Shown: positions 1 through 63,742 of the stretch, one piece after another
How positions within the stretch are numbered: the first letter of the stretch is position 1
How the letters are laid out: every line of letters begins with the position of its first letter
Assembly (NCBI GenBank): GCA_964187785.1
Contig: CAXLNC010001113.1
Coordinates: 124,001-187,742, forward strand
Reading direction: 5' to 3'
Length of the DNA stretch: 63,742 nt
Source: Amphiscolops sp. MND2022
Taxonomy: Eukaryota
The notes under the pieces: generated by a model
Told to the model about the DNA's origin: nothing
Databases searched by the model: none
What the model saw: the letters and a program-made list of their open reading frames with translations, nothing else
Translations under genes and position numbers: made by a program

Positions 1-3000
1 GACACGGATCCCTTTCCAGGGTCTTGCTTAGCCTGTAACCCTGTATACGGCAAACTCACCTGGATGGGAACCAAGCCTAGGAGACTCTCCACCGGTGTCA
101 TCAGTACAACATCCGCCTTGTCGTCAAGAGCATGATCTCCCAAAATCTTTAGAGACTGATTGGACAAAACCACGTAGCCACCTTTCACCTCCTTCATCGT
201 CACGTCCTTCAACATCTCCCATGCGCTTTCAGCCGGCTCGAAGTCGTCATAGATTTTGCTCAGCTGCCATTCATGAATCCACAGGAAGGTTGACGAGAGG
301 TACGGGTGGAGTCTCATCGTAGTGGCCATCATCATTGAGTAGTACATCAGAAGACCAAGGTACTTGAGAATTCCAGAGGTTTCCTTCGCTTCTTGAGCTA
401 TGCGCAAGTCCATCACTGTCTGCTCCAAGGTGGTCACCGGATCATCGATCAGTCGAGGCAAAGTGATCGGTGCCACTTCGGGCGGCTGACTTAACTTAGT
501 GAGATACTCACCCACAACATTAGACAGCCACATCATACTTGTCATCAACGCTGACTGCCATCCATGTTGTCCCAGCCGTTCCACGTCCCCTTTCGGAGCA
601 TTGTCACACAACGACACTTGGATACCCACATTCGCAAAGGTGAACTGAGATGGATCTTGCCCCGAGGTTTGTCCCACTCGTGAGGCCCTTTCCGGGTGAT
701 CGCTTCCTACATCTGGTTCGCCCTTCCGGGTCTGAATGAGCAACTGCGAATAGTCACTCGGCACATAGTCATAGGGCTTAATGAGTTTCCCATTGGAGTG
801 CAGCAGCCACTTTCCAGTGTTGGTTCTGGAGACTGTGAAGTTCAACGACTCCTCCGTGCACTTGCATGCCCTTGCATGAGCTGTTCGGGTCCAGGACAGG
901 TGCGTAACACTGTCATGTTGCTTTCGCATGTTATCACCATGCTTCACAAGAAACGCATCTTCCAACCAATCTTGTAAACCGCACTCCTGACCAAGGTTCA
1001 GTACTAGGTAGATGACATCAACCAATTCAGCTAACACATCGTGTGCAACTCCTGACTTGATGGCCTCTTCGATCTCACGTACCTCCTCAAGAAGCATCCT
1101 CCCATACTGCTGTCCTCTTTCATAACTAACGATTTTCATTGACGTCCCTTCCGGGAGACCCATGACGCTATTGAACTCCCGGGTCAACAGTGCCAGCTGC
1201 TGAAGTGAACATCCAGTAGGTCCTGGGGATACTGCATGAGGTCTTGGGATCTGATCGACCAACTGACTCAATGCCTCGTCCACCTTTTCTGCCCTTCCGG
1301 GTCCAGTCTGCAATGCCGAGATAGAAGTGTCAATGGTTTCATCTTGGGCCTGTTCCTCACGAACGGTGGCCTCTCTCGCCTCCACATCGATCACAGACTC
1401 CTTCGGCTGGACTCTAGGCTCAGCAGATGCCCTTCCGGCGTACAGGTGGACTGGGAAGCCCTTCGACTCAAGATTCATCCAATCACGATCACTCAGTCGC
1501 TCCAAATGGCTAGGAGTGAACAACGTCACAGAGAAGCGCTCCCCTTTGGTCACTTCACGGACTCGATGTTCAATAATGTCAGCCGTGAACTCCGTCCAGA
1601 CCAAAGGAACCGCACACGACTGCCACTCATCATCTCTCAGCATCTCCAGGTGACCGCCCTCATACTGTCCGAAGTTAATGGTGTAGTTGAGATACTCCTC
1701 ATGGTTGCGATAGTCCTTGTGCTTGTTCAATCCTTGTCCTTCCGACAGTTGAGTCACGTATATTCCCAGATAAGGTAGCTCCTTGGAGCAACTCGCCGCT
1801 AGTGCGTGCACCTTCATCAAGACCTCCTGGTAACGTTCCTGGAAAGTCCTCTTCACCACGCATCCCTGCTGCAAGCCTCTATTGGTTTGTGCTCCAAGAA
1901 ACAGTGCTCGCGATCCTCCCGCAATACTTGTCCTGTTATTCTGGTAGGGCCATGCGATTCTCTGGATTGTCTGCTGGGCATCGATAATTTTCTTCATATA
2001 TACTCGTCGTCCACCCTTCATCTCCAGAAAACGGATCGAAGCCGGTCGAGCAAGTGACACCGCGTTTAGGTCACCAGGTGCCTCTCGGGCAAGAAGAGAA
2101 TCTCTGAACTGACCGGCTGTCATGCCGCTGCAGGAACCATTCCGCTTCCAGATATCTGCCATAACTGCCCAAAAGGTTTCTTGGTCCATGTAGTGCATCT
2201 TTGACTTCTCCGTCAGCTCGACCTCTCTGCCTTCCGGCGACTGCACTATCACTCGGATTTTTCCTTTATCCACTTCCGGGAGATACTTCCATCCAGCCAG
2301 TAGAAGCAACCATGACAGCGGCATCAACGGAGTCGCCCCCTCAATAGCCACTGCATGATAATCTTCACCGTCACAGGCCACCACTTGAACCACCATGCCA
2401 GAGACCACCTTTCCGCCGGGTACTGTGCACTGAGCTTCAGCTCCCTTCATTCCCCTTTTCTTTGGAACCACCAAAGCGTTGGCTCCTGTATCCAAGAGAC
2501 AATAGCATCGAACGTCAACGCAGTCCATTGCATTCAAGAGGAGCATCTGAGTCTCGAACGATCCCTTTCCTTTCCCCTTCTTGGCTGCATTGAAACGATC
2601 ATACCGTGCCAATAGTTCCGGAGCAATTTTCAGTGGCTTGCCATCCGTACCAAGGATGTGACCATACTGACAGGCTTCTCCTCGTGTACAGTTGCCTCTG
2701 AAGAAGCGGATACACTGTTGTCCCTTTTTATTCGCTGCAATCTTGGCTGCCTGGTCCGGGTCAGTCTTACCTTTTCCCTTTCCAGGGCTTTCCTTCTGAG
2801 CGCTCGCAACATTGGGTTCGCGAGGAGGGGCAGGTCCTTCAGATCGTAGAGGAGTAGATGGGGTAGAAGTGCCCTTGGCCCCTTCCGGGGGTGTAGCTGC
2901 CTTCGCCTTGGGCTTAGGCTTCGGTTTTGCATCCACGGCATGGGCCTTCGCCGTGTGAGGCAGCCATCCCGTCACCGTCGTCGTCTGATTCAAATAGACC

Positions 3001-3100
3001 TCGACAGTGTGGAAGAATATCGCTGCCTCTTCCGGGCTAACATCGTCCATTGGCATCTTGTTGCGCTCGGTCTGATAAAACCAGTTGCCTCGCGCATTGC
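1..3100 (-). CDS. Copy A polyprotein segment, missing from the ORF track: Gag end, CCCH (2658-2714), protease (2475-2498 DTG), 2OG dioxygenase (~1500-1950), MazG-like (~760-1190), degenerate MazG repeat
   Basis: My manual translation of the minus strand is stop-free from ~3100 to base 1 (CIRFFRGNCTRGEACQYGH; LLDTGANA; HKDYRNHEEYLNYTINFG; EHRV; RFSVTLF; EEVREIEEA..AELVD; KHGDNMRK; GKLIKPYDY). Confidence 0.88.
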
Positions 3101-6074
3101 CAGATTGAATGAAGCCAAGATCTTGTCAAAGGCGCTCATCAGAGTAGTCACACCTGGCAAAGTTCCGCCCATGTGCCGCAACCTTCGAGCTGCCCCCTTC
3201 CAGAGTTGTAGTTTCTGAAAGGTAGATACTACTCCCTGGTCACCAGCCACTGGGTCCTTTACATACTGGTGCAAGTCATCTTCCTCCCTAGATCTTGCCG
3301 GTAACAGACGATGGTAGGCTGTCATGAGTATCAGTCTCACCGGAGGATTGTGCCTCAACATCCTAGCCAAGTCCCAACACTCCTGCGAGATCCCAATATG
3401 CTGAAGCTGAAGATTGACAACGGCCTCTGCTCTGCTATGCCACTGCTCTTCCGGCAACTTCTTCGTCCAATCTCGAGCCGTTGTGCGATCATCCCTTTTC
3501 CGATAGACTGGTAGATCCTGCTGGACTCCGGCAATAACCGCCTGTGCATATAAGGCTGCTGAAGGACTAATGATCCCCATTGCCCGAATGAAGTCAGCTT
3601 CGAAGTTCTGGATCAACGTCGCTCTCCTTACAGAGGATGTCTGGGTTGTAGGGAACTTGGTCGTCCGGAGGTCAAGCGCTACCCATTTTTCTTCTCGAAC
3701 ACATTCTCGAGCATTCACCTGACCCACATCTGGCAGGCTTCCTTCTGTCATATCCTGCAGTACGGTTGCCCAAGCTGCAGGTCCTGACGTGTCCATGCCC
3801 TTGCAGAAGTAGTCATCGAGCGGAGAGGAACCTTCATCTTCTTGTTTCACCCTCCACTGAGAAGTTCCATTGCGTTCATGCCCTCCAGACTCCTCAGGAT
3901 GCCTTCCGGCCTCATTTCTCTGGTCTTCTCCTCGGGAAGAACTCCCTCTGAGTCCCTGACCAAATGCCGGTAACTCCGGAGGTAGATCAACGAATGGCAC
4001 TCGACCTCTTGGGGCTTGTCGTACTGGAGGAGGCATGACACCGCTTATCGCTCCACCCTGACTCTGAGGTGCCTCTCGGGCTTCAATAATACGCTGTATC
4101 CGGGCGTCCAACTCAAGGTTGCCATAAGCATGATCCTGAGCTTCATCACCTTCACTAGTTCTTTCCGGGAGTGCCCTCTCGATCAGGTCAACGCGGCATA
4201 CGTAATGTACATCGTCATCCGATCCTCTCCTGTACACAGATAGTCGATCACCCTCTGCCTGAAGGAACTCATCATCGGCTAATGGACGTATCACAGTCCC
4301 TTCCGGGTAATTTCCTTCAATAGGAAACCGAAAAATCAGACTGCCCTTGCCGATGACCATCTTCGCTTCCTGCTCTCCCAGGACAACCACTTCACCCACG
4401 CGAAAGGCATCCGGCGCTTCAACTTCGACTCGAAGATCGCCCTTCATCGCTGCTGCTGTTAACTTCGTCAGTCTCAGTCGCTTCGGTGTCGGTTGTGACG
4501 CTCCCGCTTGATGAACCTCCTGAATCATTTTGTGTACACGGTCCATATACGCCTCTACCGCCTGGAAGTCCCTCACACTGTCATCTTGCCAACCTGAAGT
4601 CTGCTGCTGATGGCGGGTCAATCTTCCTTCAATCTTGGCTAGTCGGTCCTCAAGGCCTCGCTGAACCTCATCAGAGATCCCTTGATGCCCTTCCGGCTGG
4701 GGTTCTCTCTTACAAATTCTGAGCTCCTGCTGTAGCTGGGAAACCCGCTGATCGCCATCTCGAACCTTCCGTTCCAACGTCTCCACCTGTTGAAGAGCCT
4801 TCCCGAGATCATGTCGAAACGTCCCCAATTGCTCCTGATAATCGGAAACGTCAGGCATTTCCTTCTCAGGTGCCTCTCGGGCTCTCTTAAGCTCCTCGCG
4901 GATTTCGTCCATCTGAACTCCCAGTTCGAAGATCAGTTCCTTCATCTCGAGAACCTCATTGTCCCTGACTTGGATGTCCGCTTGATAGTCATTAGCGCAC
5001 TGACTCAACACCCCTATCTCAACAGCTTGCTGTTCGTGTCTGGCTCGAAGTTCGCGCACCTCTGTCTCATGCTGTTGACTCTCAATGCCGACCCTTCTTT
5101 CCAAACCTTCGATCCGCTTCCGGGCATTGACCAGCTCGCCGACGATTTCATTGACGCGTGACATCACCTGTTCCACCTTCCGTGAACCCTCTGCACACTC
5201 TGACTGAAGCTGATGCAAGTTCGTCAACACTTCTGATACGACTTGGTGTACCATTCCGGCATCACATTTTTTGTTCTGTCAACGAACCCAGCTTCATCAT
5301 CCCTTCATGCAGATAGTCGCACGCTTGCCTTAGGATGTGGATAGCTGACTCCATGCCTTCTAACTTCACATGGCTTGCCAAGGGCCACGTCTGGGCGCAT
5401 TGCGTATACGTGCGCTCCACCGTGCCCTGTTCTGTCTTCACCTCTTGCCACTGCTGAAGAATGGCCTGTACGCCTGCCTCTGTATCTGTGCCACTTCCCA
5501 CAGGATGGGCACTTGATGCACTTCCAGCAACCAGGTTTGGGCTCATAACCTGTGTAGGGACTTGAATAATCGAAGGCGATGAATTAGCTCTCGTAATTGG
5601 AATGGTATCTGCGCTATCATCAAAGCCCCTTTCGCTGGCAGCTCGGGCTCTTACAGGTGGAACCATCTCAAAAGATGAACTCCCCACTGCATCCCCGACT
5701 GGTGTATAAGGATGTGCACGTTGTGGCCCACTTGTGGGAGTACTGGCAGGGACAATTGAACCTTCAGAAATGGGTACTTCTGCGGCGTCAGTGACTAGTG
5801 TTCTGAGGCGAGGGGGTCCTGGGATGTTAGTCCGACCCCTTTCCTTCCTTTCTATTTCGGCAAGACTGGTCTTAGCTCTGATCCGCCTTTTGATGCGAGG
5901 GCTTAAGGACGAACCCTCAGTATTAGCTGCGCCCCGGGCATGCACATGCCCAACTACCAGATCTTCTCCCAATGGGAGGCGCGGTCCCCCTATTCCCGAT
6001 TCCACCATGCCTCTCGGGCCGGTGAGATGGTACTGGGGCCGCCCCTTCCGGGGAAAGGTTCTGTGTGAGACCAC
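3100..6074 (-). CDS. Gag-like region of copy A (coiled coil plus conserved core); 1-nt frameshifts near 5270 and 3100
   Basis: ORFs 5262..6074 and 2990..5254 align with the B/C Gag (PLDDYFCKGMDTSGPAAW, FEADFIRAMGIISP, VSTFQKLQLWK). Confidence 0.8.
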
Positions 6075-6331
6075 TAACTTGTGACAACGAGATTCTGGCT
6101 ATGTGCTCACAACGATTGTTCCTATGATGTACCACTATCCTCGATATCCAGGCGTCACGCTCCTGCACTTCCTCGATTGGAAGTCTAAGCCCACATGGCT
6201 TGAGGAGGTGACAGTTCGTCATGCAAATGGATTCAAGTCAAGGACAGAACCTCTCCTGCACCTGACTCTGCAACAAGCTCTACAGATTGCCCGAACCCCA
6301 AGGGGCTTGCAAAGAGAGAGGCCCATTGACA
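6075..6331 (-). repeat. 5' terminal/LTR-like leader of copy A
   Basis: Begins TGTCAATG and shares blocks (TGGGGTTCGGG, CAGGTG, TCAAGCCATGTGGGCT, GGTACA) with the B and C leaders; the LTR 3' boundary cannot be defined. Confidence 0.6.
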
Positions 6332-7547
6332 GGGTTTGTAAACCAGTTTGCAGGCCATATGTGAATTGGCCCCTTTCTTGGATAATGGAGTGGGGCCATT
6401 GTTGAATACAGTTGAGTAGGAGCGAAACGCAAATTTGGTGCCCAGCATGGTGGGCTTGGCTTTTTAAATCATAGTGTTGCGTTCGGGCCAATCTTGTGGC
6501 CGTAGAGCTTTGCAATGATAATATTTTGCTTGGGGCTGGGACAAAAGCCCATCAACACCCTGCTCACATGAAGAACATGTCTTTGCCGAAAGAAATGCCA
6601 TCCGGACACAAATCTATACAGCTTCACCACGTGAAGTGTACGCTCTCAGGAATCTATGCGTTTACAGGTTTGTATGTCTAGCAGATTAAGTGGGCATAAA
6701 GGCAGCAGGCATTACATGACCAAACTTTGAGTGTATAGATTTGCGCCGGGGTGAAATGGGCCACCAGCAAGAAATTGGGTGGCAGATGTCCACCATAGGC
6801 CTGGAAAAAGTTGTCGAGGAGGCCAGCAATTTATTCCAAAACATGTTCTTTCTGTGGTGGTGGTGGTGGCGCGGTGGTGGTGTGTGCCTTTTGCTTCCTT
6901 GCGCCATTGCATCTCGGAGTTTACAGCTAAAGGAGCGAGCATTAGGGTGCGAAAATCAGCGCGCCTCATGTGGTCATCCTTGCAAAAAGTACAGATGAGA
7001 CGCCCAATTCCCTGAGAAAATCCTTTCCATGGAGACCTCGAGGACGAATAATCCGTCCAGAGATAGGAGAACTAACTCTGAGGGAATTATTATCGCAATC
7101 ATGTTGTGTCAGAGTGCAAACTATGAATACACAGAACAGTGCAATTTCGTGTAATCCGTTTGTAGGTTCTCCTATATTGCCACTCATGCAAAGTAATCCT
7201 AGAGCATTGCCTATAACATTGGTCATTCTCGTTGGGCTTGCCACCACTTGGCACTGATACCCTGCTTTATGTTTCATTCTACAGCTCTGCAAGTACGGCC
7301 CACGATTTCAAGAGAGGACTCCATTGCATTTACGGACACGGACCCTGGTTGGAACCGGATCAATGCCAGCGTGTCTGTGTCCCTACACCATGTGTTATGG
7401 CTGTTAACAGATGTACTTGCAGTGAAGAGACAGTGGCCCTCAAGTGCTTAACTCGTTTGGATGGGGCGGTGGCTGCCCAACCGCATCCTCATCGCACCAT
7501 GAAAGGCTTGGGAGGCACATGCATCATGATGGTATTGATGACATCGC

Positions 7548-7585
7548 TGATGATGATGATGATGATGATGATCATGATCATGATC

Positions 7586-7623
<38 letters not shown>
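7548..7623. repeat. (GAT)n microsatellite
   Basis: Direct inspection. Confidence 0.95.
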
Positions 7624-7626
<3 letters not shown>

Positions 7627-8029
7627 CACCACTGTGAGTGCGAAGCGCAAGGGTTGGAACTTGCGTTGCTCCTGCCGCAAGGTTACGAATCCTCAAGTGC
7701 AAACTGCACAATCTCAAATCCGCGCCCCGCCAATTCCGATTAACGGTTGACCACTAGACCTTGGGTGGTGGGCCCTACACAACTGCCGGGACTGTCGTGC
7801 AGTTCCTCGATGCAGCGCAGCAGCAATGCTGCCTTTTGCAAACCCCATGACCACATGGGCAAACACAGAAGCAGACACAGACCGCACAACACCCAGTGCG
7901 CAACGCCATGACTATACCTCAACACCAAATCCGCACGAGCATCTTTGTACAGCGGGAGACCACGTGGAGGTGGCGGGGCTCAACTGCCCTCCTTCCCTTA
8001 GAGCAATAGACAGGAAGAAAGATTGAATC

Positions 8030-8037
8030 AGATAGAC

Positions 8038-8092
<55 letters not shown>
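8030..8092. repeat. (ATAG)n microsatellite
   Basis: Direct inspection. Confidence 0.95.
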
Positions 8093-8338
8093 GGGAACAG
8101 CCGTAGGAGCCTGAGAAGGCTCCGGCTGCAGTTCGGGNNNNNNNNNNNNNNNNNNNNNNNNNNNNNNNNNNNNNNNNNNNNNNNNNNNNNNNNNNNNNNN
8201 NNNNNNNNNNNNNNNNNNNNNNNNNNNNNNNNNNNNNNNNNNNNNNNNNNNNNNNNNNNNNNNNNNNNNNNNNNNNNNNNNNNNNNNNNNNNNNNNNNNN
8301 NNNNNNNNNNNNNNNNNNNNNNNNNNNNNNNNNNNNNG

Positions 8339-8750
8339 CGAGGGATCGCCTCTGACAACAAGACAAAGGACAATCCCCACACCACCATCATGGAGATGCA
8401 AGCCCCGAACACCTCAACCTGCTTGTAGCCATAGCTATAGTCAAGGTCAGGGATCTTCTCTGAGAAGGACAGGGCCAAGATGGAGACAGCAAAGCCACCA
8501 ACATCTGAGAGCATGTGCGCCGCATCAGCCATGATGGCGAGCGAATTCGCGATCATGCCGCCGATGAGCTCAACGAGCATGAAGAACAATGCACAGTAGA
8601 CTGCAAAGCGAAGCTTGCGTTTGTCTTTGGCGTGCATGTCTTCCGGTGTGCCCTCGTCGGAACTCGAGTCGCAATGGCCATGACCGCTCTCCTCTTTATG
8701 GCCGTGCTCGTGATCATGGGAATGGCCATGTGTGCTCCCATGCCCGTTAC
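8339..8750 (-). CDS. Exon of a cation diffusion facilitator (SLC30/ZnT/MTP-like zinc transporter): His-rich N-terminal part plus TM1-3
   Basis: VELIGGMIANSLAIMADAAHMLSDVGGFAVS..YSYGYKQVEVFGA matches the CDF signature (SLAxxADAxHxLxD; YGYxRxE-like). The frame extends upstream as GNGHGSTHGHSHDHEHGH to a TAAG|G acceptor-like site at 8751; the downstream end abuts an N-gap. Confidence 0.85.
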
Positions 8751-8974
8751 CTTAGCAGGTCAGAATCGCGAAACGTGGCCTGGAACCGCCAGAATTTCTG
8801 CAGCGAGAAGCACAAAAGCGAGTCGAATCGCTATCAAGTTCCAAGTAGCATCGCAGAGAAATTGACTTGGAATCGCCAATCCGAATGGCAACCTATCAAT
8901 AGTTTAAAGCTACTTCCGCGCAACCTTGGAATCGCCCGATTCTCGATTCTGAATTGCCAATTCAGCGCCACTAA

Positions 8975-9489
8975 CTTAGAGGCCCAGCAGCGATACTTTT
9001 CACATCGCGCGATACTTGTAGCCATAGTCCTGCACTACTCTTTCGTGTCTATTTTTATTGGGTATCGCACAATAATTGCGTGATGTGTTGCAAAATGGGG
9101 TATCTTGGAAGGGGGGGAAAGACCCCCACCCCCAAGATTTCAGCCTTACTAAGAAAACGGCCCGTTTTACTAAGGGTCAATTTCGTCCTTACTGAGGACC
9201 GAAAACGGCCTTACTACGGACATTTTTGTGGTAAAATACACAGGGAGGGGTCTTGTAGTAAAGCGGCCCGGGGCCCTTAGTAAAGTCCAGATGCTGACTC
9301 TTGTCTTGGGGGTGGGGGTCTTTTCCCTTCTTCCAAGTATCGCTCGGATGTGCCTATGTGAAACTAAGTGCCGGGGGGGGGGGGGGTCGCACCATTCTGC
9401 GGGAGTGCTGAGCTCCCTGAGAAGGTATCGTGCGATATGGGATATCGCAGCGATAGGTTCACAATATCGCGCGATATGGTGCCACTAAG
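8975..9489. repeat. Dispersed GATATCGC-rich repeat with imperfect terminal inverted repeats (CTTAGAGGC..GCCACTAAG), interrupted by a MITE
   Basis: With 9105-9336 removed, its flanks align with 36603-36848. Confidence 0.6.
9105..9336. mobile_element. 232-bp MITE with ~33-bp TIRs and 5-bp TSD GTATC
   Basis: TTGGAAGGGGGGGAAAGACCCCCACCCCCAAGA / TCTTGGGGGTGGGGGTCTTTTCCCTTCTTCCAA; GTATC at 9100-9104 and 9337-9341. Confidence 0.85.
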
Positions 9490-9547
9490 GCCACTGTCAG
9501 CGCGCTCCAAACACACCCAGAAAAAGGGCAGTCGTCCAGCGAGGGGG

Positions 9548-9745
9548 CACAAGTTGGGGGACTGCTTTTCATACACCTCAGGTGCTGGAAGGTGCTGCCC
9601 TCTTTGACAATTCAGCGGCAGCGGTGTATAAAAATCATGTGCCCTAAGGACCCTGAATTTTATACACTGCTGGTGCTGCATTGACAAAAAGGGCAGCACC
9701 TCCCAGCACCTGAGGTGTATAAAAATCAGTCTCCCACAAGTTTGC
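9548..9745. repeat. Foldback element with long inverted arms
   Basis: 9571-9632 is nearly the reverse complement of 9658-9720 (ATACACCTCAGGTGCTGG..), with weaker pairing extending outward. Confidence 0.8.
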
Positions 9746-10094
9746 GTGTGTTTGTACCTATATGGCCGGTCATGAGGATGCCGGGGCAATGACCGGCCAT
9801 ATAGGAACAAACACACCCAAATTTGTACCCCCTCGCAGGGGGACGACCACCCATTGGACCTACTTAAACGGGGATGTGCAAATTCGGGTGTGTTTGGAGC
9901 GCCTAAGGCCACCAATGGGCAGCCCGCATCCGTCACCTCATGTGAAAACACTCTGCAACTTCAAACCCCAAATTTGGTCAGAAATTATCACATCACGTGA
10001 TGCCGAAAGTACTTGTTTTTAAGGCTCAAGGACGGCATGTGATGTGATAATTTTGGATTCTTGGCGTTTTTTTGAGCAGATTTTGGCCGGAAAG

Positions 10095-10411
10095 TGTCAA
10101 TGAATGCTCTCTCCTAAACCCCGGTTTTGCGTCATTGGGGTCGGGATACAGAGTGTTGAGCAGAGACATGACTGCTGACAGGCAGGTGAGGATCTGTCTG
10201 GTTTTGTTGCATGTGACCTTTACATGCATTCGCCCTCACAAGCCATTTAGGCTAAGTCTCGGTCAACAGACCGAGGAGAAGGGCGGTACAGATAGCCACA
10301 AGGAAGGTTAGCATCATCACCAGATTGATAGCAGCATCAACACGCCTATTGAGCCATATCCTAGATAGACAGTAGTGACATCCAGCCCTCTGCCTTTCCC
10401 TGTGTGGACTG
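10095..10411 (+). repeat. 5' terminal/LTR-like leader of copy B
   Basis: Homologous to 56307-56620 and 6075-6331; the upstream flanks are unrelated among the three copies. Confidence 0.65.
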
Positions 10412-13400
10412 ATGGCAGAAGGGTCTGGTCACCTTCCAAATCCCGCAATGGGCAGAGACCTCGTGGCTGGCCATATTCACAAAGACCGTTATGGTCGCAG
10501 CCCGGCACCAGCATCGAGCCATCGCCCTGTAGGGAGAAAAAGAGTCCAAGCATCAGCAGATAGATCTCCTAAGCGGGTAGAACCTCCAGAATTGCCCAGG
10601 TTGAGAGCCCTAGAGGCACAAGCAGCAGCAATCCCTATCTCTAGTTCCGCGGCATCCTCCACCTCTCCCAGAAGCGGATCTTCTCGTGTCAATCCATACC
10701 CAATTGGGGAGGCTACCGAGAGCTCACCCTTGAGATTGTGCCCTCTGTGGCTACCCAAGCTACCCAATCTTGGGAACAGGGAGGATCATTGGATTTGACC
10801 CCGATAAGGAACGAGACTAGCCCTACCACTCCTTCCAATAAAACCATACAGGTTATGAGCCCAAACCTGGGTCAGGGATTGGCATCAGGTTCGACTCAGG
10901 TTGAAGAGGGAGAGATAGAGATGGATACCGCAATGGCCAGAGCTATTCTTCAGTCATGGTCGGAGACAAGGGCTGAAGATGGAACAGTGCAGAGAACATA
11001 CACTCAGTGTGCTCGTGAATGGCCTCTGTCAGAAACGGATTGAAGCTGCACTAAATGTTCTGAAGCGTGCTTGTGAGTATCTCCATGAAGGCATGATGCA
11101 GATGGGAAAGACAGTTGAACAGAAGGCCAATATTCCCAGTGTGGAGGCCGCTGTCAGAGAACTTGCTCATCACACTCAAGAGGTCCGTAATGGAGTGCAA
11201 CGAACAGTGACTCGCCAGACTGAGTTCTCCAACAGGCTGGACAGCATGACAGAGCACAATCAGGAAGCTCGTGGTCGTATGGAGGCATTGTCAGCCCAGG
11301 GTGATCAAGGAGGACGAGAACACATGGCCCTCGCTGTGGAGTATAGGCACTCAATAGACGAGACTCAACGAAAGGTGATTCAGTTGGGGAGCCTTATGGA
11401 ACATTCCCAAGTGGACACTCAGAGACTCGACAAGGGTCTGACTGATCTACGAGAAAATGTCTTCAATAATAGTGTGGCTATTGATCACCTAAAGGAGGAC
11501 ACGCAGCGCGAAGTAGCGAAGCTGAGTACCCTGAGTGGTCAAGCAACAGACATGTCAGTCTATCAACGGCATGCTGCCAGTCACGATCAAGCGCTTACTC
11601 AGTGCCGTACTCAGCTGACAACTCAGGCGCAGCGACTCGATGAAAGTGAACAACACCTTCGGCGTCTCCAACAGGAAGTGGCAGGCTTGACGGGTGAGCC
11701 GACTCCTCGAGTGGAGCAGGGCATCCCGAATCGAGATCCAGAGTTGGCCATCCGCCTGTCACAGCTGGAGGAAGGATTGAAGACTCAGCAAAGGGCGATG
11801 AAGCAGCTCAAAAGGGACAATGCTGAAGACGCCAAGGAGGTGAAGCAGTACCTAGACCAGGTACATGACCTTCTCACTACGACCCTCGAGGCAGTTGGCT
11901 CTACAACCTCCGAGCGGGCTACAGGAGGGATGACGAGGTTGTCCAAGGTGGCCAAAAGAGGAGATTTTAGAGTTGACGTGGAAGACAGTGACTTCTGCAA
12001 GGTGGGAGAGATTGTCCTTATTGGGGGTCAGGAGGCGAGAACAGTCATGGGTAAGAGTAGCCTTATCTTCAAAGTGCCACTGGATGGGGAATATCCCGAA
12101 GGAACGACTGTGAGAACCCTGCGGGAGAATGAATTTCTTCAGCTGGACGGTGAGAATGTGTATGTCTATGCGCAGGATTCAGAGGGACAGAGTCATATGG
12201 TGTGTGGTGTGGACTTGATGCATCGAGCACCCCCTGAGTGGGCAGAAGAAAGGGATGATGTCCAGGACCAAGTCTATTCAGATGACCTGGATCAACGGGT
12301 CCAGAGGGCCGTAGACGCTAGAATGGCGACTCCGAGGCCAGTTGTCTCGGGAGCAGGAGGACCGATGGTACCACCATGGACAGCATCCCATGCCCATGAA
12401 TGGAGTGCCTCGAATGGCCAGACAAAAATTCCTGTGTTGCCTTCTTTTGGAAAGAAGGAGGAAGGTGAGCCAGCGCAGGAACAAGGAGCATCTTATCAAG
12501 GCTGTGTCAAGCAAGAGGAGGATGTTAAGTTCGAGTCCCTGGATGACTACTTCTGCAGAGGAATGGACTCATCAGGACCAGCTTCATGGGATAAAATCCT
12601 TCGAGAAATGGAGCAGAATTCCCTTGAAGACGTGGGCACCATGAATTATCGAGAAGGAGTACGAGAAGAGAAATGGGGAATGTTGGACTTGAAGAGTATA
12701 CAGTTCCCAAAGGTGACCGCTCAATCGGTCAAAAGGGCGACCTTACTGCAGTACTTTGAGGTGGACTTTATCCGAGCTATGGGTATTATCAGCCCTGCAG
12801 CGGCCACCTATGCCAAAGCAGTGATTGCTGGTGTCCACAGAGATCTTCCTGTCTATCGCAAGCGAGATATGAGCACGACTGTCCGCGACTGGACCGGGAA
12901 GATGGTTGAAGAACTGTGGCATACACGCGCTGAAGCAGCGGTGAACTTAGCTTTACAGACAGCAGGGGTATCAGCAGAATCCTTGGAGATGGCGCGAATG
13001 CTAAGGCATGACCCACCAGTGAGGTTGATATTGATGACGGCTTATCATCGGCTGCTGCCCTATCAGTCTAGAGAAGAGGAAGAATTGCAGCAATATGTGA
13101 GGGAACCCCAGGTGGGCGATCAAGGAGCAGTGTCTACTTTTCAGAAGCTTCAGGCATGGAAGAGTGCTGGTCGTCGCTTAAGGCAGATGGGAGGTATGCT
13201 GCCCGGTATTCCTGCCTTGATGACTGCCTTTGACAAGATTTTAGCGGCCTTCAACATTCACAATCAGAGAGGGAATTGGTTCTACCAGACGGAGAGGAAC
13301 CTTCTTCCCATGGTGGACGCGACTCCAGGCCAAGCTGCATTCTTCTTCCACACCGTCGAGGTCAACTTGAACCAGGTCACGACAATGGTGAGCTATCTCC

Positions 13401-13658
13401 CACCTTCTGCTGCGAAAATCCATGCTGTGGATGCAAAGCCCAAGGCAAAGCCTAAGCCAAGGGCAAAGGCTAATAGCTCAGGGGGGGGGAACATCTGCTC
13501 CCACGAGCCCACCGCCTTCCTCTCCAGTGAAGACGGAAGGTCCGATTCCAAAACCTAATGCCCAGGTGGCCGAAAAGGGAGGCTCACCCGGAAAAGGTAA
13601 GAGCAAGGGAGCGGGATCAAGCACTGATAGACCGCCAGTGAACAAGAAGGGCCAACAG
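10412..13658 (+). CDS. Gag-like protein with Ser/Pro-rich N-terminus, long coiled coil (~11100-11900) and conserved core; frameshifts near 10735, 11030 and 13485
   Basis: ORFs 10412..10798, 10738..11043 and 10979..13558 together match the single copy C ORF; position upstream of the zinc finger and protease. Confidence 0.75.
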
Positions 13659-13715
13659 TGCATTCGGTTCTACCGAGGAACTTGCTCACGAGGTGACCAA
13701 TGTCAGTATGGACAT
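13659..13715 (+). other. CCCH zinc finger (C-x7-C-x5-C-x3-H) at the nucleocapsid position
   Basis: CIRFYRGTCSRGDQCQYGH, conserved in all three copies. Confidence 0.85.
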
Positions 13716-13869
13716 ATTCTTGGGACAGATGGAAAGCCCTTGAAGATCGCTCCGGAATTGCTGGAAAGGTATGACCGGCATTCAGCAGCGAGACGGGAGG
13801 GCAAGAAGCCAGAGACGACCGTGACGGCACAGATGCTTATGCTGAACGCCATTGAGCAAGCCGACTCTT

Positions 13870-14190
13870 GTTGCTTCTGCCTGCTGGATACTGGCGCGAA
13901 TGCCTTGGTACTTCCTCGTAAGGGAGAGATGTCTGGTACTGAAGCTCATTGCACTGTCCCGGGTGGCACCATGGTTCCCGGAACAGTTGTCCAGACACTC
14001 CGGTATGGGGAGGATGACTATCACGTTGTGGCTATTGAGGGTGCGTCTCCACTGATGCCACTATCATGGCTGATCTTGTTGGCAGGATGGTCCTACATGC
14101 CAGTGGTGAAGGATGGGAAAATGGAGGTGACGATCGCATCCCCGAGGGGACTGTCTGTGACGCTTGTCGAGCGTTCAAAGATGCATTATA
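13870..14190 (+). CDS. Retropepsin-like aspartic protease domain
   Basis: CLLDTGANALV, with the catalytic DTG starting at 13887. Confidence 0.88.
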
Positions 14191-14399
14191 TCGACAAGGC
14201 CACCTTCTTCAATGTCCTTCAGGACGCTTGGAAGCGTTGTAAGGCCTCGGATGGCATGGACTATGACCAGCTCAAGAGAGCCCTGTCAATGGAGACGCCC
14301 CATGTGGCAAGTGCAGTGAAGATGGAGCGACCCTCCTCTATCCGTTTCTTGGACATGAACATGAGCCGCAAGGGCTATATGAGGAGGATTGTGGATCTC

Positions 14400-14870
14400 C
14401 AAAGAACAATCGAGTCTATGACTTGGCCAAGTCAGAACAATAGGCCAGGACATGGCCTCTTCTTGGGAGCACCAATAGGGGATATGAGAAAGGATGTGTT
14501 TCCAAGAAGACCTTTGACGCGCAGTATACGCAGATCTTGCGGAGGGTACGTGCGCTGGCCAGATGTTGCCAAAAGACAATCCAGTATATGGGCGTATATC
14601 TGACAAAGTTGGAGTCTGGTCAAGGACTTAATCAGCACAGGGACTTCCGCAACCACGAGAAGTATCTCAACTACACCATCAACTTCGGTCACTATACGGG
14701 TGGACACTTAGAGGTGCTTCGTGACGATGATTGGGAGTCCTGTGCGGCACCGTTGATCTGGGTTGAGTTCACGGCGGACATCATCAAGCATCGGGTAAGA
14801 GAGGTGACTTCAGGTGTGCGATATTCAGTGACCCTGTTTACTCCAAACCACCTGGAGAGGCTGTCCGATG
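14400..14870 (+). CDS. 2OG-Fe(II) dioxygenase domain (TET/JBP-like motif pattern)
   Basis: HRDFRN (14636), FGHYTGGHLEV, KHRV (His at 14789), RYSVTLF (14819); all conserved in copies A and C. Confidence 0.82.
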
Positions 14871-15169
14871 ATGAGGATGAATCTTGAATCGTTTGGTTTC
14901 CCAGTGGACCAGTATGCTGAAAGGAAGACCACCAGTGTCTCTGCCGTGAAAGGCCCCACCGTTGAAGAACTTGACACTTCCGGTGAGGTGGAGATTCCCT
15001 CGACAGCGAGGATTGAGGAGATCCTAGAGAACTCCGAAGAAGCGCTCACTGTCCAAGCGGTGGAGAAGCAAGTCAGAGCTCTATCAGATCCATTGGACTC
15101 CCTGAGTGGTCAGGTGCCACGACCAAGCGCATCTGAGAATCGATCTTCGCGGCTGACTTTGGAGACATG

Positions 15170-15620
15170 TGCCTTGATGACACGGGACTTCAATACCGCG
15201 ATGGGTCTGCCGAAGGGCGAACTTCCTCAGTGCGTGGGTCAAGACAGGGGTTCCGTATATGGACAAATGCTGCGTGAAGAAGTTCAAGAAGTGGAAGAGG
15301 CCGTAGCACGAGGCATTCTTCATGAAGTGCTGGCCGAGTCCGTTGATGTCCTTTACCTTGTGTTCAACTTGCTGCAGGAGTGCGGCCTTGAGAGAGCTGT
15401 TGATCCAGCCTTCTCGCTGAAGCACGAAGACAACATGAAGAAGCAGCATGAGACAGTGACGCACCTGGCTTGTACCAGGAACGCATATGCTCAGTCTACT
15501 GGGAAGTCTGAAAAGGAGTTGGCGTTCACTGTCTCCAGAACTGAAGGAGGTAAGTGGCTCTTGTACTCCCAGGGCAAGCTGATCAAGCCTCATGACTATG
15601 TCTCGAGTGACTTTGACTCC
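15170..15620 (+). CDS. All-alpha MazG/DR2231-like NTP pyrophosphatase (dUTPase-like) domain
   Basis: EEVQE-x15-ESVDVLY (ExxE..ExxD), KHEDNMKK, GKLIKPHDY. Confidence 0.78.
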
Positions 15621-15799
15621 GTTGTTAGGATGCTCGCAGATGAGGAGTCCGTGAATGGACAAGAGAATGCGCAGAAGGCTCACTCATCAGGACCTCACAC
15701 CACTCAGTATACTTTCGCAAGTGTGGGTGTCCAAGTGGCCGCTGCCTCCATTGACTCCTCGCAGCGCACCTCAGGTGGTGGACAAAATCACCATGGATG

Positions 15800-16260
15800 G
15801 CAACCAGCATTGATGACTTCTTTCATGTGGTTAGCCAACGTCACTGGTGAGTTCATCTACCAAATGGGTGAAGACATCACTACAGTCCCCAAGCGGGCCA
15901 GGCCACGGTTGGTGGATGACCCTTTGGGAATGATGGAACAGGCACTTGTTGATTTGCGAGTCGCATGGGGTATGCATGATAGCTCAGCCATGTTGAGACA
16001 TCTCACTGTGTTGACCTACTTTGCGGTCCAGATGACTACTAGTCTCCATCTACACCCTTACCTTTCATCGACTTTCCTGTGGATCCACGAGTGGCAAATG
16101 GGGAAGATCTATGAGGACTTTGCTCCAGCAGAGAGCGCCTGGGAGATGATGCAGAATCTTACTATGAAAGAGATCCGAAATGGCTATGTCCTTGTGAACA
16201 GCGATTCCAGGGTCTTGGGTGACGACATTCTGGAGGAGAAAGCAGATGTGGTGTTGACCA
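15800..16260 (+). CDS. Degenerate second MazG-like repeat lacking the acidic metal ligands
   Basis: EQALVDLRVA / LTYFAV / FLWIHEWQMGK / GYVLVNSDSRVLG parallel EEVQEVEEA / VLYLVF / FSLKHEDNMKK / GKWLLYSQGKLIK. Confidence 0.5.
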
Positions 16261-16403
16261 TACCTGTTGAGAATCTGCTCATGTTGGTCCCCTACAAGAC
16301 TCATCTGCCGTTTGTGGGTATGACAAGTATTGGACAGTCGCCCTTAGTGGCAGAGGACATGGCTCACAAGGCCAACTCCACGGAGTTGGTGTCCCCTTCT
16401 CTA

Positions 16404-16445
16404 TGACAAGTACGGGCCCTCCTTAGGTCTCCTGAGGAGGTGCCC
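16404..16445 (+). promoter_or_regulatory. Putative stop-codon readthrough signal: TGA-CAAGTA, 7-nt spacer, hairpin 16414-16445
   Basis: Upstream and downstream ORFs are in the same frame; an identical arrangement is present in copy C. Confidence 0.8.
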
Positions 16446-16454
16446 TTTGATGCA

Positions 16455-16583
16455 TGCGCAGTGTGCTTTCGCCCATGTGCCCTCTGTGGCCCGAAGCATT
16501 GCATGCTGTGTTACCGTCGAATTCACCCATGGTGTGCCACGTCCCCACATGACGATGCACATCCCATTGTGTGCAGATTTTGC
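16455..16583 (+). other. PHD-like zinc finger with an extra CxxC, N-terminal to the integrase
   Basis: CAVC..CALC..CMLC-x4-H-x2-C-x12-CRFC. Confidence 0.7.
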
Positions 16584-16899
16584 GCCTCTTCCCCTGGTGG
16601 ACGTACTCATTTTCAGGTGCACAATGTTCAGATGAGACAGCGCTTTGTGATCTCTGGGTGCGCTACAGCCATGCCTGAGGTGCTTGAAGAACCCGCCATC
16701 ACGGTGCACTCCTCCGACAAGGACATTGCCAGTGGAGATGAGCATCCCTCTGTGGAAGAGCTACCTGCTGCACGGTGCAATCCAGTTCCCTTAGTGGACC
16801 GAATGGTGTGCGTCCAGGCACATAGGTCAAGCCAGACTGCACCTTTTATAGTTCCGGATATTCACCGTGTTCTTGAAGGAACAGGCATGTTGGAGTGCC

Positions 16900-17750
16900 C
16901 AGACCACAAATTGGACCATGGTGTTCCGGATCCTAAATGTGACTATTGTAAAAGAGCTCTGGGTCCCTTATACAGACATTCGGCCCTGAAGGAGTCAAGG
17001 GAGATTCCGATCCTCACATTTGATTTCTCAGGACCGCACCCCTCCACAGTGCATCCTGCCAAGCAATTGATGGTTATTGTTTGGTGCCTGAGGGAGGTGC
17101 GACTGATTTGGGCAATGGGCGTAGAAAATAGAGATGATCCCCATGTGGTCGCCGGATTACAGGTTGCTCTTGATGATTTGTCCAGCTTAACCGGAGGTTG
17201 CCGAGCACCTGTCCTGCGTCTTCATTCCGACAAAGCAAAGGAGTTCCTTGCGACAAGTGTGCGAAAATTGTTGCGTTCTCATGGCACACGCCAGACCACC
17301 AATTCCGGGTACGATCCTGCCGCAAATGGCATAGCTGAGCGATGGGTAGGTATTATCAAGGTCCGTGCAACGGCACTGCTGGCAGAGCATCGACTTCCTC
17401 CGGACTATTGGACATATGCCTGCAAATGGGTTGCCTATGTGCACAACCATCGTGTTCTGAGCATTCAGCTTAATGCCAGTTATCCACTTTTTGGAGATGT
17501 GGTGGTCGTACATCGTTTCTTGAAGAAACCACCGAGCTTTGAGGATCGTGGGATCACTGGAGTTTGTTTAGGACGCAATCCGTTAGTTTCTGGAGGGGTG
17601 ACAGTGGGAACGGTCTCGGATGGCCTTTTTAATGTGATTGTCACTGCCAAGGTCCGAAAATTGGGGGAGCGTCGTCCTCAGCGATGGAAGCTTCATGTGC
17701 ATCCTACGGAGCCTCGAGCGGCCGCCTATGTGCGCAATGATGGGGAGATC
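16900..17750 (+). CDS. Integrase (HHCC plus DDE core)
   Basis: DHKLDHGVPDPKCDYC; TFDFSGP; LHSDKAKEF; NGIAERWVGIIK. Confidence 0.92.
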
Positions 17751-19181
17751 CGATGGAACCTGAACGACTTAGACGTGGCCACTGTGGAAGAACTGGAACC
17801 AGAAGGTGCCGTTGAAGTGCAAAATCTCCGTTCTCTCGGAATGGGCTGGGCATGGTATGTGAATGACCTCAGCAAATATCTTCCGGATGCGGAGACTCTA
17901 GCCGCAATGGCCCCCACAGATGACGATGTCGTGGGTGTGGATCATGATGTCCCATTGAGTGAGATTGCTCTGGAACCTGAGAGGGTGGATGTGCCCGTTG
18001 AGATCGACCCTTATACAACTCCACTACCTTTTCCTCATGCCGCGCCTGGCCCAGCTGAATATGAGACACTTGCCGGTATGGCACCAGATTTGCTTCCTCG
18101 TTCACAAGATGTGGATCTGGTCGTGGCGGCAATGGATATTCCTCTAGCACCAGCTCTACGTGCTCACTTGAAGTCATGGACGCGCGAAGACCTGAATGTA
18201 CGAGTGTTTCAAGGTGTTCGTCGTGGAGGACCTCCTTCTCACCGCGTCTGGTGTCGTGAGACATATGAGATGAATACTGGCAAGCTCATTGCGCGGGAGT
18301 TCTACAATCCTGATCAATCTTCTTTGGTTCGTTTGCCCACACCGGCACTTCCAGATTGTACACCGATGAATGCCGACCGTCGATCGATTCGCAGTATCTT
18401 CTGGTATTCTGAGACTGATGTCTTGCCCTCCCACCTCTCCCGACTTGTTCCTGGCCGTGTTCTGGCTTCTGCGGCTCCTGCGGGCGGACCTCGCCTACCC
18501 ACCTCGGTCCGGGGGGAGGGTGGTGAGCCGCATATGGCATATGATGCTCAGAGCCAGCAACGTCAGGACTTGACGCCAGATTCCGGGGGAGCCTCAGCGA
18601 AAGGGCAAGAGTCTCCTACCGAAGCTGGAAGCGGGGGAGCTGTGGGCCTCGACCAAGAAGAAGTTCTCTCACAAGATAGCTTTGAGACTGCCATTTCTCA
18701 GGGCTACCGAACAGAGGATGAAGAGGGAAATTGGGATTCCTCCGTTTCCTTGGTGCACCTCGGGTGGTTGAACGTAGAGCTGAAGTCTGACGACTGGGTC
18801 AAGGTAATGGATCAGCCACCGGTCCGAATCATGAAAATCACAATGGATGAGGATAAGAACCGCAAGAACACGAAGAAATTTGTGGTTGAGGAGAATGACC
18901 AAGGAACCTCGGTAAAGACCTATTGTGTTACTGGTCTCGATACGAGTAAGCAACTGGAACTGGTGGAGGCATCGTTTCAGTTGAGATGCAGGATCTTCGA
19001 ATTCAATGCGGTGTCCTTTGCGGCCATTCCTTTGGAACTGGTGCCCCTAGAGGTCGACTATGTTGATGCGTTGTCAAAGCAAGACGTACCGGACTATTTT
19101 GCTGGGCCGTCAATGGCTAAGACACTGACACAAGAGACCCGGGTGGTATTTGGACCGGAAAAGGGGGAGTAGAAAGCAGCA

Positions 19182-21101
19182 ATGCTGGCTGAACTACAAT
19201 CTTTTGCCAAACTGGATGTGTATGAGGCAGTTTCCCGTGCGGACGTAGGCCACCAAGAAATACTTCCTGGCAGGCTGGTTCTTGTGGTGAAACCCAATCC
19301 AGAGGGCGTGAAAGGGAAGAAGAAGGCAAGAATTGTGGTGTGTGGGAATTTCCAGACTATTCATCAGGATGAAATGACCTCTTCAAAGACTCCTTCGTAT
19401 CCTATGCTGAGAATGCTCTTGTCCTTAGCTTCATATCAAGGTTGGCCGATAGAGACGTGGGACGTATCAACAGCTTTCTTGTACGCCAGGTTGTATGGGG
19501 ATAGGGATACGGACCTTGATGGTCAATACATCTATATGAGGCCGCCAAAGGTCATTGAGAAGCTTGGTCTGTTACCGGAAGGGACGATATGGAAGTTGAA
19601 GAAGGCGCTTTATGGATTACGTACTTCACCGCTTGCTTGGGAAGTTGAGAGAGACAATACCCTTGCACAGCTCCAATGGGAAGTTGAAGAACGATGGTAT
19701 GGTTTGGTTCCTGCAAAAGGCAATCCCTGTCTATGGGCGATCGTTGAGCTTGATGCGGGAAATCATTGTGTGCCCGGTGTGGCCAGGCCATCTGCACAGA
19801 CTCTGAGAGCCGAAGAACCAGGGCAGCCGTCAATGGCCAAGAAGTATCGCACAATAGGAATTCAGACAGAAGGTCAGGAGAAACCTGTGAGGTTGCTAGG
19901 AGGACTGGTCATGTATGTGGATGACCTGTTGCTGGCAATGCCGGAATGGCACTTAAGACCTGTGGTGGATCTATTGTTAAAGAAGTATGTTATGAAGCAG
20001 TCGGGTGTTCTCCCTAGTGGGCCACAGAAACAGGATGTGCAGATTGGTTTCCTTGGATGTCGAATAACCAGAGACCAGTATGGTATCATTTTCTGTGACC
20101 AAGAAAAGTACATCCAACACTGCATGCATGAGAATGGGTTTGTTGGTGCAACGCAACAAGTGACGTTGAAGCCCTTTCACCGACCACCCGAAGTGGATGA
20201 GCGACTGCCTGAGGAAGTCTTGTCAGAAGAAACCAAAAGGAAGCATGTTGCAGAGTGCCAGAAGTACATAGGCCAACTGATGTGGCTGGCCACAAGGACA
20301 AGGCCAGACATCTCAGCTGTCCTAGGCATCTGCGCTTCCTTCATATTAAAGACTCCTCAGAAAGTGGCCAATCATTTAGTTGATTTGTGGAGATATGTGT
20401 GGACAACTCGTAGGTATGCAATGTCTACCCTTTCTCCCGCTATGGGCCCATCAAGTAGTTCTCCTCTTCCCGCAATGGGCTCGACAACAGGAGACCAACA
20501 TGGAAGCGATGTGGGTGAGAACATACGTCAAGATGGTTGCCTTGATGGCAGTGAAAGATTATCAATTGACAGACCGGAGTTTCACATCCATGCTTATACC
20601 GATGCCAGTTTTGCTACGTCAGGAGGGAGGAGTCGTTCGGGATTTCTTGTCTGTCTGGTTCAACCTGAAACGGGCGAGTATTCTGTTTTACAATGGTCCT
20701 CGAGGAGACAAACAATCACAGCGTATTCAGCGCCTGAGGCTGAGATAGTGGCAATGTCTGAGGGCATCATGACATCTATCTTGACGTATGATGCAGCAGA
20801 GTTTCTGGGTGTGTGTGTGGGTATAACTCCATTCTTGAAGATCCCAATGAAGACAGACAGTGACACTGGCCTGAAACAGTTAAAGAATCAGTCCATTGTC
20901 GTCAGGAATCGACCTCTCACCAAGAATTACAGCTATTTGCATGATGTGTGCTATGGGACACTGCTCCATCCCCCGTGCATTGAACCTTCATTTCTGCCGG
21001 GAAAGGTACAGAAGGCTGACGGAATGACCAAGATTTTGGGACGGAACCTTCAAATGGAGTTCATGGCCATGTTAGGTATGCGCTCCCCTTCTTACCTCTA
21101 A
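19182..21101 (+). CDS. Copia-type reverse transcriptase plus RNase H; preceded by a copy-specific TAG at 19170
   Basis: KARIVVCGNFQ, WDVSTAFLY, LKKALYGLRTSP, YVDD; RNase H AYTDASFA, WSSRRQ, SAPEAEIVAM, TDS, KADGMTK. Confidence 0.95.
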   Translation: MLAELQSFAKLDVYEAVSRADVGHQEILPGRLVLVVKPNPEGVKGKKKARIVVCGNFQTIHQDEMTSSKTPSYPMLRMLLSLASYQGWPIETWDVSTAFLYARLYGDRDTDLDGQYIYMRPPKVIEKLGLLPEGTIWKLKKALYGLRTSPLAWEVERDNTLAQLQWEVEERWYGLVPAKGNPCLWAIVELDAGNHCVPGVARPSAQTLRAEEPGQPSMAKKYRTIGIQTEGQEKPVRLLGGLVMYVDDLLLAMPEWHLRPVVDLLLKKYVMKQSGVLPSGPQKQDVQIGFLGCRITRDQYGIIFCDQEKYIQHCMHENGFVGATQQVTLKPFHRPPEVDERLPEEVLSEETKRKHVAECQKYIGQLMWLATRTRPDISAVLGICASFILKTPQKVANHLVDLWRYVWTTRRYAMSTLSPAMGPSSSSPLPAMGSTTGDQHGSDVGENIRQDGCLDGSERLSIDRPEFHIHAYTDASFATSGGRSRSGFLVCLVQPETGEYSVLQWSSRRQTITAYSAPEAEIVAMSEGIMTSILTYDAAEFLGVCVGITPFLKIPMKTDSDTGLKQLKNQSIVVRNRPLTKNYSYLHDVCYGTLLHPPCIEPSFLPGKVQKADGMTKILGRNLQMEFMAMLGMRSPSYL

Positions 21102-21279
21102 TGGTGTGTCTCGTCAATTACACGTAATGTGTCGCATGTTGTGCTAAGCTGTGTTTCCTTGGTGGACTGTGTTTGAGAGAATGACTGATGAGATTGAGGC
21201 TGTTCCCGTTATGGGCTAATATTTGTGTGTCTGTCTGGAGCCGTTTACAGGAAAGAGGATCAAGGGTGGCGGTGCGATT

Positions 21280-24200
21280 ATGTCCCACAGGGGGGAGGGA
21301 GCCATCTATCAGGAGGGCCAAGACCGGCCTTCCCAACCTGTTGCCTCTAGTCGGCAAAGGACAAGCACAGCTGGTGCAACTGAGATGGCCCCGAGTGGCA
21401 TTTCTACAGCATCATCCACGCAACCGTCACCACCTCTTCCAACCAGTGACCTACCTAAGGAAGTGCCGCATATGGCAGAAGGAAGGTCACAAATGACCGT
21501 AAAACTCGATCAAGCAGTAGATGCGCGACAATTAGCTGCGCATGATGTGGTACCACGGCTGAGAATACAGCTTGAGGAGATCTTTGAGCCTTCCCCTGTG
21601 GACCAGGTCGACTTATCTCAGACTGTCAATAGTCGAGTGATTATCATTCATGGCCCCACTGGAACAGGAAAATCGACAGTGATCCCATGGGAAGCTATGA
21701 GATGGCTGGAAGAACACTGTTCCCGCAGAGGACGCAAAGCTGGTAGGGTGATTTGTTCACAGCAGAGGAGGAAAGTTACCATCTCCTTGGCCCAGGAGGT
21801 CCGACGTAGACATGGCGAAGTTGGAGTCTCCACAGTGGGCTATCATGTGTCAAGAGACCGCCAAATCACGGATGACACTAGATTGGTTTATCTCACTGAG
21901 GCTATTGGTGTCTTCTCTCTGCTGAATAACAGATCGCCCGGTGTGGCCAATCCGCTAGCAATTGTGATAGCAGATGAAATCCATGAAAGGACCATGTACA
22001 CACAGATGATCATCGGCTTGGCTCGAGATCAGATGTCTCGTAGCACCGGAATGGTCTTGATCCTCATGTCTGCGACAGTTGATATGGAGGAATTGAGAGA
22101 TGCCCTTCCAGGAGCTCGGGAGATTGAAATTGGGAAGCATGAGTTCGCAGTGCACCGCTATTACCTCGAGAGGCCTGTGACTCAGTCTACCAATATTCTT
22201 GAGCAGACAGCACGACTAGTGGTGACCCTGCACCATCAGCATGGCACAACAGATCTGGTGGAGGGTGTCCCGAGCGGCCAATTCTGCGACCATTTCTTGG
22301 TATTTTGTCCAGGCAAGCCTCAGATGAGGGTTCTGGCTTCTATCTTGATAAGATGGCAGGAATTGGGATATACTCGGGGACTGGAAATTGTCCAAATGTC
22401 GAGTGGAGAGGACCCTCGGACCTGGGAGTACTTTGACAAAGCAGTGACAGACTATCCCGTAATGGGCCGTGATCGACCATACTACATGAGTCCTCATGGC
22501 ATCCAGAAAATGAAGCCAAACGCGGGCAAGAATGGTCCACAATATCCTCCCTATGCGGACAAGGACATCGTGACGCAATTATCCCATGTGGTCAAACGGA
22601 AAAGGAAGGTGGGGCTGACGACCAATGTCAACCAGACCGGAGCCACTCTGACTTCGGTTGCTGTGGTGATCTCGACGACAGGCGTCAGGACATGCTCCCC
22701 CAACTTGAGATCCAAAGAGGAGGTCAATTGCATCCAGACGGTGTCCGTGAGTGACCTGATTCAACAGGGAGGAAGGGCTGGACGTGTATGTCCCGGAGAA
22801 CATTATGTGATGGCTTCAGAATCCCAGGTGGTCGGACAGTTTCGAGGAGCAAGTGCACCAGAGCTGCTCAATGCCGATGTGGCACCGCTCATTAGCATTT
22901 GCAAGAGGATCAACATAGATCCACTCAACTTTCCGATCTTGAACATGCCGGATGAGAAGGTGTTGGGAGCCACCACACAGCGAATGAGAATGCTGGAGTT
23001 GCTAGACGATGACGGCAATCTCACCCATCTGGGACAATCACGACTGGTGTTGGACTATACCCCAGAGTGGGCCCGCTTTATTGCCAAGGCATTGGAGTAT
23101 GGAGTGTCGGAGGGAGCTATCCGAATTGCGGCGGTGCTATGCCGAGAAGAAGATCTATACACCCCACATGTTCGTGAATCTCTTTCCCATGTGGACGGTG
23201 ATGTGATGACAATCCTCCATTTGGTATGGTTGGCTGAAGGAATCTTGAAGAGGTTTCACATCACACGAGTCCAGGCACTATCCAACCATGATGCCGCAAA
23301 GGCAACCCTTGAGCGGGCAGGCCTACAAGTCAAAGGGGTGATGCAAGTCATGCAGAACATTGAGCAGCTGCGTGAGTCAATTGCAAACTCAGATCTCCCG
23401 CGTGGGCCCTTGAGGAGATCCTCGGACAAATGCTATGCGACCCTGCTGGTGCATGCTTTGTGGGAGGGGTTCTACATGAATGTGATGATCAAGAGCTTCA
23501 CTGGACAGTACGTGAGCCCTACCTATGGAGGCGAGTGGAGCATCAGCAAGACCACACTGCAATATGCACCCTTGGTGGTCCTCCCGTTGAAGAAGACGAT
23601 CATAGATGGGAACCCTTTCCTCCAGTGGATCACCCCATTGCCAGTTGAGTGGCTTGTCGAACGAGATTGGTGGATCCAGACACATTGGGAGGATAATGAC
23701 TGTCGCATGGTTTACCGCAATCTGGTCGCATGCCCGATATTGCGAGACATGGTGAGCACGGCAAGGCTGTACCCTGGTGGTCGAATCAAGATCATTGAGC
23801 TGAAGGCTATCCCACCAGTGGAAGAAAAGCCGCCAATGGCCGTGACCATCGATAATTGCGCAGTCATGTTGAATAGGTACCTCCTCACAGCCCGAGAGCT
23901 GGAAATCATCTTCGACTTGGTCTCGAGTGACTACTTGGTAACTGCATATGTGTCAGGCTCATATGTCTTGAACAACACGGTCAAGAATGAGGTCACAATG
24001 CAGGTTCTCAAGTGGACAGTGAGCACTTCCAAGTCCAAGAAGCCGTACAAACTGAACACCATTGACAAGCCATCTGTCCAGACACTTGGCGCTTACTCTT
24101 TCATTCCCCGTGAGGACTATCATCAGGAAGCCTGGTTGAGTGGTGGTAGAGAAGTGCAGCTTAAGTCCAATGCGGAAGACCTGGCCTTGTCGCGGATGTG

Positions 24201-27200
24201 GGGCTCCGTTGATGACACAGCCCTTGAAGAGACGAATATGTTCCAGACGGATGCCAGAGACTTGGCAGCAGACCGAGAAGCGGAGGAACATGAGGATAAC
24301 TTCGACTGCTATGGAGAAAAGGAAGTTTCCTCGATGGACAGCATCTTCAAGGAGAATGAGAAGCTCACCAAATGCCGCGAAGGGCACCAGGTCTACGGGT
24401 ATTGTGCTTGGTGCGACGCATCGATACTGAACCCGAATAAGCTTTGGAAGCATTATCTGGACTCACATCAGGTCCTGATGCAAGTGGCGCCTATGTCTCC
24501 TCCAAGCGTGTGGCAGACCCTGATGGGAAGAGAGATGGGAGCGAGAACACCTCAGTTCCAGACACCGCAGGGTCAGTACAAGTACTGGGTACAACCAGCA
24601 AAGAGGGATGGCATTGATACTTTTGTTATTGGGACTACCCAAAGGGGAAACGAGACCCTGGTATCTCTTGGAGAATTGTTTTTGGCAGACAACGGTGCTC
24701 TGCCCTTGGTGGCCACGAGCCCTGCAACACAGGTGCTCTCTCCAAGACAAAAGCCCCCTAATTGCGTGAGGGTTGCCCTGGGTGGCACTGATTACTGGAG
24801 CAAGGTAAAGCTGTATGATATGAATACGCTCCTCTCAATTGGGACCCCAGTCACATCGGACATGGCATTCTTGACGATGTTCAGCGAGTGGGGAGATATC
24901 CAGGGTGGTAAACAGGCTGGAAGAGGAGAGTACAGTTCAGAGGAACTGTATGGCATTCGTCGCTATCCCGACCAACTGAGAATGATGTCTCAAGAGGTGG
25001 AAGATGTGATGAAGTCCCGTGTGGCACCTCTAGATGTTCTCAGGGTTCGAGTGCCACATTGCTCTATGCCGGCCCCAGAGGTGTTGCAGGCGAGAATTAC
25101 ACCAGCCTACCACGAGGATAAAGGGGAAGCAAGGGGGTTCCTTCGTTGTGCCATAGCGGCTAGGCAGCAGAAGGGATATTCGGACTGTTCCACATGCCCC
25201 GAGCGGCAAATCTTCGATCACTTGTGGTTGGATGATTCGGAGTATGTGGCAGAGAGCACACTCCCTTCAAACCCCTTTGCGGGCCAGTGGACTTACGCTG
25301 ACAGCACAGAAGGCGAGAAGTGGAGATGGCTCACCCATGTAGACGTCTGGAGCGTTGCTCAAGAAATTCAGAGAAAAGGGGTGAAGTCAGAACTCAACTA
25401 CCACGAAATGGCAAAGCGGGACAGTGTGAGAAGGGTATGGCCAGTTAGTTTGGTGAGACATCCAGTCCCCAATGAGGCGTCTTCCAATGCCGTGAAGAAG
25501 GTATTGGATCAGTATCCCTGGGTGGACTCCGGCTTGCAGTGGAAAGGCACTATGGTCTTCAAGGAGAGCCCTGGTGAAGACAGGTCAACTCTTTTCGATA
25601 CCACCAAGAAGCCTGGAGTCAAACCCCTGAGCGGGCCTCCCAGTTCTAGCCAGGATGCTTCGTCACTTTCTGCTCCTCCAGCAAAGGCAATGCCTAGTGC
25701 TTTGACAAAGGCTGACACGCCTGCTGGAAAGGCAACTAGTTCAGGGAGGCCAGCAAGTGAGCCCGATATCAAAGACAAGGGAGATGGGACCGCAGGACCC
25801 AAGCCATCTACTCCCTTGAGGGCCGCTTCAGAGTCAGGAATTACTGATCCAACCAAGAAGGAGGATACGTCTGCTGGTCCAAAGGCCGCCTCAACGACAG
25901 TGAGTATGCCGACATCTTCTCCGAAACCCTCGTCCTCAGTGGCATCTATGCACACAGCATCAAGCGCCATGCCAAAGGAAAAGGCTTCATCTGAAGCAAC
26001 TCCGATGTCAGCACCTCCAGCCAAACCCAAGGCAGGACCGGAGACAGGAGGTCTGTCGACCTCGAGAGCCCCGAGTGGTGCAGCAAGCCAGTCGTCTGTG
26101 ACTGCAGGATCCGGTTACCCGACCATTGCAGAGTCGTTGGGACAGAAAAAGGGTCCACCGTTGAAGGCAGCTCCATCCTCGAAGACAACGACAGCGCCTT
26201 CTACCAAGTCAGAAGATACTGGTCATGCTGCCGCGAAAGGCTCTACTTTGGTACCTCCCAAGGATAAGGCTGAACCATCAAATCCACCATCTTCAACGGC
26301 TTCAGTCTCGCAGGTGAAGGAGCCAGCTCAGCCAGCAAGGGCTCCTCGAGCCCCTGCAGTACAACCACCTGTTGAAAAGGATGCCGCGATGTCCTACACT
26401 GAGCAGGTCATGAAGCAGGCTGCCTCAGCAGTTCCCACAGGCAAGCTCACGGATGAGGACTTTGAGAGGATGGCTCAGGAAAGGTGGCAGAGGATACTGG
26501 CTGAATCAACTACCTGTGTCTCAGGCAAGGCTGCGTCTGTTGCTCAACTTCCTCAAGAACTACGAGGCGAGATTCTGCCACCTCAACCATTGTTCTCACC
26601 GATCCGCGGATGGATAGACGGTCTGACACCACCAGTTCACAAGGAAGGTCGAACAATTGAGCTCTCTTTGCCCGGTGTGGTCGGTCTCTTCAAGTGGACA
26701 TTCTTGGCCGAAAGCAGGCACGCAAAGAGACCCGCCCGTACAAGGGTGGAGAGACCAGGCCCTGAGCAGCTAGGCATGGATGCGCTCATCATGATAGTTG
26801 ACCGTTCCACTGGAGATCGCATTCCCTGGAATACCGGTGTGAAGAAAGAGCTGGAAAGAGGCGCATATGCGGCGAGCTATGATCGCGAGAATCCAATGCC
26901 TGGAGACAAGAAGATCATCTTGCACATGCAGCCTATCTCTTACCTGAGCGATGCGAACAAGATTGCATGGATACGAGCATTCTTGGCATGGGCTTACAAG
27001 GCTGTGTTGATCCAAGATGTGAATCCCCAGGTGGGCATGTCCGTTCACACCGGAATGGTGCATTTTCTGAATGAAATGTACTCCCGAGTGAGCGTGAAAG
27101 GAGCCAAGCCACTATCAGAGGTTGGCCAAGGGATTCCGGTTTATGCATCTGGACAGGAGATTCGGACCGGTCGAGAGGGATTGATGACCTCGGATTGGGG

Positions 27201-27463
27201 TAATCCACTCTTCATAGCGGCAGGCCGGAAGATTGTGGACTCCCTTTTCACAGGAGCAAGCTCGAAGAAGGAATCAGACTTGGGTGACAGAATGGAGTCT
27301 GCCTTCAATCTCAGCTTCTGGGAAAAGGAGGGAGCTTTCGACTGGTCTTGGCTCGGTTTGGATCTCGTGAATGAGCGCATGACTGAGGAGCTGTTGGTGT
27401 CCCTTGAGTGGAGTTGTTATCGAGAGTCGGAGATCCAGTTGATACAGACGTTCCTGGACATCT
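21280..27463 (+). CDS. Intronless DEAH/RHA (HrpA-like) SF2 helicase ORF2, >2000 aa, C-terminus truncated
   Basis: GPTGTGKST (21652), DEIHER (21973), MSAT, FCPGK, TTNVNQTG, QQGGRAGR (22762), HA2-like LTHLGQ..LDYTPEWARFI; C2H2-like CAWC..H..H (~24400); low-complexity linker ~25600-26450. Confidence 0.9.
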
Positions 27464-27817
27464 ATAAAGTCCACCTCAAAGTACTGCAGTAAGGTCGCCC
27501 TTTTGACCGATTGAGCGGTCACCTTTGGGAACTGTATTTCTTCAAGTCCAACATTCCCCATTTCTCTTCTCGTACTCCCTCTCGATAATTCATGGTACCC
27601 ACGTCTTCAAGGGAGTTCTGCTCCATTTCTCGAAGGATTTTATCCCATGAAGCTGGTCCTGATGAGTCCATTCCTCTGCAGAAGTAGTCATCCAGGGACT
27701 CGAACTTAACATCCTCCTCTTGCTTGACACAGCCTTGATAAGATGCTCCTTGTTCCTGCGTTGGCTCACCTTCCTCCTTCTTTCCAAAAGAAGGCAACAC
27801 AGGAACTTTTGTCTGGC
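27464..27817 (-). mobile_element. Inverted near-identical duplicate of copy B gag segment 12417-12771
   Basis: The reverse complement matches 12417-12771 with only a few differences. Confidence 0.9.
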
Positions 27818-28559
27818 TCCTTTAGAATTCGGGGAAAAACTCGCAGCAAAATTCGGGACGACGAAAAGTTCTTCAAAATCTCTGGGAACTTTGGCTAGCG
27901 GGGTAGTCATCACAGAGATGATGTCTCCTATTGCGGGGGGGGTTCGTACAAAATCCCTGTTTCCTCTGAATTCGGGCCGTGTCCCTAGAGAAGGGGAATT
28001 CGATTCTGGACTTTGGTTCGCTTATAAACCTCTACATCGCTCTGTGGCCCAAATTATTTCCTCCAACACATTATGCACACGTGGATGTTCTTATTGTTTG
28101 GCGTCTCATGGGCTCGAATTGAATGCACGGAGGTAGCATGGGTTGACAGGGCTTCAATGTACAGACCGATCTCTTGCCACCTGGAAGCAGTGCAACGAGG
28201 TTTGAGTTGCCTGGCATCTCCAATCAGCTACCAACTACATGGCTGGTGCTTGAGATGGGCTGCGAAAGACTTTTCAGGCCCTAGCTGCTGTAGGGTCTGT
28301 AGACCGTGGTTTCCAAACTGTGGTTGGATATTCCTGACGAAGCAGAGTTGTATTGAGGTAAACATGACGTAAAAAGATGTTAACATCAGATTCAACCAGC
28401 TGAAAAGAAACAAGGTTCAAAGAGGTTGGAATCAGATTAAAATCAGGTAACGGGGGGGGGTTCAGTTGAGGTTACAAAGGGTTACGAAAATTTTAGCTCC
28501 GAAAAAAACTCTAACCACCATTTGGAAACCACCGTTTGCAGACCCTCGGCACCCCCCCC

Positions 28560-28795
28560 AGCCAGAAAGTCTTACGAAGATAATTCCAAAAACGTCTGTC
28601 GTGTAACTGCCATGAAATTCTCCAAAACAATTATTCCAAACCAATTTTTCTATGTAATTCTCTGAATCACAAACGAAAACGTGTCATGTAATGTGTGGGC
28701 ATTGACTTCCAGACAAATATGTTTCTGAAACTGATGTGTAATTATCAGGAAATCAATGCCGTTAACAGGAATATACATATGTAATCTTTCTGGCT
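28560..28795. repeat. Small TIR-bounded AT-rich repeat
   Basis: CAGCCAGAAAGTCTTAC versus GTAATCTTTCTGGCTG in inverted orientation. Confidence 0.45.
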
Positions 28796-29314
28796 GGAGT
28801 GTAACCAAGGGGTAGTTTATTAAGGGGAGGTTGTAACAAGAGCTTGTACGTTCCCTTAGCGGTTCCTATTCCTGCCCCCACTTGCGCCCCAACCCCACTC
28901 TTTTTCCTCTTTAGCTCCAGCCCATCCCACCGCCATACACCTCCCCTTACCCAAGGCCCCCGATAGGAACACACAAGCAAATGTGCTAGCTACCCCGGGC
29001 GCTAGCTACCCCCTAGTTAGTGCCTGAGCTTTCCCCTTCCCAAAGAGTCTTTGAACGATTTTTAGAAATAACTTTATGATGACATCAGAAGAAACCTCAA
29101 ATGGCTGTTCAAAACCTATACTGAAGGGTCTAGGTTAGAGTTTAGTGTTGACCTTAAATGGGTTTTCTACAAGGAGTAACCTTGATTCAGGCTTTGTTTG
29201 ATACATTCAGGTGGACATGCTGGTATGGCTGATTCGTGTTTTCATTTTGCTTTTAAGTTGGTTACTTTTTTCTGGAGATGGGTGGGAAGTAGAGGCTTGG
29301 GGTCCCTGTGCTTT

Positions 29315-29610
29315 CTTTCTTTCTTTCTTTCTCTCTCCCTCTCTCACTCACTGACTCACTCTCTCTCTCTCTCTCTCTATTTTCCTTGGTAACTCTTTTT
29401 TAGTATCGCTCTTCCATTTTGCTTCTTGGCTTCTCTCTATCTCTGTCTGATCCACGCACTCTCTTTCTCTCTTTTCATGCTCTTTGTTTGCGTTTCTCTC
29501 ACCATCTCTCTGTCATTCCTCGCTCAGAGAACACTCTCTCTCTCTCTCTCTCTCAGTCTCTCTATCTGTCTCACTCTGCTTCCATCTCTCTCTCTCTCTT
29601 GTTATCTCTC
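29315..29610. repeat. CT-rich simple repeats
   Basis: Direct inspection. Confidence 0.85.
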
Positions 29611-29749
29611 TTGCTCCATGTGTCAATTTTATTCTCTGTCTGGCTTTCTTTGTATATTTGGAGACTATACCACAGCCCCTCCCCCTCCAATCCCCTCTTC
29701 CTGAAGGCACAAGCCCCCAAAAGTTAATGTTTCTGCCGTGGTAAGCAAA

Positions 29750-30490
29750 AAGGACTTCCCACTGCAGAACTGTTAGCTATGGGTCGACTCCCTGAAGTTT
29801 AACATTGCAGAGGTGGGAAGCAAACAATGCTTCTCACTGCAATAATTGATAAATTGGTGTGACAGTCAAAGAGTTGATATTACAGCAGTGCGACCCCAAA
29901 AAGGCTTCCCACTGCAGTGATGTTAAAATTTGTGTGAAAACCGTAAAGTTTAACATCTCTGCAATGGAGAGCAGAATGCTTCCCGCAACTGAGATGTTCA
30001 ACATTTTAGCTTACGCAAGAAAAGCCTGCTTTTAGCTGGGGAAATGTCAAATATGTTAACTTTTTTGGGCAAGTCAGGAGATACCCTGAAGCTCCAATAA
30101 CATTCACATCATTAACATGTTTAACTTGTCTGCAATGTCGAGCACTTGTGTCTTACATAAGCAGAAAGTTTAACACTACAACTGTGGGAGTCATGTGATT
30201 CCCGCAACTGACATGTTAACATTTCGGGCCGCAAAGGGCAGCAAAATTTAGCATTTCTGCAGTGGAAACGTTTTTAAACCTCACAATTGAAATTTTAAGC
30301 CTTTGTGGCAAAAATATTAAAAAAAAATATGCTTCCCGCTGGGGAAACGTTATCCATGTTCAACTTGTCTTGGGCTAATTAGGACATGTTCTGAAAGTCC
30401 CCAGAAACACTAGCATCATTAACCCGGCCACGAAGTTTAACATTTATAGCTGTGGGGATCGTTTTTGGATTCCCAAAGCTGAATGTTATA
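29750..30490. repeat. Array of degenerate palindromic units (AAGTTTAACAT..GCAGTGGGAAGC / GCTTCCCACTGC..ATGTTAAC)
   Basis: At least six recognisable units. Confidence 0.6.
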
Positions 30491-31512
30491 CTCTCTGGTC
30501 AGATTGTTACTAAAAAAGAGTGTGTGTGTTAGTCGAGACATAGAGATCGCTTATTGAGGTCGACAATTGTGAGCCCCAATACCTTAAAAAAGAGTTATTC
30601 AGGATCTGGACTGCCTCAAGGCCCTTTTCAGCAAATAATTACCACCCCCTAAAAGTGGGTTAAAAAGGGTTTTTGTCAATGTCCTGAATTCAATTGGGTC
30701 CAGAGTGGGTAAGAAGTGGGCTTTAACACATTTGCACTTCAAATGAGGCTGCTTTTCTAAGCATATTTTCCCCATCTTAAACCAAGAAGCCCAACAGCAA
30801 TGGCACAATCGACCACATCTCTATTGGGGGTGTGCTAAAGGAGCAGATCAGGCATCGTGCGGAGAAACAGTCGTCCAAAACGCGAAAGTGGACACCAATA
30901 TGTCCTCAACGAACTCATATTTTTCAGGGGGACAGAGAGAAAAACTTACTCTCCAACAACGCCCTTTTGAATGACCATTTCCCTGCACAACGCCTTCTTC
31001 TGATCTGTTCAGCCTTTTTTAACAATAAAACTGGGGGAGCTGAAAAAATTGTCATGCCTGCAGAAGTGCGTTTGAAGTGTTTGGGCGAAATTTGGCTTGA
31101 CATTTGAAATCTCTGATCGGGAATCTCTCGGGAAATGTTGGGGAAGACCTTGTTACCTTTTTTACCTAGCAAGCACGGTATTAGAAATTTCAGGACGTAT
31201 TTCGGGGCAAATTTCGGAGAAACATTTGGAGAACATTTTGGAAACATCGTTTCCAAATTTGCTCCAATTTTTCGGAAGCTTCGTTCAGCAGAAGGGCGAT
31301 GACAACGCTTCTGGCCAGAGCGTGTTGCGCTTCTGTGCTTCCGTCAGCGGCATTATTTTATCCTGAAACTTTGCACTTCGTCTCCTGCATCCCCATTCTG
31401 TGCCCTCCCACATTTGAGGTTTTCCAGCTATGTAGGCCCCAATGCAACATACATAAAACAAAGCATTCACATGTGAAGTCTCTTGTGGGCGACGATGCTT
31501 GTGCTCGGAAAC

Positions 31513-31778
31513 ATTTGGGCCGGCCAAGAACCACTCTTGGATGATCACCACCCTTGGATGCCCCCTGGGAACCCCTGACTCGAGAAATTCCCTCAGCCGA
31601 GCAATTCCTGAGTCGAGGAGTTCCTGAACTGAGGAATCCCTGAGCTGAGATTGACCATCGCTCTAGGCTGAGCCCAAGGAGCCCTCAACCGAGGAACTCC
31701 TCGGCTCAGGAATGAGGAATTCCTCGTGCCAGGAGTTCCTGCGGGCATCCAAGGGTGGTTTCTGGCCGGCCCGAAACA
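31513..31778. repeat. Foldback/MITE-like element with GAGGAATTCCTC-type internal repeats
   Basis: Inverted termini GGGCCGGCCA(A)GAACCAC..CTTGGATGCCC. Confidence 0.6.
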
Positions 31779-32126
31779 TGGTCTGCAGAAGAGCATATGA
31801 AAGTTACCGATTGGGTATGTTGCCCTAGCAAGATCTGTCAAGGAAAGCTGACCACGCACCAAACAAGAGAGAGAGAGACATACAGACAGACAGTCTGTCA
31901 GACAGACAGACAGACAGACACACAGACAATAGATTGTTATGCTGACCACCTTGACCTGCGACACTGATAGAGAGATCATGTGAAAAGCAACTGGCGATGG
32001 TTTAGTGGAAGCCAATGATTACAACTGGGATGACGACATCACAGATTTTCATGGATTACGATCTATGAATTGGATGATTGGGCACTATGATGGCTCATGA
32101 TCATGGATGTCATAGGGATGAGAATC

Positions 32127-32127
<1 letters not shown>

Positions 32128-32161
<34 letters not shown>
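32128..32161. repeat. (GAT)n microsatellite
   Basis: Direct inspection. Confidence 0.9.
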
Positions 32162-33344
32162 CCATGCTCATGATGATGGATTGATGACGGCAACTGAGAT
32201 TGACACGGCGATGAGTACTGCAGAGATGCCGAGGGGTGAGCAGAGAAGGGGGGAGGCTTCCGAGAACCTTCTTAGAAGAAAATAGGTTGTTAGAAGCTTC
32301 TTAGAAACTTCTGATAACAAAGCAAACCCATCTTAGAAGGAAATTGCTTTCTCGCCCCCTCTAGCTCACCCCCTTTACCTCTCTGCGAGTGATGCGACAT
32401 CAAGAATTACTCGATGAGGAGTTGATGGCGACTTTGATAGTGACTTTCTTGATGCATGTGATGACGCTCTGATAATGCATCGATGATGCACCGATATTCA
32501 CAATGATTGCATGCAAGGGTCTTTGTTGTCTCTGTTCTCATGCCAATGCTGCAACCTGAACCAAGCCCCGCCTAATATATAATGAGACACTCTTCACTCT
32601 TCATATGCTAAGGGCAGCTGTGCGGACGGATGCAACAGGAAGGCAGCCCCGGGTCCACCACCTTGCCAACACGTAGATTAGAAGGGCCAACCCCCATTCC
32701 TCTCCCTCTCCTCCTCTTAAACATTTTTTTAATGTAACTGTAGTGTCGTGCATCTGATTCCTTTCCGGAAATTTTAATGTAAGATAGTGTGAAGAAAAAA
32801 AGAGGCGCGGCCTAAGAGCTGCAATCACGATTTTGTTGCGTGAAGCAAAATGTCTTCAATTGATTTTTTTCGGTAAAGATAATGTAATGGCGAAAATAAT
32901 TCAAGGAAAGCAACTACTGTCATGTAAACATTTGGTTTGGGGTCACGTGCTATCTCCAACCCCAGATGCAGTCCTCCCAATGGTCTTCGTTCCGCCAAGG
33001 TCTCACTTAGTCCTCCTTCCACTTCCCTTTCAGAGCGTATCCTTTCATGAGGAATCTTGCTATCCCCGTTCTCTGACATGACCTTGCTGTTTGGGAACCC
33101 TCCCCTCTGCAGGCTGCAAGGGCAAGAGCCGCTGGGAGCCTGCAAAAACAGAGAAATAGAATAAAAACAACAAACTCCAACAACCACTCTCCATCGCCAC
33201 CCCCAACCATAGGGACGACCAGAGCTGCTGACACCTCCTGAGTAAGATGCCTTTGAACAATATTTTGATGATTTTCTGTACGGCGAAGGGCCCTGGCTGA
33301 GGGGCTGCATTTTTTGTCTTTTTTCCTGGCTTGAGAGCGCAGAC

Positions 33345-33500
33345 ACACACGCACACACACACACACTTAACATAGGCACACAGACACTCACAAGCAGAAG
33401 TGCACACATACACACGCATACACGCATACACACACATACATATATGCCATACCATACACACCACACATACCATACATAACATGTATACCACACACACACC
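33345..33500. repeat. CA/TACA-rich simple repeat
   Basis: Direct inspection. Confidence 0.8.
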
Positions 33501-36370
33501 CCTTGCAACATAAGTAATTACATGACCGTTGTGACCAAAATCATTACAAAATCAATTCATTATCGGATTAATATATGCAATCATTCTCAAAGTCATATGC
33601 AATCACAGGAAATGAATTTGGCTGGCATGTTTTTGAACGCCATTGCTATGGCAATGCAATCCAGTGCACAATACAAGTGTTTGCAAATGCACCGCACAAC
33701 AACATCGATCTGAGTAAAAATCAATAGTTGGCGCATGCGGCAAAAATAGCTCGGAGACATTGAGCTGATCATGTAAGACACAGCAAATCACAGCAAGGAG
33801 GCTGACAATGGGAACCATGTTGTTCATCGAAAGCAAAAAGGTTGCTGGGCTACGTTCCGATAGTGATGTTTTTTTTTTTTTTTTGCGGTGCAAAAACCTT
33901 AATGCAAAAGGCCATTTCCACCATCACAGACATGGAAACTCTGAGGCTGAGGTCGGCATTCGCCGTGGAGCTTAGATTCCTGAAGCCCCATAGAAAAAAA
34001 AACTCAAGGCTTGGCCATGTTGCAACCGTGAGTGCATGAACGTCCGTTGCCCGAATTTCCAAACGACGGTGCGAAAAAGATGCGTTTACATGCCCCATTG
34101 GCGAACTTAGCGACAGTCTGGGGCAAAAGTTCTCTGAGCCTCCTCCTTTGGATTCTGACATGCTCAATCTGCGGCTTGGACCTCTCTTCGACCCAAGTCT
34201 GGAAGAGTTGGCCGCAATAGTTCGAATGACATTGACGCTCTCGCTTTGTGCAAGTTCTGCAGGCTGTGGCTAAGAGTTACGATCTCCTTTCACAAAACAA
34301 CACAGACCGAGACATGTTTGCAAAGCGCAGATGGTCACTTCTGGTCTTTTTGATTTGTTGTTGGATGCCCCAATATATCATCATCCCTCACGTCCACAAT
34401 GCTCCTGAAACAAAAAAAATGAATCCTCGCGACATTGAGATCCTAAGGTGCGTGGAGGAAACCCCAATCCATCAAGCACATGTTTCCGTCCCAACTTGTC
34501 CTTCTGGGGCATGGACAGTGAAACACGTGTGCCATCCTCGTTCTGAAGATTTGGAGCTAGATGCACTGTATTTTGAGTGACTTGCTCAGGGGCAAAGCTG
34601 GACCCCGAGAATCCCTTCTGAATTCCGAAGTCCAGAATCGTGAATTCCGAGGTTTGGAATTGGAAATTCCGAAGTTATGGATTCTCAAAAAGGCCTCGTT
34701 TGGGGAATTCCAAAATTTTGGTTGCCTCGTGGAATCCGAAGATTGAGCAATTCCAGAAACCGCCCCTTCCGAAGCACTGCCCGCTGATGTGGTTCCATTC
34801 CCGCCTTTGCCGTGTCATTCGCATGCTCCTTGGTGCTGTCAGTGCAAAAATGTATGCATGTCCACTGCAATCTTGAAAGCCGTCTCTCAGGGCTCACCAG
34901 AATATAATTCTGTAACAGATCACAGAAAACCCAAAACTGTCTCTTTCCTTTCTCTATCTGCAAAGATTGGTTCAAAACAGTACTGTCTGCTTGTCTTTTC
35001 TCAGGTCCCTGTTTTGCACCATTTACGTGACCACCCCATTTCAAGTGAACATGTGCGCGCAACTGAACTGTCAGGGGCTTGTCACCACAAAGGGCCCGTC
35101 AACGCGACCAGCTTCCTGGCTGTTGGCACCCCAGGTGTTGGGACTTTCACTTTTTCCTTACAGGCTGAGGGAAACCTCCTCGCATGGCAAATCCCGAAAC
35201 GGGAGACTTACTGAAAACATACCCCCACTTTCTAATTTCGGGGGTCAATTTTTTCAGTAAGTTTTCCCCATCTTCGGGGGTGTTGCCAAAAAGGGGATTG
35301 TGTAATTTTCCCCAATTCTCGGGATTTGCCATGCGGGGTGGCTGTAAGAGAGCAGTGAAGTCCCAACCCAAGCTCTTCCGCTCCTTGATGGTGGCCTTCC
35401 AACTTTTTTGGGTCTCATTCTCACCTCTTTGAGCTGTGGATGCTGCCCACATGTCTGCAGAAGCAGCCAAGACCAGTACAAGAGCAACAGAGACCTGAAA
35501 GTTGCTGTGCGAGATTGGAAGCTTGCTAGGGCATCTTGAATCAGAAAACTCGAGAAGGCTGTGGCTAGACAAATTCCTTGCTGGAAAAGTTTTCCGGTAA
35601 ATTTCGACGCTGCTGGGAAATTCTACCCTTACATGCAATCTCAAGGTTTTGGTTTCCGGCAAGGAAGATGCTTGAGTTCTTCTGATAGAAGGGGTACCAT
35701 CTGCCACAAAAACGTTACCCAATGAATTTGGAACACTTCAAGTCAGGTCATGATTACCCAAATCCACAAATCCATTCGTGTAAGAAAGCGTTCAGGTGGC
35801 GGTAGTTCTACACCAGGAACAATACATACAAGCAGTAGAGAATCAGCACCAAAGCGAATTCCCCAAAGGGGGATCGGGGAACGGCAATTGAATAATAATT
35901 CGCAACGCTAGTTTCTGATTGGTCAAGTTGTTGTGGCGAGTGGTAGAAGCTGCCACAACCGCAATTGCATCATTGGGTTGCAGGATCAAAGTGGATTTCA
36001 TAAGTTATGCCTGTTTTTGTAAGCCATATTTTTGTGTCAGAGGGTATCTCTGTACCCCTAAATGTCACATCGGATGCGCCTTACACAGAATGGGCAATCT
36101 GATTTCAGAAGACTCCTGAGTGGGAACCGTCTGCGGCTTCTTTCTGTGACAATCTGCAGCTCCCAATCATAGACTTTGGAAGACGCACAGAGGGGGCGAG
36201 CATAGAAGGGGGAGGGTTCCGAAACCTTACGAAGCCTCTAAAGGCTCTAAGGAATATCGGGCCTCTAATCGAGGCACTCAGGGGCAAGTTTCGAGGCTCC
36301 AAGGATCTAGCAAAACACCCGAGGCTCTAAGAGCCTAGAAGGCCCTGTTTGGATACCCTTCCCTTAAGAT

Positions 36371-36602
36371 TTGGAAGAAGGGAAAAGACCCCCACCCCCA
36401 AGACAAGATTCAGCATCTGGACTTTACTAAGGACCCCTGGCCGCTTTACTACAAGACCCCTCCCTGTGTATTTTACCACAAAAATGTCCGTAGTAAGGCC
36501 TTTTTCAGTCCTTAGTAAGGACGAAATTGGCCCTTAGTAAAACGGGCCGTTTTCTTAGTAAGGCTGACATCTTGGGGGTGGGGGTCTTTTCCCTCCTTTC
36601 AA
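36371..36602. mobile_element. Second 232-bp MITE (opposite orientation to 9105-9336) with 5-bp TSD AAGAT
   Basis: Same TIRs and internal sequence; AAGAT at 36366-36370 and 36603-36607. Confidence 0.85.
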
Positions 36603-36848
36603 AAGATACTTTTCATATCGCGCGATGCTTGTAGCGATAGTATCACAAACTACTTGGTGCTTGCTTTCAAGGGGTAGCGCACAATTGTCGCGTGATATGT
36701 TGCAAGATGGGCTATCGCACAGATGTGCCTGTGTGAAGGGGGGGCATCGCACCACTTTAGGAGCTGTTACCATCACGCAACAAGTATCACGCGATTTCGG
36801 GCGTCACAACGATGGTGTCGCAACATCGCGCAATATGGGGCCACTAAG
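36603..36848. repeat. Uninterrupted homolog of the repeat at 8975-9489
   Basis: GATACTTTTCA.ATCGCGCGAT..GCACAAT..GTTGCAA.ATGGG.TATCGC..GATGTGCC..GCCACTAAG. Confidence 0.65.
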
Positions 36849-37189
36849 CCCCTTCCCCTTCTTAGAAGAAAGTCTTCTTTGAAAGCAAATCATGCCTCAT
36901 CCCCTCTAGCTGACCCCCTGTAACTCTCGGCGANNNNNNNNNNNNNNNNNNNNNNNNNNNNNNNNNNNNNNNNNNNNNNNNNNNNNNNNNNNNNNNNNNN
37001 NNNNNNNNNNNNNNNNNNNNNNNNNNNNNNNNNNNNNNNNNNNNNNNNNNNNNNNNNNNNNNNNNNNNNNNNNNNNNNNNNNNNNNNNNNNNNNNNNNNN
37101 NNNNNNNNNNNNNNNNNNNNNNNNNNNNNNNNNAATTTCTTAATTTTTTCCGTTTTTCTCTTTTTTTTGGTCTCATTCTCGTTTTTTAA

Positions 37190-37320
37190 TTTTTTGCTCG
37201 CTCTTCCTCGCTCTTCCTCGCTCTTCCTCGCTCTTGCTCGCTCTTGCTCGCTCTTGCTCGCTCGCTCTTCCTCGCTCTTCCTCGCTCTTCCTCGCTCTTC
37301 GCTCTTCCTCGCTCTTCCCC
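37190..37320. repeat. (CTCGCTCTTC/G)n decamer repeat
   Basis: Direct inspection; a degenerate relative lies at 39770-39910. Confidence 0.85.
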
Positions 37321-40300
37321 GGTCTTCTTGTGTTGTTTTTTTTCTGTTTCTCGTTCTGTTCTGTTCATTTTGGTTTTGGCGGTTCGTTTTTGCTTTGTTT
37401 TGCTCATTTTCTGTTTTCTCCAATTTTCACGTGTTTTCGCTCTGTTTTGCTCTTTCTCGTTTTTGTCGCTTTGTCTGCCCTCTTTGTATTTTTTCTCGTT
37501 TTTTTTGCGTTTTGTCTGTCCTCCTCGATGTTGTGACTTGTTTGCTCTTATTCACTTATTTTTAATTTGTCTGTGTGGCGGTGTTTCTATCTTGAGTACT
37601 CCCGTTTTTTTTTTTTTGGGGGGGGGGGGGGCGTGTCTTTGTCATATGTGTTTTTTGGGGTCCATTTTTGCTTCTGTTGCCGAATGGCCGATTTTTCGGC
37701 TTTGAACTTTTGAAGGACTTGCTTTTCAATGTCGCTCGCAAGTAGTTTGGTTTGTCTATGTTTGTAGTGTTTTGGTGTTCTGTCACAGGTTTCGTTTTGT
37801 CGGAGTCTTACAAGGTTCTCATGTTGCTTCAGATTTCTTTGTTCAGCTGGGTCACTGGTTCTTGCGGATGTCTCTTTCTTGACATTGTTGGTGTGGTTGT
37901 GTTTGATGTGTTTCCGATGGATGTTTGCTGGGCAGGTTACTCTTCCTTCTGTTTTTGCGCACGTCCTTTTGTTTTTGCGTCTTTCGCTCATGATTGATAG
38001 ATGGTTGATGCCATGCGAGATGGATGGGAGTCGGTGTGGACTGAATCACACAATATAAGGCACATCGAAGCTATTCTGTGTGTTGGATTTTCTTTGTTTT
38101 AGTCGCAAGGTTTTCAAAACTGAGTGTTGCGTGTGTGTGCGCGCCCGGGCTTTTCGGGCGTGGCGTGGAAGGACTGCCGAGATGAAGCCCAAAACTACAG
38201 CCTTGGGGCGTGCTTTCTGCTGCCTTTTGAACAAAGAGCAAGGGATGCAAAGGAAAAAATGCGCACAATAGCCAAGCCCGCGCTGGGAGCGCATGCAAGG
38301 TCTTTTGCGTTTTTGCACGAGACAAGACTTGACTGAAAATTGTGGAAATAGAGGGCATTCCGCATGCAGAACCACTGGCCTAACCATAAGACTTGGGGCG
38401 AACCAGAGAGCCTGTGAAGATGACCGAGCTTGCCTTTTTGCTTTTTCTTGGCGCGCACACATCCCTCCAAAAAAAAGCACCATCAAGACCCCCCCCCCCA
38501 ATCACCTGCAACAGCGCAGCGAAACAAACAGCCAGTTGTTTTCGTCAATCTTGAGGTCTGAAAGCGAAAAGGCCAAGCGTCCAAAACAACCTGAGTTTGC
38601 CTTACTGTGATGTAGCATTGGTCACGCATGCGGGACAACTCAAGTTTGTAGACGTCAGGGAGTTGGCCAGAGCAGCAGCGGCTGAGTAGCAAACAAAAAC
38701 AGAACGAAACGGGCAGAGTAACAAAACACATCCGTCAGTGTTGCAAGACTTGCAAAAAATTCACATGCAAACACGTCACGAGCAGTGGCGTGGCCTGTGC
38801 TTGCGACATCATCAACTCACATGACAAACGCTCAAAGTTTTTCGTCTAAGCCTCATCAAACCAGACGCGAAGCACAAAGAAGCCACAAACAGAATCTAGA
38901 CATGGAGAATATGCAATTTGTTGTCCTCCAAACCGCTATCTCATCACTGCATGCTTTAGGATTGGAAACTTTTCCAGATGCAGGTTCGACACGAACTAAT
39001 GCCTTGGAGCCTATGTGTTTCGCATTCTGTCAGCAGACTCAGCGTATGGTTTTTCTACGTCAACAGTTGGTAGGTTTTGCCCAAAATACGCAACGTCTGG
39101 CTTATCATGTGTGGTTGGTGGAATGTTTCAACTTTCAACTTTGCAATAAAATTCTTCTGGATTGCTGCAATATCCAAACAAAATTGCTTACTTTGCAGCT
39201 CTCCAAACTGTTTGCCTTGCATCTCTGGAATGCATATGAGCCATCAATGACTTAAACTATTGTACGCATTCACTCCCCAAGTCTACTTAGAAATGTACTT
39301 CAATGACGGTGAAGCAAATACTTTGCATCGGATTGCGACGTAAACAACATGCGACGCAGTTTGGGTCGAAATTGTGAAAACTCTTTGCCTTCAGCTTGCC
39401 CAGTGTGACAAAAACAAACACTAGGTAATTGAACTTCGGCAATGTTGTCTCAGCTTGTCTGGAAATCACTCCACCGTGAACGGCAATGGCCGAGAAATTG
39501 TATGTCTTGCGCACGTGTCCTAGCAATGGAAAAACAGGAACGATTGTTAATTTGATTCTCTGATGCGTTCAACTCTCATAGCGCCGACACACGGCAAGAA
39601 GTTGTTCGCGCGAGAAAGATGGGGGTTGGGCAGAGAAGCACGAGTCGCCAGTGCCCATATCACACTAAACTTGACTAAAGGCTCGGACAAATTCTGAGGA
39701 GCTGTCTGCGTGCGCTATCCGGAGTTGTTTCAAACTAGAGCAAAATTCTGGGCTTGCTCAAAGTCTTTGCTCGCTTTTCCTCGCTCTTGCTCGCCCTTGC
39801 CGTCCTCTCTCTTGCATGCTCTTCCTCGCTCTTGCTCGCCCTTCCTCGTTCTTGCTCGCCCTCCCTCGCTCGTCCTCGCCCTTCCTCACTCCTCTCACCT
39901 CGCTCTCCCTCCCTCTTTTTCTCCCTTTTGGAACTCTTTGCTTCGTTTTTGACTTTGTGTGTGTGTGTTGATCTCACTTTTGCGTTTTCGTTTCTCTCCT
40001 TTCTGTGGTTATCCTCCCTATCTCCCTTTGTATTCGCTGTGTTTGTCTCACGTTTGTTTCCCATCGTTTCTTGTTTCTTCTTCTGTGTTTTTCCGCGTTT
40101 GTTCTGGTCAGTTGCAGTTCTATGTGGTGGCGCTAACATGCAGAATTGTCCCGATTCACTTCATTGCAAGCCAAAAGCGCCAATCACAAACGCTTTAGAG
40201 CCAGAATCACCGCAGTTTGGGGACGGCGCGCACGCCGGTGACTTCAATCACAAACCTGTCTCCAGGCCAGAAAGGTGCGATTGGTGTTCGTAATAACCCA

Positions 40301-41280
40301 CAATGAGCAATCGCGTTTGAATTTACATCCTTCCCTTTGACAGGATTGCCCCAACAGTTGTGGACAACTGAAGCTTCTGTGTTTTGAAGCGGCGTGAAGC
40401 AACAAGCTTGACATTTGATTTGAACGTTCTTTTTTTTGGCGAAAAGAGTCACGCACGCATTGGACAGACAATTTGTTCAATGCTTGTTTGGATCATACTT
40501 GTCAAAAATGACGATGCAGCCTAGGAAAGCATCTTGTGTTTTGTGACTTGCGCAATCAGCAGTGCATTGTGTGTTTGCAAAGCACAGTTTTTCATATGGT
40601 TGTCTTCAATCCTAACATGTACCCTTGAATGCCTGCCTCAAGCGGGTTCAAACTTTCAATGTTCGGTGGCAGCACGGCGGTGGTGGCTGTTTAAGTTTTG
40701 CGTTTGCCCAAAATAGCGGTTTGTGTCTCCCAAGCTGGCTGTATTTTTCAGTCAACGTTGCAACTCTGAGAAAGAGACGTACCGTACAGTGGATTTCATA
40801 CTTTTTGTTTTTTTCACGCACTAACTCCTTTAGGCCAAGTCGTTGTGAAGGGTTGTTGACTGGAAAAGGGTTTGGCTGTTGCTGTTATCGGTGTTTCAGG
40901 CGCCTTGTTGCAGAATCCAGGAAAAAGACGTTCACAAAGTTGATCAAAATATCAATTCTTCTTCAAAAGGGGAACTGCAAAGTCAAGTGACAACAGATTT
41001 ACCATTGTTCGGCCGGAACAATATTTGGAGACGCGCGCAACAGGGGTTTTGCAAGATGACAAAAGAAAGCAAACTTCGAGCCATGCGAACATCGGGGAAA
41101 TAGAGATTTTTTTCGGGGCGGGGGTTTTGACCGTCTGTGAGGCTGTTTCAAACTAGGTTTTGTTGAAACACAGTCGACGTTTGTGTGGCTTTGTCAAAAT
41201 TCACATTTCCACCCCGCAAGTACGAATATCTCGAGGGGCGCCAAACAGCCCCGCACGCGCACCCAGGGCGAAATTAGCAA

Positions 41281-44200
41281 GCCATACCCTCCTTCCACTG
41301 TCACGTTCAGCGATATCAAGGAAGATGATCTCCGACTCAACTCCCTTCCTCTGGATTTCTTGAGCAATGCCCCAGACATCCACATGAAGCATCTGGCTCC
41401 ACTTCTCGAGTTCCGTGCTGTCCGCAAAGGACCACTTGTTTGCAAAGGGGTTCGAAGGCGACTTGCTGTCTGCCACGTATTCTGAATCATCAATCCACAA
41501 ATGATCGAAGATCAGCCGCTCGGGGCATGTAGAACAGTCAAAGTAGCCTATCGCTTCTGCCGCCAGGGCACACCGAAGAAACTCCCTTGCTTCACCCTTG
41601 TCCTCGTGGTAAGCCGGTGTGATCCTTGCTTGATCGGCCTCTGGGGCTGGCATCGAGCAATGTGGTACACGGAGTCTAAGAACATCTAGAGGCCACACGG
41701 GACTCCATCACATCCTCCACTTCTTGAGACATCATTCTCAATGTGTCTGGATAGCGACGAATGCCATACATCTCCTGTGAGCTGTACTCCCCTCTACGTC
41801 CTGCTTACCACCAAGGATGTTTCCCCACTCACTGAACATCGTCAAGAAAGCCATGTCTGAGGTGATTGGAGTCCCAATTGACAGAAGTGTATTCGCATCA
41901 TACAGCTTGACCTTGGACCAGTAATCGGTGCCACCAAGGAATACCCTCACACAGTTGGGAGGCTTCTGTCTTGGTGAGAGGGTTGAGGTCGCAGGACATG
42001 TGGCCACCAAGGGCAAAGTACCGTTTCCAGCCAGCAATAGCTCTCCGAGGGATACCAAAGTCTCCTTGCCCCTTTGGGAGGAGCCTATGACAAAGGAGTC
42101 AATCCCATCTCTCCTTGCTGGTTGCACCCAGTACTTGTACTGACCTTGTGGAGCCTGAAACTGAGGGGTCCTTGCTCCCATCTCTCTTCCCATCAAAGTC
42201 TGCCACACACTCGGCGGTGACATCGGTGCAACTTGCATCAAGACCTGGTGCACATCTGAGTAATGCTTCCAGAGCTTGTTTGGGTTCCCGATTGACGCAT
42301 CACACCATGCGCAGTATCCATAAGTCTGGTACCCTTCGCGGCATCTGGTGAGCTTCTCATTCTCCTTGAAGATATTGTCCATCGAGGAAACTTCCCTTTC
42401 TCCATAACAGTCGAAGTTGTCCTCATGCTCCTCCGCTTCTCTATCTGCTGCCAAGTCTCTGGCATCTGTCTGGAACATGTTTGTCTCCTCGAGGGCTGTC
42501 TCCTCAACAGAGCCCAAGGTCCGCGCCAATGCTAGATCATCACATTGGACCTAAGTTGCACCTCCCGGCCACTCTTTAGCCAAGCATCCTGGTGGTAGTC
42601 CTCACGGGGAATGAAGGCGTAAGCACTCAGTGCTTGGACAGACGGCTTGTCAATGGTGTTCAGCTTGTAGGGCTTCTGGACTTGGACTTATTTGTTGTCA
42701 CTGTCCACTTGAGGACCTGCATGTTGACTCATTCTTAACAACGTTGTTGGAGGCATACGAGCCGTACACATAGGCACCCACCAAATAGTCACTCGAGACC
42801 AAATCGTAGATGAGTTCCAGTTCTCGAGCTGTTAGGAGGTACCTCATCAACATGACGGCGCAATTGTCGATGGTCACGGCCTTTGGCGGCTCTTCCCTTG
42901 GTGGTGGAATAGCCTTGAGCTCAATGATCTTAATACGACCACCAGGGTACAACCTTGCCGTGCTCAACATATCTCTCAATATCGGGCATGCGACCAGATT
43001 GCGGTATACCATGCGACAATCATTGTCCTCCCAATGAGTCTGGATCCACCAGTCTCTCTCCACAAGCCATTCAACGGGCAATGGCGTGATCCATTGTAGG
43101 AATGGGCATCCATCGATGATCGTCTTCTTCAGCGGTAAGACCACAAGGGGTGCATATTGCAAAGTGGTCCTGCTGATGCTCCACTCACCTCCGAATGTGG
43201 GACTCACATACTGTCCAGTGAAGCTCTTGAGCATCACGTTCATGTGGAAGCCTTCCACAACGCATGGATCAACAAGGTCGCATAGTACTTGTCTGTGGGA
43301 CGCCCTCGGTGGCCCACGTGGGAGATCTGATTGTGCGATCGACTCATGCAGCTGCTCAATGTTCTGGATGACTTGCATCACCCCTTTTACTTGTAGACCA
43401 GCCCGCTCAAGGGTTGCCTTTGCGGCATCATGGGTAGCAAGTGTCTGGATGCGTGTGATGTAGTACCTCTTCAAATTCCTTCGGCCAGCCACACTAGGTG
43501 GAGAATTGTCATCACATCACCGTCCACATGGGAAAGAGACTCACGGATATGTGAAGTGCACAAGTCTTCTTCACGACAGAGTACTGCCGCAATCCTGATA
43601 GCTCCTCCGACACTCCATACTCCAGCGCCTTGGCAATAAAGCGAGCCCACTCAGGGGTGTAGTCCAATACCAGTCTTGATTGACCAAGATGGGTGAGATG
43701 CCCATTGTCATCCAGCAACTCCAACATTCTCATTCGCTGTGTGGCTGCAGCCAGCACCTTCTCGTCGGGCATGTTCAAGATCGGAAAGTTGAGGGGATCA
43801 ATGTCGATCCTCTTGCAAATGCTGATGAGCGGGGCCACATCGGCATTCAATAGTTCTGGTGCACTTGCCCCTCTGAACTGACCGACCACTTGGGATTCTG
43901 CTGCCATAACATAGTGCTCTCCGGGACATACACGTCCAGCTCTCCCTCCCTGTTGTATCAGGTCACTCACGGACACTGTCTGGATGCAATTGACCTCCTC
44001 TTTTTGGATCGAAGATTGGGTGAGCATGTCCTGACACCAGTCGTAGATATCACCACAGCAACCGACGTCAATGTGGCTCCTGTCTGATTGACATTGGTTG
44101 TCAAGCCCACCTTTCTCTTACGCTTGACCACATGGGAGTTCTGCACCACAATGTCACCGTCCGCATAGGGAGGATACTGGACTCCGTTCTTGCCAGAAAA

Positions 44201-45414
44201 CGGCTTCAGAGCCGTGATGCCGTTGGGATTCATGTAGTACGGCTGATCTCTGCCCATTACGGTGTAATCCGTCACTGGCAAGTCAAAGTACTCCAGGTCT
44301 TCGGGTCCTCTCCACTCGACATCTGGACAATCTCCAGACCTCTTGTGTAACCCAATTCCTGCCATCGTATCAGAATTGAAGCCAAGATCCTCATCTGAGG
44401 CTTTCCTGGACAGAATACCAAGAAGTTGTCGCAGTATTGGCCACTCGGGACACCCTCTACCAGATTATCGTTGCCATGACTATGGTGAAGAGTCACCACC
44501 AGGCGTGCAGTCTGCTCGAGGATGTTGGTGGACTGCGTCACCGGTCTCTGGAGGTAGTAGCGCTCTACCTTGAACTCGTGCTTTCCAATCTCAATCTCGC
44601 GTGCTCCTGGCAAAGCGTCTCTCAACTCATCCATGTCAACTGTTGCCGACATAAGGATCAAGACCAGTCCGGTGCTTCGAGACATCTGATCTCTGGCTAA
44701 TCCTATGATCATCTGAGTATACATGGTCCTCTCATGGACTTCATCGGCAATGACTATGGCAAGAGGAGGGGCCACACCGGGCGTTCTATTGTTCAGAAGG
44801 GAGAATACTCCAATCGCCTCAGTGAGATACACTAATCTTGTGTCATCTGTGATCTGACGATCCCTTGACACATGATAGCCCACTGTGGAGACTCCAACCT
44901 CACCATGTCTACGCTGGACCTCCTTGGCTAATGAAATAGTAACTTTCCTTCTCTGTTGTGAACAAATCACCCTTCCAGCCCTTCGTCCCCTACGGGAACA
45001 ATGGTCTTCTAGCCATCTCATTGCTTCCCATGGAATCACTGTCGATTTCCCTGTCCCTGTCGGACCATGTATGATGATCACACGACTATCCACAGTCTGA
45101 GATAGGTCAGCTTGATCCATCGTAGTAGGCTCGAAGATAGCCTCCAGCTGTGATCTCAAACTTGGAACCACATCATGTGCGGCAAGCTGTCGCACATCTA
45201 CTGCTTTGTCAAGCTTCATAGTCATTTGTGACTTCTCTTCATCTGCCATACGCGGCACTAATTTTGGTACGCTGCTTGCTGGAAGAATAGGTGGTGGCTG
45301 TGTCTGCGATGCGGATGTCAGGCCACTCTGGGCAATATCAGCTGCATCATCTGCACTTGTCCCTTGCCTTTTCAAGGCAACAGGAGGAATAGAACCCTCC
45401 CCGCGGTGGGACAT
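41281..45414 (-). pseudogene. DEAH helicase ORF2 of copy C, split by several 1-nt indels
   Basis: ORFs 44272..45450, 43967..44365, 43512..44027, 42698..43492, 41738..42529 and 41201..41698 tile the copy B helicase (GPTGTGKST, DEVHER, QQGGRAGR). Confidence 0.88.
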
Positions 45415-45597
45415 GGTTACACAACCACCCTTGAACCTCTTCTCCTGCAAACGGCTTCAGACAGACACACACACCTCAGCCCATAACGGGAACAACTCAC
45501 ACATTATCAGACTCTCTTCTCATCACTCTTTGTCCACCAAGGGAACACAGCACAGCACGACATGAGACACATTACGTGTAATTGATGAGACACATCA

Positions 45598-48500
45598 TCA
45601 GAGGTAAGAAGGGGAGCTCATACCAAGAGTAGTAATGAACTCCATTTGAAGGTTCCGTCCCAAAATCTTGGTCATTCCATCAGCCTTCTGCACCTTTCCC
45701 GGCAGGAATGATGGTTCAATGCACGGGGGATGTAAGAGTGTCCCATAGCACACATCACGCAAGTAGCTGTAATTCTTGGTGAGAGGTCGGTTCCTGACAA
45801 CAATAGAGTGGTTCTTTAACTGTTTCAAGCCAGTGTCACTGTCTGTCTTCATCGGGAGCTTCAAATATGGAGTTATGCCCACACACACACCCAGAAACTC
45901 TGCTGCATCATACGTCAAGATGGATGTCATGATGCCATCGGACATTGCCACAATCTCAGCCTCAGGCGCTGAATATGCTGTGATAGTTTGTCTCCTTGAG
46001 GACCATTGTAATACGGAATACTCGCCCGTTTCTGGGTGCACCATACAGACAAGAAATCCCGAACGACTCCTTCCTCCTGACGTAGCAAAGCTAGCATCAG
46101 TATATGCATGAATGTGAAACTCCGGTCTATCTATTGATCTCCTTTCATGGCCATCAAGGCACTCATCTCGACGTATGTTCTCTCCCATCACGCTTCCATG
46201 TTGGTCTCGTGTCACCTTTGAAATAGTGTTCAGTGAGCCCATTGCGGGACAAAGAGAAGAACTTGATGAGCCCATAGCGGGAGTGAGAGTGGACATTGCA
46301 AACCTACGGGTTGTCCACACATACCTCCATAAATCAACCAAATGGGTAGCAACCTTCTGAGGAGTCTTTACCATCATGGAAGCGCATATGCCGAGGACAG
46401 CTGATATGTCCGGCCTTGTTCTAGTGGCTAGCCACATCAGTTGACCTATGTACTTCTGGCATTCTGACACATGCTTCCTTTTGGTTTCTTCTGACAACAC
46501 TTCCTCTGGCAGTCGCTCATCCACCTCGGGTGGTCGGTGAAAAGGCTTCAACGTCACTTGTTGCGTTGCACCGACAAACCCATTCTCATGCATGCAGTGT
46601 TGGATGTACTTTTCTTGGTCACAGAAGATGGTCCCATACTGGTCTCTGGTAATTCGACATCCTAGAAAACCAATCTGCACATCTTGTTTCTGTGGCCCAC
46701 TAGGGAGAACACCCGACTGCTTCATTACATACTTCTTTAACAATAAATCCACCACAGGTCTCAGGTGCCATTCCGGCATTGCCAGCAATAGGTCATCTAC
46801 ATAAGTGACCAAGCCTCCCAATAGTCTCACTGGTTTCTCTTGACCTTCTGTCTGGATTCCTATCGTGCGGCATTTCTTGGCCATTTGCGGCTCTCCATGC
46901 TTCTTGGCGGTCTGAGATGGTGCAAATGCACTGGCCTCACAGGGCACGCAGTGATTTTCAGCATCAAGCTCTATGATCGCCCATAAGCAGGGATTCCCTT
47001 TCGCGGGCACCAGGCCATACCAACGTTCTTCCACTTCCCATTGAAGCTGTGCGATTGTATTATCCCTCTCAACTTCCCAAGCAAGTGGTGAAGTACGTAG
47101 GCCATACAGTGCTTTTTTCAACTTCCAGATTGTACCCTCCGGTAATAGTCCAAGCTTCTCAATAACCTTGGGAGGTTTCATGTAGATAAACTGGCCATCA
47201 AGGTCCGTGTCTCTATCCCCATACAACCTAGCATACAGAAAGCTGTCGACACATCCCAAGTTTCTATCGGCCAACCCTGGTATGAAGCTAAGGACAACAG
47301 CATTCTCAACATCGGGTAAGAGGGAGTCTTTGAAGACGTCATCTCATCCTGGTGAACGGTCTGGAAGTTCCCACATACCACAATCCTTGCCTTCTTCTTC
47401 CCTTTCACACCCTCTGGATTAGGCTTCACCACTAAGACAAGTCTACCAGGAAGAATTTCTTGGTGACCTACGTCCGCACGGGAAACTGCCTCATACACAT
47501 CCAGCTTAGCAAAGGATTGCAGTTCGGCCAAGATTGCCGCTTTCCACTCCTCCTTTTCTGGTCCAAATACCACTTGGGTCTCCTGGGTCACTGTCTTAGC
47601 CATTGACGGCCCTGCAAAATAGTCAGGAACATCTTGCTTGGACAGGGCATCCACATAGTCGACCTCTAAGGGTACCAGTTCCAGAGGAATGGCCACAAAG
47701 GACGCCGCGCTGAATTCGAGGATCCTTGATCTCAGCTGATAGGACGCCTCTGCCAGCTCCTGTTGCTTGCTCATCTCTAAGTCAGAAACATAGTAGGTTT
47801 TCACAGAGGTTCCTATACCATCGTCTTCATTCACGAACTTCGTCTTCTTGTGGTCCTTTTCTTCGTCCATTGAGATCTTCATGATCCGGACTGATGGCTG
47901 ATCAGCTATCTTAACCCAATCATTGGACTTCAGCTCTACATTCAACCACCCAAGTTGCACCATTGAGACGGAGGTATCCCATTGACCCTCCTCTTCTTCT
48001 GTTCTATAGCCTTGAGATGTGGCTGACTGGAAGCTGTCTTGAGATCGAACTTCCTCATGTTCAAGCTCCAAGACTCCCCCGCTTTCAGCTTCGTCGCCTA
48101 GTTCCTGCCCATATGCAGACTCTCCCCCGGTTTCTGGAATGTAGTCCTTTTGTAGAGTGTCCTGTTCTTCCACAGCCATACGCGGCACATCACCCTCCCC
48201 CCGGTCCGAGGTGAATAGGCGAGGAGCGCCCGTTGGGGCCGCGGGGACAACCACACGTCCAGGAAGAACACGGGAGAGGTGGGCGGGCAAGACATCTGTC
48301 TCAGAATACCAGAAGACGCTGCGAATCGAACGTCGATCCGCAGTCATAGGTGTGCACTCTGGAAGAGCAGGAGTGGGCAAGCGAACAGAAGAAGTTTGAT
48401 CAGGATTGAAGAATTCTCTGGCAAGGAGTTTTCCCGAGTCCATGTCAAATGTCTCTCGACACCATACACGGTGCATAGGTGGTCCTCCACGGCGAACACC

Positions 48501-50273
48501 CTGAAATACTCGAACATTCATGTCTTCACGGGTCCATGATTTCAAGTGTGCACGTAGGGCAGCGGGCATGGGTATATCAATAGCTGACACTACCAGATCT
48601 ACGTCTTGAGAACGAGGAAGCAAATCTGGGGCCATACCGGCAAGGGATTCGTGTTCAGCAGGAGTGGTATAAGGGTCAAAGGCCTCGGGCAGATCGACCA
48701 TTTCAGGTTCCAGAGCAATTTCACTCAGTGGGACATCATGAGCCACCCCCATAACATCATCATCTGTAGGGGCCATTTCGGCAAGAGTGTCAGCATCTGG
48801 AAGATATTTGCTAAGGTCGTTGACATACCAAGCCCAACCCATTCCAAGGGACCGAAGATTTTGGACTTCCACAGCCCCTTCAGGTTCCAACTCCTCAACC
48901 GTGGCGACATCCAGGTCGTTCAAATTCCAACGGATCTCGCCATCATTGCGCACATAAGCTGCCGCTCGAGGCTCTGTGGGGTGTACATGAAGTTTCCAGC
49001 GTTGAGGACGACGCTCCCCCAGTCTTCGGACCTTGGCAGTGACAATCACATTGAAAAGGCCATCCGAGACCGTGCCCACTGTCACTCCCCCAGAGACCAA
49101 AGGATTGTGACCTAGACAAACTCCCGTTATGCCACGATCTTCGAAGCTTGGCGGTTTCTTCAAGAAACGGTGCACCACCACCACATCACCAAAGAGAGGA
49201 TAGCTTGCATTGAGTCTAATATTCAAGACACGATGATTGTGCACATAGGCAACCCACTTGCACGCATAGGTCCAGTAGTCAGGAGGTAGCCTGTGTTCTG
49301 CCAGAAGTGCTGTAGCCCGGACCTTAATGATCCCGACCCAACGTTCAGCTATGCCATTCGCGGCAGGATCATATCCGGAATTAGTTGTCTGGCGTATGCC
49401 ATGAGAACGTAACAGCTTTCGCACACTGGCAGCCAGGAACTCCTTGGCCTTATCAGAATGTAGCCGAAGCACTGGTGCTCGACACCCACCTGTGAGACTC
49501 GTCAGGTCATCCAAAGCAACCTGTAGACCTGCGACCACATGGGGATCATCTCTATTTTCTACGCCCATGGCCCATATCAGTCGCACCTCCGCAGGCACCA
49601 AACAATGACTAATAACTGCTTGGCTGGATGTACCGTTGAAGGGTGCGGTCCTGAGAAATCAAAGGTAAGGATGGAATTTCCCGTGACTCCTTCAGGGCCG
49701 AATGTCTGTATAAGGGTCCCAAGGCTCTCTTACAATAATCACATTTAGGATCCGGGACACCATGGTCCAATTTGTGGTCAGGGCACTCCAATACGCCCGT
49801 CCCTTCGAGCACACGGTGAATATCCGGGACCACAAAGGGTGCAGTCTGGCTTGACCTATGTGCCATGACACACACCATTCTGTCCACTAAGGGATCAGCA
49901 TCACATGGTGCAGGAGATAGCGCTTCCACCAGAGGCTGCTCTTCTCCAACAACAACATCCTTCTCCGAAGAGTGCACCGTGATGGCGGGTTCATCAGGCA
50001 CCACAGGCGCAGCTGTGGCACACCCAGAAATCACAAAGTGCTGTCTCATCTGGACGTTGTGCGCTTGGAAGTGAGTAAGCCCACCAGGGAAGAAGCACAA
50101 AATCTGCACACAATCGGATGCGCATCTTCTCGAGGAGAGGGTGCACACCAAGGATGAATTCGGCGATAACACAGCATACAATGTTTGGGGCCACATAGGG
50201 CACATGCACGAAAGCATACTGCGCATGCATCAAAGGGCACCTCCTCAGAAGGCCTGAGGAGGGCCCGTGGTTG
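45598..50273 (-). CDS. ORF1b of copy C: PHD (50097-50225), integrase, RT, RNase H; several frameshifts
   Basis: ORFs 50046..50240, 49609..50226, 47178..49601 and 45598..47274 contain LHSDKAKEF, NGIAERW, YVDD, AYTDASF. Confidence 0.9.
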
Positions 50274-50276
50274 TCA
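50235..50276 (-). promoter_or_regulatory. Putative readthrough signal of copy C: TGA-CAACCA, 7-nt spacer, hairpin 50266-50235
   Basis: TCT CTG TGA CAA CCA CGG GCC CTC CTC AGG CCT TCT GAG GAG GTG CCC. Confidence 0.8.
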
Positions 50277-53200
50277 CAGAGAGTTGGTAGCCAGCTCCAC
50301 AGAGCTGACCTGATGAACCCCGCCCTGTGCCACCAGGGGCAGTTGATCAAGCACTGCCATTCCAGTGTAGGGCAACTGGGTCTGATAGGAGGACCAGGAT
50401 GAGGAGATTCTCTACGGGGATCGTGAGTACCACATCTGCCTTGTCTTCCAAAGCGTCGTCTCCCACGACCCTGGATTCCTTGTTCACCAGGGCATAGCCA
50501 TGGCGAACCTCCTTCATGGTCAGATCCTGCATGAACCTCCTTCATGGTCAGATTCTGCATCATCTCCCAAGCACTCTCTGCCGGTGCAAAGTCAGCATAG
50601 ATCTTGGCCATCTGCCAATCATGAATCCACAAGAATGCTGAGGACAAGTAAGGATGCAGATGCAGGCTCAAGGTCATTTGGACTGCAAAGTAGATCAACA
50701 CGGTAAGGTTCCTGAGCATAGCTGAGCTGTCAAGGGTGCTCCATGCTACACGCAAGTCCACCAGTGCTTGTTCCATAGTGCCTAACGGATCGTCCACTAG
50801 TCGTGGACGAGCCCGCTTGGGGACAGTGGTTATATCTTCACCCATCCGGTGAAGGAACTCGCCAGCTACATTCGCCATCCACATGCATGAAGTCATCAAT
50901 GCTGGCTGCCATCCATGATGATGTTCTTCGCCAGAAATGCGCATAGAGGAGTCTATAGACGCAGCGGCCACTTGGACACCCACATTTGCAAACGTATACT
51001 GAGAAGTGTGAGGTCCTGACGAGTGTGCCTTAGGTGCTTGTTCTCGTCCATTCGCGGACTCCTCTGTGGCAATCATTCTGAGGCTGGACTCGAAGTCACT
51101 GGAGACATAGTCATGGGGCTTGATGAGTTTGCCCTTTGAGTACAGAAGCCACTTCCCTCCTTCCGTTCTGGAGACAGTGAATGCCAACTCCTCTTCAGAC
51201 TTTCCTGTTTTCTGGACATACTCTTTTCTAGTGCACGCCAAGTGAGTCACCGTCTCATGCTGCTTCTTCATGTTATCTCCATGCTTCAATAAGAATGCCG
51301 CTCAATAGCACGTTCAAGTCCACACTCCTGTAGCAAGTTGAAGACAAGGTAGAGCACATCAATGGACTCAGCTAACACTCCATGAAGGATGCCGCCTTCC
51401 ACGGCATTCTTCACTTCTTGAATCTCTTCCCATAACATCTGTCCATATGCGGAACCCCTTTCTTTGCCAATACAACGAGGAAGCTCGCCTTTCGGCAAAC
51501 CCATCGCAGCGTTGAACTCCCCGAGTCAACAATGCACAAGAGTCCAGTGTCAGCTGCTCTGCTCGATTCTCAGATGCATTGGGTTGCGGAACTTGTCCAC
51601 TCAGGGATTCCAATGGGTCTGACGGAGCTCTGACTTTCTGCTCTACAGCTTGACCACTGTGGGTTCGGGGGAATTCTCTAGAATCTCTGCAGTCTCCTCC
51701 GTAGATGGAGGCTCCTTTCCCAGAGGATCCTTCACCACAGACGACTTACAAGAGCCACATTCAGCATATCTGTCCACTGGGAAACCAACGATTCAAGATT
51801 CATCCAATCTTCACGAGACAGTCGCTCCAAGTGATTTGGGGTAAACAATGTCACAGAATAACGCACTCCCTTGGTCACCTCTCGTACTCTATGCTGAATA
51901 ATATCTGCAGTAAATTCCACCCAAACCAATGTGCCGCACAGGACTCCCAGTCTTCATCACGGAATACCTCCAAATGTCCTCCCAAGTAGTGGCCAAAGTT
52001 GATGGTGTAGTTAAGATACTTCTCATGGTTGCGGTAGTCCCTATGCTGGTTAAGTCCTTGACCCGCTTCCAGTCTCGTCAAAATATATGCCCACATAGGG
52101 GATAGCCTTTTGACAGCATCTGGCCAGCGCATGGACTCTGAGCAGTACCGGAGTATACTGATCATCAAAGGTCCTTCTGGAAACGCAACCCTTCTCATAG
52201 CCTCTGTTGGTCTGGGCTCCCAAGAAAAGGCCTCGTGATCCTCCAGCAATACCAGGCCTATTATTCTGACTTGGCCATGTCATCGTCTCCATGATCTTCT
52301 GGAGCTCCACAATCCTCTTCATGTAGCCTTTCCTGCTCATATTCATGTCCAGGAAGCGAATCGAGGAGGGACGCTCTACCTTTACTGCACGGCCTCATGG
52401 GGCAATTCCGCAGCTGACAGGGCCCTCTTCAGCTGGTCATAATTCATGCCATTCGAGGCCCTGCAACGATCCCATGCATTTCGAAGGACATTGAAGAAGG
52501 TGGCTTTATCCATGTAATGCATCTTAGAGCGCTCGACAAGCGTCACGCTTGTTCCGCTCGGGAAGCAATCGTCACCTCCATCTTCTCATCCTTGACAACT
52601 GGCATGTAGGACCACCCTGCCAACAGAATCAGCCACGACAAAGGCATCAGTGGAGAGGCACCTTCTATGGCCGCCACGTGGTAATCGTCTTCACCATATT
52701 GTAGTGTCTGCACTATCTGTTCCAGGGACAACAGTGCCACCCGGGACTGTACACTGAGCTTCTGTTCCAGCATCTCAGCCTTTCGAGGCAACACTAAGGC
52801 ATTCGCGCCGGTATCCAGCAAACAGAAGCATCGAGAGTCCATCTGCTCAATAGCATTCAACATGAGCATCTGTGCATGGACAGTCGTCTCCGGCTTCTTT
52901 CCTTCTCGTCGAGCTGCGGAATACCGGTCATATCTTTCCAGCAACTCCGGTGCAATCTTCAGAGGCTTCCCGTCAGTGCCGAGAATGTGTCCATATTGAC
53001 ATTGATCACCTCTTGTGCAAGTCCCTCGATAGAATCGAATGCACTGCTGACCCTTCTTATTGAGAGGAGGCCTATCAGTACTAGAACTGGCCCCTTTGCT
53101 CTTACCTTTCCCAGGTGATCCACCTTTCTCGGCACTTGGGCAGTAGGCTTTGGGATCGGCCCCTCCGACTTTACTGGAGAAGATGGTGGTGGACTCGTGG

Positions 53201-56200
53201 GAGCATTAGCTCCCCCCACAGGGCCACTTGACTTTGCCTTTGGCTTTGGTTTGCCTTAGGCTTCGCATCCACAGCATGAGCCTTCGTAGTAGAGGGTGGC
53301 AGATAACTCACCATGGTAGTAACCTGGTTGAGGTTGACCTCGACGGTGTGGAAGAAGTATGCTGCTTGTCCTGGGGTCACGTCCGCCATGGGAAGATGAT
53401 TTCTCTCTGTCTGATAAAACCAAGTCCCCCTCTGATTGTGGATATTGAAGGACGCTAAAGATCTTGTCGAATGCAGTCATCAACACCGAGACTCCAGGGA
53501 GCATGCCACCCATCTGTCTCAAGCGACGACCAGCACTCTTCCAGGCTTGAAGCTTCTGAAAGGTAGAGACTGGTCCTTGATCGCCCACCTGGGGTTCTCT
53601 CACATACTGTTGCAGCTCCTCCTCCTCCCGAGATTGATAAGGTAACAGACGATGATAGGCCGTCATCAAGATCAATCTCACTGGTGGGTCGTGTCTCAGC
53701 ATTCGCGCCATCTCGAGAGAATCTGCCGAAACACCTGCTGTTTGTAGAGCGAGGTTCACTGCTGCTTCAGCACGTGTGTGCCATAGTTCCTCTGTCATCT
53801 TCCCGGTCCAGTCGCGGACAGTAGTGGTCATGTCTCTTTTGCGATAGACAGGAAGATCTCGATGGACCCCGGCAATTACTGCTTTAGCATATGTGGCCGC
53901 AGCTGGGCTGATAATGCCCATTGCTCGAATAAAGTCCACCTCGAAGTACTGGAGCAAGGTCGCCCTCTTGACCGACTGAGCTGTCACCTTGGGGAACTGA
54001 ATATTCTTGAAATCCAACATTCCCCATTTTTCTTCTCGAACTCCTTCTCGATAATTCATGGCACCGACGTCCTCCAGGGAATTTCGTTCCATGTCTCTAA
54101 GGACTTTCTCCCATGATGCCGGACCTGATGAGTCCATCCCCTTGCAGAAGTAATCATCAAGGGACTCAAACTTGACCTCTTCCTCCTGCTTGATGTGAGG
54201 TTGGTAAGGTGCTCCTTGATCTGGCGCATGATCGCTCTCCTCCTTCTTTCCAAATGATGGCAACGGAGGTACTCTAGTCTGGCCATTTGAGGCACTCCAT
54301 TCGTGGGCATGAGATGCGGTCCACGGTGGCGTCATTGGACCTCCTGCTCCTGAGACAACTGGTCTCGCAGCTGCCATTCTGGCGTCCACTGCCCGTTGGA
54401 CTCTCTGATCCAGGTCGTCAGAATAGACTTGCTCCTGAAGATCATCTTTCTCATCTGCCCACTCAGGGGTTGCCCGGTGTGTCAAATCCACACCACAGAC
54501 CATGTGACTATGCCCTTCAAGATCCCGCGCATAGACGTACACATTCTCACCGTCCAACTGTAGGAATTCATTCTCTCGCAAGGTCCTTACAGTCGTTCCC
54601 TCGGGGTACTCACCGTCCAATGGCACCTTGAAGATGAGACTACTCTTACCCATGACAGTTCTCGCTTCTTGACCTCCAATAAGAACAATCTCCCCGACCT
54701 TACAGAAGTCGCTTTCTTCAACATCAATTCGCAGATCTCCCTTTCTAGCTACCTTTGACAATTTTGTCATTCCTCCAGTAGCCCGCTCAGGGGTTGTAGC
54801 GCTAACTGTCTCAAGAGTTGTAGTGAGAAGGTCATGGACTTGGTCAAGATACTGCTTCACATCCTTGGCATCCTCAGCATTGTCCTTCACGAGCTGTTTC
54901 ATGGTCTTCTGCTGAGCCTTCATACCTTCTTCCAGCTGTGAAAGCCGGATAGCCAACTCTGGATCTCGATTTGGGACAAACTGCTCCACTCGAGGAGTTG
55001 ACTGACCAACCAGCTCTGTCACTTCATGTTGTAGACGCCGAAGATGTTGTTGACCGTCATCAATTCTCTGCGCTTGAGCTGCCAACTGAGAACGGCACTG
55101 AGTGAGTGCTTCATCCTGACTCGCGGCATGTCGCTGATAAGCCGACACATCTGGTGCAGGACCACTCAGGGTGCTCAGCTTCTCTACTTCGCGCTTCAAG
55201 TCCTCCTTTAGGTGCTCTATCTCCACACCATTATTGAAGACATTCTCCTGTAGATCGGTTAGACTCTTATCAAGCCTCTGAATGTCCACTTGGGAATGCT
55301 CAACGACGCCTCCCAACTGAATCACCTTCCGCTGAGTCTCCTCGATTGCATGGCGGCACTCAACTGCAAGAGCCATATGTTCTCGCTCCCCTTGATCTAG
55401 TTGAGCAGATAATGCCTCCATGCGTCCACGAGCTACTTGAAGATGCTCATTCATGCGGTCTAATTGATTGGATAACTCAGTCTGTCGAGTCACTGTTCGC
55501 TGGACTCCATTGCGGACCTCTTGGGTGTGATGAGCAAGTTCACGGACAGCTGCCTCCACACTCGGGATGTTAGCCTTCTGCTCGACTGTCCTTCCCATCT
55601 GCATCATCCCTTCATGGAGGTACTCGCAGGCTCGCTTCAAGACATTCAGTGCACCCTCAATGTTCTCGAAGGCTTCCATTCCTAACAAAGGCCATTCACG
55701 GGCACATTGAGTGTATGTTCGCTGCACCGATCCATCTTCAGCTCGTGTCTCAGTCCATGACTGAAGAATAGCTCTCGCCATTGCAGTATCCATTTCTGCT
55801 TCTTCTTCTTCAGCCTGATTCGAACTTGTTGCTAATCCCTGACCCAGGTTTGGGCTCATAACCTGTATGGGTTTATTGGAAGGAGTAGTAGGGCTTGTAT
55901 CATCACGTATAGGGGTCAACTCCAATGATCCTCCCTGTTCCCATGAGTGGGTAGCTTGGGTAGCCACAGAGGGCACAATCTCAAACGGTGAACTCTCGGT
56001 AGCCTCCCCAACTGGGTATGGATTAACACGCGAAGATCCGCTTCGGGGTGAGGTAGAAGATGCGGCAGAGCTTGAGATGGGTATCGCGGCCGCTTGGGCT
56101 TCCAGGGCTCGAAGTCTAGGGATTTCTGGGGCCTCGGTCCGCTTCGGGGATCTATCGGAGACAGCATGTTGCATCCTTTTCTTTCCCGCTGGGCGGTGAC

Positions 56201-56306
56201 TCGCCGCTGGTGCTGGACTTCGACCGTAGCGATCTCTGTGCACATGTCCAGCTATGAGGTCTCTGCCCATTGCGGGATTAAGATGGAACCCTGTCCCGTC
56301 TGCCAT
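50277..56306 (-). CDS. ORF1a of copy C: Gag, CCCH (52987-53043), protease (~52560-52830), 2OG dioxygenase (HRD 52037-52045), MazG-like (~51090-51520) and degenerate repeat; frameshifted
   Basis: ORFs 53256..56507, 52543..52944, 52050..52346, 51875..52249, 51286..51504 and 49994..51289 tile the copy B ORF1a. Confidence 0.88.
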
Positions 56307-56620
56307 CAGTCCACACGGGGAAAGGCAGCGGGACAAGGAATATATCTGTGTCCTGGTACTGTAGGTGTCACCTAATAATCGTGGTGATGCAGATGTCACT
56401 AATGCACTGATGTGTTCCTTCTCTACGACTATCTGTACCACCCTTTCTCTGGTCAGTTGACCAGTTCTCAGCCCAAATGGCTTGTGAGGGTGAGCGCACG
56501 TTAACATGCGCCATGCACAGGCAGATCCTCACCTGCCTATAAAACCTGTCTCTGAGCTCTACCCTGTTTTCCCGATCCCCATAATGCAAAACTGGGGCTA
56601 GAGAAGAGCATGCATTGACA
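56307..56620 (-). repeat. 5' terminal/LTR-like leader of copy C
   Basis: Begins TGTCAATG; homologous to 10095-10411. Confidence 0.65.
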
Positions 56621-58779
56621 GCATCCTTAGGATACAGTGGACTAAGATGAGTGTGTCCCGACCGTAAGGACGCGCAAGACCGTTTCATATGGAAGTGGCG
56701 GGACGTCAACTGCACTCAGAACACTGCTCCTTCGTGTTGGGACTAGAACGGGCAAGAACGACAATCCTGCCACGGAAGCCAGGACAAATGCCAGAAAATG
56801 TCGAGAGGAACACAAAATCTGGAATTGGGAACCCCCCTCCCCTTGCCTCTCTGAAAGTCGCTGTAACAGGCCGAATATGGTTTCGGAGAGTAGGCTTTCA
56901 AACACTGAACTCAGTGATTTCTTGGCCTTCACCGAGTTCGGGGGAGAGAGCTCTGTGGGTTCCTTTCAGCCTAGCATATGTGTGTGTGCGCGCCAAAGCA
57001 AACTCACCGAGTTCTTCGCAGAACTCACCGAATTCTCTCTTCTTGAGGAATGGCCATACATAGTAAGGTTGGCGAGCCTAAAAGGACCAAAATCGACCTC
57101 TTCAGGCGAATGCCAAAATCCAGTTCTGAAAAGGTTCATTTTGACCAAATGTTCGTCTTGACCAGTTTGGTCCAGTACACCTGGCAGTGCCGCGGTGGCA
57201 ACTCACTTCTGAAACAGTACTCTTGAAACAGCATTCCACCTGTTTCCTAAAATCTTCGAGATTGGCACGTGAAAGGTCTCCCCATTGCTCGGAGCAACAC
57301 GGAGTTTCAATGTTGTGAGATGGGCAACTCAGATGTCTTAGCAGGGCTTCAACCAGCCAGATAAGAGAGAGAGAGACGGAGCATTGTGCAAGCAGCTGGT
57401 ATGGGCAACAATCTCTCACATTCGGGTGTAGCCCATGCGAGCAACGGCATTTTCACGCGAACGAGGCAGGAACAGAAATGCACCACTGTTGTCTGGAACA
57501 CACCAAAAACGATATACACACCTGTAAAACGAGAGAGGAAATTGCCAGCATTTCCTTAGAGTCTCTTTCCTGAAACACCTCACAAACGAACGCAGGATGA
57601 AACTCAATCGCCCATAGAGTGCCCTGTTCTGGTGCATGGGGACCACCCCAATTGTCGAGAAAAAAGCTCAGAGAGTTTGGGTTCCCCCATGCGGCTTCCC
57701 ACCAGTTCTGGGAGTCGCTCCGAGAATTGATCCAAGAATCGGTTTTCTCGCGCGAGGACAAACGTGCAACAACAAACGTGCAAATTGGTTGGGTATTTCT
57801 CTTTTATTCTCCTATAGTCTCGTTGAGTGTCTTGGAACTAAAACCCTTAAGTTTAAGAAAAAGCCAGGCAAACAATTCTGAAAGTAACTCTGAAAGGTGT
57901 GAACATTTCTTGGAAAAAAAGTGCGAAAAGTGCTGAAACGATTTTGCCCTTTAGGCATGTCCCTTTAGTTTCTCTCTGATCTTCGCATAGCTTAGGTCGT
58001 GAGTGCAATTCCGAGAGTTGCTCCGAGAATGCCCCAGAATTCAAGAAGGGCCTTGAATTTCACTCCGAGAGCGTTTCTTATTTTGGGTGGGGGGGGTTGG
58101 TGGACGACGCACAGAACAGGCGAAAGCGAACCTCGACCCACGAGTGGGCCCACGAGTGGCCCCACGAGTCCGGCCACGAGAGCACCCACGAGGGATGATT
58201 TCCCTGTTTTCAGCCCTTCAAGGACTCCCCACCAACCTCCCACGAAGGTGTCCACGGAAGGGCCCACGAGTGGACGGTCGGGGGTTCACCTGTCCTGTTT
58301 TCACCTGTTCTGTTCTTTTACCAGTTGGGGGTAGTTTTCATGCCTCTGACATTTGCGTTGTTTTGAGCCTCACGTGCTTGACACCTGACACATGAACACA
58401 GCCAGCTTGATGATGAGGCACCAAGCCTTAAAGGAGCTGTTGGGCCATCATCTTAGCTTGCCATTGGCATGTTGCAATGCTCTCTGCACGTGTTCTCTTT
58501 CTCTCTCTCTCTCTATCTGGTTGTGTGTGCGTATGCGCGTTCTGTGTGCGTGCGTCCGTNNNNNNNNNNNNNNNNNNNNNNNNNNNNNNNNNNNNNNNNN
58601 NNNNNNNNNNNNNNNNNNNNNNNNNNNNNNNNNNNNNNNNNNNNNNNNNNNNNNNNNNNNNNNNNNNNNNNNNNNNNNNNNNNNNNNNNNNNNNNNNNNN
58701 NNNNNNTTGTGTGTTCTTGTGTTTTATGGTGTGTGTGTGTGTTCTCTGTGTGTTGGGGGGGTTGTGTGAGTGTACTTTA

Positions 58780-58780
58780 G

Positions 58781-58817
<37 letters not shown>

Positions 58818-58825
58818 ATTGTTGT
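58780..58825. repeat. (GTT)n microsatellite
   Basis: Direct inspection. Confidence 0.9.

Positions 58826-63742: not shown

What the first reader, a model, noticed from the sequence alone, without database searches (positions are those of the whole stretch)
10095..27463. Giant copia-type retroelement family carrying an enzyme cargo suite: 2OG dioxygenase, MazG-like NTPase, PHD finger and DEAH helicase
Seen: three independently located copies with unrelated upstream flanks share one terminus and one domain order: Gag, CCCH, PR, 2OG, MazG(x2), TGA, PHD, IN, RT, RH, then (in B and C) an intronless DEAH helicase, totalling >=17.4 kb with the 3' end still missing. Catalytic motifs survive even in the diverged copy A, and B/C differences look mostly synonymous by eye. 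Established: the PR-IN-RT-RH order defines Ty1/copia, which are usually a few kb with only Gag and Pol. Inference: this is a self-contained retroelement that brings its own nucleic-acid modification, nucleotide-sanitising, chromatin-reading and RNA-unwinding functions. I know of no described copia with this combination, but cannot search to confirm.
Basis: partly seen in the sequence, partly recalled or inferred. Interest (0 to 1): 0.95.

Follow-up and report, generated by a model that had tools for sequence, protein, structure and literature searches.

The report
Giant enzyme-carrying copia retrotransposon of dinoflagellates
The window holds three damaged copies of a real, roughly 22-kb Ty1/copia retrotransposon family, probably from a dinoflagellate, whose polyproteins also carry a 2OG dioxygenase, a MazG-type nucleotide pyrophosphatase and a 3,300-residue DEAH-helicase protein, all kept by selection; I found no published description of this combination.

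Summary
Copy B (10095-27463, +), copy C (56620-41281, -) and copy A (6331-1, -) share one 5' terminus (TGTCAATG) with unrelated upstream flanks. They share the order Gag, CCCH, PR, 2OG, MazG, UGA, PHD-like finger, IN, RT, RH, then a DEAH helicase ORF.

An almost intact relative in ENA assembly ERZ25074608 supplies the missing end. It is 22.1 kb long, with two about 785-nt LTRs (98.7% identical) and a polypurine tract. It has three ORFs of 2046, 1548 and 3319 aa.

dN/dS between B and C is 0.02-0.20 in every domain, cargo included, and above 1 in the wrong frames.

New findings:
- ORF1 and ORF2 are joined by a conserved UGA-C plus spacer plus hairpin with compensatory changes, which indicates programmed readthrough.
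- An invariant 23-mer after the LTR is the likely primer-binding site.
- The LTRs carry a relic dinoflagellate spliced leader, exact in a sister family.
- The 2OG domain recurs in annotated Symbiodinium copia proteins, and a sister family carries thymidylate kinase in place of MazG.
- The 2OG model (pLDDT 91) lies nearest AlkB/ALKBH5/TET.

A second MazG domain is not confirmed, the PHD call is weak, and cargo functions are inferred. All three window copies are defective.

The parts
10095..10846 (+). Copy B 5' LTR (starts TGTCAATG; the 3' edge is uncertain by about 10 nt). The Gag start codon (ATGGCAGA, 10412) lies inside it.
   Evidence: Shared terminus. Matches the 3' LTR of L004 and the 5' LTR of L001.
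10235..10256 (+). Conserved LTR motif resembling a relic dinoflagellate spliced leader (DinoRL tandem).
   Evidence: It is the most conserved LTR block between lineages. The three LTR sites are the best matches in the whole window to the relic-SL probe. An exact DinoRL sits at the same LTR position in sister family L007/L008.
10848..10870 (+). Invariant 23-mer directly after the LTR: putative primer-binding site, lying inside the Gag reading frame.
   Evidence: Identical in A, B, C, L001, L002 and L005. One mismatch in L007, and the 17-nt core is kept in L006.
10412..13555 (+). Gag region of B (long coiled coil), broken by copy-specific frameshifts near 10729-11039 and near 13430.
   Evidence: C has one 1090-codon frame here. 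omega 0.09.
13659..13715 (+). CCCH zinc finger, in the nucleocapsid position.
   Evidence: Pfam zf-CCCH/Torus hits below cut-off; motif located.
13800..14250 (+). Aspartic protease (DTGA at 13887-13898).
   Evidence: Motif located and conserved in all copies. omega 0.08.
14300..14884 (+). 2OG-Fe(II) dioxygenase domain (HRD 14636, H 14789, RYS 14819). In B it is interrupted by frameshifts near 14471, 14599 and 14875.
   Evidence: AlphaFold model pLDDT 91; fold neighbours. omega 0.06.
15150..15650 (+). MazG/PRA-PH-type all-alpha NTP pyrophosphatase domain (EEVQEVEE 15276, AESVD 15333).
   Evidence: Pfam PF01503, 33.5 bits against a cut-off of 21.3. PHROG nucleotide pyrophosphohydrolase, E 7e-10. 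omega 0.15.
15651..16403 (+).
   Evidence: No family hit. omega 0.10. Model unusable, pLDDT 36.
16404..16445 (+). Readthrough cassette: in-frame UGA-C (16404-16407), 7-nt spacer, 14-bp bulged hairpin (16414-16445).
   Evidence: Same position in B, C, L001 and L005. Compensatory pairs. A different hairpin sits at the same place in L007.
16455..16583 (+). Cys-rich C4HC3 (PHD-like) finger at the N-terminus of ORF2.
   Evidence: Spacing. Pfam PHD E 3.2e-4 only in the A-type lineage. omega 0.20.
17019..17342 (+). Integrase catalytic core (D, D35E).
   Evidence: Pfam rve; motifs. omega 0.02.
19170..19172 (+). B-specific nonsense codon (TAG where C has TGG).
19263..21098 (+). Copia-type reverse transcriptase (YVDD 19914) and RNase H (from about 20500). 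The ORF2 stop is at 21099-21101.
   Evidence: Pfam RVT_2, E 8e-19. Tree. omega 0.04 and 0.16.
21280..27463 (+). ORF3, truncated at about 62% of its length. It has a DEAH/RHA helicase core (about 21650-23300), then a conserved region of unknown function and a Pro/Ser/Ala-rich linker.
   Evidence: omega 0.07 for the core and 0.10 for the middle.
27464..27817 (-). Inverted 355-nt copy of B's own gag (12417-12771, 98% identity) at the breakpoint that removes B's 3' end.
41281..56620 (-). Copy C: LTR 56620 to about 55870, PBS 55866-55844, UGA 50276-50274. Homology to B ends at 41281 inside ORF3. It has many frameshifts.
1..6331 (-). Copy A (a diverged subfamily, about 60% nt identity to B and C): LTR 6331 to about 5556, PBS 5553-5531, Gag, then a 1041-codon open frame (3125-3) with CCCH-PR-2OG-MazG. 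It runs off the window.

Best explanation
This is an autonomous, unusually large Ty1/copia LTR retrotransposon family, most probably of a dinoflagellate. Full length is about 22 kb.

Layout: LTR (about 750-790 nt, with the Gag start codon inside it); primer-binding site inside gag; ORF1 = Gag, CCCH finger, protease, 2OG dioxygenase, MazG-type NTP pyrophosphatase; a leaky UGA with a downstream hairpin; ORF2 = PHD-like finger, integrase, reverse transcriptase, RNase H; ORF3 = a roughly 3,300-residue protein that opens with a DEAH/RHA RNA helicase; polypurine tract; LTR.

Shown:
- the anatomy;
- that the extra domains are inside the LTR-bounded unit and in frame;
- that they are under purifying selection;
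- that the UGA-plus-hairpin cassette is conserved with compensatory changes across families.

Inferred:
- ORF1 is made in Gag amounts, and a small fraction of ribosomes read through UGA to add IN-RT-RH.
- The cargo forms a genome-maintenance kit for reverse-transcribing a roughly 21-kb RNA. The helicase would unwind or remodel the long template, as retroviruses do with borrowed host DHX9. The MazG domain (thymidylate kinase in a sister family) would clean or supply the dNTP pool, as retroviral dUTPases do. The 2OG dioxygenase would act on nucleic acid, either AlkB-like repair of the RNA/cDNA or TET/JBP-like base hydroxylation.
- The genomic RNA is trans-spliced with the dinoflagellate spliced leader, whose relic sits about 120-140 nt into the LTR.

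The three window copies are dead: they carry frameshifts, one nonsense codon and truncations.
For: - Full-length relative: LTR pair L005:3589-4369 and L003:20099-20888, 98.7% identical. GAGGGGGAG lies directly before the 3' LTR in two lineages. ORFs of 2046, 1548 and 3319 aa.
- The same architecture occurs in L001, L004 and L002, and in sister families L007/L008 (2397 + 1611 + 3525 aa) and L006.
- omega is 0.02-0.20 in the true frame and above 1 in the others.
- The gag/pol frame switches fall at different places in each copy, and intact copies have one frame, so they are mutations.
- UGA-C plus a 7-8-nt spacer plus a hairpin is found in B, C, L001, L005, L002 and L007. There are 5 pairs with double changes, and fold energies are -21 to -29 kcal/mol.
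- The putative PBS 23-mer is invariant in six copies, and its core is kept in two other families.
- Helicase: Prp43/DHX15 E 2e-29 over RecA1, RecA2, winged helix and ratchet; motifs.
- MazG: Pfam above cut-off and a PHROG hit.
- 2OG: HxD...H is at least 90% conserved in 23 relatives. Model pLDDT 91. The top PDB neighbours are ALKBH5, AlkB, CcTet and NgTET1.
- The 2OG domain also sits in distant copia polyproteins and in named Symbiodinium copia proteins.
- In the RT tree, the cargo families form a clade (99/98) inside a Symbiodinium-containing copia clade.
- Relic spliced leader in the LTRs (DinoSL sequence from PMC12014239).
Against: - No copy in the window is intact, and none has a 3' LTR.
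- No target-site duplication could be recognised in the one full-length relative.
- All close relatives come from one unnamed low-coverage ENA assembly, so some frameshifts may be read errors, and the host is inferred rather than named.
- No biochemical function is shown for any cargo domain.
- The 2OG domain scores best in Pfam with the prolyl-hydroxylase-like family and by sequence with PKHD hydroxylases in PDB. Foldseek TM-scores are only 0.45-0.61, so a protein substrate is not excluded.
- The roughly 2,650-residue ORF3 tail and the 750-nt 'second MazG' region have no assignable fold.
- The tRNA identity of the PBS rests on my memory of tRNA-Met anticodon arms. No tRNA gene was available to test it.
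- How ORF3 is expressed is unknown.
Confidence: 0.82

Rival explanations
1. The 2OG domain is a TET/JBP-type thymine hydroxylase that writes 5-hydroxymethyluracil, the characteristic dinoflagellate base, onto the element's own cDNA. MazG or thymidylate kinase would tune the pyrimidine pool. Together they would form a retroelement-encoded DNA-modification pathway, which differs from simple repair or sanitation.
For: - The highest TM-scores of the model are to CcTet (0.61) and NgTET1 (0.60), and to a phage JBP1/TET oxygenase (0.61).
- The motif is H-R-D, as in the dinoflagellate 5hmU synthase CryTJ1. That enzyme prefers single-stranded naked DNA, and 5hmU is enriched on repeats (PMC11572971).
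- The domain is found in copia elements across Symbiodinium and this host.
- A sister family carries thymidylate kinase.
Against: - Pfam Tet_JBP is hit by only 2 of 53 family members, at E 0.005.
- The PDB profile search gives NgTet E 0.7 against PKHD hydroxylase 9e-4.
- AlkB and ALKBH5 have better Foldseek E-values.
- 5hmU is reported as a silencing mark for transposons (PMC11572971), so self-marking seems counter-productive.
Confidence: 0.22
2. The 2OG domain is a protein hydroxylase of the prolyl or aspartyl hydroxylase kind. It would modify Gag, another element protein or a host factor, not nucleic acid.
For: - The best Pfam family is 2OG-FeII_Oxy_3 (21 of 53 members), and two members hit Asp_Arg_Hydrox.
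- The best PDB sequence matches are PKHD-type hydroxylases.
- Several viral prolyl-4-hydroxylase-like models appear among the BFVD neighbours.
Against: The first 46 PDB fold neighbours are almost all AlkB, ALKBH5 or TET structures, and the PKHD hydroxylase appears only at rank 47. All Pfam scores are below the curated cut-off.
Confidence: 0.15
3. The extra domains are passengers or artefacts: host genes next to insertions, a segmental duplication, or an assembly chimera. In that case they are not functional parts of the element.
For: B ends in an odd inverted duplication of its own gag. The source assemblies have low coverage (contig names).
Against: - The same order is seen in at least eight independent copies on different contigs and in three families.
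- The cargo is in frame with Gag-PR.
- ORF3 is followed by the polypurine tract and the 3' LTR in two lineages.
- The upstream flanks diverge exactly at the LTR start.
- omega is far below 1.
Confidence: 0.02
4. ORF3 is an envelope-like or otherwise virion-surface gene, making this an endogenous retrovirus-like agent and not an intracellular retrotransposon.
For: ORF3 occupies the position of env, downstream of pol. A conserved splice-acceptor-like block lies about 35 nt before its start codon.
Against: No hydrophobic segment reaches a transmembrane-like score in its 3,319 residues. The N-terminal 660 residues are a DEAH/RHA helicase.
Confidence: 0.03

Closest known systems
Ty1/copia (Pseudoviridae) LTR retrotransposons, including SmTCL1-4 of Symbiodinium microadriaticum (PMC5776459), Ty1, copia and Tca2
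   Same: - LTRs, PR-IN-RT-RH order, an RVT_2-type RT and a polypurine tract.
- Nearest named RTs are Symbiodinium copia proteins.
- From my own knowledge, not tested here: the Gag start inside the LTR and the PBS inside gag resemble Ty1; a PBS complementary to the tRNA-Met anticodon arm resembles Drosophila copia; a UGA between gag and pol with a downstream structure resembles Candida Tca2.
   Different: - Two to four times longer (22 kb against 5-10 kb), with about 6,900-7,500 coding residues.
- Protease sits upstream of the readthrough stop together with Gag.
- A CCCH finger replaces the CCHC knuckle.
- Extra 2OG, MazG or thymidylate kinase, PHD-like and DEAH helicase modules.
- A relic spliced leader in the LTR.
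Burro/GYPSM1 giant gypsy-like LTR retrotransposons of planarians, and other giant retroelements (PMC6431247)
   Same: The internal region exceeds 20 kb. They have very long polyproteins with many accessory domains, including a nucleotide-pool enzyme (dUTPase) between PR and RT.
   Different: Burro is Ty3/gypsy-like (RT before IN) and has an env-like region and apoptosis/ubiquitin-related domains. The element here is copia-type with nucleic-acid and nucleotide enzymes. The review (2019) lists no copia-type giant.
SymbioLINE-Dnmt and SymbioDIRS-Dnmt3 of Symbiodinium (PMC5890265)
   Same: They are dinoflagellate retrotransposons that have taken up a nucleic-acid-modifying enzyme into their coding region and kept it conserved in many copies.
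   Different: Those are LINE and DIRS elements carrying cytosine methyltransferases. That paper states that Symbiodinium copia elements lack a DNMT and reports no other cargo in them.
Retroviral and retrotransposon dUTPases (reviewed by Hizi and Herzig 2015, as cited in PMC6431247)
   Same: A nucleotide pyrophosphatase is encoded within the gag-pro-pol polyprotein and is thought to keep wrong nucleotides out of the cDNA.
   Different: Those are trimeric beta-barrel dUTPases (Pfam PF00692). The domain here is an all-alpha MazG/PRA-PH-type enzyme of unknown substrate.
AlkB domains in plant RNA-virus replicase polyproteins, and TET/JBP genes carried by fungal DNA transposons (PMC12730594)
   Same: A small 2OG-Fe(II) nucleic-acid dioxygenase is embedded in, or carried by, a selfish replicon. 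The viral AlkB domains are among the fold neighbours.
   Different: Those occur in RNA viruses or DNA transposons, not LTR retroelements. Sequence similarity to either class is marginal.
Cellular DEAH/RHA helicases (Prp43/DHX15, DHX9, DHX36, HrpA)
   Same: All core motifs are present, and RecA1, RecA2, winged helix and ratchet align at 25-30% identity.
   Different: It is encoded by a retroelement, no OB-fold domain is detected, and it is followed by about 2,650 conserved residues with no recognisable relatives.

Membership tests
Ty1/copia LTR retrotransposon | Two direct long terminal repeats bounding the coding region | tested here: met
   Full-length relative: 790 nt aligned at 98.7% (L005:3589-4369 with L003:20099-20888). 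In the window only the 5' LTRs are present.
Ty1/copia LTR retrotransposon | Domain order PR-IN-RT-RH (integrase before RT) | tested here: met
   Pfam and motif positions in B, L005 and L008.
Ty1/copia LTR retrotransposon | RT of the copia type | tested here: met
   PF07727 RVT_2, 68.6 bits against a cut-off of 31.6. The tree places it inside a copia clade with Symbiodinium copia.
Ty1/copia LTR retrotransposon | Primer-binding site after the 5' LTR and polypurine tract before the 3' LTR | tested here: inconclusive
   The PPT GAGGGGGAG abuts the 3' LTR in two lineages. An invariant 23-mer follows the 5' LTR, but the cognate tRNA could not be checked.
Ty1/copia LTR retrotransposon | Short target-site duplication | tested here: inconclusive
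   No matching flanks were recognised in the single full-length copy. The window copies lack 3' ends.
Ty1/copia LTR retrotransposon | Gag with a CCHC zinc knuckle | tested here: not met
   A CCCH finger stands in that place. This is a variation, not a bar to membership, because RT, order and LTRs define the group.
Programmed stop-codon readthrough (MLV / Tca2 type) | Single in-frame stop between the two ORFs, conserved in position, with a stimulatory RNA structure about 8 nt downstream | tested here: met
   UGA-C in B, C, L001, L005, L002 and L007. Hairpin with compensatory changes and a different hairpin in L007. ORF1 and ORF2 are in the same frame in intact L005 and L008.
Programmed stop-codon readthrough (MLV / Tca2 type) | Measured readthrough | not testable with these tools
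   Needs a reporter assay or ribosome profiling.
2OG-Fe(II) dioxygenase superfamily | HxD...H iron triad, 2OG-binding Arg, double-stranded beta-helix fold | tested here: met
   H95, D97 and H146 are at least 90% conserved in 23 relatives. AlphaFold model pLDDT 91, beta-rich. 296 PDB fold matches at E<=1e-3, the 50 listed all 2OG oxygenases. Pfam scores are just below cut-off (25.5-26.3 against 27).
TET/JBP dioxygenases | Match to the Tet_JBP profile; TET-like fold elaborations | tested here: inconclusive
   2 of 53 members hit PF12851, at E 0.005. NgTet E 0.7 by profile. These give the highest TM-scores (0.60-0.61) but not the best E-values.
AlkB-type repair dioxygenases | Match to AlkB profiles and fold | tested here: inconclusive
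   Best Foldseek E-values are ALKBH5 at 3e-7 and AlkB at 3.4e-7, with TM 0.47-0.52. No AlkB-family Pfam hit among the listed families.
MazG / all-alpha NTP pyrophosphatase | Profile match above cut-off and an EExxE...ExxD metal motif | tested here: met
   PF01503, 33.5 bits (B), 28.4 (L005) and 21.7 (A) against 21.3. Motifs. PHROG 671, E 7e-10.
   No profile or PDB hit for 15651-16403. The structure model is unusable.
DEAH/RHA RNA helicase | Motifs I, II (DEIH), III and VI, plus RecA1, RecA2, winged helix and ratchet | tested here: met
   Motifs. Prp43 E 2.2e-29, aligned to chain residue 622. DHX15 aligned over 306-601.
DEAH/RHA RNA helicase | C-terminal OB-fold domain | tested here: not met
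   No PF07717 hit, although nearly all cellular relatives have one.
PHD finger | C4HC3 spacing and profile match | tested here: inconclusive
   The spacing fits. PF00628 E 3.2e-4, 21.1 bits against 24, in L005 only; no hit in B, L001 or L007.

The most novel reading that the evidence does not exclude
A clade of dinoflagellate copia retroelements encodes its own DNA-base modification and nucleotide-pool pathway. The parts would be a TET/JBP-like thymine hydroxylase plus MazG pyrophosphatase or thymidylate kinase, as in hypermodifying phages. The element would then deliver cDNA already carrying the host's 5-hydroxymethyluracil. The spliced leader, copied into the LTR, would serve as part of the R repeat for strand transfer. 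This would be the first retroelement known to write an exotic base, and a possible evolutionary source or sink of the dinoflagellate 5hmU machinery.
Probability: 0.2. Interest if true: 0.95.

Novelty: new variant of a known kind. Interest (0 to 1): 0.8.

Why it matters
LTR retrotransposons are textbook minimal replicons of Gag plus Pol, 5-10 kb long. Here a copia lineage has grown to 22 kb and about 7,000 codons by adding a helicase, a nucleotide pyrophosphatase or kinase, and a nucleic-acid-type dioxygenase, all kept under selection.

- This parallels the way the largest RNA viruses acquired helicase and proofreading functions, and it gives a testable case for what limits retroelement size.
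- The 2OG domain turns out to be a general, unannotated part of dinoflagellate copia polyproteins, including those in published Symbiodinium genomes. Copia is reported as the most abundant retrotransposon class there (PMC5890265), so it bears on genome expansion and possibly on 5hmU biology (PMC11572971).
- The relic spliced leader inside the LTRs links SL trans-splicing to retroelement replication.
- The UGA-hairpin cassette is a compact readthrough signal that can be tested directly.

Tried and rejected
- Programmed gag-pol frameshift: rejected. The frame switch lies at a different residue in A, B, C and L001, and L005, L002 and L008 have one continuous ORF1.
- 3' LTR or solo LTR in the window: none found.
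- Target-site duplication in L005/L003: not recognisable.
- tRNA genes to test the PBS: none in the window or loci.
- Rfam: no family in the window.
- Host genes in the flanks: nine flank ORFs gave no credible Pfam hit.
- PDB by sequence for the ORF1 region, the MazG region and the ORF3 tail: only the CCCH finger and the helicase core match.
- NCBIfam added only coiled-coil and transposase noise.
- AlphaFold of the MazG region with a 13-sequence alignment gave pLDDT 36 and was not used.
- JGI metagenome scan with the 2OG domain: no relatives.
- The ORF1/ORF2 junction of L006 is too degraded to read.
- My first impression from memory that the HRD...N and RxS motifs mark a TET/JBP enzyme was not borne out by the profile searches. 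It is kept only as a rival.
- A search for the ENA accession in the literature found nothing.

Full report
**1. What is in the window**

A self-comparison shows one long repeat family present three times.
- Copy B is 10095-27463 on the plus strand.
- Copy C is 56620-41281 on the minus strand. It is 80.4% identical to B over 15.5 kb.
- Copy A is 6331-1 on the minus strand. It is about 60% identical to both and runs off the window.

All three begin with the same TGTCAATG, and the DNA upstream of that point is unrelated in each case. This is a mobile-element boundary, not a segmental duplication.

No second copy of the terminal sequence lies in the window. B is cut at 27463/27464 by an inverted 355-nt piece of its own gag, 98% identical to 12417-12771. 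C loses homology at 41281.

**2. Domains**

Pfam and motif searches confirm the stated order.
- Gag is about 1,000 residues and rich in coiled coil.
- A CCCH finger lies at 13659-13715.
- The protease motif DTGA is at 13887.
- A 2OG-Fe(II) oxygenase has HRD at 14636, H at 14789 and RYS at 14819.
- A MazG/PRA-PH pyrophosphatase scores above Pfam's cut-off, with EEVQEVEE at 15276.
- An in-frame TGA is at 16404.
- A Cys-rich C4HC3 finger lies at 16455-16583.
- The integrase D,D35E residues span 17019-17342.
- The copia-type RT (RVT_2, E 8e-19) has YVDD at 19914 and is followed by RNase H.
- A separate ORF begins with a DEAH helicase: GPTGTGKS, DEIHE, SAT, QQGGRAGR.

The helicase aligns with Prp43/DHX15 over RecA1, RecA2, winged helix and ratchet at E 2e-29. 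Its nearest cellular relatives are DHX9, DHX36, YTHDC2 and HrpA, at 25-30% identity.

- Only one MazG domain is detectable. The second half (15651-16403) is conserved and helical but matches nothing.
- The PHD call gets a sub-threshold Pfam hit (E 3.2e-4) only in the A-type lineage.

**3. The whole element**

The closest database relatives of the cargo ORF and of ORF3 all come from one ENA assembly, ERZ25074608.

Contig ctg177702 carries an almost intact copy (loci L005 and L003).
- A 790-nt direct repeat, 98.7% identical, brackets the element (L005:3589-4369 and L003:20099-20888). The length is 22,127 bp.
- ORF1 is 2046 aa: Gag, CCCH, PR, 2OG and MazG in one frame.
- ORF2 is 1548 aa: finger, IN, RT, RH.
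- ORF3 is 3319 aa.

ORF3 ends 139 nt before the 3' LTR. The purine run GAGGGGGAG abuts that LTR there and also in a B-type copy, L004. The helicase ORF is therefore inside the LTR-bounded unit.

ORF1 starts inside the 5' LTR. I could not find a target-site duplication.

The gag-to-pol frame switches seen in A, B, C and L001 lie at different residues, whereas L005, L002 and L008 are continuous. They are copy-specific mutations or read errors, not a programmed frameshift. B also has a private nonsense codon, TAG at 19170 where C has TGG, and frameshifts around the 2OG domain. All three window copies are dead.

**4. Selection**

I built codon alignments of B against C in two ways, guided by tblastn and from a plain nucleotide alignment. 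Both give dN/dS far below 1 everywhere.

| Region | omega |
|---|---|
| Gag | 0.09 |
| PR | 0.08 |
| 2OG | 0.06 |
| MazG | 0.15 |
| ORF1 C-terminal region | 0.10 |
| Finger | 0.20 |
| IN | 0.02 |
| RT | 0.04 |
| RH | 0.16 |
| Helicase core | 0.07 |
| ORF3 middle | 0.10 |

The same columns read in the two wrong frames give omega of 1.2-3.7, apart from one wrong-frame value of 0.52 in the short ORF3 N-terminal stretch.

ORF3 is conserved along its whole length between the two subfamilies, at 47% and 39% amino-acid identity. It has no transmembrane-like segment.

**5. Expression signals (new)**

- Readthrough cassette. ORF1 and ORF2 are in the same frame, separated by a single UGA followed by C. 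After a 7-nt spacer comes a bulged hairpin of about 14 bp. The arrangement is identical in position in B, C, L001, L005 and L002, and five pairs keep pairing through changes on both sides. In a third family (L007; RT 49% identical) the same place holds UGA-C, an 8-nt spacer and a hairpin of unrelated sequence. This is the signature of programmed stop-codon readthrough. It places protease, 2OG and MazG on the abundant Gag product, and IN-RT-RH on the rare readthrough product.
- Putative primer-binding site. A 23-mer directly after the LTR is invariant in all six copies of this family. It has one mismatch in L007, and its first 17 nt are kept in L006. Its reverse complement reads like a tRNA-Met anticodon arm. 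That is from my memory only, and no tRNA gene was available to test it.
- ORF3. It has a conserved start (MSHRGEG; B 21280) about 175 nt after the ORF2 stop. A conserved block ending in TTTRCAGG precedes it and looks like a splice acceptor. How ORF3 is expressed is unknown.

**6. Host and the spliced leader (new)**

The nearest named RTs are Symbiodinium copia proteins, at 24-29% identity. In an RT tree the cargo-bearing families form a clade (99/98 support) inside a clade that contains the Symbiodinium sequences. That clade is well separated from fungal and plant copia.

The most conserved block of the LTR, about 140 nt from its start, resembles a relic dinoflagellate spliced leader. The three LTR sites are the best matches in the whole window to the relic-tandem probe, with scores of 26, 25 and 24. 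The maxima of 20 shuffles ranged from 19 to 24.

In family 3 the relic is exact. CCATTTTGGCTCAAG lies about 110-120 nt inside the LTR in two independent copies whose upstream flanks differ (L007:2288-2302 and L008:2296). The DinoSL and DinoRL sequences come from PMC12014239.

I take this as good evidence that the host is a dinoflagellate. It also suggests that the element's RNA is SL trans-spliced and the leader is copied back into the LTR.

**7. How general is the cargo**

An exhaustive profile-free search of 1.84 billion representative proteins with the 2OG domain found only 224 relatives. Seven of the 53 relatives examined also contain an integrase domain, two of them with a copia RT as well.

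An HMM of the domain also hits named Symbiodinium proteins annotated merely as 'TY1B', 'Copia protein' or 'RE1' (P0198, E 5.5e-19, and others). The 2OG domain is therefore an old and widespread part of dinoflagellate copia polyproteins.

| Family | Loci | Layout |
|---|---|---|
| 1 (window; A-type and B-type) | L001, L002, L003/L005, L004 | Gag-CCCH-PR-2OG-MazG / finger-IN-RT-RH / helicase ORF |
| 2 | L006 | Gag-PR-2OG, then thymidylate kinase (E 6e-28)-IN-RT-RH-helicase, without MazG |
| 3 | L007, L008 | Same layout as the window family; ORFs of 2397, 1611 and 3525 aa |

**8. What kind of 2OG enzyme**

By sequence the domain is closest to the prolyl-hydroxylase-like Pfam family. Its closest PDB sequences are PKHD hydroxylases. 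All scores are marginal.

An AlphaFold model built on 23 diverse relatives is confident (pLDDT 91, pTM 0.87). Its PDB neighbours are led by ALKBH5, E. coli AlkB, Coprinopsis TET and Naegleria TET1. E-values are 3e-7 to 2e-6 and TM-scores 0.47-0.61, highest for the TETs. The PKHD hydroxylase appears only at rank 47.

Among viral models, AlkB domains of plant-virus replicases and a phage JBP1/TET oxygenase are prominent. A nucleic-acid substrate is therefore the better-supported reading, at about two in three. The choice between AlkB-like repair and TET/JBP-like hydroxylation is open.

**9. Interpretation**

The best-supported account is an autonomous giant copia element whose cargo helps it copy a roughly 21-kb RNA.
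- The helicase would handle the template.
- A dNTP-pool enzyme would do the job of retroviral dUTPases.
- The dioxygenase would act on RNA or DNA.
- Dosage would be set by UGA readthrough.

Only the anatomy, the selection and the conserved signals are shown. The functions are inferred.

The most interesting alternative is that the dioxygenase writes 5hmU on the cDNA. Dinoflagellate 5hmU is made by a TET/JBP homologue with an HRD motif that prefers single-stranded naked DNA and marks repeats (PMC11572971).

**10. Novelty**

Full-text searches found no copia or other LTR element described with 2OG, MazG, thymidylate kinase or a DEAH helicase.

The nearest precedents are:
- Burro giant gypsy elements, which carry a dUTPase (PMC6431247);
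- DNMT-carrying LINE and DIRS elements of Symbiodinium (PMC5890265), a paper that notes copia as the most abundant class but without cargo;
- roughly 10-kb SmTCL copia elements (PMC5776459).

This is a new variant of a known kind and would surprise specialists in transposable elements.

Limits of the evidence: one unnamed low-coverage source assembly, no intact copy in the window, no TSD, and no biochemistry.

Noticed in passing
window 10235-10256 (+), 56488-56467 (-), about 6215 (-); L007:2288-2302; L008:2296-2310: A relic dinoflagellate spliced leader lies about 110-140 nt inside the LTR. It is exact (CCATTTTGGCTCAAG) in family 3 and degenerate in the window family. This suggests the genomic RNA is SL trans-spliced and that the leader may form the start of the R repeat.
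   Followed up: partly
window 21225-21265 (+); L005 about 14775-14815: A conserved block (AGCCGTTTRCAGG...TCAAGGG) lies about 35 nt upstream of the ORF3 start codon, in an otherwise diverged spacer. It looks like a 3' splice or trans-splice acceptor for a separate ORF3 mRNA.
   Followed up: partly
window 27464-27817: An inverted 355-nt duplicate of B's own gag (98% to 12417-12771, but only 82% to C) sits at the point where B is truncated. It could be a local fold-back rearrangement or an assembly chimera.
   Followed up: partly
window 9100-9336 and 36371-36609: A 237-nt inverted repeat pair (95% identity), unrelated to the copia family, brackets copy B and the following 9 kb. It may be the ends or fragments of another repeat family.
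   Followed up: no
L006 (ctg173773_6x_l of ERZ25074608) 10001-17881: A sister copia family has one 2626-aa protein with thymidylate kinase (E 6e-28), IN, RT, RH and the start of a DEAD/DEAH helicase. A 2OG domain lies upstream, and there is no MazG.
   Followed up: partly
L008 (ctg177277_6x_l) 2738-24836: An intact copy of family 3 has ORFs of 2397, 1611 and 3525 aa, about 7,500 codons in all, which is larger than the window family.
   Followed up: partly
proteins P0198, P0211, P0228, P0230, P0254, P0204 (Symbiodinium spp., NCBI/UniRef): Published Symbiodinium proteins annotated only as TY1B-NL2, RE1, Copia protein or TY5A contain the same 2OG dioxygenase domain next to a copia RT. The domain appears to be unannotated in those records.
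   Followed up: partly
window 17751-19169 (+): An unusually long linker (about 470-600 residues) lies between the integrase core and RT. It is conserved (omega 0.15) and has no recognisable domain.
   Followed up: no
window 7507-7659, 29303-29663, 32081-32170, 37164-37343, 39792-39947, 62245-63459: The inter-element DNA is rich in microsatellites and short tandem repeats: GAT runs, CT-rich tracts, a 10-nt CTCGCTCTTC-like unit at two sites, and ACACG/AC arrays. No protein-coding host gene was detected in the flanks.
   Followed up: partly
   Followed up: no

What the first reader, a model, noticed from the sequence alone, without database searches (positions are those of the whole stretch)
14400..14870. 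2OG-Fe(II) dioxygenase embedded in the retroelement polyprotein, with a TET/JBP-like rather than AlkB-like signature
Seen: H-x-D-x-x-N (HRDFRN, HKDYRN, HRDYRN), a distal His (KHRV, EHRV, QHRV) and R-x-S (RYSVTLF, RFSVTLF) in all three copies, directly after the protease. Established: HxD..H binds Fe(II); TET/JBP enzymes use HxDxxN and RxS, whereas AlkB enzymes, including plant-virus AlkB domains, end in RxxxxxR, which is absent here. Inference: a nucleic-acid base hydroxylase released by the element's protease. If the host is a dinoflagellate, where much thymine is known to be replaced by 5-hydroxymethyluracil, it may modify the element's cDNA or RNA. The substrate is not determinable from sequence.
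Basis: partly seen in the sequence, partly recalled or inferred. Interest (0 to 1): 0.88.

Follow-up and report, generated by a model that had tools for sequence, protein, structure and literature searches.

The report
Dioxygenase domain inside copia-like retroelement
Three copies of a giant copia-like retroelement, probably from a dinoflagellate, carry a real and conserved iron/2-oxoglutarate dioxygenase domain between the protease and the integrase; it belongs to an undescribed enzyme family, is neither a clear TET/JBP nor an AlkB enzyme, and its substrate is unknown.

Summary
HxDxxN, a distal His and RxS occur in all three element copies. Only the copy at window 1434-2057 (- strand) is intact; the copy under the finding (about 14319-14921) and the third copy (about 51759-52382) are frameshifted.

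The intact domain folds confidently (pLDDT 93.7) as a double-stranded beta-helix. It has 228 homologues. The long ones are copia-order polyproteins, and the only named ones come from the dinoflagellate Amphidinium carterae. The iron triad, the Arg/Ser and the Asn of HxDxxN are 86-97% conserved. dN/dS is about 0.05, so the element needs an active enzyme.

- AlkB is excluded: no profile hit and no RxxxxxR.
- TET/JBP membership fails: 1 of 37 members hits Tet_JBP weakly.
- The best profile matches are the P4H-like PF13640 family (18 of 37), the uncharacterised PDB entry 6n1f and PiuC. Naegleria Tet is third.
- Fold search does not discriminate among these families.
- HxDxxN and RxS are not TET-specific.

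A MazG-like nucleotide pyrophosphohydrolase domain follows directly.

My best guess, at moderate confidence, is a nucleic-acid base oxygenase packaged with Pol. A protein hydroxylase is the main rival. No description of this domain was found in the literature searched.

The parts
1434..2057 (-). Copy C: intact 208-residue 2OG/Fe(II) dioxygenase domain, used as the reference copy. HKDYRN 1704-1721, EHRV 1560-1571, RFSVTLF 1518-1538.
   Evidence: Uninterrupted frame. Pfam PF13640 26.2 bits, E 1.6e-5. AF2 pLDDT 93.7 with a DSBH fold. Foldseek probability 1.00.
14319..14921 (+). Copy A: the 2OG domain under the finding. It is interrupted by frame changes near 14455-14475 and 14870-14877. The HxD, distal His and RxS motifs are all in the middle piece.
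   Evidence: tblastn of the copy C protein matches in three different frames. ORF list. Motifs.
51759..52382 (-). Copy B: 2OG domain with two frame changes near 52100 and 51930. The HxD-bearing strand therefore reads in a different frame from the rest of the domain.
2463..2498 (-). Copy C: retropepsin-type active-site motif LLDTGA, upstream of the dioxygenase domain. Copy A equivalent: 13881-13916 (+).
   Evidence: Seen directly in the translation. No Pfam protease model hit, so this is motif-level evidence only.
738..1253 (-). Copy C: MazG/PRA-PH-like all-alpha nucleotide pyrophosphohydrolase domain directly after the dioxygenase. Metal-binding EExxE at 1062-1094 and ExxD at 1008-1034. Copy A equivalent: about 15120-15650 (+).
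   Evidence: Pfam PRA-PH 22.0 bits (cut-off 21.3) and MazG 18.1 bits. PHROG 671 nucleotide pyrophosphohydrolase, E 6.4e-9. Acidic residues invariant in alignment A2. The top fold matches are all dCTPase/iMazG/DR2231/HisE, though weak, E 0.1-1.
3..2699 (-). Copy C: 899-codon open Pol frame running off the window start. Order: CCCH finger, protease motif, 2OG domain, MazG-like domain, and the start of the pre-integrase region.
   Evidence: No stop codon in the frame. Pfam hits in that order.
10979..13558 (+). Copy A: gag-like ORF with a long coiled-coil region. It is followed in the next frame by a C-x8-C-x5-C-x3-H zinc finger from 13659.
   Evidence: ORF list. zf-CCCH 19.5 bits, below its 20.5-bit cut-off. 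No Pfam hit for gag itself.
16440..19172 (+). Copy A: integrase ORF.
   Evidence: Pfam rve 23.8 bits, E 5.4e-5.
19182..21101 (+). Copy A: copia-type reverse transcriptase / RNase H ORF.
   Evidence: Pfam RVT_2 68.6 bits.
21223..27492 (+). Copy A: 2089-codon second ORF with a DEAD/DEAH helicase domain. It belongs to the element, because copy B shares it in broken form (about 45450-41200, -).
   Evidence: Pfam DEAD 27.8 bits. A/B nucleotide homology runs 10095-25441 against 56620-41281. A related database protein carries RVT_2 plus helicase domains (P0290).

Best explanation
The domain is a catalytically competent Fe(II)/2-oxoglutarate dioxygenase of a previously undescribed double-stranded beta-helix family. 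It has been fixed for a long time between the protease and the integrase in the Pol polyprotein of a lineage of giant copia-order retroelements, whose only named members are from dinoflagellates.

Shown:
- the fold;
- a conserved iron triad (H113, D115, H164 in domain numbering), the 2OG-binding Arg174/Ser176, and a conserved Asn three residues after the Asp;
- strong purifying selection;
- recurrence in diverged element lineages;
- a MazG-like nucleotide pyrophosphohydrolase immediately downstream.

Inferred:
- Because it is made as part of Pol, it is probably packaged with the element's RNA and reverse transcriptase.
- There it most likely oxidises a methyl group on a nucleic-acid base. Candidates are the RNA template (removing N-methyl marks such as m1A, which is abundant in dinoflagellate mRNA and blocks reverse transcription), the new cDNA, or integrated copies (thymine to 5hmU, or oxidation of 5mC or 5hmU).
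- The effect would be to evade or mimic the host's base-modification control of transposons.

In function it would work like the AlkB domains of plant RNA viruses and orchid Gypsy elements, or the TET/JBP genes of fungal DNA transposons, without being a member of either family.
For: Active enzyme:
- AF2 model pLDDT 93.7 with a DSBH fold; Foldseek probability 1.00 to 2OG oxygenases.
- Conservation across lineages only 25-35% identical: H113 35/37, D115 34/37, H164 36/37, R174 31/35, S176 31/34, N118 32/36.
- dN/dS is 0.05-0.06 in the domain, against 0.10 for RT/RH and 0.085 for gag, between copies A and B.

Element-borne and old:
- Long homologues are 2OG, then rve, then RVT_2 polyproteins.
- P0142 ends in an integrase N-terminal motif.
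- Named members are from Amphidinium carterae.
- One ENA assembly holds lineages about 28% identical to each other.

Leaning to nucleic acid:
- The neighbouring domain is a nucleotide pyrophosphohydrolase. It sits where other LTR elements and retroviruses carry dUTPase (PMC6431247).
- The 2OG oxygenases of transposable elements found in these literature searches act on nucleic acids: the orchid Gypsy AlkB on RNA m6A (PMC9289625) and the fungal transposon TET/JBP (PMC12730594). From my own knowledge, the AlkB domains of plant RNA viruses do too.
- The host lineage relies heavily on base modification: 5hmU silences TEs (PMC11572971), m1A is abundant in mRNA (PMC11549093), and other dinoflagellate retroelements captured DNMTs (PMC5890265).
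- Naegleria Tet aligns across the whole core with the catalytic residues in register, and the family Asn aligns with the residue three after its Asp.
- The highest TM-scores are to Naegleria Tet in the PDB (0.55) and to a phage protein annotated JBP1/TET in BFVD (0.61).
- The median pI of the domain across members is about 9.
Against: - No nucleic-acid oxygenase family is matched at significance. Tet_JBP is hit by 1 of 37 members, AlkB by none.
- The strongest profile affinities are to PF13640 (P4H-like), to PiuC/YbiX-type hydroxylases (hhalign probability 47%) and to Asp/Asn beta-hydroxylase (3 members; one passes the cut-off). Their characterised relatives act on proteins or have unknown substrates.
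- The top Foldseek hit by E-value is a prolyl hydroxylase.
- TM-score differences between families are only about 0.05.
- The window's own copy is acidic (pI 6.2).
- Packaging, proteolytic release and any substrate are untested.
- If 5hmU silences transposons, an element-encoded writer of 5hmU would be counter-intuitive.
Confidence: 0.45

Rival explanations
1. It is a protein hydroxylase of the prolyl/lysyl/aspartyl hydroxylase type. It would modify the element's own Gag/Pol or a host protein, for example a translation or chromatin factor, to favour retrotransposition.
For: - Best Pfam family is PF13640: 18 of 37 members, best E 5.6e-7, and it is listed in the database's precomputed annotation for several close members.
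- Asp_Arg_Hydrox passes its cut-off in P0142.
- PiuC/YbiX are among the best PDB and hhalign matches.
- The YxGGxL and H-x-V-x-x-V-x-x-G-x-R pattern is shared with them.
- Top Foldseek hits include Dictyostelium PHD and the Pseudomonas EF-Tu prolyl hydroxylase.
- Giant viruses carry P4H-like proteins.
Against: - PF13640 is a broad catch-all, and the query itself stays below its cut-off (26.2 against 27 bits).
- PiuC and 6n1f have no established substrate.
- No protein hydroxylase encoded by a retroelement or RNA virus turned up in the searches made here.
- The neighbouring domain acts on nucleotides.
- Fold scores to AlkB and Tet are as good as to P4H.
Confidence: 0.3
2. One reading: it is a genuine TET/JBP-family thymine (or 5mC) hydroxylase that writes 5hmU on the element's cDNA.
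For: - HxDxxN is conserved in 32/36 members.
- From memory, mammalian TETs read H-[RK]-D-x-H-N, close to the family consensus HRDYHN.
- The verified dinoflagellate 5hmU writer CryTJ1 has a critical HRD motif and was found by iterative searches from Tet_JBP as a 'highly divergent' homologue (PMC11572971; preprint 10.1101/2023.11.30.569493).
- Naegleria Tet aligns over the whole core at E 0.05.
- Best TM-scores are to Tet-type proteins.
Against: - The Tet_JBP profile fails for 36 of 37 members.
- 6n1f and PiuC score better than Tet.
- Naegleria Tet lacks both 'signature' motifs.
- 5hmU is reported as a silencing mark of TEs.
Confidence: 0.12
3. It acts on a free nucleotide or small metabolite together with the adjacent MazG-like domain, for example by altering or policing the dNTP pool used by the reverse transcriptase, rather than on polymers.
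For: - The two domains are in tandem in this lineage and in a 48%-identical lineage (P0019).
- The top fold hits of the MazG-like domain are dCTPases that bind 5-methyl-dCMP.
Against: - The more distant A. carterae lineages keep the dioxygenase without a detectable MazG-like domain, so the dioxygenase does not depend on it.
- I know of no 2OG oxygenase acting on free dNTPs in a related family.
Confidence: 0.08
4. It is a decayed passenger: a captured host gene fragment with no role for the element.
For: Two of the three copies in the window are frameshifted.
Against: - The frameshifts are copy-specific, in otherwise decayed insertions.
- Catalytic residues are conserved across lineages at 25-35% identity.
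- dN/dS is about 0.05.
- Copy C is intact within an 899-codon frame.
Confidence: 0.03

Closest known systems
AlkB (2OG) domain of orchid Ty3/Gypsy elements (PMC9289625) and of plant RNA-virus replicases
   Same: A 2OG/Fe(II) dioxygenase carried by a very large LTR-type retroelement or inside a viral polyprotein. The proposed role is the same: removing a base modification that the host uses against the element.
   Different: Those domains are clear AlkB-family members, close to plant ALKBH9/10, and in orchids they sit in a separate extra ORF. Here the domain is not AlkB. It lies inside Pol between the protease and the integrase of a copia-order element. Its named relatives are from a dinoflagellate.
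TET/JBP dioxygenases, including those encoded by fungal DNA transposons (PMC12730594), Naegleria Tet1 (PDB 4lt5/5cg8) and the dinoflagellate 5hmU writers CryTJ1/AmpTJ1 (PMC11572971)
   Same: DSBH core with HxD, distal His and Arg in register. The family's conserved Asn aligns with the residue three after the Asp of Naegleria Tet's HxD. TM-scores are the highest by a small margin. Both are transposon-borne.
   Different: The Pfam Tet_JBP model is not matched. [quoted passage not shown] There is no Cys-rich or other TET accessory region.
P4H-like 2OG oxygenases (Pfam PF13640): PiuC/YbiX PKHD-type hydroxylases and the uncharacterised Burkholderia protein 6n1f
   Same: Best sequence-profile matches. 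Shared YxGGxL strand and H-x-V-x-x-V-x-x-G-x-R motif. 6n1f also has R-x-S.
   Different: Scores are marginal: E 2e-4 to 1e-2, and the query is 0.8 bit under the Pfam cut-off. The N-terminal half is not matched, nor are the conserved G-A-x-T-x-R-G loop and the C-terminal W..L...GFP helix. Those proteins are free-standing bacterial enzymes of unknown substrate.
dUTPase domains of retroviruses and LTR retrotransposons (PMC6431247)
   Same: An accessory nucleotide-hydrolysing domain in the same part of Pol.
   Different: This concerns the neighbouring MazG-like all-alpha domain, not the dioxygenase. The fold is unrelated to trimeric dUTPase.
DNMT-carrying retrotransposons of dinoflagellates (PMC5890265)
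   Same: Retroelements of the same host group that captured a nucleic-acid-modifying enzyme.
   Different: That enzyme is a methyltransferase, and the elements are of other classes. That paper notes that the abundant Copia elements lack DNMT.

Membership tests
2OG/Fe(II) dioxygenase superfamily (double-stranded beta-helix) | Jelly-roll (DSBH) fold | tested here: met
   AF2 pLDDT 93.7 and pTM 0.90, with eight core strands. Foldseek probability 1.00 to many 2OG oxygenases.
2OG/Fe(II) dioxygenase superfamily (double-stranded beta-helix) | HxD...H iron triad and a basic residue for the 2OG C5 carboxylate on the last core strand | tested here: met
   H113 35/37, D115 34/37, H164 36/37, R174 31/35 in alignment A1. 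These residues align with the same residues of 6n1f, PiuC and Naegleria Tet.
2OG/Fe(II) dioxygenase superfamily (double-stranded beta-helix) | 2OG-dependent oxidation activity | not testable with these tools
   Needs an enzyme assay.
TET/JBP (Pfam PF12851) | Match to the family profile | tested here: not met
   1 of 37 members, E 0.0044, about 15 bits against a cut-off of 34.9. Naegleria Tet reaches only E 0.05-0.47 in profile searches of the PDB.
   Both motifs are present here but are not diagnostic. Naegleria Tet has HKDNLD and R-I-G, while the non-TET 6n1f has R-T-S. That mammalian TETs have H[RK]DxHN and R-I-S rests on my memory only.
TET/JBP (Pfam PF12851) | Closest structural neighbours are TET/JBP proteins | tested here: inconclusive
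   TMq is 0.55 to NgTet1, 0.53 to CcTet and 0.61 to a phage JBP1/TET-annotated protein. AlkB, NMAD-1, P4H and 6n1f score 0.50-0.54.
TET/JBP (Pfam PF12851) | Oxidation of the 5-methyl group of T or 5mC in DNA | not testable with these tools
   Needs LC-MS assays.
AlkB (Pfam PF13532) | Match to the family profile | tested here: not met
   0 of 37 members. hhalign against E. coli AlkB gives probability 4%.
AlkB (Pfam PF13532) | RxxxxxR on the last strand | tested here: not met
   The residue six after R174 is Phe, Tyr or His. E. coli AlkB has RYNLTFR.
P4H-like 2OG oxygenases (Pfam PF13640) | Match to the family profile at the curated cut-off | tested here: inconclusive
   The query scores 26.2 bits against a cut-off of 27. 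18 of 37 members match at E<=1, best 5.6e-7. Several close members carry PF13640 in the database's precomputed annotation. hhalign against YbiX gives probability 47%.
P4H-like 2OG oxygenases (Pfam PF13640) | Hydroxylation of a protein side chain | not testable with these tools
   Needs an assay. The nearest solved relatives (PiuC, 6n1f) have no assigned substrate.
Ty1/copia-type LTR retrotransposon (the carrier) | Domain order PR - IN - RT - RNase H with a copia-type RT | tested here: met
   LLDTGA motif, then rve, then RVT_2 at 68.6 bits. The same order is seen in homologues.
Ty1/copia-type LTR retrotransposon (the carrier) | Flanking long terminal repeats | tested here: not met
   No direct repeats flank copy A or copy B in the window. 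The ends may lie outside the window, or be lost or rearranged.
MazG/HisE-type all-alpha NTP pyrophosphohydrolase (neighbouring domain) | Four-helix core with EExxE...ExxD metal ligands and a profile match | tested here: met
   PRA-PH 22.0 bits against a cut-off of 21.3. PHROG 671 E 6.4e-9. Acidic residues invariant. Helical model with pLDDT about 90 in the core; the top fold hits are all of this superfamily but weak.

The most novel reading that the evidence does not exclude
A new family of nucleic-acid base oxygenases is built into the Pol polyprotein of dinoflagellate copia-like retroelements, next to a MazG-like dNTP pyrophosphohydrolase. With it the element would edit the chemical marks of its own RNA, cDNA or integrated DNA: erasing mRNA m1A that blocks reverse transcription, or writing or erasing 5hmU or oxidised 5mC. 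This would be the first retrotransposon-encoded enzyme of that kind outside the AlkB family. It would also be a direct player in the long-standing puzzle of dinoflagellate DNA and RNA modification.
Probability: 0.35. Interest if true: 0.85.

Novelty: new variant of a known kind. Interest (0 to 1): 0.6.

Why it matters
Mobile elements and viruses that carry their own base-modifying oxygenase are known in only a few cases: AlkB in plant RNA viruses and orchid Gypsy elements, and TET/JBP in fungal DNA transposons. A recent survey states that no retrotransposon encodes a TET/JBP enzyme (PMC12730594).

Dinoflagellates replace much of their thymine by 5hmU and use it to silence transposons (PMC11572971). 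They also carry unusually abundant m1A in mRNA (PMC11549093).

A conserved, selected dioxygenase inside the Pol of these copia-type elements is therefore a concrete, clonable candidate for an element-side countermeasure in that system. (Copia is reported as the most abundant retrotransposon superfamily in Symbiodinium genomes, PMC5890265.) Pairing with a nucleotide pyrophosphohydrolase adds to the case.

Even if the substrate proves to be a protein, this would be a new enzymatic accessory function for an LTR retroelement and a new DSBH family with 228 detectable members.

Tried and rejected
- Single-sequence PDB search of the domain: no hit.
- NCBIfam: only a 17-bit match to a PiuC-type model.
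- PHROGs: one weak family of unknown function.
- tblastn against 50,697 phage genomes: no match.
- Search from P0142, the only member with a weak Tet_JBP hit, for Tet_JBP-annotated relatives: only one paralogue, without annotation.
- The CryTJ1 and AmpTJ1 sequences could not be obtained. No supplements are held, so the key comparison with the verified dinoflagellate 5hmU writers was not possible.
- Host identification did not settle the source:
  - no DinoSL relic;
  - no Rfam family in the window;
  - the last protein search with the RT returned only unnamed ENA proteins plus A. carterae at 42-48% identity. The window's species is unknown and 'dinoflagellate' is an inference.
- LTR search: none found.
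- dN/dS against copy C and against loci L002 and L003 was abandoned. dS is saturated, and those loci come from 3x long-read contigs with obvious frame errors.
The pI survey is only a crude substitute.
- A PiuC literature search gave nothing on its substrate.
- Rejected: the AlkB reading and the captured-pseudogene reading, for the reasons given under the rivals.

Full report
**What is in the window**

The window holds three copies of one family of very large retroelements.
- Copy A lies on the + strand from about 10095 to at least 27492.
- Copy B lies on the - strand from about 56620 to 41281.
- Copy C lies on the - strand from about 6100 to the window start.

A and B share 80% nucleotide identity over 15.4 kb. 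C is 65-74% identical to them.

In copy A the parts are, in order:
- a long gag-like ORF;
- a CCCH zinc finger;
- an LLDTGA protease motif;
- the dioxygenase domain;
- a MazG/PRA-PH-like domain;
- an integrase (rve);
- a copia-type reverse transcriptase (RVT_2, 68.6 bits) with RNase H;
- a separate 2089-codon ORF with a DEAD/DEAH helicase.

No flanking LTRs were found.

**Observation**

The copy under the finding (about 14319-14921) changes frame near 14455-14475 and again near 14870-14877. Copy B has two frame changes around the HxD strand. Copy C (1434-2057, - strand) is intact and lies in an 899-codon open frame. I used copy C as the reference.

**It is a real, active-looking dioxygenase**

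- Pfam gives 2OG-FeII_Oxy_3 at E 1.6e-5.
- A HMMER scan of 1.84 billion representatives found 228 homologues.
- With a 37-sequence alignment (A1), AlphaFold gave pLDDT 93.7 and pTM 0.90, with an N-terminal alpha/beta extension, an eight-stranded jelly-roll and two C-terminal helices.
- Foldseek matched 2OG oxygenases with probability 1.00.
- Across members only 25-35% identical, these residues are kept: H113 (35/37), D115 (34/37), H164 (36/37), R174 (31/35), S176 (31/34) and N118 (32/36).
- Also conserved are an invariant Gly130, a YxGGxL strand, a G-A-x-T-x-R-G loop and a C-terminal W..L...GFP helix.
- Between copies A and B, dN/dS in the domain is 0.05-0.06. That is as low as or lower than RT/RH (0.10) and gag (0.085). 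These values rest on short segments.

The element therefore needs the enzyme. The frameshifts are decay of individual insertions.

**Where the family lives**

- Long homologues are polyproteins with the dioxygenase followed by integrase and copia-type RT.
- P0142 ends in an integrase N-terminal motif, and P0102 may continue into a different RT type.
- The only named sources are EukProt proteins of the dinoflagellate Amphidinium carterae.
- Close relatives come from one unnamed ENA assembly that also holds a lineage only about 28% identical.

The acquisition is therefore old, and the domain has diversified with the elements. The species of the window itself could not be determined.

**Which family**

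AlkB is excluded:
- no member hits the AlkB profile;
- hhalign against E. coli AlkB gives 4% probability;
- there is no second Arg six residues after R174, whereas E. coli AlkB has RYNLTFR.

TET/JBP membership fails the profile test. One of 37 members hits, at about 15 bits against a cut-off of 34.9.

The best profile affinities are as follows.
- PF13640, the P4H-like family, is hit by 18 of 37 members, best E 5.6e-7. The query scores 26.2 bits against a cut-off of 27.
- The uncharacterised Burkholderia protein 6n1f scores E 2.3e-4 to 7.7e-3.
- PiuC-type hydroxylases score E 1e-3 to 2e-2.
- hhalign against E. coli YbiX gives 47% probability.
- Naegleria Tet comes third, at E 0.05-0.47. Its alignment spans the whole core with the catalytic residues in register.

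Fold search cannot separate the families. PHD/P4H, AlkB, NMAD-1, ALKBH5/6/7, NgTet1 and CcTet all give TM 0.43-0.55. The nominally highest values go to NgTet1 (0.55) and, among viral models, to a phage protein annotated JBP1/TET (0.61).

Naegleria Tet reads HKDNLD and R-I-G, while 6n1f reads R-T-S. From memory, mammalian TETs do read H[RK]DxHN and R-I-S, but so, for the first motif, does human PHD2. I could not test either statement with tool-given sequences.

My reading is that this is a separate DSBH family lying between the PiuC/P4H-like and minimal-Tet-like neighbourhoods.

**Surroundings that bear on function**

A 170-residue all-alpha nucleotide pyrophosphohydrolase domain follows the dioxygenase directly.
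- PRA-PH scores above its cut-off.
- PHROG 671 scores E 6.4e-9.
- The EExxE...ExxD ligands are invariant.
- Fold hits are all dCTPase, iMazG, DR2231 or HisE, although weak and from a model of mean pLDDT 71.

It occupies the place where other LTR elements and retroviruses carry dUTPase (PMC6431247). It is present in this lineage and in one 48%-identical lineage. It was not detected in the distant A. carterae lineages, which keep the dioxygenase.

**Mechanism**

Shown: an iron/2OG oxygenase made as part of Pol, conserved and under selection.

Inferred: it is packaged with the RNA and the reverse transcriptase and acts on nucleic acid. The arguments are these.
- The precedents found in the literature searches are nucleic-acid enzymes: the orchid Gypsy AlkB m6A demethylase (PMC9289625) and the TET/JBP genes of fungal DNA transposons (PMC12730594). 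From my own knowledge, the AlkB domains of plant RNA viruses are too.
- The neighbouring domain handles nucleotides.
- Most family members are basic, with a median pI of about 9.
- The host group controls transposons by 5hmU (PMC11572971), has abundant mRNA m1A (PMC11549093), and has retroelements that captured DNMTs (PMC5890265).

m1A is a block to reverse transcriptases (established knowledge), so an oxidative eraser travelling with the RT is an attractive specific version of this idea. Oxidation of 5mC or 5hmU, or writing 5hmU on cDNA, are alternatives.

Against this, the best profile matches are to families whose characterised members hydroxylate proteins. I put the nucleic-acid reading at about 0.45 and the protein-hydroxylase reading at about 0.3.

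**Novelty**

Seven literature searches found no description of a 2OG oxygenase in dinoflagellate copia elements.
- The Symbiodinium copia paper lists only IN, RT and RNase H.
- The DNMT-retrotransposon paper notes that Copia elements lack DNMT.
- A 2025 survey states that no retrotransposon encodes a TET/JBP enzyme.

Mobile-element-borne 2OG oxygenases as a kind are known. I therefore rate this a new variant: a new enzyme family, a new position inside Pol, a new host group, and pairing with a MazG-like domain.

**Limits**

- No profile-library (HHpred-type) search was available.
- The AmpTJ1 and CryTJ1 sequences could not be obtained.
- The species is unknown.
- dN/dS rests on short segments.

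Noticed in passing
window 738-1253 (-), about 15120-15650 (+), and about 51520-50530 (-): A MazG/PRA-PH-like all-alpha nucleotide pyrophosphohydrolase domain with intact EExxE...ExxD ligands follows the dioxygenase in all three copies. It is a non-homologous analogue of the dUTPase of other LTR elements and retroviruses. No description of it in a retroelement was found in one literature search.
   Followed up: partly
window 21223-27492 (+); copy B about 45450-41200 (-): A 2089-codon second ORF lies downstream of RT/RNase H. It has a DEAD/DEAH helicase domain near its N-terminus and a long Ser/Pro/Ala-rich and unassigned C-terminal part. Copies A and B share it, and a related database protein fuses RVT_2 with helicase domains (P0290). 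The element is thus at least 15-17 kb long.
   Followed up: partly
window 27464-27817 against 12417-12771: A 355-bp inverted duplicate of a piece of copy A's own gag (98% identical) starts 29 bases before the end of the second ORF (which ends at 27492). It may be a rearrangement or a fragment of a nested insertion.
   Followed up: no
window 8400-10100 and 27500-31000; 56600-58560 and 37100-41300: No long terminal repeats could be found flanking copy A or copy B, although the internal organisation is copia-like. Copy B appears truncated inside the second ORF.
   Followed up: partly
window 13659-13720 (+); copy C about 2700-2760 (-): The nucleic-acid-binding finger upstream of the protease is C-x8-C-x5-C-x3-H (CCCH type) rather than the usual retroelement CCHC knuckle. 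Its zf-CCCH score (19.5 bits) is just under the cut-off (20.5). A more distant lineage (L004) has a faint CCHC hit.
   Followed up: no
window 13400-13560 (+) and 2940-3200 (-): Gag and Pol are in different frames and overlap near a Lys/Pro/Ala-rich stretch (AKPKAKPKP). Whether this is a programmed frameshift site was not examined, and the junction differs between copies A and C.
   Followed up: no
window 7912-8637 (-): A host-like ORF resembling a cation-diffusion-facilitator (zinc transporter) N-terminus is interrupted by the N gap at 8138-8337. The resemblance was judged by eye and not searched.
   Followed up: no
protein P0102 (Amphidinium carterae), residues 115-330 and beyond: In this relative the dioxygenase domain is followed by a stretch that looks like the first RT motifs of a non-copia retroelement. 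The domain may therefore occur in more than one retroelement class.
   Followed up: no
window 9100-9336 against 36371-36609; window 62583-63519: A 239-bp inverted repeat pair (94.6% identical) lies outside the elements. A block of degenerate tandem repeats lies near the window end, between N gaps.
   Followed up: no

Follow-up and report, generated by a model that had tools for sequence, protein, structure and literature searches.

Retroelements rarely fix extra enzymes, and the cases described so far have each been informative about conflicts with the host. Betaretroviruses and non-primate lentiviruses encode a dUTPase inside the polyprotein, near the protease or pol, which is thought to keep unwanted pyrimidine nucleotides out of the cDNA. 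Orchid Ty3/gypsy elements carry an AlkB (ALKBH9-like) m6A demethylase domain (PMC9289625), and AlkB domains also occur in plant RNA viruses. In dinoflagellates, certain retrotransposons have captured a DNMT, a cytosine methyltransferase, probably as part of the conflict with silencing, although Symbiodinium copia elements are stated to lack a DNMT (PMC5890265). The same host group possesses divergent 2OG dioxygenases with HxD and H...R centres, the thymidine hydroxylases CryTJ1/AmpTJ1, found by iterated searches with the Tet_JBP profile. These enzymes prefer naked or single-stranded DNA, and their product, 5hmU, is abundant in dinoflagellates and marks and silences transposons (PMC11572971). 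In addition, phages that replace thymine (5hmU phages of the SPO1 type) pair a dUTP/dTTP pyrophosphatase, a base-modifying enzyme and a dNMP kinase.

We show herein that a giant Ty1/copia-order retroelement of a probable dinoflagellate carries two strongly conserved extra enzymes, a 2OG/Fe(II) dioxygenase and a MazG/HisE-type NTP pyrophosphohydrolase, in its Gag-protease polyprotein. Like the retroviral dUTPase, the MazG-like domain is a nucleotide-pool enzyme by family and lies inside a retroelement polyprotein; however, it is by profile of the all-alpha MazG/HisE type and not a trimeric beta-barrel, no dUTPase profile hit was found in any ORF of the element, it would be made at Gag level rather than after a frameshift, and the element is of copia order in a protist host. 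Like the orchid and plant-virus AlkB domains, the dioxygenase is a captured 2OG/Fe(II) oxygenase, but it gives no AlkB-family profile match, and the element superfamily, position and host all differ. The dinoflagellate DNMT elements share the host group and the capture of an enzyme of nucleic-acid modification, while the enzymes and element classes differ. The 5hmU phages likewise place a base-modifying enzyme alongside a nucleotide pyrophosphatase or kinase; they nonetheless use folate-dependent hydroxymethylases acting on dUMP, encoded by separate genes, and no sequence relation to them was found.

Three diverged copies in the window

The window analysed is a stretch of 63,742 nucleotides (contig CAXLNC010001113.1, positions 124,001 to 187,742 of the forward strand, assembly GCA_964187785.1, Amphiscolops sp. 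MND2022). It holds three diverged copies of the element, designated A, B and C, with the following features.

10412-16406 (+): copy A, first polyprotein gene (Gag-like, CCCH finger, protease, dioxygenase, MazG-like, C-terminal domain (CTD)); broken, with about five frameshifts and no premature stop
13659-13715 (+): copy A, CCCH zinc finger in a nucleocapsid-like position (weak Pfam zf-CCCH/Torus match)
13881-13898 (+): copy A, aspartic protease active-site motif (D-T-G), conserved in relatives
14316-14924 (+): copy A, 2OG/Fe(II) dioxygenase domain; the core lies in a different frame from its flanks, with the catalytic HxD, H and RxS residues present
15153-15647 (+): copy A, MazG/HisE-type all-alpha NTP pyrophosphohydrolase core, acidic metal ligands present
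15738-16367 (+): copy A, conserved CTD without a family match
16404-16406 (+): conserved in-frame TGA stop ending the first polyprotein of copy A
16414-16445 (+): stem-loop 7 nt downstream of the stop (readthrough-type signal)
16407-21101 (+): copy A, integrase-RT gene (Cys-rich region, rve, RVT_2), broken by one in-frame stop
21223-27492 (+): copy A, giant downstream ORF with a DEAD/DEAH helicase domain (Pfam DEAD), cut short at its 3' end
1-6074 (-): copy C, first polyprotein gene, cut by the window edge; two frame changes and one stop in the Gag part, uninterrupted from zinc finger to CTD
1431-2060 (-): copy C, dioxygenase domain, intact
756-1208 (-): copy C, MazG-like core, intact
36-653 (-): copy C, CTD
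50274-56507 (-): copy B, first polyprotein gene, heavily broken (at least seven frame changes and more than ten stops), ending at the same conserved TGA (50274-50276)
51789-52385 (-): copy B, dioxygenase domain remnant
50525-51652 (-): copy B, MazG-like and CTD region, degraded
41282-50273 (-): copy B, integrase-RT and truncated helicase ORF

The preliminary description had noticed a dioxygenase and an NTP pyrophosphatase as neighbours upstream of an in-frame stop in copy A, and this observation is confirmed. Both domains lie upstream of the stop, as does the aspartic protease, and integrase follows in the same frame. Nonetheless, copy A itself cannot make the protein as one chain. The uninterrupted version is found in copy C, which was used in place of copy A for modelling, and in relatives outside the window in which a single ORF of about 2000 codons holds Gag, zinc finger, protease, dioxygenase, MazG and CTD; copy A is homologous to intact relatives of 1982 and 2020 aa over their whole length. 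The integrase-RT gene is a single ORF of 1544-1560 codons in two relatives (L001 and L003), and the helicase ORF spans about 3340-3390 aa in relatives. In another relative (L006), an extra ORF of 336 codons between protease and dioxygenase has no family or PDB match. Chance is excluded, as the domains recur in the three window copies and in dozens of outside copies under purifying selection. The frame changes between Gag and protease are not programmed frameshifts, because their number and direction differ between copies and several relatives have one uninterrupted ORF; many outside contigs are low-coverage long-read assemblies, so their indels are not reliable either way.

Assignment to the Ty1/copia order rests on the domain order, with D-T-G protease, rve and RVT_2 on one strand in copy A and in relatives, and on the RVT_2-type reverse transcriptase (PF07727, E 8.3e-19, 68.6 bits, above the gathering score). 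No flanking direct repeats were found in the window, where all three copies lack at least one end. Rfam and tRNA scans of the window found nothing, and a PDB sequence search with the whole open stretch of copy C gave only a zinc-finger hit at E 0.9. The host is probably a dinoflagellate, on indirect evidence: the only named relatives are from Amphidinium carterae, and a neighbouring host gene is closest to Togula jolla.

Predicted enzymes, selection and the conserved stop

The copy A dioxygenase matches Pfam 2OG-FeII_Oxy_3 at E 2.6e-5, below the gathering score. An AlphaFold2 model of the copy C domain reached a pLDDT of 90.2, with a predicted double-stranded beta-helix fold and a Foldseek probability of 1.0 to many 2OG oxygenases; H114, D116, H165, R175 and S177 are invariant in 11 diverse members. 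The domain thus belongs to the 2OG/Fe(II) oxygenase superfamily, but it is not recognisably TET/JBP or AlkB. Among 18 members, no hit to Tet_JBP (PF12851) appeared at E up to 1, and none to the AlkB-type profile (2OG-FeII_Oxy_2). The only sequence-profile matches are to P4H/PiuC-like families: PF13640 in 9/18 members (best E 1.6e-5, 26.2 bits against a cut-off of 27), PF03171 in 4/18, the NCBIfam PiuC-type dioxygenase, and PiuC chains in the PDB (E 0.1), all below curated thresholds. The fold search cannot choose between AlkB, P4H, TET and other families: NgTET1 and CcTet gave TM 0.51-0.55, AlkB 0.47-0.54 and P4H 0.45-0.50, with AlkB and ALKBH proteins the most numerous top matches. Among viral predicted structures, one of the two highest TM-scores (0.61, by a small margin) belongs to a phage protein annotated as a JBP1/TET oxygenase domain, the other protein being unnamed; AlkB-like domains of RNA-virus polyproteins also appear. 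Scans of the JGI metagenomes and IMG/VR with the dioxygenase alignment confirmed no relative, tblastn of the dioxygenase against phage genomes gave no match, and a literature search on PiuC function yielded nothing.

The MazG-like core of copy A matches Pfam PRA-PH at E 5.9e-8 (33.5 bits against a gathering score of 21.3) and PHROG 671, nucleotide pyrophosphohydrolase, at E 8.4e-12 over the whole core; copy C matches Pfam PRA-PH/MazG and PHROG 671 (E 2.1e-7). The best phage matches are annotated MazG-like. The five acidic ligand columns, on two helices (EE..E and E..D), are invariant in 28/28 main-family sequences and align to the same residues of HisE 1yvw (E 0.011). The fold is supported by profiles only, as the AlphaFold2 model of MazG plus CTD was poor (pLDDT 39, core 57-70) and its Foldseek search had no significant hit; recurring matches to DR2231, a MazG-like dUTPase (E 0.4-1.3), are no more than a lead.

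Both enzymes are as constrained as protease, integrase and RT. At dS of 0.3-2 across lineages, dN/dS is 0.01-0.11 for the dioxygenase, 0.03-0.11 for MazG and 0.04-0.09 for the CTD, compared with 0.06-0.11 for protease, 0.02-0.08 for integrase/RT, and 0.25-0.34 for the linker of about 80 aa between the two enzymes.

The stop is a conserved feature, not a mutation. It is TGA followed by CA in six of six copies, and RNAalifold placed a stem of 14 pairs downstream, four with compensatory changes. In this stem 95% of cells are paired, against 50-61% in slid controls, and 1 of 500 shuffles reached the observed score. The arrangement resembles programmed readthrough in gammaretrovirus gag-pol and alphaviruses of the UGA-C type, with a leaky stop context, a spacer of about 8 nt and a conserved downstream stem with covariation. 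Most known copia elements use one ORF, splicing or a frameshift.

Lineages with and without an active MazG

The preliminary description proposed that the two enzymes may form one thymine/uracil-handling module, and held that independent occurrence across relatives would refute it. This condition is partly fulfilled: the dioxygenase occurs without an active MazG in three lineages, whereas MazG without the dioxygenase was not seen. In one lineage the dioxygenase residues are kept but all five MazG ligands are replaced in 5/5 sequences, all from one 90%-identity cluster. In a sister lineage (locus L008), the dioxygenase is followed by a CTD-like stretch, the stop, and then a thymidylate kinase fused to the integrase, with no room for MazG. 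The kinase matches PF02223 at E 9.1e-24 (84.6 bits against a cut-off of 27) and thymidylate kinase 2wwf at E 1.4e-24; TIGR00041 gives 74.4 bits, below its equivalog cut-off of 83.25. In the third, A. carterae transcripts show protease, dioxygenase and a Cys-rich region, with neither MazG nor the kinase in the parts seen. These lineages are known from low-coverage long-read contigs (about 2-4x) and partial transcripts, and a MazG elsewhere in the elements is not excluded.

Possible roles of the two enzymes

The module interpretation is only partly supported. Adjacency within the Gag-containing polyprotein upstream of a readthrough-type stop makes expression at Gag level, as the preliminary description suggested, the expected outcome, whereas packaging in the particle is inference; nothing shows that the dioxygenase acts on thymine or uracil. 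What our analysis establishes is that the two are adjacent, separately folding accessory domains (the MazG-like fold resting on profiles) of the first polyprotein of a giant copia-order family, of LTR type by its domain order and RT, of probable dinoflagellate hosts. The order is Gag-like protein, CCCH finger, protease, dioxygenase, linker, MazG-like domain, CTD, UGA-C with stem-loop, integrase-RT and a helicase ORF of about 3400 aa; catalytic residues are intact, purifying selection equals that on protease, integrase and RT, and the stop and stem-loop are conserved. The remainder is inferred, including readthrough itself and the activity of both enzymes, and we hold it with moderate confidence. 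In this view, most ribosomes stop at the UGA, so that both enzymes are made in step with Gag and enter the particle as parts of the Gag polyprotein. The MazG-like domain most likely shapes or cleans the deoxynucleotide supply for reverse transcription, by functional analogy (not homology) with retroviral dUTPase, and would remove dUTP or another non-canonical pyrimidine dNTP, which in a dinoflagellate could include 5-hydroxymethyl-dUTP. The thymidylate kinase of the sister lineage points to the same need for a controlled thymidine nucleotide supply. The dioxygenase would be the older, family-wide acquisition, working independently of MazG catalysis on a nucleic-acid base or a protein residue not yet identifiable. 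The two share a product and probably a compartment, but as relatives keep the dioxygenase without the pyrophosphatase they are not an obligate two-enzyme pathway, although constant adjacency and equal constraint in the two main subfamilies are also what a coupled pathway would show.

A coupled thymine/uracil/5hmU module, in which the dioxygenase hydroxylates thymine in cDNA or at the nucleotide level, or further oxidises 5hmU, while MazG or thymidylate kinase steers the T/U/5hmU pool, remains a tentative alternative. The particle would thereby set the modified-base content of its cDNA, to match host DNA or to escape 5hmU-based silencing. The probable dinoflagellate host, with its 5hmU made by 2OG dioxygenases, the conserved order and constraint, the 0.61 viral match, and the presence in two lineages of a nucleotide enzyme, one thymidylate-specific by family, speak for it; the thymidylate kinase swap and the probable host keep a pyrimidine-nucleotide theme plausible for the MazG part. 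On the contrary, no Tet_JBP match was found in 18 members, PDB profile hits are to PiuC-type hydroxylases only, the fold search does not prefer TET/JBP, and the dioxygenase persists with a ligand-less MazG and with none; moreover, if 5hmU silences transposons, writing it on its own cDNA would not obviously help the element. Also unlikely, but possible, is an AlkB-like repair or demethylation enzyme, unrelated to MazG, that removes m6A or alkylation damage from the element's RNA or cDNA, as proposed for the plant-virus and orchid domains. Numerous AlkB structural matches and the orchid precedent favour it, while the absence of an AlkB-family Pfam hit in 18 members and TM-scores of about 0.5, equal to those for P4H and TET, do not. 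A 2OG-binding Arg ten residues after the distal His, in an RxS motif, would be the prolyl-hydroxylase/IPNS arrangement rather than the AlkB one.

Similarly doubtful is a protein hydroxylase of the P4H/PiuC kind that modifies Gag, another element protein or a host factor, perhaps a ribosomal or translation factor as OGFOD1/Tpa1-type enzymes do, which could tune termination at the element's own UGA. The weak profile matches, a Pseudomonas P4H that hydroxylates EF-Tu among the top structural hits, and the position just upstream of the readthrough signal agree with it, but the structural search does not prefer P4H, and the link to readthrough is speculation with no direct evidence. That the domains are decaying passengers or annotation artefacts is very unlikely. 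Although copies A and B are broken and the dioxygenase Pfam score is below threshold, this idea is contradicted by the low dN/dS, the invariant catalytic residues, the uninterrupted ORFs of about 2000 codons in several copies, the confident dioxygenase model and the A. carterae transcripts.

We found no report of MazG or thymidylate kinase in retrotransposons in the searchable literature. An unlikely but not excluded extension is that the family carries its own small pathway for pyrimidine bases, a base dioxygenase related in function to the dinoflagellate 5hmU synthases plus either a MazG-type pyrophosphatase or a thymidylate kinase, and so decides whether its cDNA carries T, U, 5hmU or a further oxidised form. 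This would be a retroelement counterpart of phage DNA hypermodification, aimed at the 5hmU-based transposon silencing of dinoflagellates. The conserved UGA-C plus stem-loop is also a clean candidate for programmed readthrough in a copia-order element. A copia-order family keeps three kinds of extra enzyme under strong selection, a 2OG dioxygenase in all lineages, a MazG-type pyrophosphatase in some and a thymidylate kinase in another, in a probable host group whose DNA is rich in 5hmU and whose transposons are marked by it. Its lineages with active MazG, dead MazG, thymidylate kinase or neither offer natural comparisons, which make the question of what 5hmU and nucleotide-pool control mean for mobile DNA in dinoflagellates approachable with existing genome, modification and expression data.

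Retroelement copies and the two enzyme domains

An ORF listing, Pfam scans and a self-comparison showed that the window contains three diverged copies of one very large retroelement family. The copies and the associated features are as follows.

About 10.4-27.5 kb, + strand: copy A, coding region
About 41.3-56.5 kb, - strand: copy B
Window start to about 6.1 kb, - strand: copy C
13659-13715, + strand: CCCH zinc finger in the nucleocapsid position, copy A
14316-14924, + strand: dioxygenase domain, copy A
15153-15647, + strand: pyrophosphatase (MazG-like) core, copy A
15738-16367, + strand: C-terminal domain (CTD), copy A
36-653, - strand: CTD, copy C
21223-27492, + strand: long ORF with a helicase domain, copy A
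27464-27817: inverted fragment of the Gag-like gene, matching 12417-12695
7912-8637, - strand: host cation-efflux (CDF) transporter exon, with an N run at 8138-8337
About 7507-7659: trinucleotide (GAT/CAT-type) repeats
9105-9336 and 36371-36602: inverted repeat pair
62245-63460, 37164-37343, 39792-39947 and 29303-29663: microsatellite-like arrays

The gene order is that of Ty1/copia, with a D-T-G protease followed by an rve integrase and then an RVT_2 reverse transcriptase (RT). Downstream of RT, every lineage has a very long ORF with DEAD/DEAH and Helicase_C domains (21223-27492 in the window; from 17474 and 16476 to the locus end in the related contigs L001 and L003, respectively; 11770-13668 in L008, a contig of a sister lineage), which is about 3340-3390 aa in well-kept copies and has no family match in its remaining part. 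This is unusual cargo for a copia-order element, and makes the element well over 20 kb. The zinc finger is of the CCCH type rather than the CCHC knuckle usual in Gag proteins, and the Gag-like protein is very long (about 1100-1300 aa) and scores weakly against coiled-coil families only.

The copies are about 80% (A against B) or less (A against C) identical in DNA, and all three are damaged. In copy A, the first polyprotein gene has about five frameshifts and no premature stop, the integrase-RT gene has one in-frame stop, and the helicase ORF is cut short. At the point of this truncation lies the inverted fragment of the Gag-like gene, 279 nt of which are 98% complementary to copy A's own Gag region, far closer than any other pair of copies, suggesting a recent local inverted duplication or rearrangement. 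In copy B, the first gene has at least seven frame changes and more than ten stops. Copy C has two frame changes and one stop in its Gag part, but the stretch from the zinc finger through protease, dioxygenase and MazG to the CTD is uninterrupted up to the window edge. The inverted repeat pair (232 nt, 95% complementarity), one arm of which lies just upstream of copy A, may be another repeat family or a terminal-repeat remnant. The microsatellite-like arrays are long, consist of CA/CACGA-type units of 10 and 15 nt, CTCGCTCTTC-type units of 10 nt and CT-rich runs, and in several cases lie next to N runs.

The observation made in the preliminary description, that a dioxygenase and an NTP pyrophosphatase lie side by side, held up on examination. 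The dioxygenase domain of copy A matches Pfam 2OG-FeII_Oxy_3 at E 2.6e-5, just below the gathering score, and keeps HxD, the distal His and RxS. The pyrophosphatase core matches PRA-PH above the gathering score and MazG weakly, and also matches PHROG 671, nucleotide pyrophosphohydrolase, at E 8.4e-12 over its whole length. In addition, it matches the solved HisE 1yvw at E 0.011 over the two ligand-bearing helices, and its best phage matches are genes annotated as MazG-like. However, the dioxygenase core of copy A is out of frame with both flanks, a point missed in the preliminary description; the intact arrangement is found in copy C and in outside copies.

A word-based protein search found 17 close relatives (52-88% identity), all from one ENA assembly, while an exhaustive profile search found 526 proteins at E up to 1e-3, of which the best 150 are almost all fragments of the same family. 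Well-kept copies are present in contigs L001, L003 and L004, and nine predicted proteins, up to 2020 aa, hold the Gag-like protein, CCCH finger, protease, dioxygenase, MazG and CTD in one uninterrupted ORF. The differing frame changes in the window copies are therefore mutations (or, in low-coverage contigs, assembly errors), not programmed shifts.

The conserved stop and selection on the domains

The first polyprotein ends at the same place in both main subfamilies. The codon is TGA followed by CA in six of six copies, and integrase follows in the same frame in at least five of them. A 14-bp stem-loop begins seven nucleotides after the stop, and four of its pairs show compensatory changes between subfamilies; 95% of cells are paired, against 50-61% when the partner is slid, and one of 500 shuffles reaches the observed covariation score. 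By analogy with gammaretroviral and alphaviral readthrough, this is the anatomy of a programmed readthrough site. It follows by inference that protease, dioxygenase, MazG and CTD are made in step with Gag, and that integrase-RT is made at a small fraction of that level. The earlier argument for Gag-level production of both enzymes holds, and packaging is a reasonable inference from their being part of the Gag polyprotein.

Pairwise dN/dS was computed on single-frame stretches between copies whose dS is 0.3-2. While dS is partly saturated and the ratios are accordingly rough, the ranking is clear.

Table. Pairwise dN/dS by region
Dioxygenase: 0.01-0.11
MazG core: 0.03-0.11
CTD: 0.04-0.09
Dioxygenase-MazG linker: 0.25-0.34
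Protease: 0.06-0.11
Integrase and RT: 0.02-0.08

The five acidic ligand columns of MazG are invariant in 28 of 28 main-family sequences, and the iron and 2OG ligands of the dioxygenase are invariant in 11 members that are only 35-97% identical. The CTD, a domain of about 210 aa after MazG, is as constrained as the enzymes but matches no Pfam, NCBIfam or PHROG family; a weakly similar stretch follows the dioxygenase in the lineage that lacks MazG.

Affinities of the dioxygenase and its distribution among lineages

AlphaFold2 with an 18-sequence alignment gave a confident model of the dioxygenase (pLDDT 90.2, pTM 0.87). A Foldseek search of the PDB with this model returned AlkB, ALKBH5/6/7, NMAD-1, CcTet, NgTET1, bacterial P4H and ethylene-forming enzyme, all at E about 1e-6 and TM 0.45-0.55. 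Against viral models, it returned giant-virus and cyanophage 2OG oxygenases, RNA-virus polyprotein domains and a phage JBP1/TET-annotated protein, at TM 0.43-0.61. No family stands out. By sequence, the only matches are to P4H-like groups, all below curated thresholds: PF13640 in 9 of 18 members, PF03171 in 4 of 18, the NCBIfam PiuC-type dioxygenase at E 0.003, and PiuC chains in the PDB at E 0.1. There is no Tet_JBP or AlkB profile hit. The Arg that should bind 2OG lies ten residues after the distal His, in an RxS motif; by analogy with known enzymes, this would be the prolyl-hydroxylase/IPNS arrangement. The label "thymine dioxygenase" therefore has no direct support, and it is not excluded either. 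The dinoflagellate 5hmU-forming enzymes are themselves described as highly divergent TET/JBP homologues (PMC11572971).

Whether the two domains co-occur across the family, a test set beforehand in the preliminary description, was examined in more distant lineages found through the exhaustive search and a domain-only profile search. In lineage B (contig L005 and the P0051 sequence cluster), the order is Gag, protease, dioxygenase, a MazG-homologous stretch, integrase and RT; all five acidic MazG ligands are replaced in 5 of 5 sequences, while the dioxygenase centre is kept. In lineage C (contigs L008 and L006), the dioxygenase is followed after about 75 residues by a CTD-like stretch, leaving no room for MazG. 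An in-frame stop follows, and then one ORF holding a Cys-rich region, a thymidylate kinase and the integrase. The kinase (L008 5700-7712; also L006 8042-8467) is flanked by two Cys-rich regions and fused in front of the integrase just after the stop; it gives PF02223 E 9.1e-24, above the gathering score, and its best PDB match is thymidylate kinase 2wwf at E 1.4e-24. Lineage D comprises about a dozen Amphidinium carterae transcripts in EukProt, which show protease, dioxygenase and a Cys-rich region, with no MazG, CTD or kinase in the parts available. MazG without the dioxygenase was not seen. Lineages B and C come from contigs of about 2-4x coverage, the five lineage B sequences belong to one 90% cluster, and lineage D is known from partial transcripts. 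With these reservations, the dioxygenase is the common accessory domain and outlives MazG catalysis, and MazG and thymidylate kinase are alternative additions. The condition that would have refuted a coupled module, independent occurrence of the domains, is met in part.

Two further ORFs deserve mention. The very low-coverage contig L006 has an extra ORF of 336 codons (5226-6236) between protease and dioxygenase, with no family or PDB match. In L007 (Logan SRR21285602, a 973-bp contig), a 210-aa ORF with its own start and stop (319-951) is 46% identical to the element's dioxygenase over 110 residues. It ends right after the domain and may be a free-standing relative, although the contig is too short to tell.

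Host and possible roles of the enzymes

The only named relatives of the dioxygenase are from the dinoflagellate A. carterae. In addition, the cation-efflux gene next to copy A, identified by Pfam, has as its best named relative a protein of the dinoflagellate Togula jolla, at 63% identity. The host is therefore probably a dinoflagellate. In dinoflagellates, 5hmU replaces much of thymine; it is made after replication by 2OG dioxygenases that prefer naked or single-stranded DNA, it is enriched on transposons, and inhibiting its formation activates them (PMC11572971).

The anatomy of the element, the intact catalytic centres, purifying selection and the readthrough-type signal were established directly by the analysis, whereas readthrough itself, the location of the enzymes and their activities are inferred. 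In the reading we favor, which appears about as likely as not, the first polyprotein is the abundant product and brings both enzymes into the particle. The MazG-like domain would remove an unwanted (deoxy)nucleoside triphosphate near the site of reverse transcription, as retroviral dUTPase does; in this host, the unwanted nucleotide could be dUTP or 5-hydroxymethyl-dUTP. The thymidylate kinase of lineage C would serve the same end by raising the dTTP supply, and the dioxygenase would have a separate task. The coupled thymine/5hmU module proposed in the preliminary description is only partly supported and, as a whole, appears doubtful. An AlkB-like repair or demethylation role, and a protein-hydroxylase role possibly touching translation termination, are each somewhat less likely still, and non-function is very improbable.

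The element works like other retroelements that fixed accessory enzymes, namely those with retroviral dUTPase, the orchid gypsy elements with AlkB (PMC9289625) and the dinoflagellate DNMT retrotransposons (PMC5890265), but the enzymes themselves differ. The pyrophosphatase belongs to the MazG/HisE superfamily, not to dUTPases, and the dioxygenase belongs to the 2OG oxygenase superfamily but to no family that could be positively identified. Full-text searches, in a literature collection that is incomplete, found no report of MazG or thymidylate kinase in retrotransposons. The swap of one nucleotide enzyme for a thymidylate-specific one is the best evidence that control of the thymidine nucleotide supply matters to these elements.

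What the first reader, a model, noticed from the sequence alone, without database searches (positions are those of the whole stretch)
15170..15620. All-alpha MazG/DR2231-type NTP pyrophosphatase in an LTR-type element
Seen: ExxE-x15-ExxD (EEVQE..ESVD; A: EEVRE..ELVD; C: EEIQE..ESID), then H-x-D-N-M-x-K and GKLIKPxDY, in all copies. Established: these match the MazG-like DR2231 family pattern (HxSNMxK, GKxxKP), which includes dUTPases. Retroviral dUTPases belong to the unrelated trimeric beta-fold class. Inference: a convergent solution for keeping dUTP or another non-canonical dNTP out of reverse transcripts.
Basis: partly seen in the sequence, partly recalled or inferred. Interest (0 to 1): 0.8.

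Follow-up and report, generated by a model that had tools for sequence, protein, structure and literature searches.

The report
MazG-type nucleotide cleaner in retrotransposon
A giant copia-like jumping gene carries, inside its polymerase polyprotein, a well-conserved enzyme domain of the bacterial and phage DR2231/MazG type that probably destroys unwanted DNA building blocks such as dUTP, a job that retroviruses do with an unrelated enzyme.

Summary
The three motifs (EExxE-x15-ExxD, HxDNMxK, GKLIKPxDY) occur in all three copies in the window and are far above chance. The domain (copy B, 15129-15668) passes Pfam PRA-PH, matches a phage pyrophosphohydrolase family (E 4e-12) and folds with high confidence (pLDDT 94). 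All 37 best PDB fold matches are DR2231, an enzyme reported as dUTP-specific.

The carrier is a Ty1/copia-like LTR element of about 22 kb. Its order is gag-like ORF with a CCCH finger, protease, 2OG-Fe(II) oxygenase-like domain, MazG domain, a probable degenerate second MazG-like domain, integrase, reverse transcriptase, then a DEAH helicase ORF of about 3,300 aa. LTRs of 745-790 nt are shown by comparing related contigs; the window holds only 5' LTRs.

The domain is under strong purifying selection (dN/dS 0.03-0.07). All catalytic columns are conserved in 23 of 23 relatives, and the domain is present in three deeply diverged lineages.

The role (clearing dUTP or another non-canonical dNTP for reverse transcription) is inferred and not tested. 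I found no paper linking MazG to retrotransposons. I rate it a new variant of a known kind. The host is unidentified, and all relatives come from one ENA assembly.

The parts
10093..10838 (+). Copy B, 5' LTR
   Evidence: Homology with copy C, L001 and the 3' LTR of L004 starts exactly here and ends about 745 nt later. It begins TGTCAATG like all seven LTR starts aligned.
10848..10870 (+). Copy B, 23-nt block just after the 5' LTR, conserved in both lineages (putative primer-binding region)
   Evidence: Alignment A7: the block is identical or nearly so in B, C, L001, A and L002, and absent after the 3' LTRs of L003 and L004.
10412..13558 (+). Copy B, gag-like ORF1 (coiled-coil rich, no Pfam family); broken gene, given as one part
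   Evidence: ORFs. Against the 1115-aa relative in L001 the whole length aligns, with about 9 stops in the aligned frame.
13422..16406 (+). Copy B, polyprotein gene: CCCH finger, protease, 2OG-oxygenase-like domain, MazG domain, second MazG-like domain; broken gene, given as one part
   Evidence: Alignment with the single-ORF relatives P0001 and P0003. About 2 frame changes and 1 stop against the 856-aa relative. The MazG part is open and complete.
13659..13715 (+). Copy B, CCCH zinc finger (nucleocapsid-like position)
   Evidence: Pfam zf-CCCH E 9.5e-4; motif coordinates. In L001 the finger lies at the end of the gag-like ORF.
13881..13904 (+). Copy B, aspartic protease active-site motif (LLDTGANA)
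   Evidence: The same motif lies in copy A at 2475-2498.
15129..15668 (+). Copy B, DR2231/MazG-type NTP pyrophosphatase domain (the finding); intact
   Evidence: Motifs at 15276-15347, 15423-15443 and 15573-15599.
15810..16403 (+). Copy B, conserved C-terminal domain of ORF3, probably a second, catalytically degenerate copy of the same fold
   Evidence: hhalign of A9 against the stand-alone DR2231-like profile A5: probability 71%, E 3.6e-5, 124 collinear columns, acidic motifs not kept. dN/dS 0.04-0.07. No Pfam hit.
16440..21101 (+). Copy B, integrase and reverse transcriptase gene (ORF4 plus ORF5); broken gene, given as one part
   Evidence: rve E 5.4e-5 and RVT_2 E 8.3e-19. It is a single 1496-aa ORF in L001. 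One in-frame stop in copy B.
21223..27492 (+). Copy B, DEAH/RHA-type helicase ORF6, 3'-truncated (2089 aa here; about 3,320-3,390 aa in relatives)
   Evidence: Pfam DEAD. Nearest named proteins are DHX29, Prp22 and Prp16 at 20-25% identity. Full lengths from P0228 and L004. The second part has no match in the window.
27464..27817 (-). Inverted fragment of ORF1 abutting the truncated 3' end of copy B
   Evidence: 98% identical to 12417-12771 in inverse orientation.
3..3125 (-). Copy A, one open 1041-codon frame running off the window edge: end of gag-like ORF, CCCH, protease, 2OG-oxygenase-like domain, MazG domain, second MazG-like domain
   Evidence: no stop in 1041 codons. No breaks against the 682-aa relative in L002.
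1446..2009 (-). Copy A, 2OG-Fe(II) oxygenase-like domain (HxD, distal H, RxS)
   Evidence: Pfam 2OG-FeII_Oxy_3 E 1.4-2.9e-4 on relatives, below the cut-off. AF2 pLDDT 59.8, pTM 0.62. The top 50 PDB fold matches are all 2OG oxygenases.
615..1154 (-). Copy A, DR2231/MazG-type domain; intact, 52% identical to copy B
   Evidence: motifs 1017-1088, 921-941, 765-791. dN/dS 0.045-0.068 against L002 and L003.
2990..6074 (-). Copy A, gag-like ORF1; broken gene, given as one part
   Evidence: About 2 frame changes and 1 stop against the 1313-aa relative.
5556..6331 (-). Copy A, 5' LTR
   Evidence: Matches L002 5262-6038 and the 3' LTR of L003 at 20099-20888.
41200..56620 (-). Copy C, 3'-truncated and decayed copy with all four genes broken; 5' LTR at 55876-56620; MazG region within 51041-51577
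   Evidence: Counts: ORF1 1 frame change and 2 stops; polyprotein 3 frame changes and about 9 stops; IN-RT 2 frame changes and 1 stop; helicase 3 frame changes and about 7 stops, with only 68% of part 1 present.

Best explanation
The stretch encodes a catalytically competent all-alpha NTP pyrophosphohydrolase domain of the DR2231-like branch of the MazG/HisE/dimeric-dUTPase superfamily. It is built into the gag-pol polyprotein of a roughly 22-kb Ty1/copia-like LTR retrotransposon, between the protease and the integrase.

Shown:
- The fold, the family and the full set of metal-binding and C-terminal motifs.
- Strong purifying selection.
- The same position in the polyprotein in several lineages.
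- The LTR-retrotransposon nature of the carrier.

Inferred:
- Being translated with protease, integrase and reverse transcriptase, the domain would end up in or near the particle in which reverse transcription takes place.
- There it would hydrolyse dUTP to the monophosphate and pyrophosphate, using two divalent metal ions held by the EExxE and ExxD carboxylates. The substrate could be another non-canonical dNTP; the specificity is unknown.
- This would keep the unwanted nucleotide out of the cDNA. It is the same job that unrelated trimeric dUTPases are thought to do in non-primate lentiviruses, betaretroviruses and some fungal Gypsy elements.
- The conserved domain that follows it is probably a degenerate duplicate. 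It would supply the partner subunit that enzymes of this fold normally obtain by dimerising, so the active unit would be a single chain.
For: Motifs:
- Present in three copies and far above chance.

Family and fold:
- Pfam PRA-PH is above its cut-off.
- phrog_671 'nucleotide pyrophosphohydrolase' E 4.4e-12 over the whole domain.
- phmmer against 1.84 billion representatives finds stand-alone 150-180 aa proteins aligned end to end.
- hhalign of the element profile against the stand-alone profile: probability 99.6%, E 2.6e-24. The stand-alone profile hits DR2231 at E 6e-23.
- AF2 pLDDT 94.3, pTM 0.81. The 37 best PDB fold hits are all DR2231 (E from 8e-6, target-normalised TM 0.63-0.72); other MazG and HisE structures follow only at E > 0.1.
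- The best match among viral models is a putative pyrophosphohydrolase, TM 0.72/0.75, rmsd 2.1.

Conservation:
- E50, E51, E54, E70, D73, D101, M103 and K105 are identical in 23/23 element relatives and K150 in 24/24.
- dN/dS is 0.03-0.07 at dS about 1, in two lineages.
- The domain sits in the same place in the A and B lineages and in a third, 29-36% identical, decayed lineage.

Carrier:
- Protease, integrase and RVT_2 in that order, LTRs and a polypurine tract.

Partner domain:
- hhalign probability 71%, E 3.6e-5.

Background from papers:
- All-alpha NTP pyrophosphatases are house-cleaning enzymes whose metal is bound by four acidic residues (PMC10014863).
- DR2231 is reported to act exclusively on dUTP (title of Mota et al. 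2016, as cited in PMC7575645).
- Trimeric dUTPase domains occur in fungal Gypsy elements at varying places in Pol (PMC2864245).
Against: - No activity or substrate was measured.
- The element-only profile does not reach DR2231 directly by sequence; its best PDB hit is HisE 1yvw at E 0.026. The sequence link is therefore transitive.
- The domain carries a roughly 40-residue helix and beta-hairpin insertion that DR2231 lacks. It has D where relatives have S in HxSNMxK, and N where the stand-alone family has H in the N-terminal EFH motif. Specificity could therefore differ from DR2231.
- Whether the domain is cleaved out, packaged or even translated in vivo is unknown.
- All three window copies are truncated or broken somewhere.
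- The host is unidentified.
- The second-domain homology is only moderately supported.
Confidence: 0.6

Rival explanations
1. The pyrophosphatase works with the adjacent 2OG-Fe(II) oxygenase-like domain as a nucleotide or base modification module, and its main role is not cleaning. One possibility is that it removes one pyrimidine dNTP so that the cDNA is made with, or without, a modified base such as 5-hydroxymethyluracil. Another is that it deals with a host whose pools contain such a nucleotide.
For: - The oxygenase-like and MazG domains are neighbours in one ORF in all three lineages.
- Structural relatives of the MazG domain include proteins of phages, among them Delftia phage PhiW-14. 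From my own knowledge that phage makes hypermodified thymidine; this is a lead, not a test.
- 5hmU marks Copia elements and appears to silence transposons in a dinoflagellate (bioRxiv 10.1101/2023.11.30.569493).
Against: - The host is not identified, so there is no evidence that its DNA carries modified bases.
- The oxygenase model is of low confidence (pLDDT 59.8). Its best fold matches are AlkB-type, NMAD-1 and prolyl-hydroxylase enzymes, and no TET/JBP base hydroxylase is among the top 50.
- The closest solved relative of the MazG domain is reported as a plain dUTP-specific enzyme.
Confidence: 0.12
2. The domain is kept for a role other than protecting cDNA. It might deplete a nucleotide second messenger or a dNTP as counter-defence against the host, or it might serve as a structural or regulatory part of the polyprotein.
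For: - Phage members of the same family are widespread.
- A dUTPase-related region in bovine immunodeficiency virus is reported as critical for replication although the protein lacks dUTPase activity (PMC4261571, title and abstract).
- The element also carries other unusual accessory domains: an oxygenase-like domain and a giant helicase.
Against: - Every catalytic column is conserved in 23/23 relatives, which argues for catalysis.
- No feature points to a particular signalling nucleotide.
Confidence: 0.1
3. The domain is a passenger: a host, bacterial or phage gene fragment captured by chance and now decaying, with no role for the element.
For: Copy C carries the domain as a pseudogene, and the degraded third lineage (L005, L006) holds only remnants.
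Against: - dN/dS is 0.03-0.07 at dS about 1 in two lineages, comparable with the rest of pol.
- The domain is present in lineages whose synonymous sites are saturated.
- All motifs are intact in copies A and B and in L001-L003.
- The decay in copy C affects all of its genes alike.
Confidence: 0.03
4. It is a true HisE (phosphoribosyl-ATP pyrophosphatase of histidine biosynthesis), as the best Pfam name suggests.
For: PRA-PH is the only Pfam family above its cut-off. HisE 1yvw is the only PDB sequence hit of the element-only profile.
Against: - The fold search puts DR2231 at E 8e-6 and HisE at E 0.16.
- The domain has the C-terminal HxxNMxK and GKxxKP motifs shared with DR2231 and the stand-alone family. 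The match to HisE chain 1yvw (115 aa) covers only the EExxE-ExxD part.
- The setting is a retroelement polyprotein. No histidine-pathway gene turned up among the ORFs scanned.
Confidence: 0.01

Closest known systems
DR2231 of Deinococcus radiodurans (MazG-like all-alpha NTP pyrophosphohydrolase; PDB 2yeu, 2yf3, 5hva and others)
   Same: - All-alpha four-helix core.
- EExxE and ExxD metal-binding carboxylates.
- HxxNMxK and GKxxKP C-terminal motifs.
- It is the top fold match: the 37 best PDB hits are all DR2231.
   Different: - 17-24% identity, and the sequence link only runs through intermediate stand-alone relatives.
- The element domain has a roughly 40-residue helix plus beta-hairpin insertion between the two C-terminal motifs.
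- It has D instead of S/A in HxSNMxK.
- It lies inside a eukaryotic retroelement polyprotein and is followed by a degenerate duplicate. DR2231 is a free-standing bacterial protein.
Phage and stand-alone 'nucleotide pyrophosphohydrolase' family (phrog_671; JGI names 'HAD superfamily Cof-like phosphohydrolase' and 'NTP pyrophosphatase (non-canonical NTP hydrolase)'; BFVD A0A218MM90)
   Same: - End-to-end alignment that includes the insertion.
- E 4.4e-12 to phrog_671.
- TM 0.72/0.75 and rmsd 2.1 to the best viral model.
- 22-30% identity to proteins of 150-180 aa.
   Different: Those are separate small genes of bacteria, phages and some giant viruses, one of them fused to a nucleotide kinase. 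Here the domain is part of gag-pol in a eukaryotic LTR element. None of the top 50 viral fold matches is a reverse-transcribing virus.
Trimeric (beta-fold) dUTPases of non-primate lentiviruses, betaretroviruses and fungal Ty3/Gypsy elements
   Same: A dNTP-pyrophosphatase domain embedded in the Pol or Pro polyprotein of a reverse-transcribing element, at variable positions. The presumed role is lowering dUTP during cDNA synthesis (PMC2864245, PMC4261571).
   Different: It is an unrelated superfamily; house-cleaning NTP pyrophosphatases fall into four structural superfamilies (PMC10014863). No trimeric dUTPase family was hit in any ORF of this element. The carrier here is copia-like, not Gypsy or retroviral.
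AlkB and ITPase/HAM1 accessory domains of Potyviridae, and the AlkB ORF of giant orchid Ty3/Gypsy elements
   Same: Rare accessory 'nucleic-acid hygiene' domains (a 2OG oxygenase and a non-canonical NTP pyrophosphatase) fixed in polyproteins of viruses or in large LTR elements (PMC9249622, PMC9289625). This element has one domain of each functional kind side by side.
   Different: The pyrophosphatase there is of the Maf/HAM1 fold and the hosts are plants. Here it is the all-alpha fold. The oxygenase subfamily here is unresolved.
Tandem-domain MazG proteins (E. coli, Mycobacterium tuberculosis)
   Same: Two similar all-alpha domains in tandem on one chain (PMC10014863). This parallels the active plus degenerate pair proposed here.
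   Different: The homology of the second domain here is only moderately supported (probability 71%), and its acidic motifs are not kept. I found no direct sequence link to those proteins.

Membership tests
All-alpha NTP pyrophosphohydrolase superfamily, DR2231-like branch | All-alpha helical-bundle fold | tested here: met
   AF2 pLDDT 94.3, pTM 0.81, five long helices. Foldseek: the 37 best PDB hits are DR2231, probability 1.00, target-normalised TM 0.63-0.72.
All-alpha NTP pyrophosphohydrolase superfamily, DR2231-like branch | Metal-binding acidic motifs EExxE and ExxD on neighbouring helices | tested here: met
   Present in copies A, B and C. E50, E51, E54, E70 and D73 are identical in 23/23 element relatives. 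They align with the corresponding DR2231 residues.
All-alpha NTP pyrophosphohydrolase superfamily, DR2231-like branch | C-terminal HxxNMxK and GKxxKP motifs | tested here: met
   HEDNMKK and GKLIKP align with the same motifs of DR2231 and of the stand-alone family. The S-to-D change is specific to the element family.
All-alpha NTP pyrophosphohydrolase superfamily, DR2231-like branch | Significant sequence similarity to curated family models | tested here: met
   Pfam PRA-PH 33.5 bits against a cut-off of 21.3. phrog_671 E 4.4e-12. hhalign probability 99.6%. Pfam MazG (16.8 bits, cut-off 22) and NCBIfam gave no call for the window domain itself.
All-alpha NTP pyrophosphohydrolase superfamily, DR2231-like branch | Dimeric or tetrameric assembly that completes the active unit | tested here: inconclusive
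   No multimer model was run. A probable degenerate second domain follows on the same chain (hhalign probability 71%), which could replace a partner subunit.
All-alpha NTP pyrophosphohydrolase superfamily, DR2231-like branch | Hydrolysis of (d)NTP to (d)NMP and pyrophosphate; dUTP specificity for DR2231 | not testable with these tools
   Only inferred from conserved catalytic residues and from the reported specificity of DR2231.
Ty1/copia-type LTR retrotransposon | Gene order protease, integrase, reverse transcriptase, with an RVT_2-type reverse transcriptase | tested here: met
   DTG motif at 13881-13904. RVT_2 68.6 bits against a cut-off of 31.6, downstream of rve. rve itself is below its cut-off (23.8 against 32.6).
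Ty1/copia-type LTR retrotransposon | Long terminal direct repeats | tested here: met
   No complete pair lies inside the window. The 5'-terminal 745-790 nt recur 140-180 nt after the last ORF on related contigs: L004 14968-15713 is 96% identical to L001 6243-6989, and L003 20099-20888 is 79% identical to L002 5262-6038. Boundaries are sharp and all LTRs start with TG.
Ty1/copia-type LTR retrotransposon | Polypurine tract before the 3' LTR and a primer-binding site after the 5' LTR | tested here: inconclusive
   A purine run lies directly before both 3' LTRs. A 23-nt block conserved across lineages follows the 5' LTR. It was not matched to any tRNA, and no tRNA gene was found in the window.
Trimeric dUTPase (the retroviral kind) | Match to the beta-fold dUTPase family | tested here: not met
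   No dUTPase family appears among the Pfam hits of any ORF of the element or its relatives.
HisE (phosphoribosyl-ATP pyrophosphatase) | Short single-domain protein of about 90-115 aa whose closest structures are HisE | tested here: not met
   HisE 1yvw reaches only Foldseek E 0.16 against 8e-6 for DR2231. The domain has a C-terminal extension with the DR2231-type motifs.
2OG-Fe(II) oxygenase superfamily (neighbouring domain) | Double-stranded beta-helix fold with HxD...H iron triad and a basic residue that binds 2-oxoglutarate | tested here: inconclusive
   HxD, a distal H and RxS are conserved. Pfam 2OG-FeII_Oxy_3 scores 22-23 bits, below the cut-off of 27. The AF2 model is of low confidence (pLDDT 59.8). 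There are 167 fold hits at E <= 1e-3, and the 50 listed are all 2OG oxygenases. The subfamily is unresolved.

The most novel reading that the evidence does not exclude
The oxygenase-like domain, the active plus degenerate MazG pair and the giant DEAH helicase might together form an element-encoded system that controls the chemical make-up of the element's own RNA or cDNA. It could, for example, exclude or install a modified pyrimidine, or erase host-imposed marks, in order to escape host silencing. On this reading the MazG domain is one enzyme of a pathway and not a lone house-cleaner.
Probability: 0.12. Interest if true: 0.85.

Novelty: new variant of a known kind. Interest (0 to 1): 0.65.

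Why it matters
- Extra enzymatic domains are rarely fixed in LTR retrotransposons (PMC9289625).
- Reverse-transcribing elements that carry a dNTP pyrophosphatase were so far known with the trimeric dUTPase fold. A second, unrelated superfamily in the same kind of position would be an independent case for the idea that control of the dNTP pool matters for reverse transcription.
- It would also be a case of a mostly bacterial and phage enzyme family recruited into a eukaryotic retroelement.
- This element also carries an oxygenase-like domain and a helicase ORF of about 3,300 aa in a 22-kb LTR retrotransposon. That makes the family a useful object for studying how retroelements enlarge their coding capacity.

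Tried and rejected
MazG domain:
- phmmer of the whole 512-aa ORF3 against PDB sequences gave 0 hits.
- Profiles dominated by element sequences reached only HisE weakly. The link to DR2231 needed the stand-alone relatives and the fold search.
- NCBIfam gave nothing for the window domain.
I then used only open pieces.

Host identification:
- Rfam and tRNA scans of the window were empty.
- The window's reverse-transcriptase ORF is not on record by exact look-up.
- Cluster look-ups gave no names or organisms.
- The only clear host exon, a cation-efflux/SLC30-like exon at 8338-8637 (-), scores 69 bits (E 2.8e-18) against the SLC30A4 chain 9jj3, its best PDB match. That does not place the host.

Element ends and distribution:
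- No paired LTRs were found inside the window, because copies B and C are 3'-truncated and copy A runs off the edge. This was solved with related contigs.
- The search for distant relatives of the oxygenase-like domain returned element copies only, and its profile had no PDB sequence hit.
- A scan of JGI metagenome contigs for the MazG domain found nothing.
- Literature searches for MazG together with retrotransposon or reverse transcriptase found nothing relevant. The DR2231 paper PMC3162430 is not held.

Readings rejected: a true HisE, and a decaying passenger gene. See the rival explanations.
Full report
**1. Observation**

- EEVQE followed 15 residues later by ESVD,
- HEDNMKK,
- GKLIKPHDY.

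A six-frame regular-expression scan places them at these coordinates.

| Copy | Strand | EExxE-x15-ExxD | HxDNMxK | GKLIKPxDY |
|---|---|---|---|---|
| B | + | 15276-15347 | 15423-15443 | 15573-15599 |
| A | - | 1017-1088 | 921-941 | 765-791 |
| C | - | all three within 51041-51577 | | |

In copy C the first motif is in a different frame from the other two and the stretch holds stops. Residue-shuffled six-frame translations give 0.015, 0.005 and 0 matches on average.

**2. What the domain is**

Sequence evidence:
- Pfam assigns ORF3 residues 106-174 to PRA-PH (E 5.9e-8, 33.5 bits, cut-off 21.3). MazG itself is below its cut-off.
- The 180-residue domain (15129-15668) matches PHROG 671, 'nucleotide pyrophosphohydrolase', at E 4.4e-12 over residues 13-172.
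- An exhaustive phmmer search of 1.84 billion representative proteins gives 177 hits at E <= 1e-3. Besides fragments of the same element family, there are many stand-alone proteins of 150-180 aa that align end to end at 22-30% identity. Where a source named them, they are called 'HAD superfamily Cof-like phosphohydrolase' or 'NTP pyrophosphatase (non-canonical NTP hydrolase)'.
- A profile of element sequences only, compared with a profile of stand-alone sequences only, gives hhalign probability 99.6%, E 2.6e-24, 149 columns.
- The stand-alone profile hits DR2231 in the PDB at E 6e-23; the mixed profile does so at E 2e-21.
- The element-only profile does not reach DR2231 by sequence. Its best hit is HisE 1yvw at E 0.026. 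The sequence link is therefore transitive.

Structure evidence closes the gap:
- AlphaFold2 on alignment A3 gives pLDDT 94.3 and pTM 0.81.
- The 37 best Foldseek matches in the PDB are all DR2231 chains (E from 7.7e-6, target-normalised TM 0.63-0.72). Other MazG, HisE and iMazG structures follow only at E > 0.1.
- Against predicted viral structures the best match is a 'putative pyrophosphohydrolase' of an uncultured virus (E 5e-9, TM 0.72/0.75, rmsd 2.1). It is followed by phage proteins, several named 'DR2231-like', and two mimivirus proteins. No reverse-transcribing virus is in the top 50.

Differences from DR2231:
- The model shows a helix and a beta-hairpin (residues 110-147) between HxxNMxK and GKxxKP. 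DR2231 lacks this insertion; the stand-alone and phage relatives share it.
- The element family has D where relatives mostly have S in HxSNMxK.

**3. Is the domain maintained?**

- In the element-family alignment, E50, E51, E54, E70, D73, D101, M103 and K105 are identical in 23 of 23 rows and K150 in 24 of 24.
- Nei-Gojobori estimates within lineages show strong constraint.

| Region | Comparison | dN/dS | dS |
|---|---|---|---|
| MazG domain | B vs L001 | 0.062 | 1.37 |
| MazG domain | A vs L002 | 0.054-0.068 | about 0.9-1.0 |
| MazG domain | A vs L003 | 0.045-0.053 | about 1.3-1.4 |
| MazG domain | L002 vs L003 | 0.032-0.039 | about 1.0-1.1 |
| Reverse transcriptase core | B vs L001, B vs L004 | 0.014-0.016 | about 0.7-0.8 |

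- Between the A and B lineages synonymous sites are saturated, while the proteins stay 52-58% identical.
- A third lineage, 29-36% identical and decayed (L005, L006), keeps the order ORF1, oxygenase-like domain, MazG, integrase/reverse transcriptase, helicase.
- The domain was therefore acquired before these lineages split and has been kept by selection on replicating elements.

**4. The carrier**

The window holds three copies:
- B: + strand, 10093 to about 27463.
- C: - strand, 56620 down to about 41200.
- A: - strand, from 6331 to the window edge.

Gene content, in order:
1. A gag-like ORF that is coiled-coil rich and ends in a CCCH finger.
2. An aspartic protease with a DTG motif.
3. A domain with an HxD...H...RxS signature.
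4. The MazG domain.
5. A further conserved domain.
6. Integrase (rve).
7. Reverse transcriptase (RVT_2, 68.6 bits).
8. A very large ORF beginning with a DEAH/RHA-type helicase. Its nearest named relatives are DHX29, Prp22 and Prp16 at 20-25% identity.

In copy A one open frame of 1041 codons runs from the end of gag through the protease, the oxygenase-like domain, MazG and the C-terminal domain. On a related contig the corresponding ORF exceeds 2046 aa.

Integrase upstream of an RVT_2 reverse transcriptase is the Ty1/copia arrangement.

Evidence for LTRs:
- No LTR pair lies in the window.
- The point where copies B and C and contig L001 begin to align is sharp (10095 = 56620 = L001 6243). The same holds for copy A and L002 (6331 = 5262).
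- The same 745-790 nt recur 140-180 nt after the last ORF on contigs L004 (96% identical to the 5' end in L001) and L003.
- All seven LTR starts read TGTCAATG. A purine run lies directly before both 3' LTRs. A 23-nt block conserved in both lineages follows the 5' LTRs.
- The gag-like ORF starts inside the 5' LTR.
- Joining the coordinates of L001 and L004 gives a length of about 22 kb.

State of the window copies, as approximate counts only:

| Copy | gag-like ORF | Polyprotein | Integrase-RT | Helicase ORF |
|---|---|---|---|---|
| B | about 9 stops in the aligned frame | 2 frame changes, 1 stop; MazG part open and complete | 1 stop | Part 1 open; part 2 missing because the copy ends at an inverted 355-nt fragment of its own ORF1 (98% identity) |
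| C | 1 frame change, 2 stops | 3 frame changes, about 9 stops | 2 frame changes, 1 stop | 3 frame changes, about 7 stops; 3'-truncated |
| A | 2 frame changes, 1 stop | Open as far as the window reaches | Beyond the window edge | Beyond the window edge |

**5. Neighbouring domains**

The oxygenase-like domain (copy A, 1446-2009):
- It gets Pfam 2OG-FeII_Oxy_3 only below the cut-off (E 1.4-2.9e-4, 22-23 bits against 27).
- Its AF2 model is weak (pLDDT 59.8, pTM 0.62).
- Even so, 167 PDB fold matches have E <= 1e-3, and the 50 listed are all 2OG-Fe(II) oxygenases: NMAD-1, PHD2, AlkB and ALKBH7, with TM 0.32-0.48.
- I take the superfamily as likely and the subfamily as open.

The domain after MazG (copy B, 15810-16403):
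- It has no Pfam hit.
- It aligns collinearly with the stand-alone DR2231-like profile (hhalign probability 71%, E 3.6e-5, 124 columns), with the acidic motifs replaced.
- It is as constrained as the first domain (dN/dS 0.04-0.07).
- It is probably a degenerate duplicate.

**6. How it most likely works**

[quoted passage not shown] The all-alpha group includes dimeric dUTPases, HisE and MazG, and binds its metal through four acidic residues (PMC10014863). DR2231 is reported as a two-metal-ion hydrolase acting exclusively on dUTP (title of Mota et al. 2016, cited in PMC7575645).

Shown here:
- The fold.
- The acidic and C-terminal motifs.
- Selection on the domain.
- Placement between protease and integrase.

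Inferred:
- The domain is made with the replication enzymes and hydrolyses dUTP, or another non-canonical dNTP, at or near the site of reverse transcription. This limits misincorporation into cDNA.
- The degenerate second domain provides the partner that such enzymes normally obtain by dimerising.

This parallels the trimeric dUTPase domains found at varying positions in Pol of fungal Gypsy elements and in some retroviruses (PMC2864245, PMC4261571). It also parallels the ITPase/HAM1 and AlkB modules of potyvirids (PMC9249622) and the AlkB ORF of 25-kb orchid Gypsy elements (PMC9289625).

Substrate choice is the weakest step, for three reasons: the insertion, the S-to-D change, and an N in place of the H of the N-terminal EFH motif, all of which separate the element domain from DR2231.

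**7. Rivals**

- A modification module acting together with the oxygenase-like domain (0.12).
- A counter-defence or non-catalytic role (0.10).
- A decaying passenger gene (0.03; contradicted).
- A true HisE (0.01; contradicted).

**8. Distribution and novelty**

- All relatives that could be traced to a contig lie in one ENA assembly, ERZ25074608. All family hits in the searchable protein collection carry ENA as their only source.
- None was found in JGI metagenome contigs.
- The host is an unidentified eukaryote. The window has assembly gaps, microsatellites and an SLC30-like exon.
- Full-text searches found no paper that links MazG with retrotransposons or reverse transcriptase in eukaryotes. 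The orchid survey of extra domains in LTR elements mentions neither MazG nor dUTPase.
- I rate this as a new variant of a known kind: a known strategy (a dNTP pyrophosphatase in a retroelement polyprotein) carried out with a different superfamily, in a copia-like element of unusual size and content.

- One search printed the lengths of open segments in the broken ORF3 region of copy C.
- One search printed motif coordinates per frame for copy C. Places of breaks could be narrowed down from either output.

Noticed in passing
window 1446-2009 (-), copy A; also P0001, P0003, P0013 and L005 5962-6318: A 2OG-Fe(II) oxygenase-like domain (HxD, distal H, RxS) lies directly upstream of the MazG domain in the same ORF, in all three element lineages. 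Fold matches are to AlkB, NMAD-1, ALKBH7 and prolyl hydroxylases. The model confidence is low and the subfamily is open.
   Followed up: partly
window 15810-16403 (+) and 30-548 (-): The conserved C-terminal half of ORF3 aligns collinearly with the DR2231-like profile (hhalign probability 71%, E 3.6e-5) but lacks the acidic motifs. It is probably a degenerate tandem duplicate of the MazG domain.
   Followed up: partly
window 21223-27492 (+); P0228; L004 4605-14785: After pol comes a very large ORF (about 3,320-3,390 aa in relatives) that starts with a DEAH/RHA-type RNA helicase. The remaining 2,500 or so residues have no Pfam family. On one relative (L004) the ORF is split into 2061 and 1316 aa.
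   Followed up: partly
window 27464-27817: Copy B ends at an inverted 355-nt fragment of ORF1 that is 98% identical to its own 12417-12771. This could be a recent rearrangement, a remnant of a closely related inverted copy, or an assembly artefact.
   Followed up: partly
window 10093-10838 and 13659-13715; L001 6243-6989 and 6595-9942: The gag-like ORF starts inside the 5' LTR. Its nucleic-acid-binding finger is of the CCCH type, not the usual CCHC type.
   Followed up: partly
window 10848-10870; same block in copies C and A, L001 and L002: A 23-nt block just after the 5' LTR is nearly identical in two lineages whose flanks have diverged. It is a candidate primer-binding region and was not matched to any tRNA.
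   Followed up: no
window 9100-9336 and 36371-36609; also 9555-9826: A 239-nt inverted repeat pair (95% identical) lies upstream of copy B and 27 kb away. A palindromic stretch at 9555-9826 matches its own reverse complement. Both are unrelated to the element and unexplained.
   Followed up: no
window 8338-8637 (-): A host exon encodes the first transmembrane helices of a cation-efflux (SLC30/ZnT-like) transporter (Pfam E 8e-21; best PDB match SLC30A4). It is cut by an assembly gap at 8138-8337.
   Followed up: partly
L005 4515-10809 and L006 4374-7012: A third, deeply diverged and decayed lineage of the same element family (29-36% identity in the MazG and oxygenase-like domains) lies in the same ENA assembly.
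   Followed up: partly
window 62245-63460 and 37164-37343 / 39792-39947: There are long arrays of short repeats (period about 10) rich in AC, and two inverted blocks of a 10-nt repeat that encode low-complexity peptides. They look like ordinary satellite or microsatellite sequence of the host.
   Followed up: no

Follow-up and report, generated by a model that had tools for sequence, protein, structure and literature searches.

Structure of the elements in the window

The window, by which we mean the whole stretch of 63,742 nucleotides analysed (C1126:124001-187742 of a 1.07-Gb assembly), contains three copies, A, B and C, of a Ty1/copia LTR retrotransposon, as is evident from the protease - integrase - RT - RNase H order and the copia-type RT. 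Their features are as follows.

3-3125, minus strand: copy A ORF1a, unbroken from the CCCH finger through the protease, the 2OG-Fe(II) domain (1751-1518) and the MazG-like domain to the window edge
5550-6331, minus strand: 5' LTR of copy A, about 782 bp, TG...CA, overlapping the ORF1a start
10093-10850, plus strand: 5' terminal repeat of copy B; the primer-binding-site-like motif behind it reads QVMSP in frame
10919-13558, plus strand: ORF1a piece with coiled coil and Gag-like helical region (putative capsid; Atlas leads below 0.9)
13653-13715, plus strand: CCCH zinc finger in a nucleocapsid-like position (Pfam zf-CCCH E 0.001, below cut-off)
13845-14180, plus strand: retropepsin-like aspartic protease, D-T/S-G, Asp and Gly invariant in 22/22 aligned copies
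15183-15389, plus strand: MazG-like nucleotide pyrophosphohydrolase domain of ORF1a (Pfam PRA-PH 33.6 bits, cut-off 21.3)
16404-16406, plus strand: TGA ending ORF1a of copy B, the candidate readthrough codon (TGA in 7/7 family-I copies with the junction kept)
16407-16413, plus strand: 7-nt spacer of copy B, CAA GTA C, which fits CAR-NBA only
16414-16445, plus strand: bulged hairpin of 32 nt, 4 + 10 base pairs, loop of 3-5 nt, the predicted 3' stimulator
16455-16583, plus strand: Cys4-His-Cys3 (PHD-type) finger opening ORF1b, motif recognised by eye
17061-17318, plus strand: integrase core (Pfam rve E 5.5e-5, below the curated cut-off)
19170-19172, plus strand: private TAG of copy B, a product of decay that serves as internal control (no hairpin, -10.6 kcal/mol)
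19173-21101, plus strand: RT and RNase H region, closing ORF1b at TAA (Pfam RVT_2 E 8.5e-19, over cut-off)
21220-27492, plus strand: ORF2, DEAH-type helicase and a long unknown region (Pfam DEAD E 2.4e-6)
50235-50276, minus strand: the same cassette in copy C (TGA 50276-50274, spacer, hairpin 50266-50235)

The LTRs of copy A are direct repeats, 91.7% identical, with the 3' partner about 21 kb away, and the 5-bp sequences at its flanks differ (a target-site duplication check on one complete copy); copies B and C show the 5' repeat only in the stretches read. The CA end of the LTR is followed by a fixed motif, found at 14 places in the 23 sequences scanned, which we take to resemble the half-tRNA-Met site of Drosophila copia; no tRNA gene was found in the window. 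ORF1a starts inside the LTR (window 5550-6331, minus; 10093-10870, plus; 55840-56620, minus) and passes in frame through the primer-binding-site-like motif (QVMSP) in all three families considered below and in one single-ORF copia (L158).

In family I, to which the window copies belong, ORF1a is about 2,000 aa long (1,986-2,046 aa in the full-length forms of the database) and follows the order LTR, coiled coil, Gag-like region, CCCH finger, protease, 2OG-Fe(II) domain (below the Pfam cut-off), MazG-like domain, unnamed domain and TGA. The putative capsid domain gave no Pfam Gag match, and the Atlas matches of the Gag region, Ty Gag and Retrotrans_gag at 0.81 among them, stayed below 0.9. The protease had no Pfam or PDB sequence match; the ten best VIA matches of its model (pLDDT 85.5) were all of the retropepsin fold, with Z of 3.0-4.5, and the best Foldseek E was 0.011, and the motif combined with these weak but consistent fold matches points to a probable protease. 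In unbroken copies the Gag-like region, the protease and the cargo domains form one ORF down to the stop (1234+ aa in C1832; 2431 and 2440 aa in families II and III), and the stop lies 840-880 codons downstream of the protease-like domain of that same ORF. The early placement of the stop between MazG and PHD-IN was correct in putting it past the protease and cargo, but the two are not adjacent, the stop being about 340 codons past the MazG-like domain, behind the unnamed domain.

The PHD-type finger that opens ORF1b has no Pfam match in copy B, and 4/8 of its ligands there lie before the first ATG (codon 33). ORF2 is a separate ORF in families I and II and is fused to ORF1b in family III, in which a thymidylate kinase and the helicase are found downstream of the stop, giving cargo on both sides of it. 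One family-III copy (L055-L057, C107:24989-4977, minus strand) has an unbroken ORF1b of 6671 codons, which with ORF1a makes more than 26 kb of coding sequence and comprises a zinc ribbon, the thymidylate kinase, the PHD-type finger, integrase, RT, RNase H, the DEAH helicase and about 3,800 unassigned residues.

Several further observations concern the coding regions. In family III (L054:5883-6602 on C1677, and five other copies) the protease is followed in ORF1a by a domain with G-A-P-P-C and E-H-P motifs like those of C5 DNA methyltransferases; a PDB profile search gave DNMT1 chains only (14/14 rows, best E 0.2), and its model is poor (pLDDT 58). Symbiodinium copia elements are stated to be without DNMT domains (PMC5890265). 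Family II (L049 ORF1a, residues ~2080-2220) has a MazG-like region that can be aligned by eye, lacks the acidic residues and gives no Pfam match. The 120-nt gap between the RNase H and helicase ORFs ends the best-conserved long stretch shared by copies B and C (90% over 681 nt; window 21060-21330 and 45360-45640), and at 27464-27817 ORF2 of copy B is cut short by 355 nt of the copy's own ORF1a in inverted orientation (98% identity to 12417-12771).

The stop codon cassette in copies A, B and C

Copy B reads TCT CTA TGA CAA GTA C at 16398-16413 and copy C reads TCT CTG TGA CAA CCA C on the minus strand, and in both a spacer of 7 nt precedes a bulged hairpin of 32 nt. Re-reading of the sequences confirmed this cassette as it had been given in the preliminary description, with the TGA at 16404-16406, and the stem differences between B and C (U:G/C:G and G:C/G:U) do preserve pairing, as was claimed there. 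The same description had predicted a stop of copy A to the left of the window, and TTG TGA CAG TTA G with the same hairpin is indeed present 50-52 bases past base 1, about 17 codons outside the window edge. The 60 nt 3' of the stop fold with -30.1 kcal/mol in copy B (z -4.8; 0/200 shuffles as good) and -31.2 kcal/mol in copy C (z -4.1; 1/200 shuffles as good). Among the 2069 in-frame 60-nt windows of copy B between 14832 and 21098 the post-stop one ranks 6th by folding, and the two top-ranked windows represent the same hairpin.

The frame had been described as continuing into PHD-IN-RT; it is kept across the stop, but a clean run to the RT exists in neither B nor C. The private in-frame TAG of copy B at 19170-19172 corresponds to TGG in 8/8 other aligned copies (a ninth gave no alignment), and the ORF1a of this copy contains frameshifts. 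Copy C shifts frame about 55-65 codons past the stop, and copy A has a private TAG 7 codons past it, within the hairpin loop. All three window copies are therefore decayed, and the cassette is carried by inheritance. We also weighed a programmed frameshift between Gag and protease and dismissed it, since the shifts of A, B and C occur at differing places and unbroken copies have none.

Conservation of the stop codon across three families

At the junction TGA is kept in 52/54 distinct copies from three related giant copia families of this assembly (7/7 in family I, 20/22 in family II and 25/25 in family III), although the copies are related and such counts overstate the number of independent events. 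Both exceptions belong to family II: one is TAA in a decayed copy, and the other is TCA in a copy that departs from homology about 50 codons later and is without IN-RT in the stretch read. UGA thus accounts for 52/53 of the stops at the junction, unlike the true ends of ORF1b, which vary (TAA, TGA, TAG).

The cassette pattern was found 7 times in the assembly and 0 times in the reversed control, and protein searches from upstream and downstream, made with no stop assumed, led to the same seven family-I junctions plus an eighth copy with the junction deleted. The sister families II and III were reached through weaker integrase matches. Family II yielded 29 loci, 28 of them aligned over the site and 22 distinct; for family III, 30/34 matches were fetched, 28 were aligned and 25 were distinct, and the upstream search added no further junction to this family. 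The stop was scored in neither copy D (junction deleted) nor C1164, C1425, C1019 and C1277 (truncated or deleted), and the same applies to L084, L116 and L117 (no alignment over the site), same-locus duplicates and 4/34 family-III matches.

Of 43 database proteins that reach the family-I ORF1a end, 42 stop at the exact residue and one 12 short; none of the 43 runs past it, and a weak search for longer forms at 2161-5000 aa found none. A profile search among 50% representatives gave 59 matches at 1e-30, without names or context, and a scan of metagenome and viral contigs with the integrase alignment found no locus.

More distant copia lineages of the assembly (five copies) have single ORFs of 1,891-2,436 aa. 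In the midpoint-rooted RT tree, in which the labels of C1164, C1425 and C1019 denote the family and not a stop that was seen, families I-III lie on one side of a 100/100 branch and the seven rows of single-ORF lineages on the other. The RT regions of the three families are 41-49% identical. A single origin of the stop in the three families would be the simplest reading, although their junctions cannot be aligned with one another.

Expression of the sequence past the stop codon

In all three families the reading frame continues past the stop, and the codons that follow bear the marks of two kinds of constraint. In three family-I copies pS is 0.059 over codons +1 to +13 compared with 0.39 upstream and 0.43 downstream, while codons 14-32, located after the hairpin and before the first ATG, have pS of 0.43, pN of 0.037 and pN/pS of 0.09. 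In three copies of family IIIb pS is 0.19 inside the structure versus 0.62-0.76 around it, and codons 20-114, again before the first ATG, have pN/pS of 0.17. On these substitution patterns, RNA-level constraint appears to overlap coding directly 3' of the stop. No ATG position past the stop is conserved, the first ATG being scattered from codon 19 to beyond 150. The presence of protein-constrained codons ahead of any ATG favours readthrough over reinitiation.

The same codons bear on the proposal that ORF1b is expressed from a separate or processed RNA, produced by a stop-removing intron, by trans-splicing or from an internal promoter, with the hairpin acting as a processing or packaging signal. 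There is precedent for it: splicing is described as the established Gag:Pol route of Drosophila copia and BARE1 (PMC3735527), a minor promoter is reported from the Tca2 junction (PMC2194720), and the common G-TGA context would supply a GT donor. The G before TGA, however, is missing in copy B, in 2/22 copies of family II and in 25/25 of family III; a post-stop subgenomic RNA would have no start codon for the constrained codons upstream of the first ATG, given the unconserved ATG positions; and the frame is maintained over the stop in each of the three families. We consider this explanation unlikely.

RNA structures and stop codon context

In each family the stop is followed within 4-10 nt by a paired structure, and the structures differ. 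The family-I hairpin has 14 pairs with 95.9% of cells paired, compared with 50-59% when it is slid; 5/14 pairs have changes on both sides, and its covariation score was reached by 0/500 shuffles. At either end of the lower stem four pairs do not vary and, taken alone, carry no information. The covariation analysis to which the preliminary description had pointed thus speaks for the hairpin, with double changes in 5 pairs. Family II has two adjacent (tandem) hairpins that start 9-10 nt past the stop, are 94.4% paired and mostly invariant; fourfold sites are 95-100% conserved in the stems versus 27-89% upstream, and a loop site is 48% conserved. In family III a 9-bp stem begins 4 nt past the stop and its loop pairs with a 6-nt downstream stretch, 99.5% of cells being paired over the two stems; one pair has double changes, and stem 2 has one-sided changes only, its 3' arm doubling as Gly-Arg codons. 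The length difference within this structure is 3 nt, and without the pseudoknot the folding of two of the three junctions of this family does not stand out from shuffles (z -0.85 and -0.31). We regard it as a candidate H-type pseudoknot on the strength of the modelled pairing; no compact H-type pseudoknot was seen in families I and II.

The sequence context is much less uniform. CAN-NYA follows the stop in 7/7 family-I copies, and CAR-YYA in 4/7 copies of family I, 0/22 of family II and 0/25 of family III. The emphasis initially placed on the CAR-YYA context as a general feature was therefore overstated, the motif being present in 4/54 copies. Position +4 is C in 7/7, 21/22 and 3/25 copies of families I, II and III, respectively, being U, A or C in family III, and the next codon is CUA or CGG in 0/7, 0/22 and 3/25. 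Since CAR-YYA occurs in 4/7 family-I copies and in 0/47 sister copies, the structure and not the hexamer is the shared feature. The predicted stimulators suggest that their type may have turned over between families while UGA and the need for a structure were kept.

Bypass of the UGA without local structure, through basal leakiness, a distant element or an element-encoded factor, would leave the hairpin with some other role. The Tca2 flanking sequence is reported to be insufficient in yeast, and MuLV RT is said in the same source to bind eRF1 and raise readthrough (PMC2194720); three unrelated structures at one site might also mean that none is specific. Against this, pairing 4-10 nt from the stop with suppressed synonymous change is found in every family, and we give the idea only a small chance.

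Two further explanations assign the UGA a specific meaning. It might encode selenocysteine, the hairpin being comparable to the SEPN1 redefinition element, for which a 16-bp stem 6 nt past the UGA is described (PMC3159437), and a SECIS lying elsewhere in the element. The use of UGA in 52/53 stops and the free +4 position of family III agree with such decoding. The codon, however, lies in a linker that varies in sequence (the residue before the codon is L, or one of C/H/N/D/K) and shows no conserved redox motif, and no Rfam family reached the gathering score in the window and in eight 9-10 kb stretches over the element 3' regions, a search that a divergent SECIS could escape; two chance-level Rfam matches lie away from the junctions. 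We find selenocysteine very improbable. The hepatitis delta amber/W site provides a precedent for A-to-I editing, which here would make the UGA of some transcripts a Trp codon (UGI). The exclusive use of UGA fits editing, and RNAalifold pairs the neighbours of the stop with a downstream stretch, leaving the A unpaired; these pairs, however, are invariant, overlap conserved Asp-Ala-Cys codons and show no covariation, and equivalent pairing is unseen in families II and III, so that editing appears still less probable. Taken together, specific recoding of the UGA by the host, whether as selenocysteine via a SEPN1-like hairpin and an unrecognised SECIS or by site-specific editing, has a slim chance of being correct; if it were, a clade of giant dinoflagellate retrotransposons would gate integrase and RT on selenium supply or cell state.

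Programmed readthrough as the probable mechanism

Comparative sequence evidence makes it probable, at roughly 0.8 in our estimate, that the TGA is a programmed readthrough site ending the ORF1a, of about 2,000-2,440 residues, of a giant copia retrotransposon. The preliminary description had proposed this, and the proposal has held: the junction has no sense codon in most copies but TGA in 52/54, 42/43 proteins end there, the hairpin covaries, and codons before the first ATG are constrained. There is next to no chance that the stop is a nonsense mutation inherited by dead copies or reflects a variant genetic code: copies A, B and C are each broken elsewhere and one syndinean dinoflagellate is reported to read all three stops as sense (PMC6394959), but the stop is the sole interruption in otherwise unbroken copies of three families (2,431-2,440 codons before it or 1,634-6,671 after), and TGA is absent among thousands of internal codons. 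The 6671-codon ORF has 121 TGG and zero internal TGA, and the peridinin-chlorophyll protein genes of another small contig terminate in TGA, from which it follows that UGA is not a general sense codon.

Under programmed readthrough, most ribosomes would terminate at the UGA, whereas a smaller share, delayed by the predicted 3' structure of the RNA, would go on into integrase and RT, a near-cognate tRNA decoding the UGA at a few percent. The residue inserted at leaky UGA codons is generally Trp, Arg or Cys. The ORF1a product (Gag-like region, CCCH finger, protease, 2OG-Fe(II) and MazG-like domains) would be made in excess, with Gag and protease one-to-one as in alpharetroviruses, and the protease would release PHD-IN-RT-RH from the rare ORF1a-1b fusion. 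A MazG-like hydrolase at the Gag level would suit cleaning of the nucleotide pool inside the particle, although in family III cargo is found downstream of the stop as well; dinoflagellate host DNA is described as rich in 5-hydroxymethyluracil (PMC11572971).

Comparison with known systems

Most copia elements are described as having one ORF or using splicing (PMC3735527). The closest copia likeness is Tca2 of Candida albicans, whose structural and enzymatic frames are likewise separated by a UGA in frame, with a short spacer and then a predicted 3' structure (PMC2194720). The Tca2 stop is located between gag and pol, whereas here it comes past the protease and cargo, after about 2,000-2,440 codons; the same report found no readthrough directed by the Tca2 junction in S. 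cerevisiae (PMC2194720). In the sirevirus SIRE1, also a copia element, an in-frame stop is read through (PMC2194720), but it follows pol and controls an env-like accessory ORF, while the present stop would gate IN-RT. The fission-yeast gypsy elements Tj1, Tcry1 and Tosmo1-3 share a clade-wide in-frame TGA-C and have single-ORF relatives, and Tj1 transposition is reported to require its stop; they differ in being gypsy, in having the stop before the protease (Pol includes the protease) and in the conserved GAA-TGA-CT context (bioRxiv 2022.12.06.519325).

Among viral systems, type II readthrough of alphaviruses and furoviruses resembles the present case in UGA-C, a covarying stem after 7-9 nt and synonymous-site conservation, and in alphaviruses UGA-C with a stem-loop 7-9 nt downstream is reported to raise readthrough up to tenfold (PMC3159437). 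Families I and II have the UGA-C and the 3' stem-loop of this type and lack its CUA or CGG next codon. Family III resembles the MuLV gag-pol junction (type III) in its purine-rich spacer and compact, here predicted, H-type pseudoknot. MuLV uses UAG, at the protease start (PMC13517186), whereas family III has UGA-U/A/C and not UAG-G, and its stem is closer to the stop, at 4 nt, than the spacing of at least 8 nt named typical in that source (PMC13517186). Type I readthrough (UAG-CAR-YYA, no structure needed) does not apply, the stop here being UGA. By analogy, families I and II may work in the manner of type II, and the family-III cassette in that of the MuLV pseudoknot, though they lie outside the sequence definition of either class. 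Rous sarcoma virus likewise has its protease in frame with Gag and the control point after it (0/-1 pattern), differing in a -1 frameshift with no stop and no cargo enzymes (PMC1224870). The control point after the protease, a central claim of the initial reading, therefore stands as to placement, but its novelty was overstated, this virus being a precedent by frameshifting (PMC1224870).

Full-text literature searching (subscription papers, supplements and Repbase lying outside it) turned up neither this arrangement nor any account of programmed readthrough in dinoflagellate retroelements.

Genomic setting and likely source of the elements

The elements sit on small contigs (14-208 kb among those of known length), with the exception of one RT-RNase H fragment on scaffold C7. 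GC content is 36-38% in the chromosome-scale scaffolds (three 10-kb samples) versus 42-53% in the element-bearing stretches. Another small contig, C579, carries a tandem array of peridinin-chlorophyll a-binding protein genes (L159, L160). We infer that the element contigs are dinoflagellate symbiont DNA within the assembly of a larger host, and the giant copia elements are likely to come from a dinoflagellate alga. The exceptional fragment (L157, C7:67542200-67542790), an RT/RNase H piece 72% identical to family III on a chromosome-scale scaffold of 38% GC, either has been transferred to the host or results from misassembly.

Four family-I copies (D, A, B and C) lie on the one 208-kb contig C1126, at about 94000-181000, with D and A head to tail, and the same contig has a single-ORF copia at about 37-47 kb. 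Between copies A and B, window 7912-8751 (minus strand) contains a His-rich exon, interrupted by N, like that of a cation-efflux (zinc) transporter; the part tested gave no Pfam match.

Implications

If the proposed readthrough is real, a clade of copia elements of 22 to more than 26 kb would have its readthrough site past the protease and cargo and not at the Gag boundary. With three stimulators at the same place in the gene order, the families would then offer a natural comparison of what UGA suppression demands of a 3' structure. Because gene callers break the elements up at the stop, intact copies resemble pseudogenes. The layout implies that the MazG-like, 2OG-Fe(II) and protease domains would be made at the Gag level, and so suggests that they act inside the particle.
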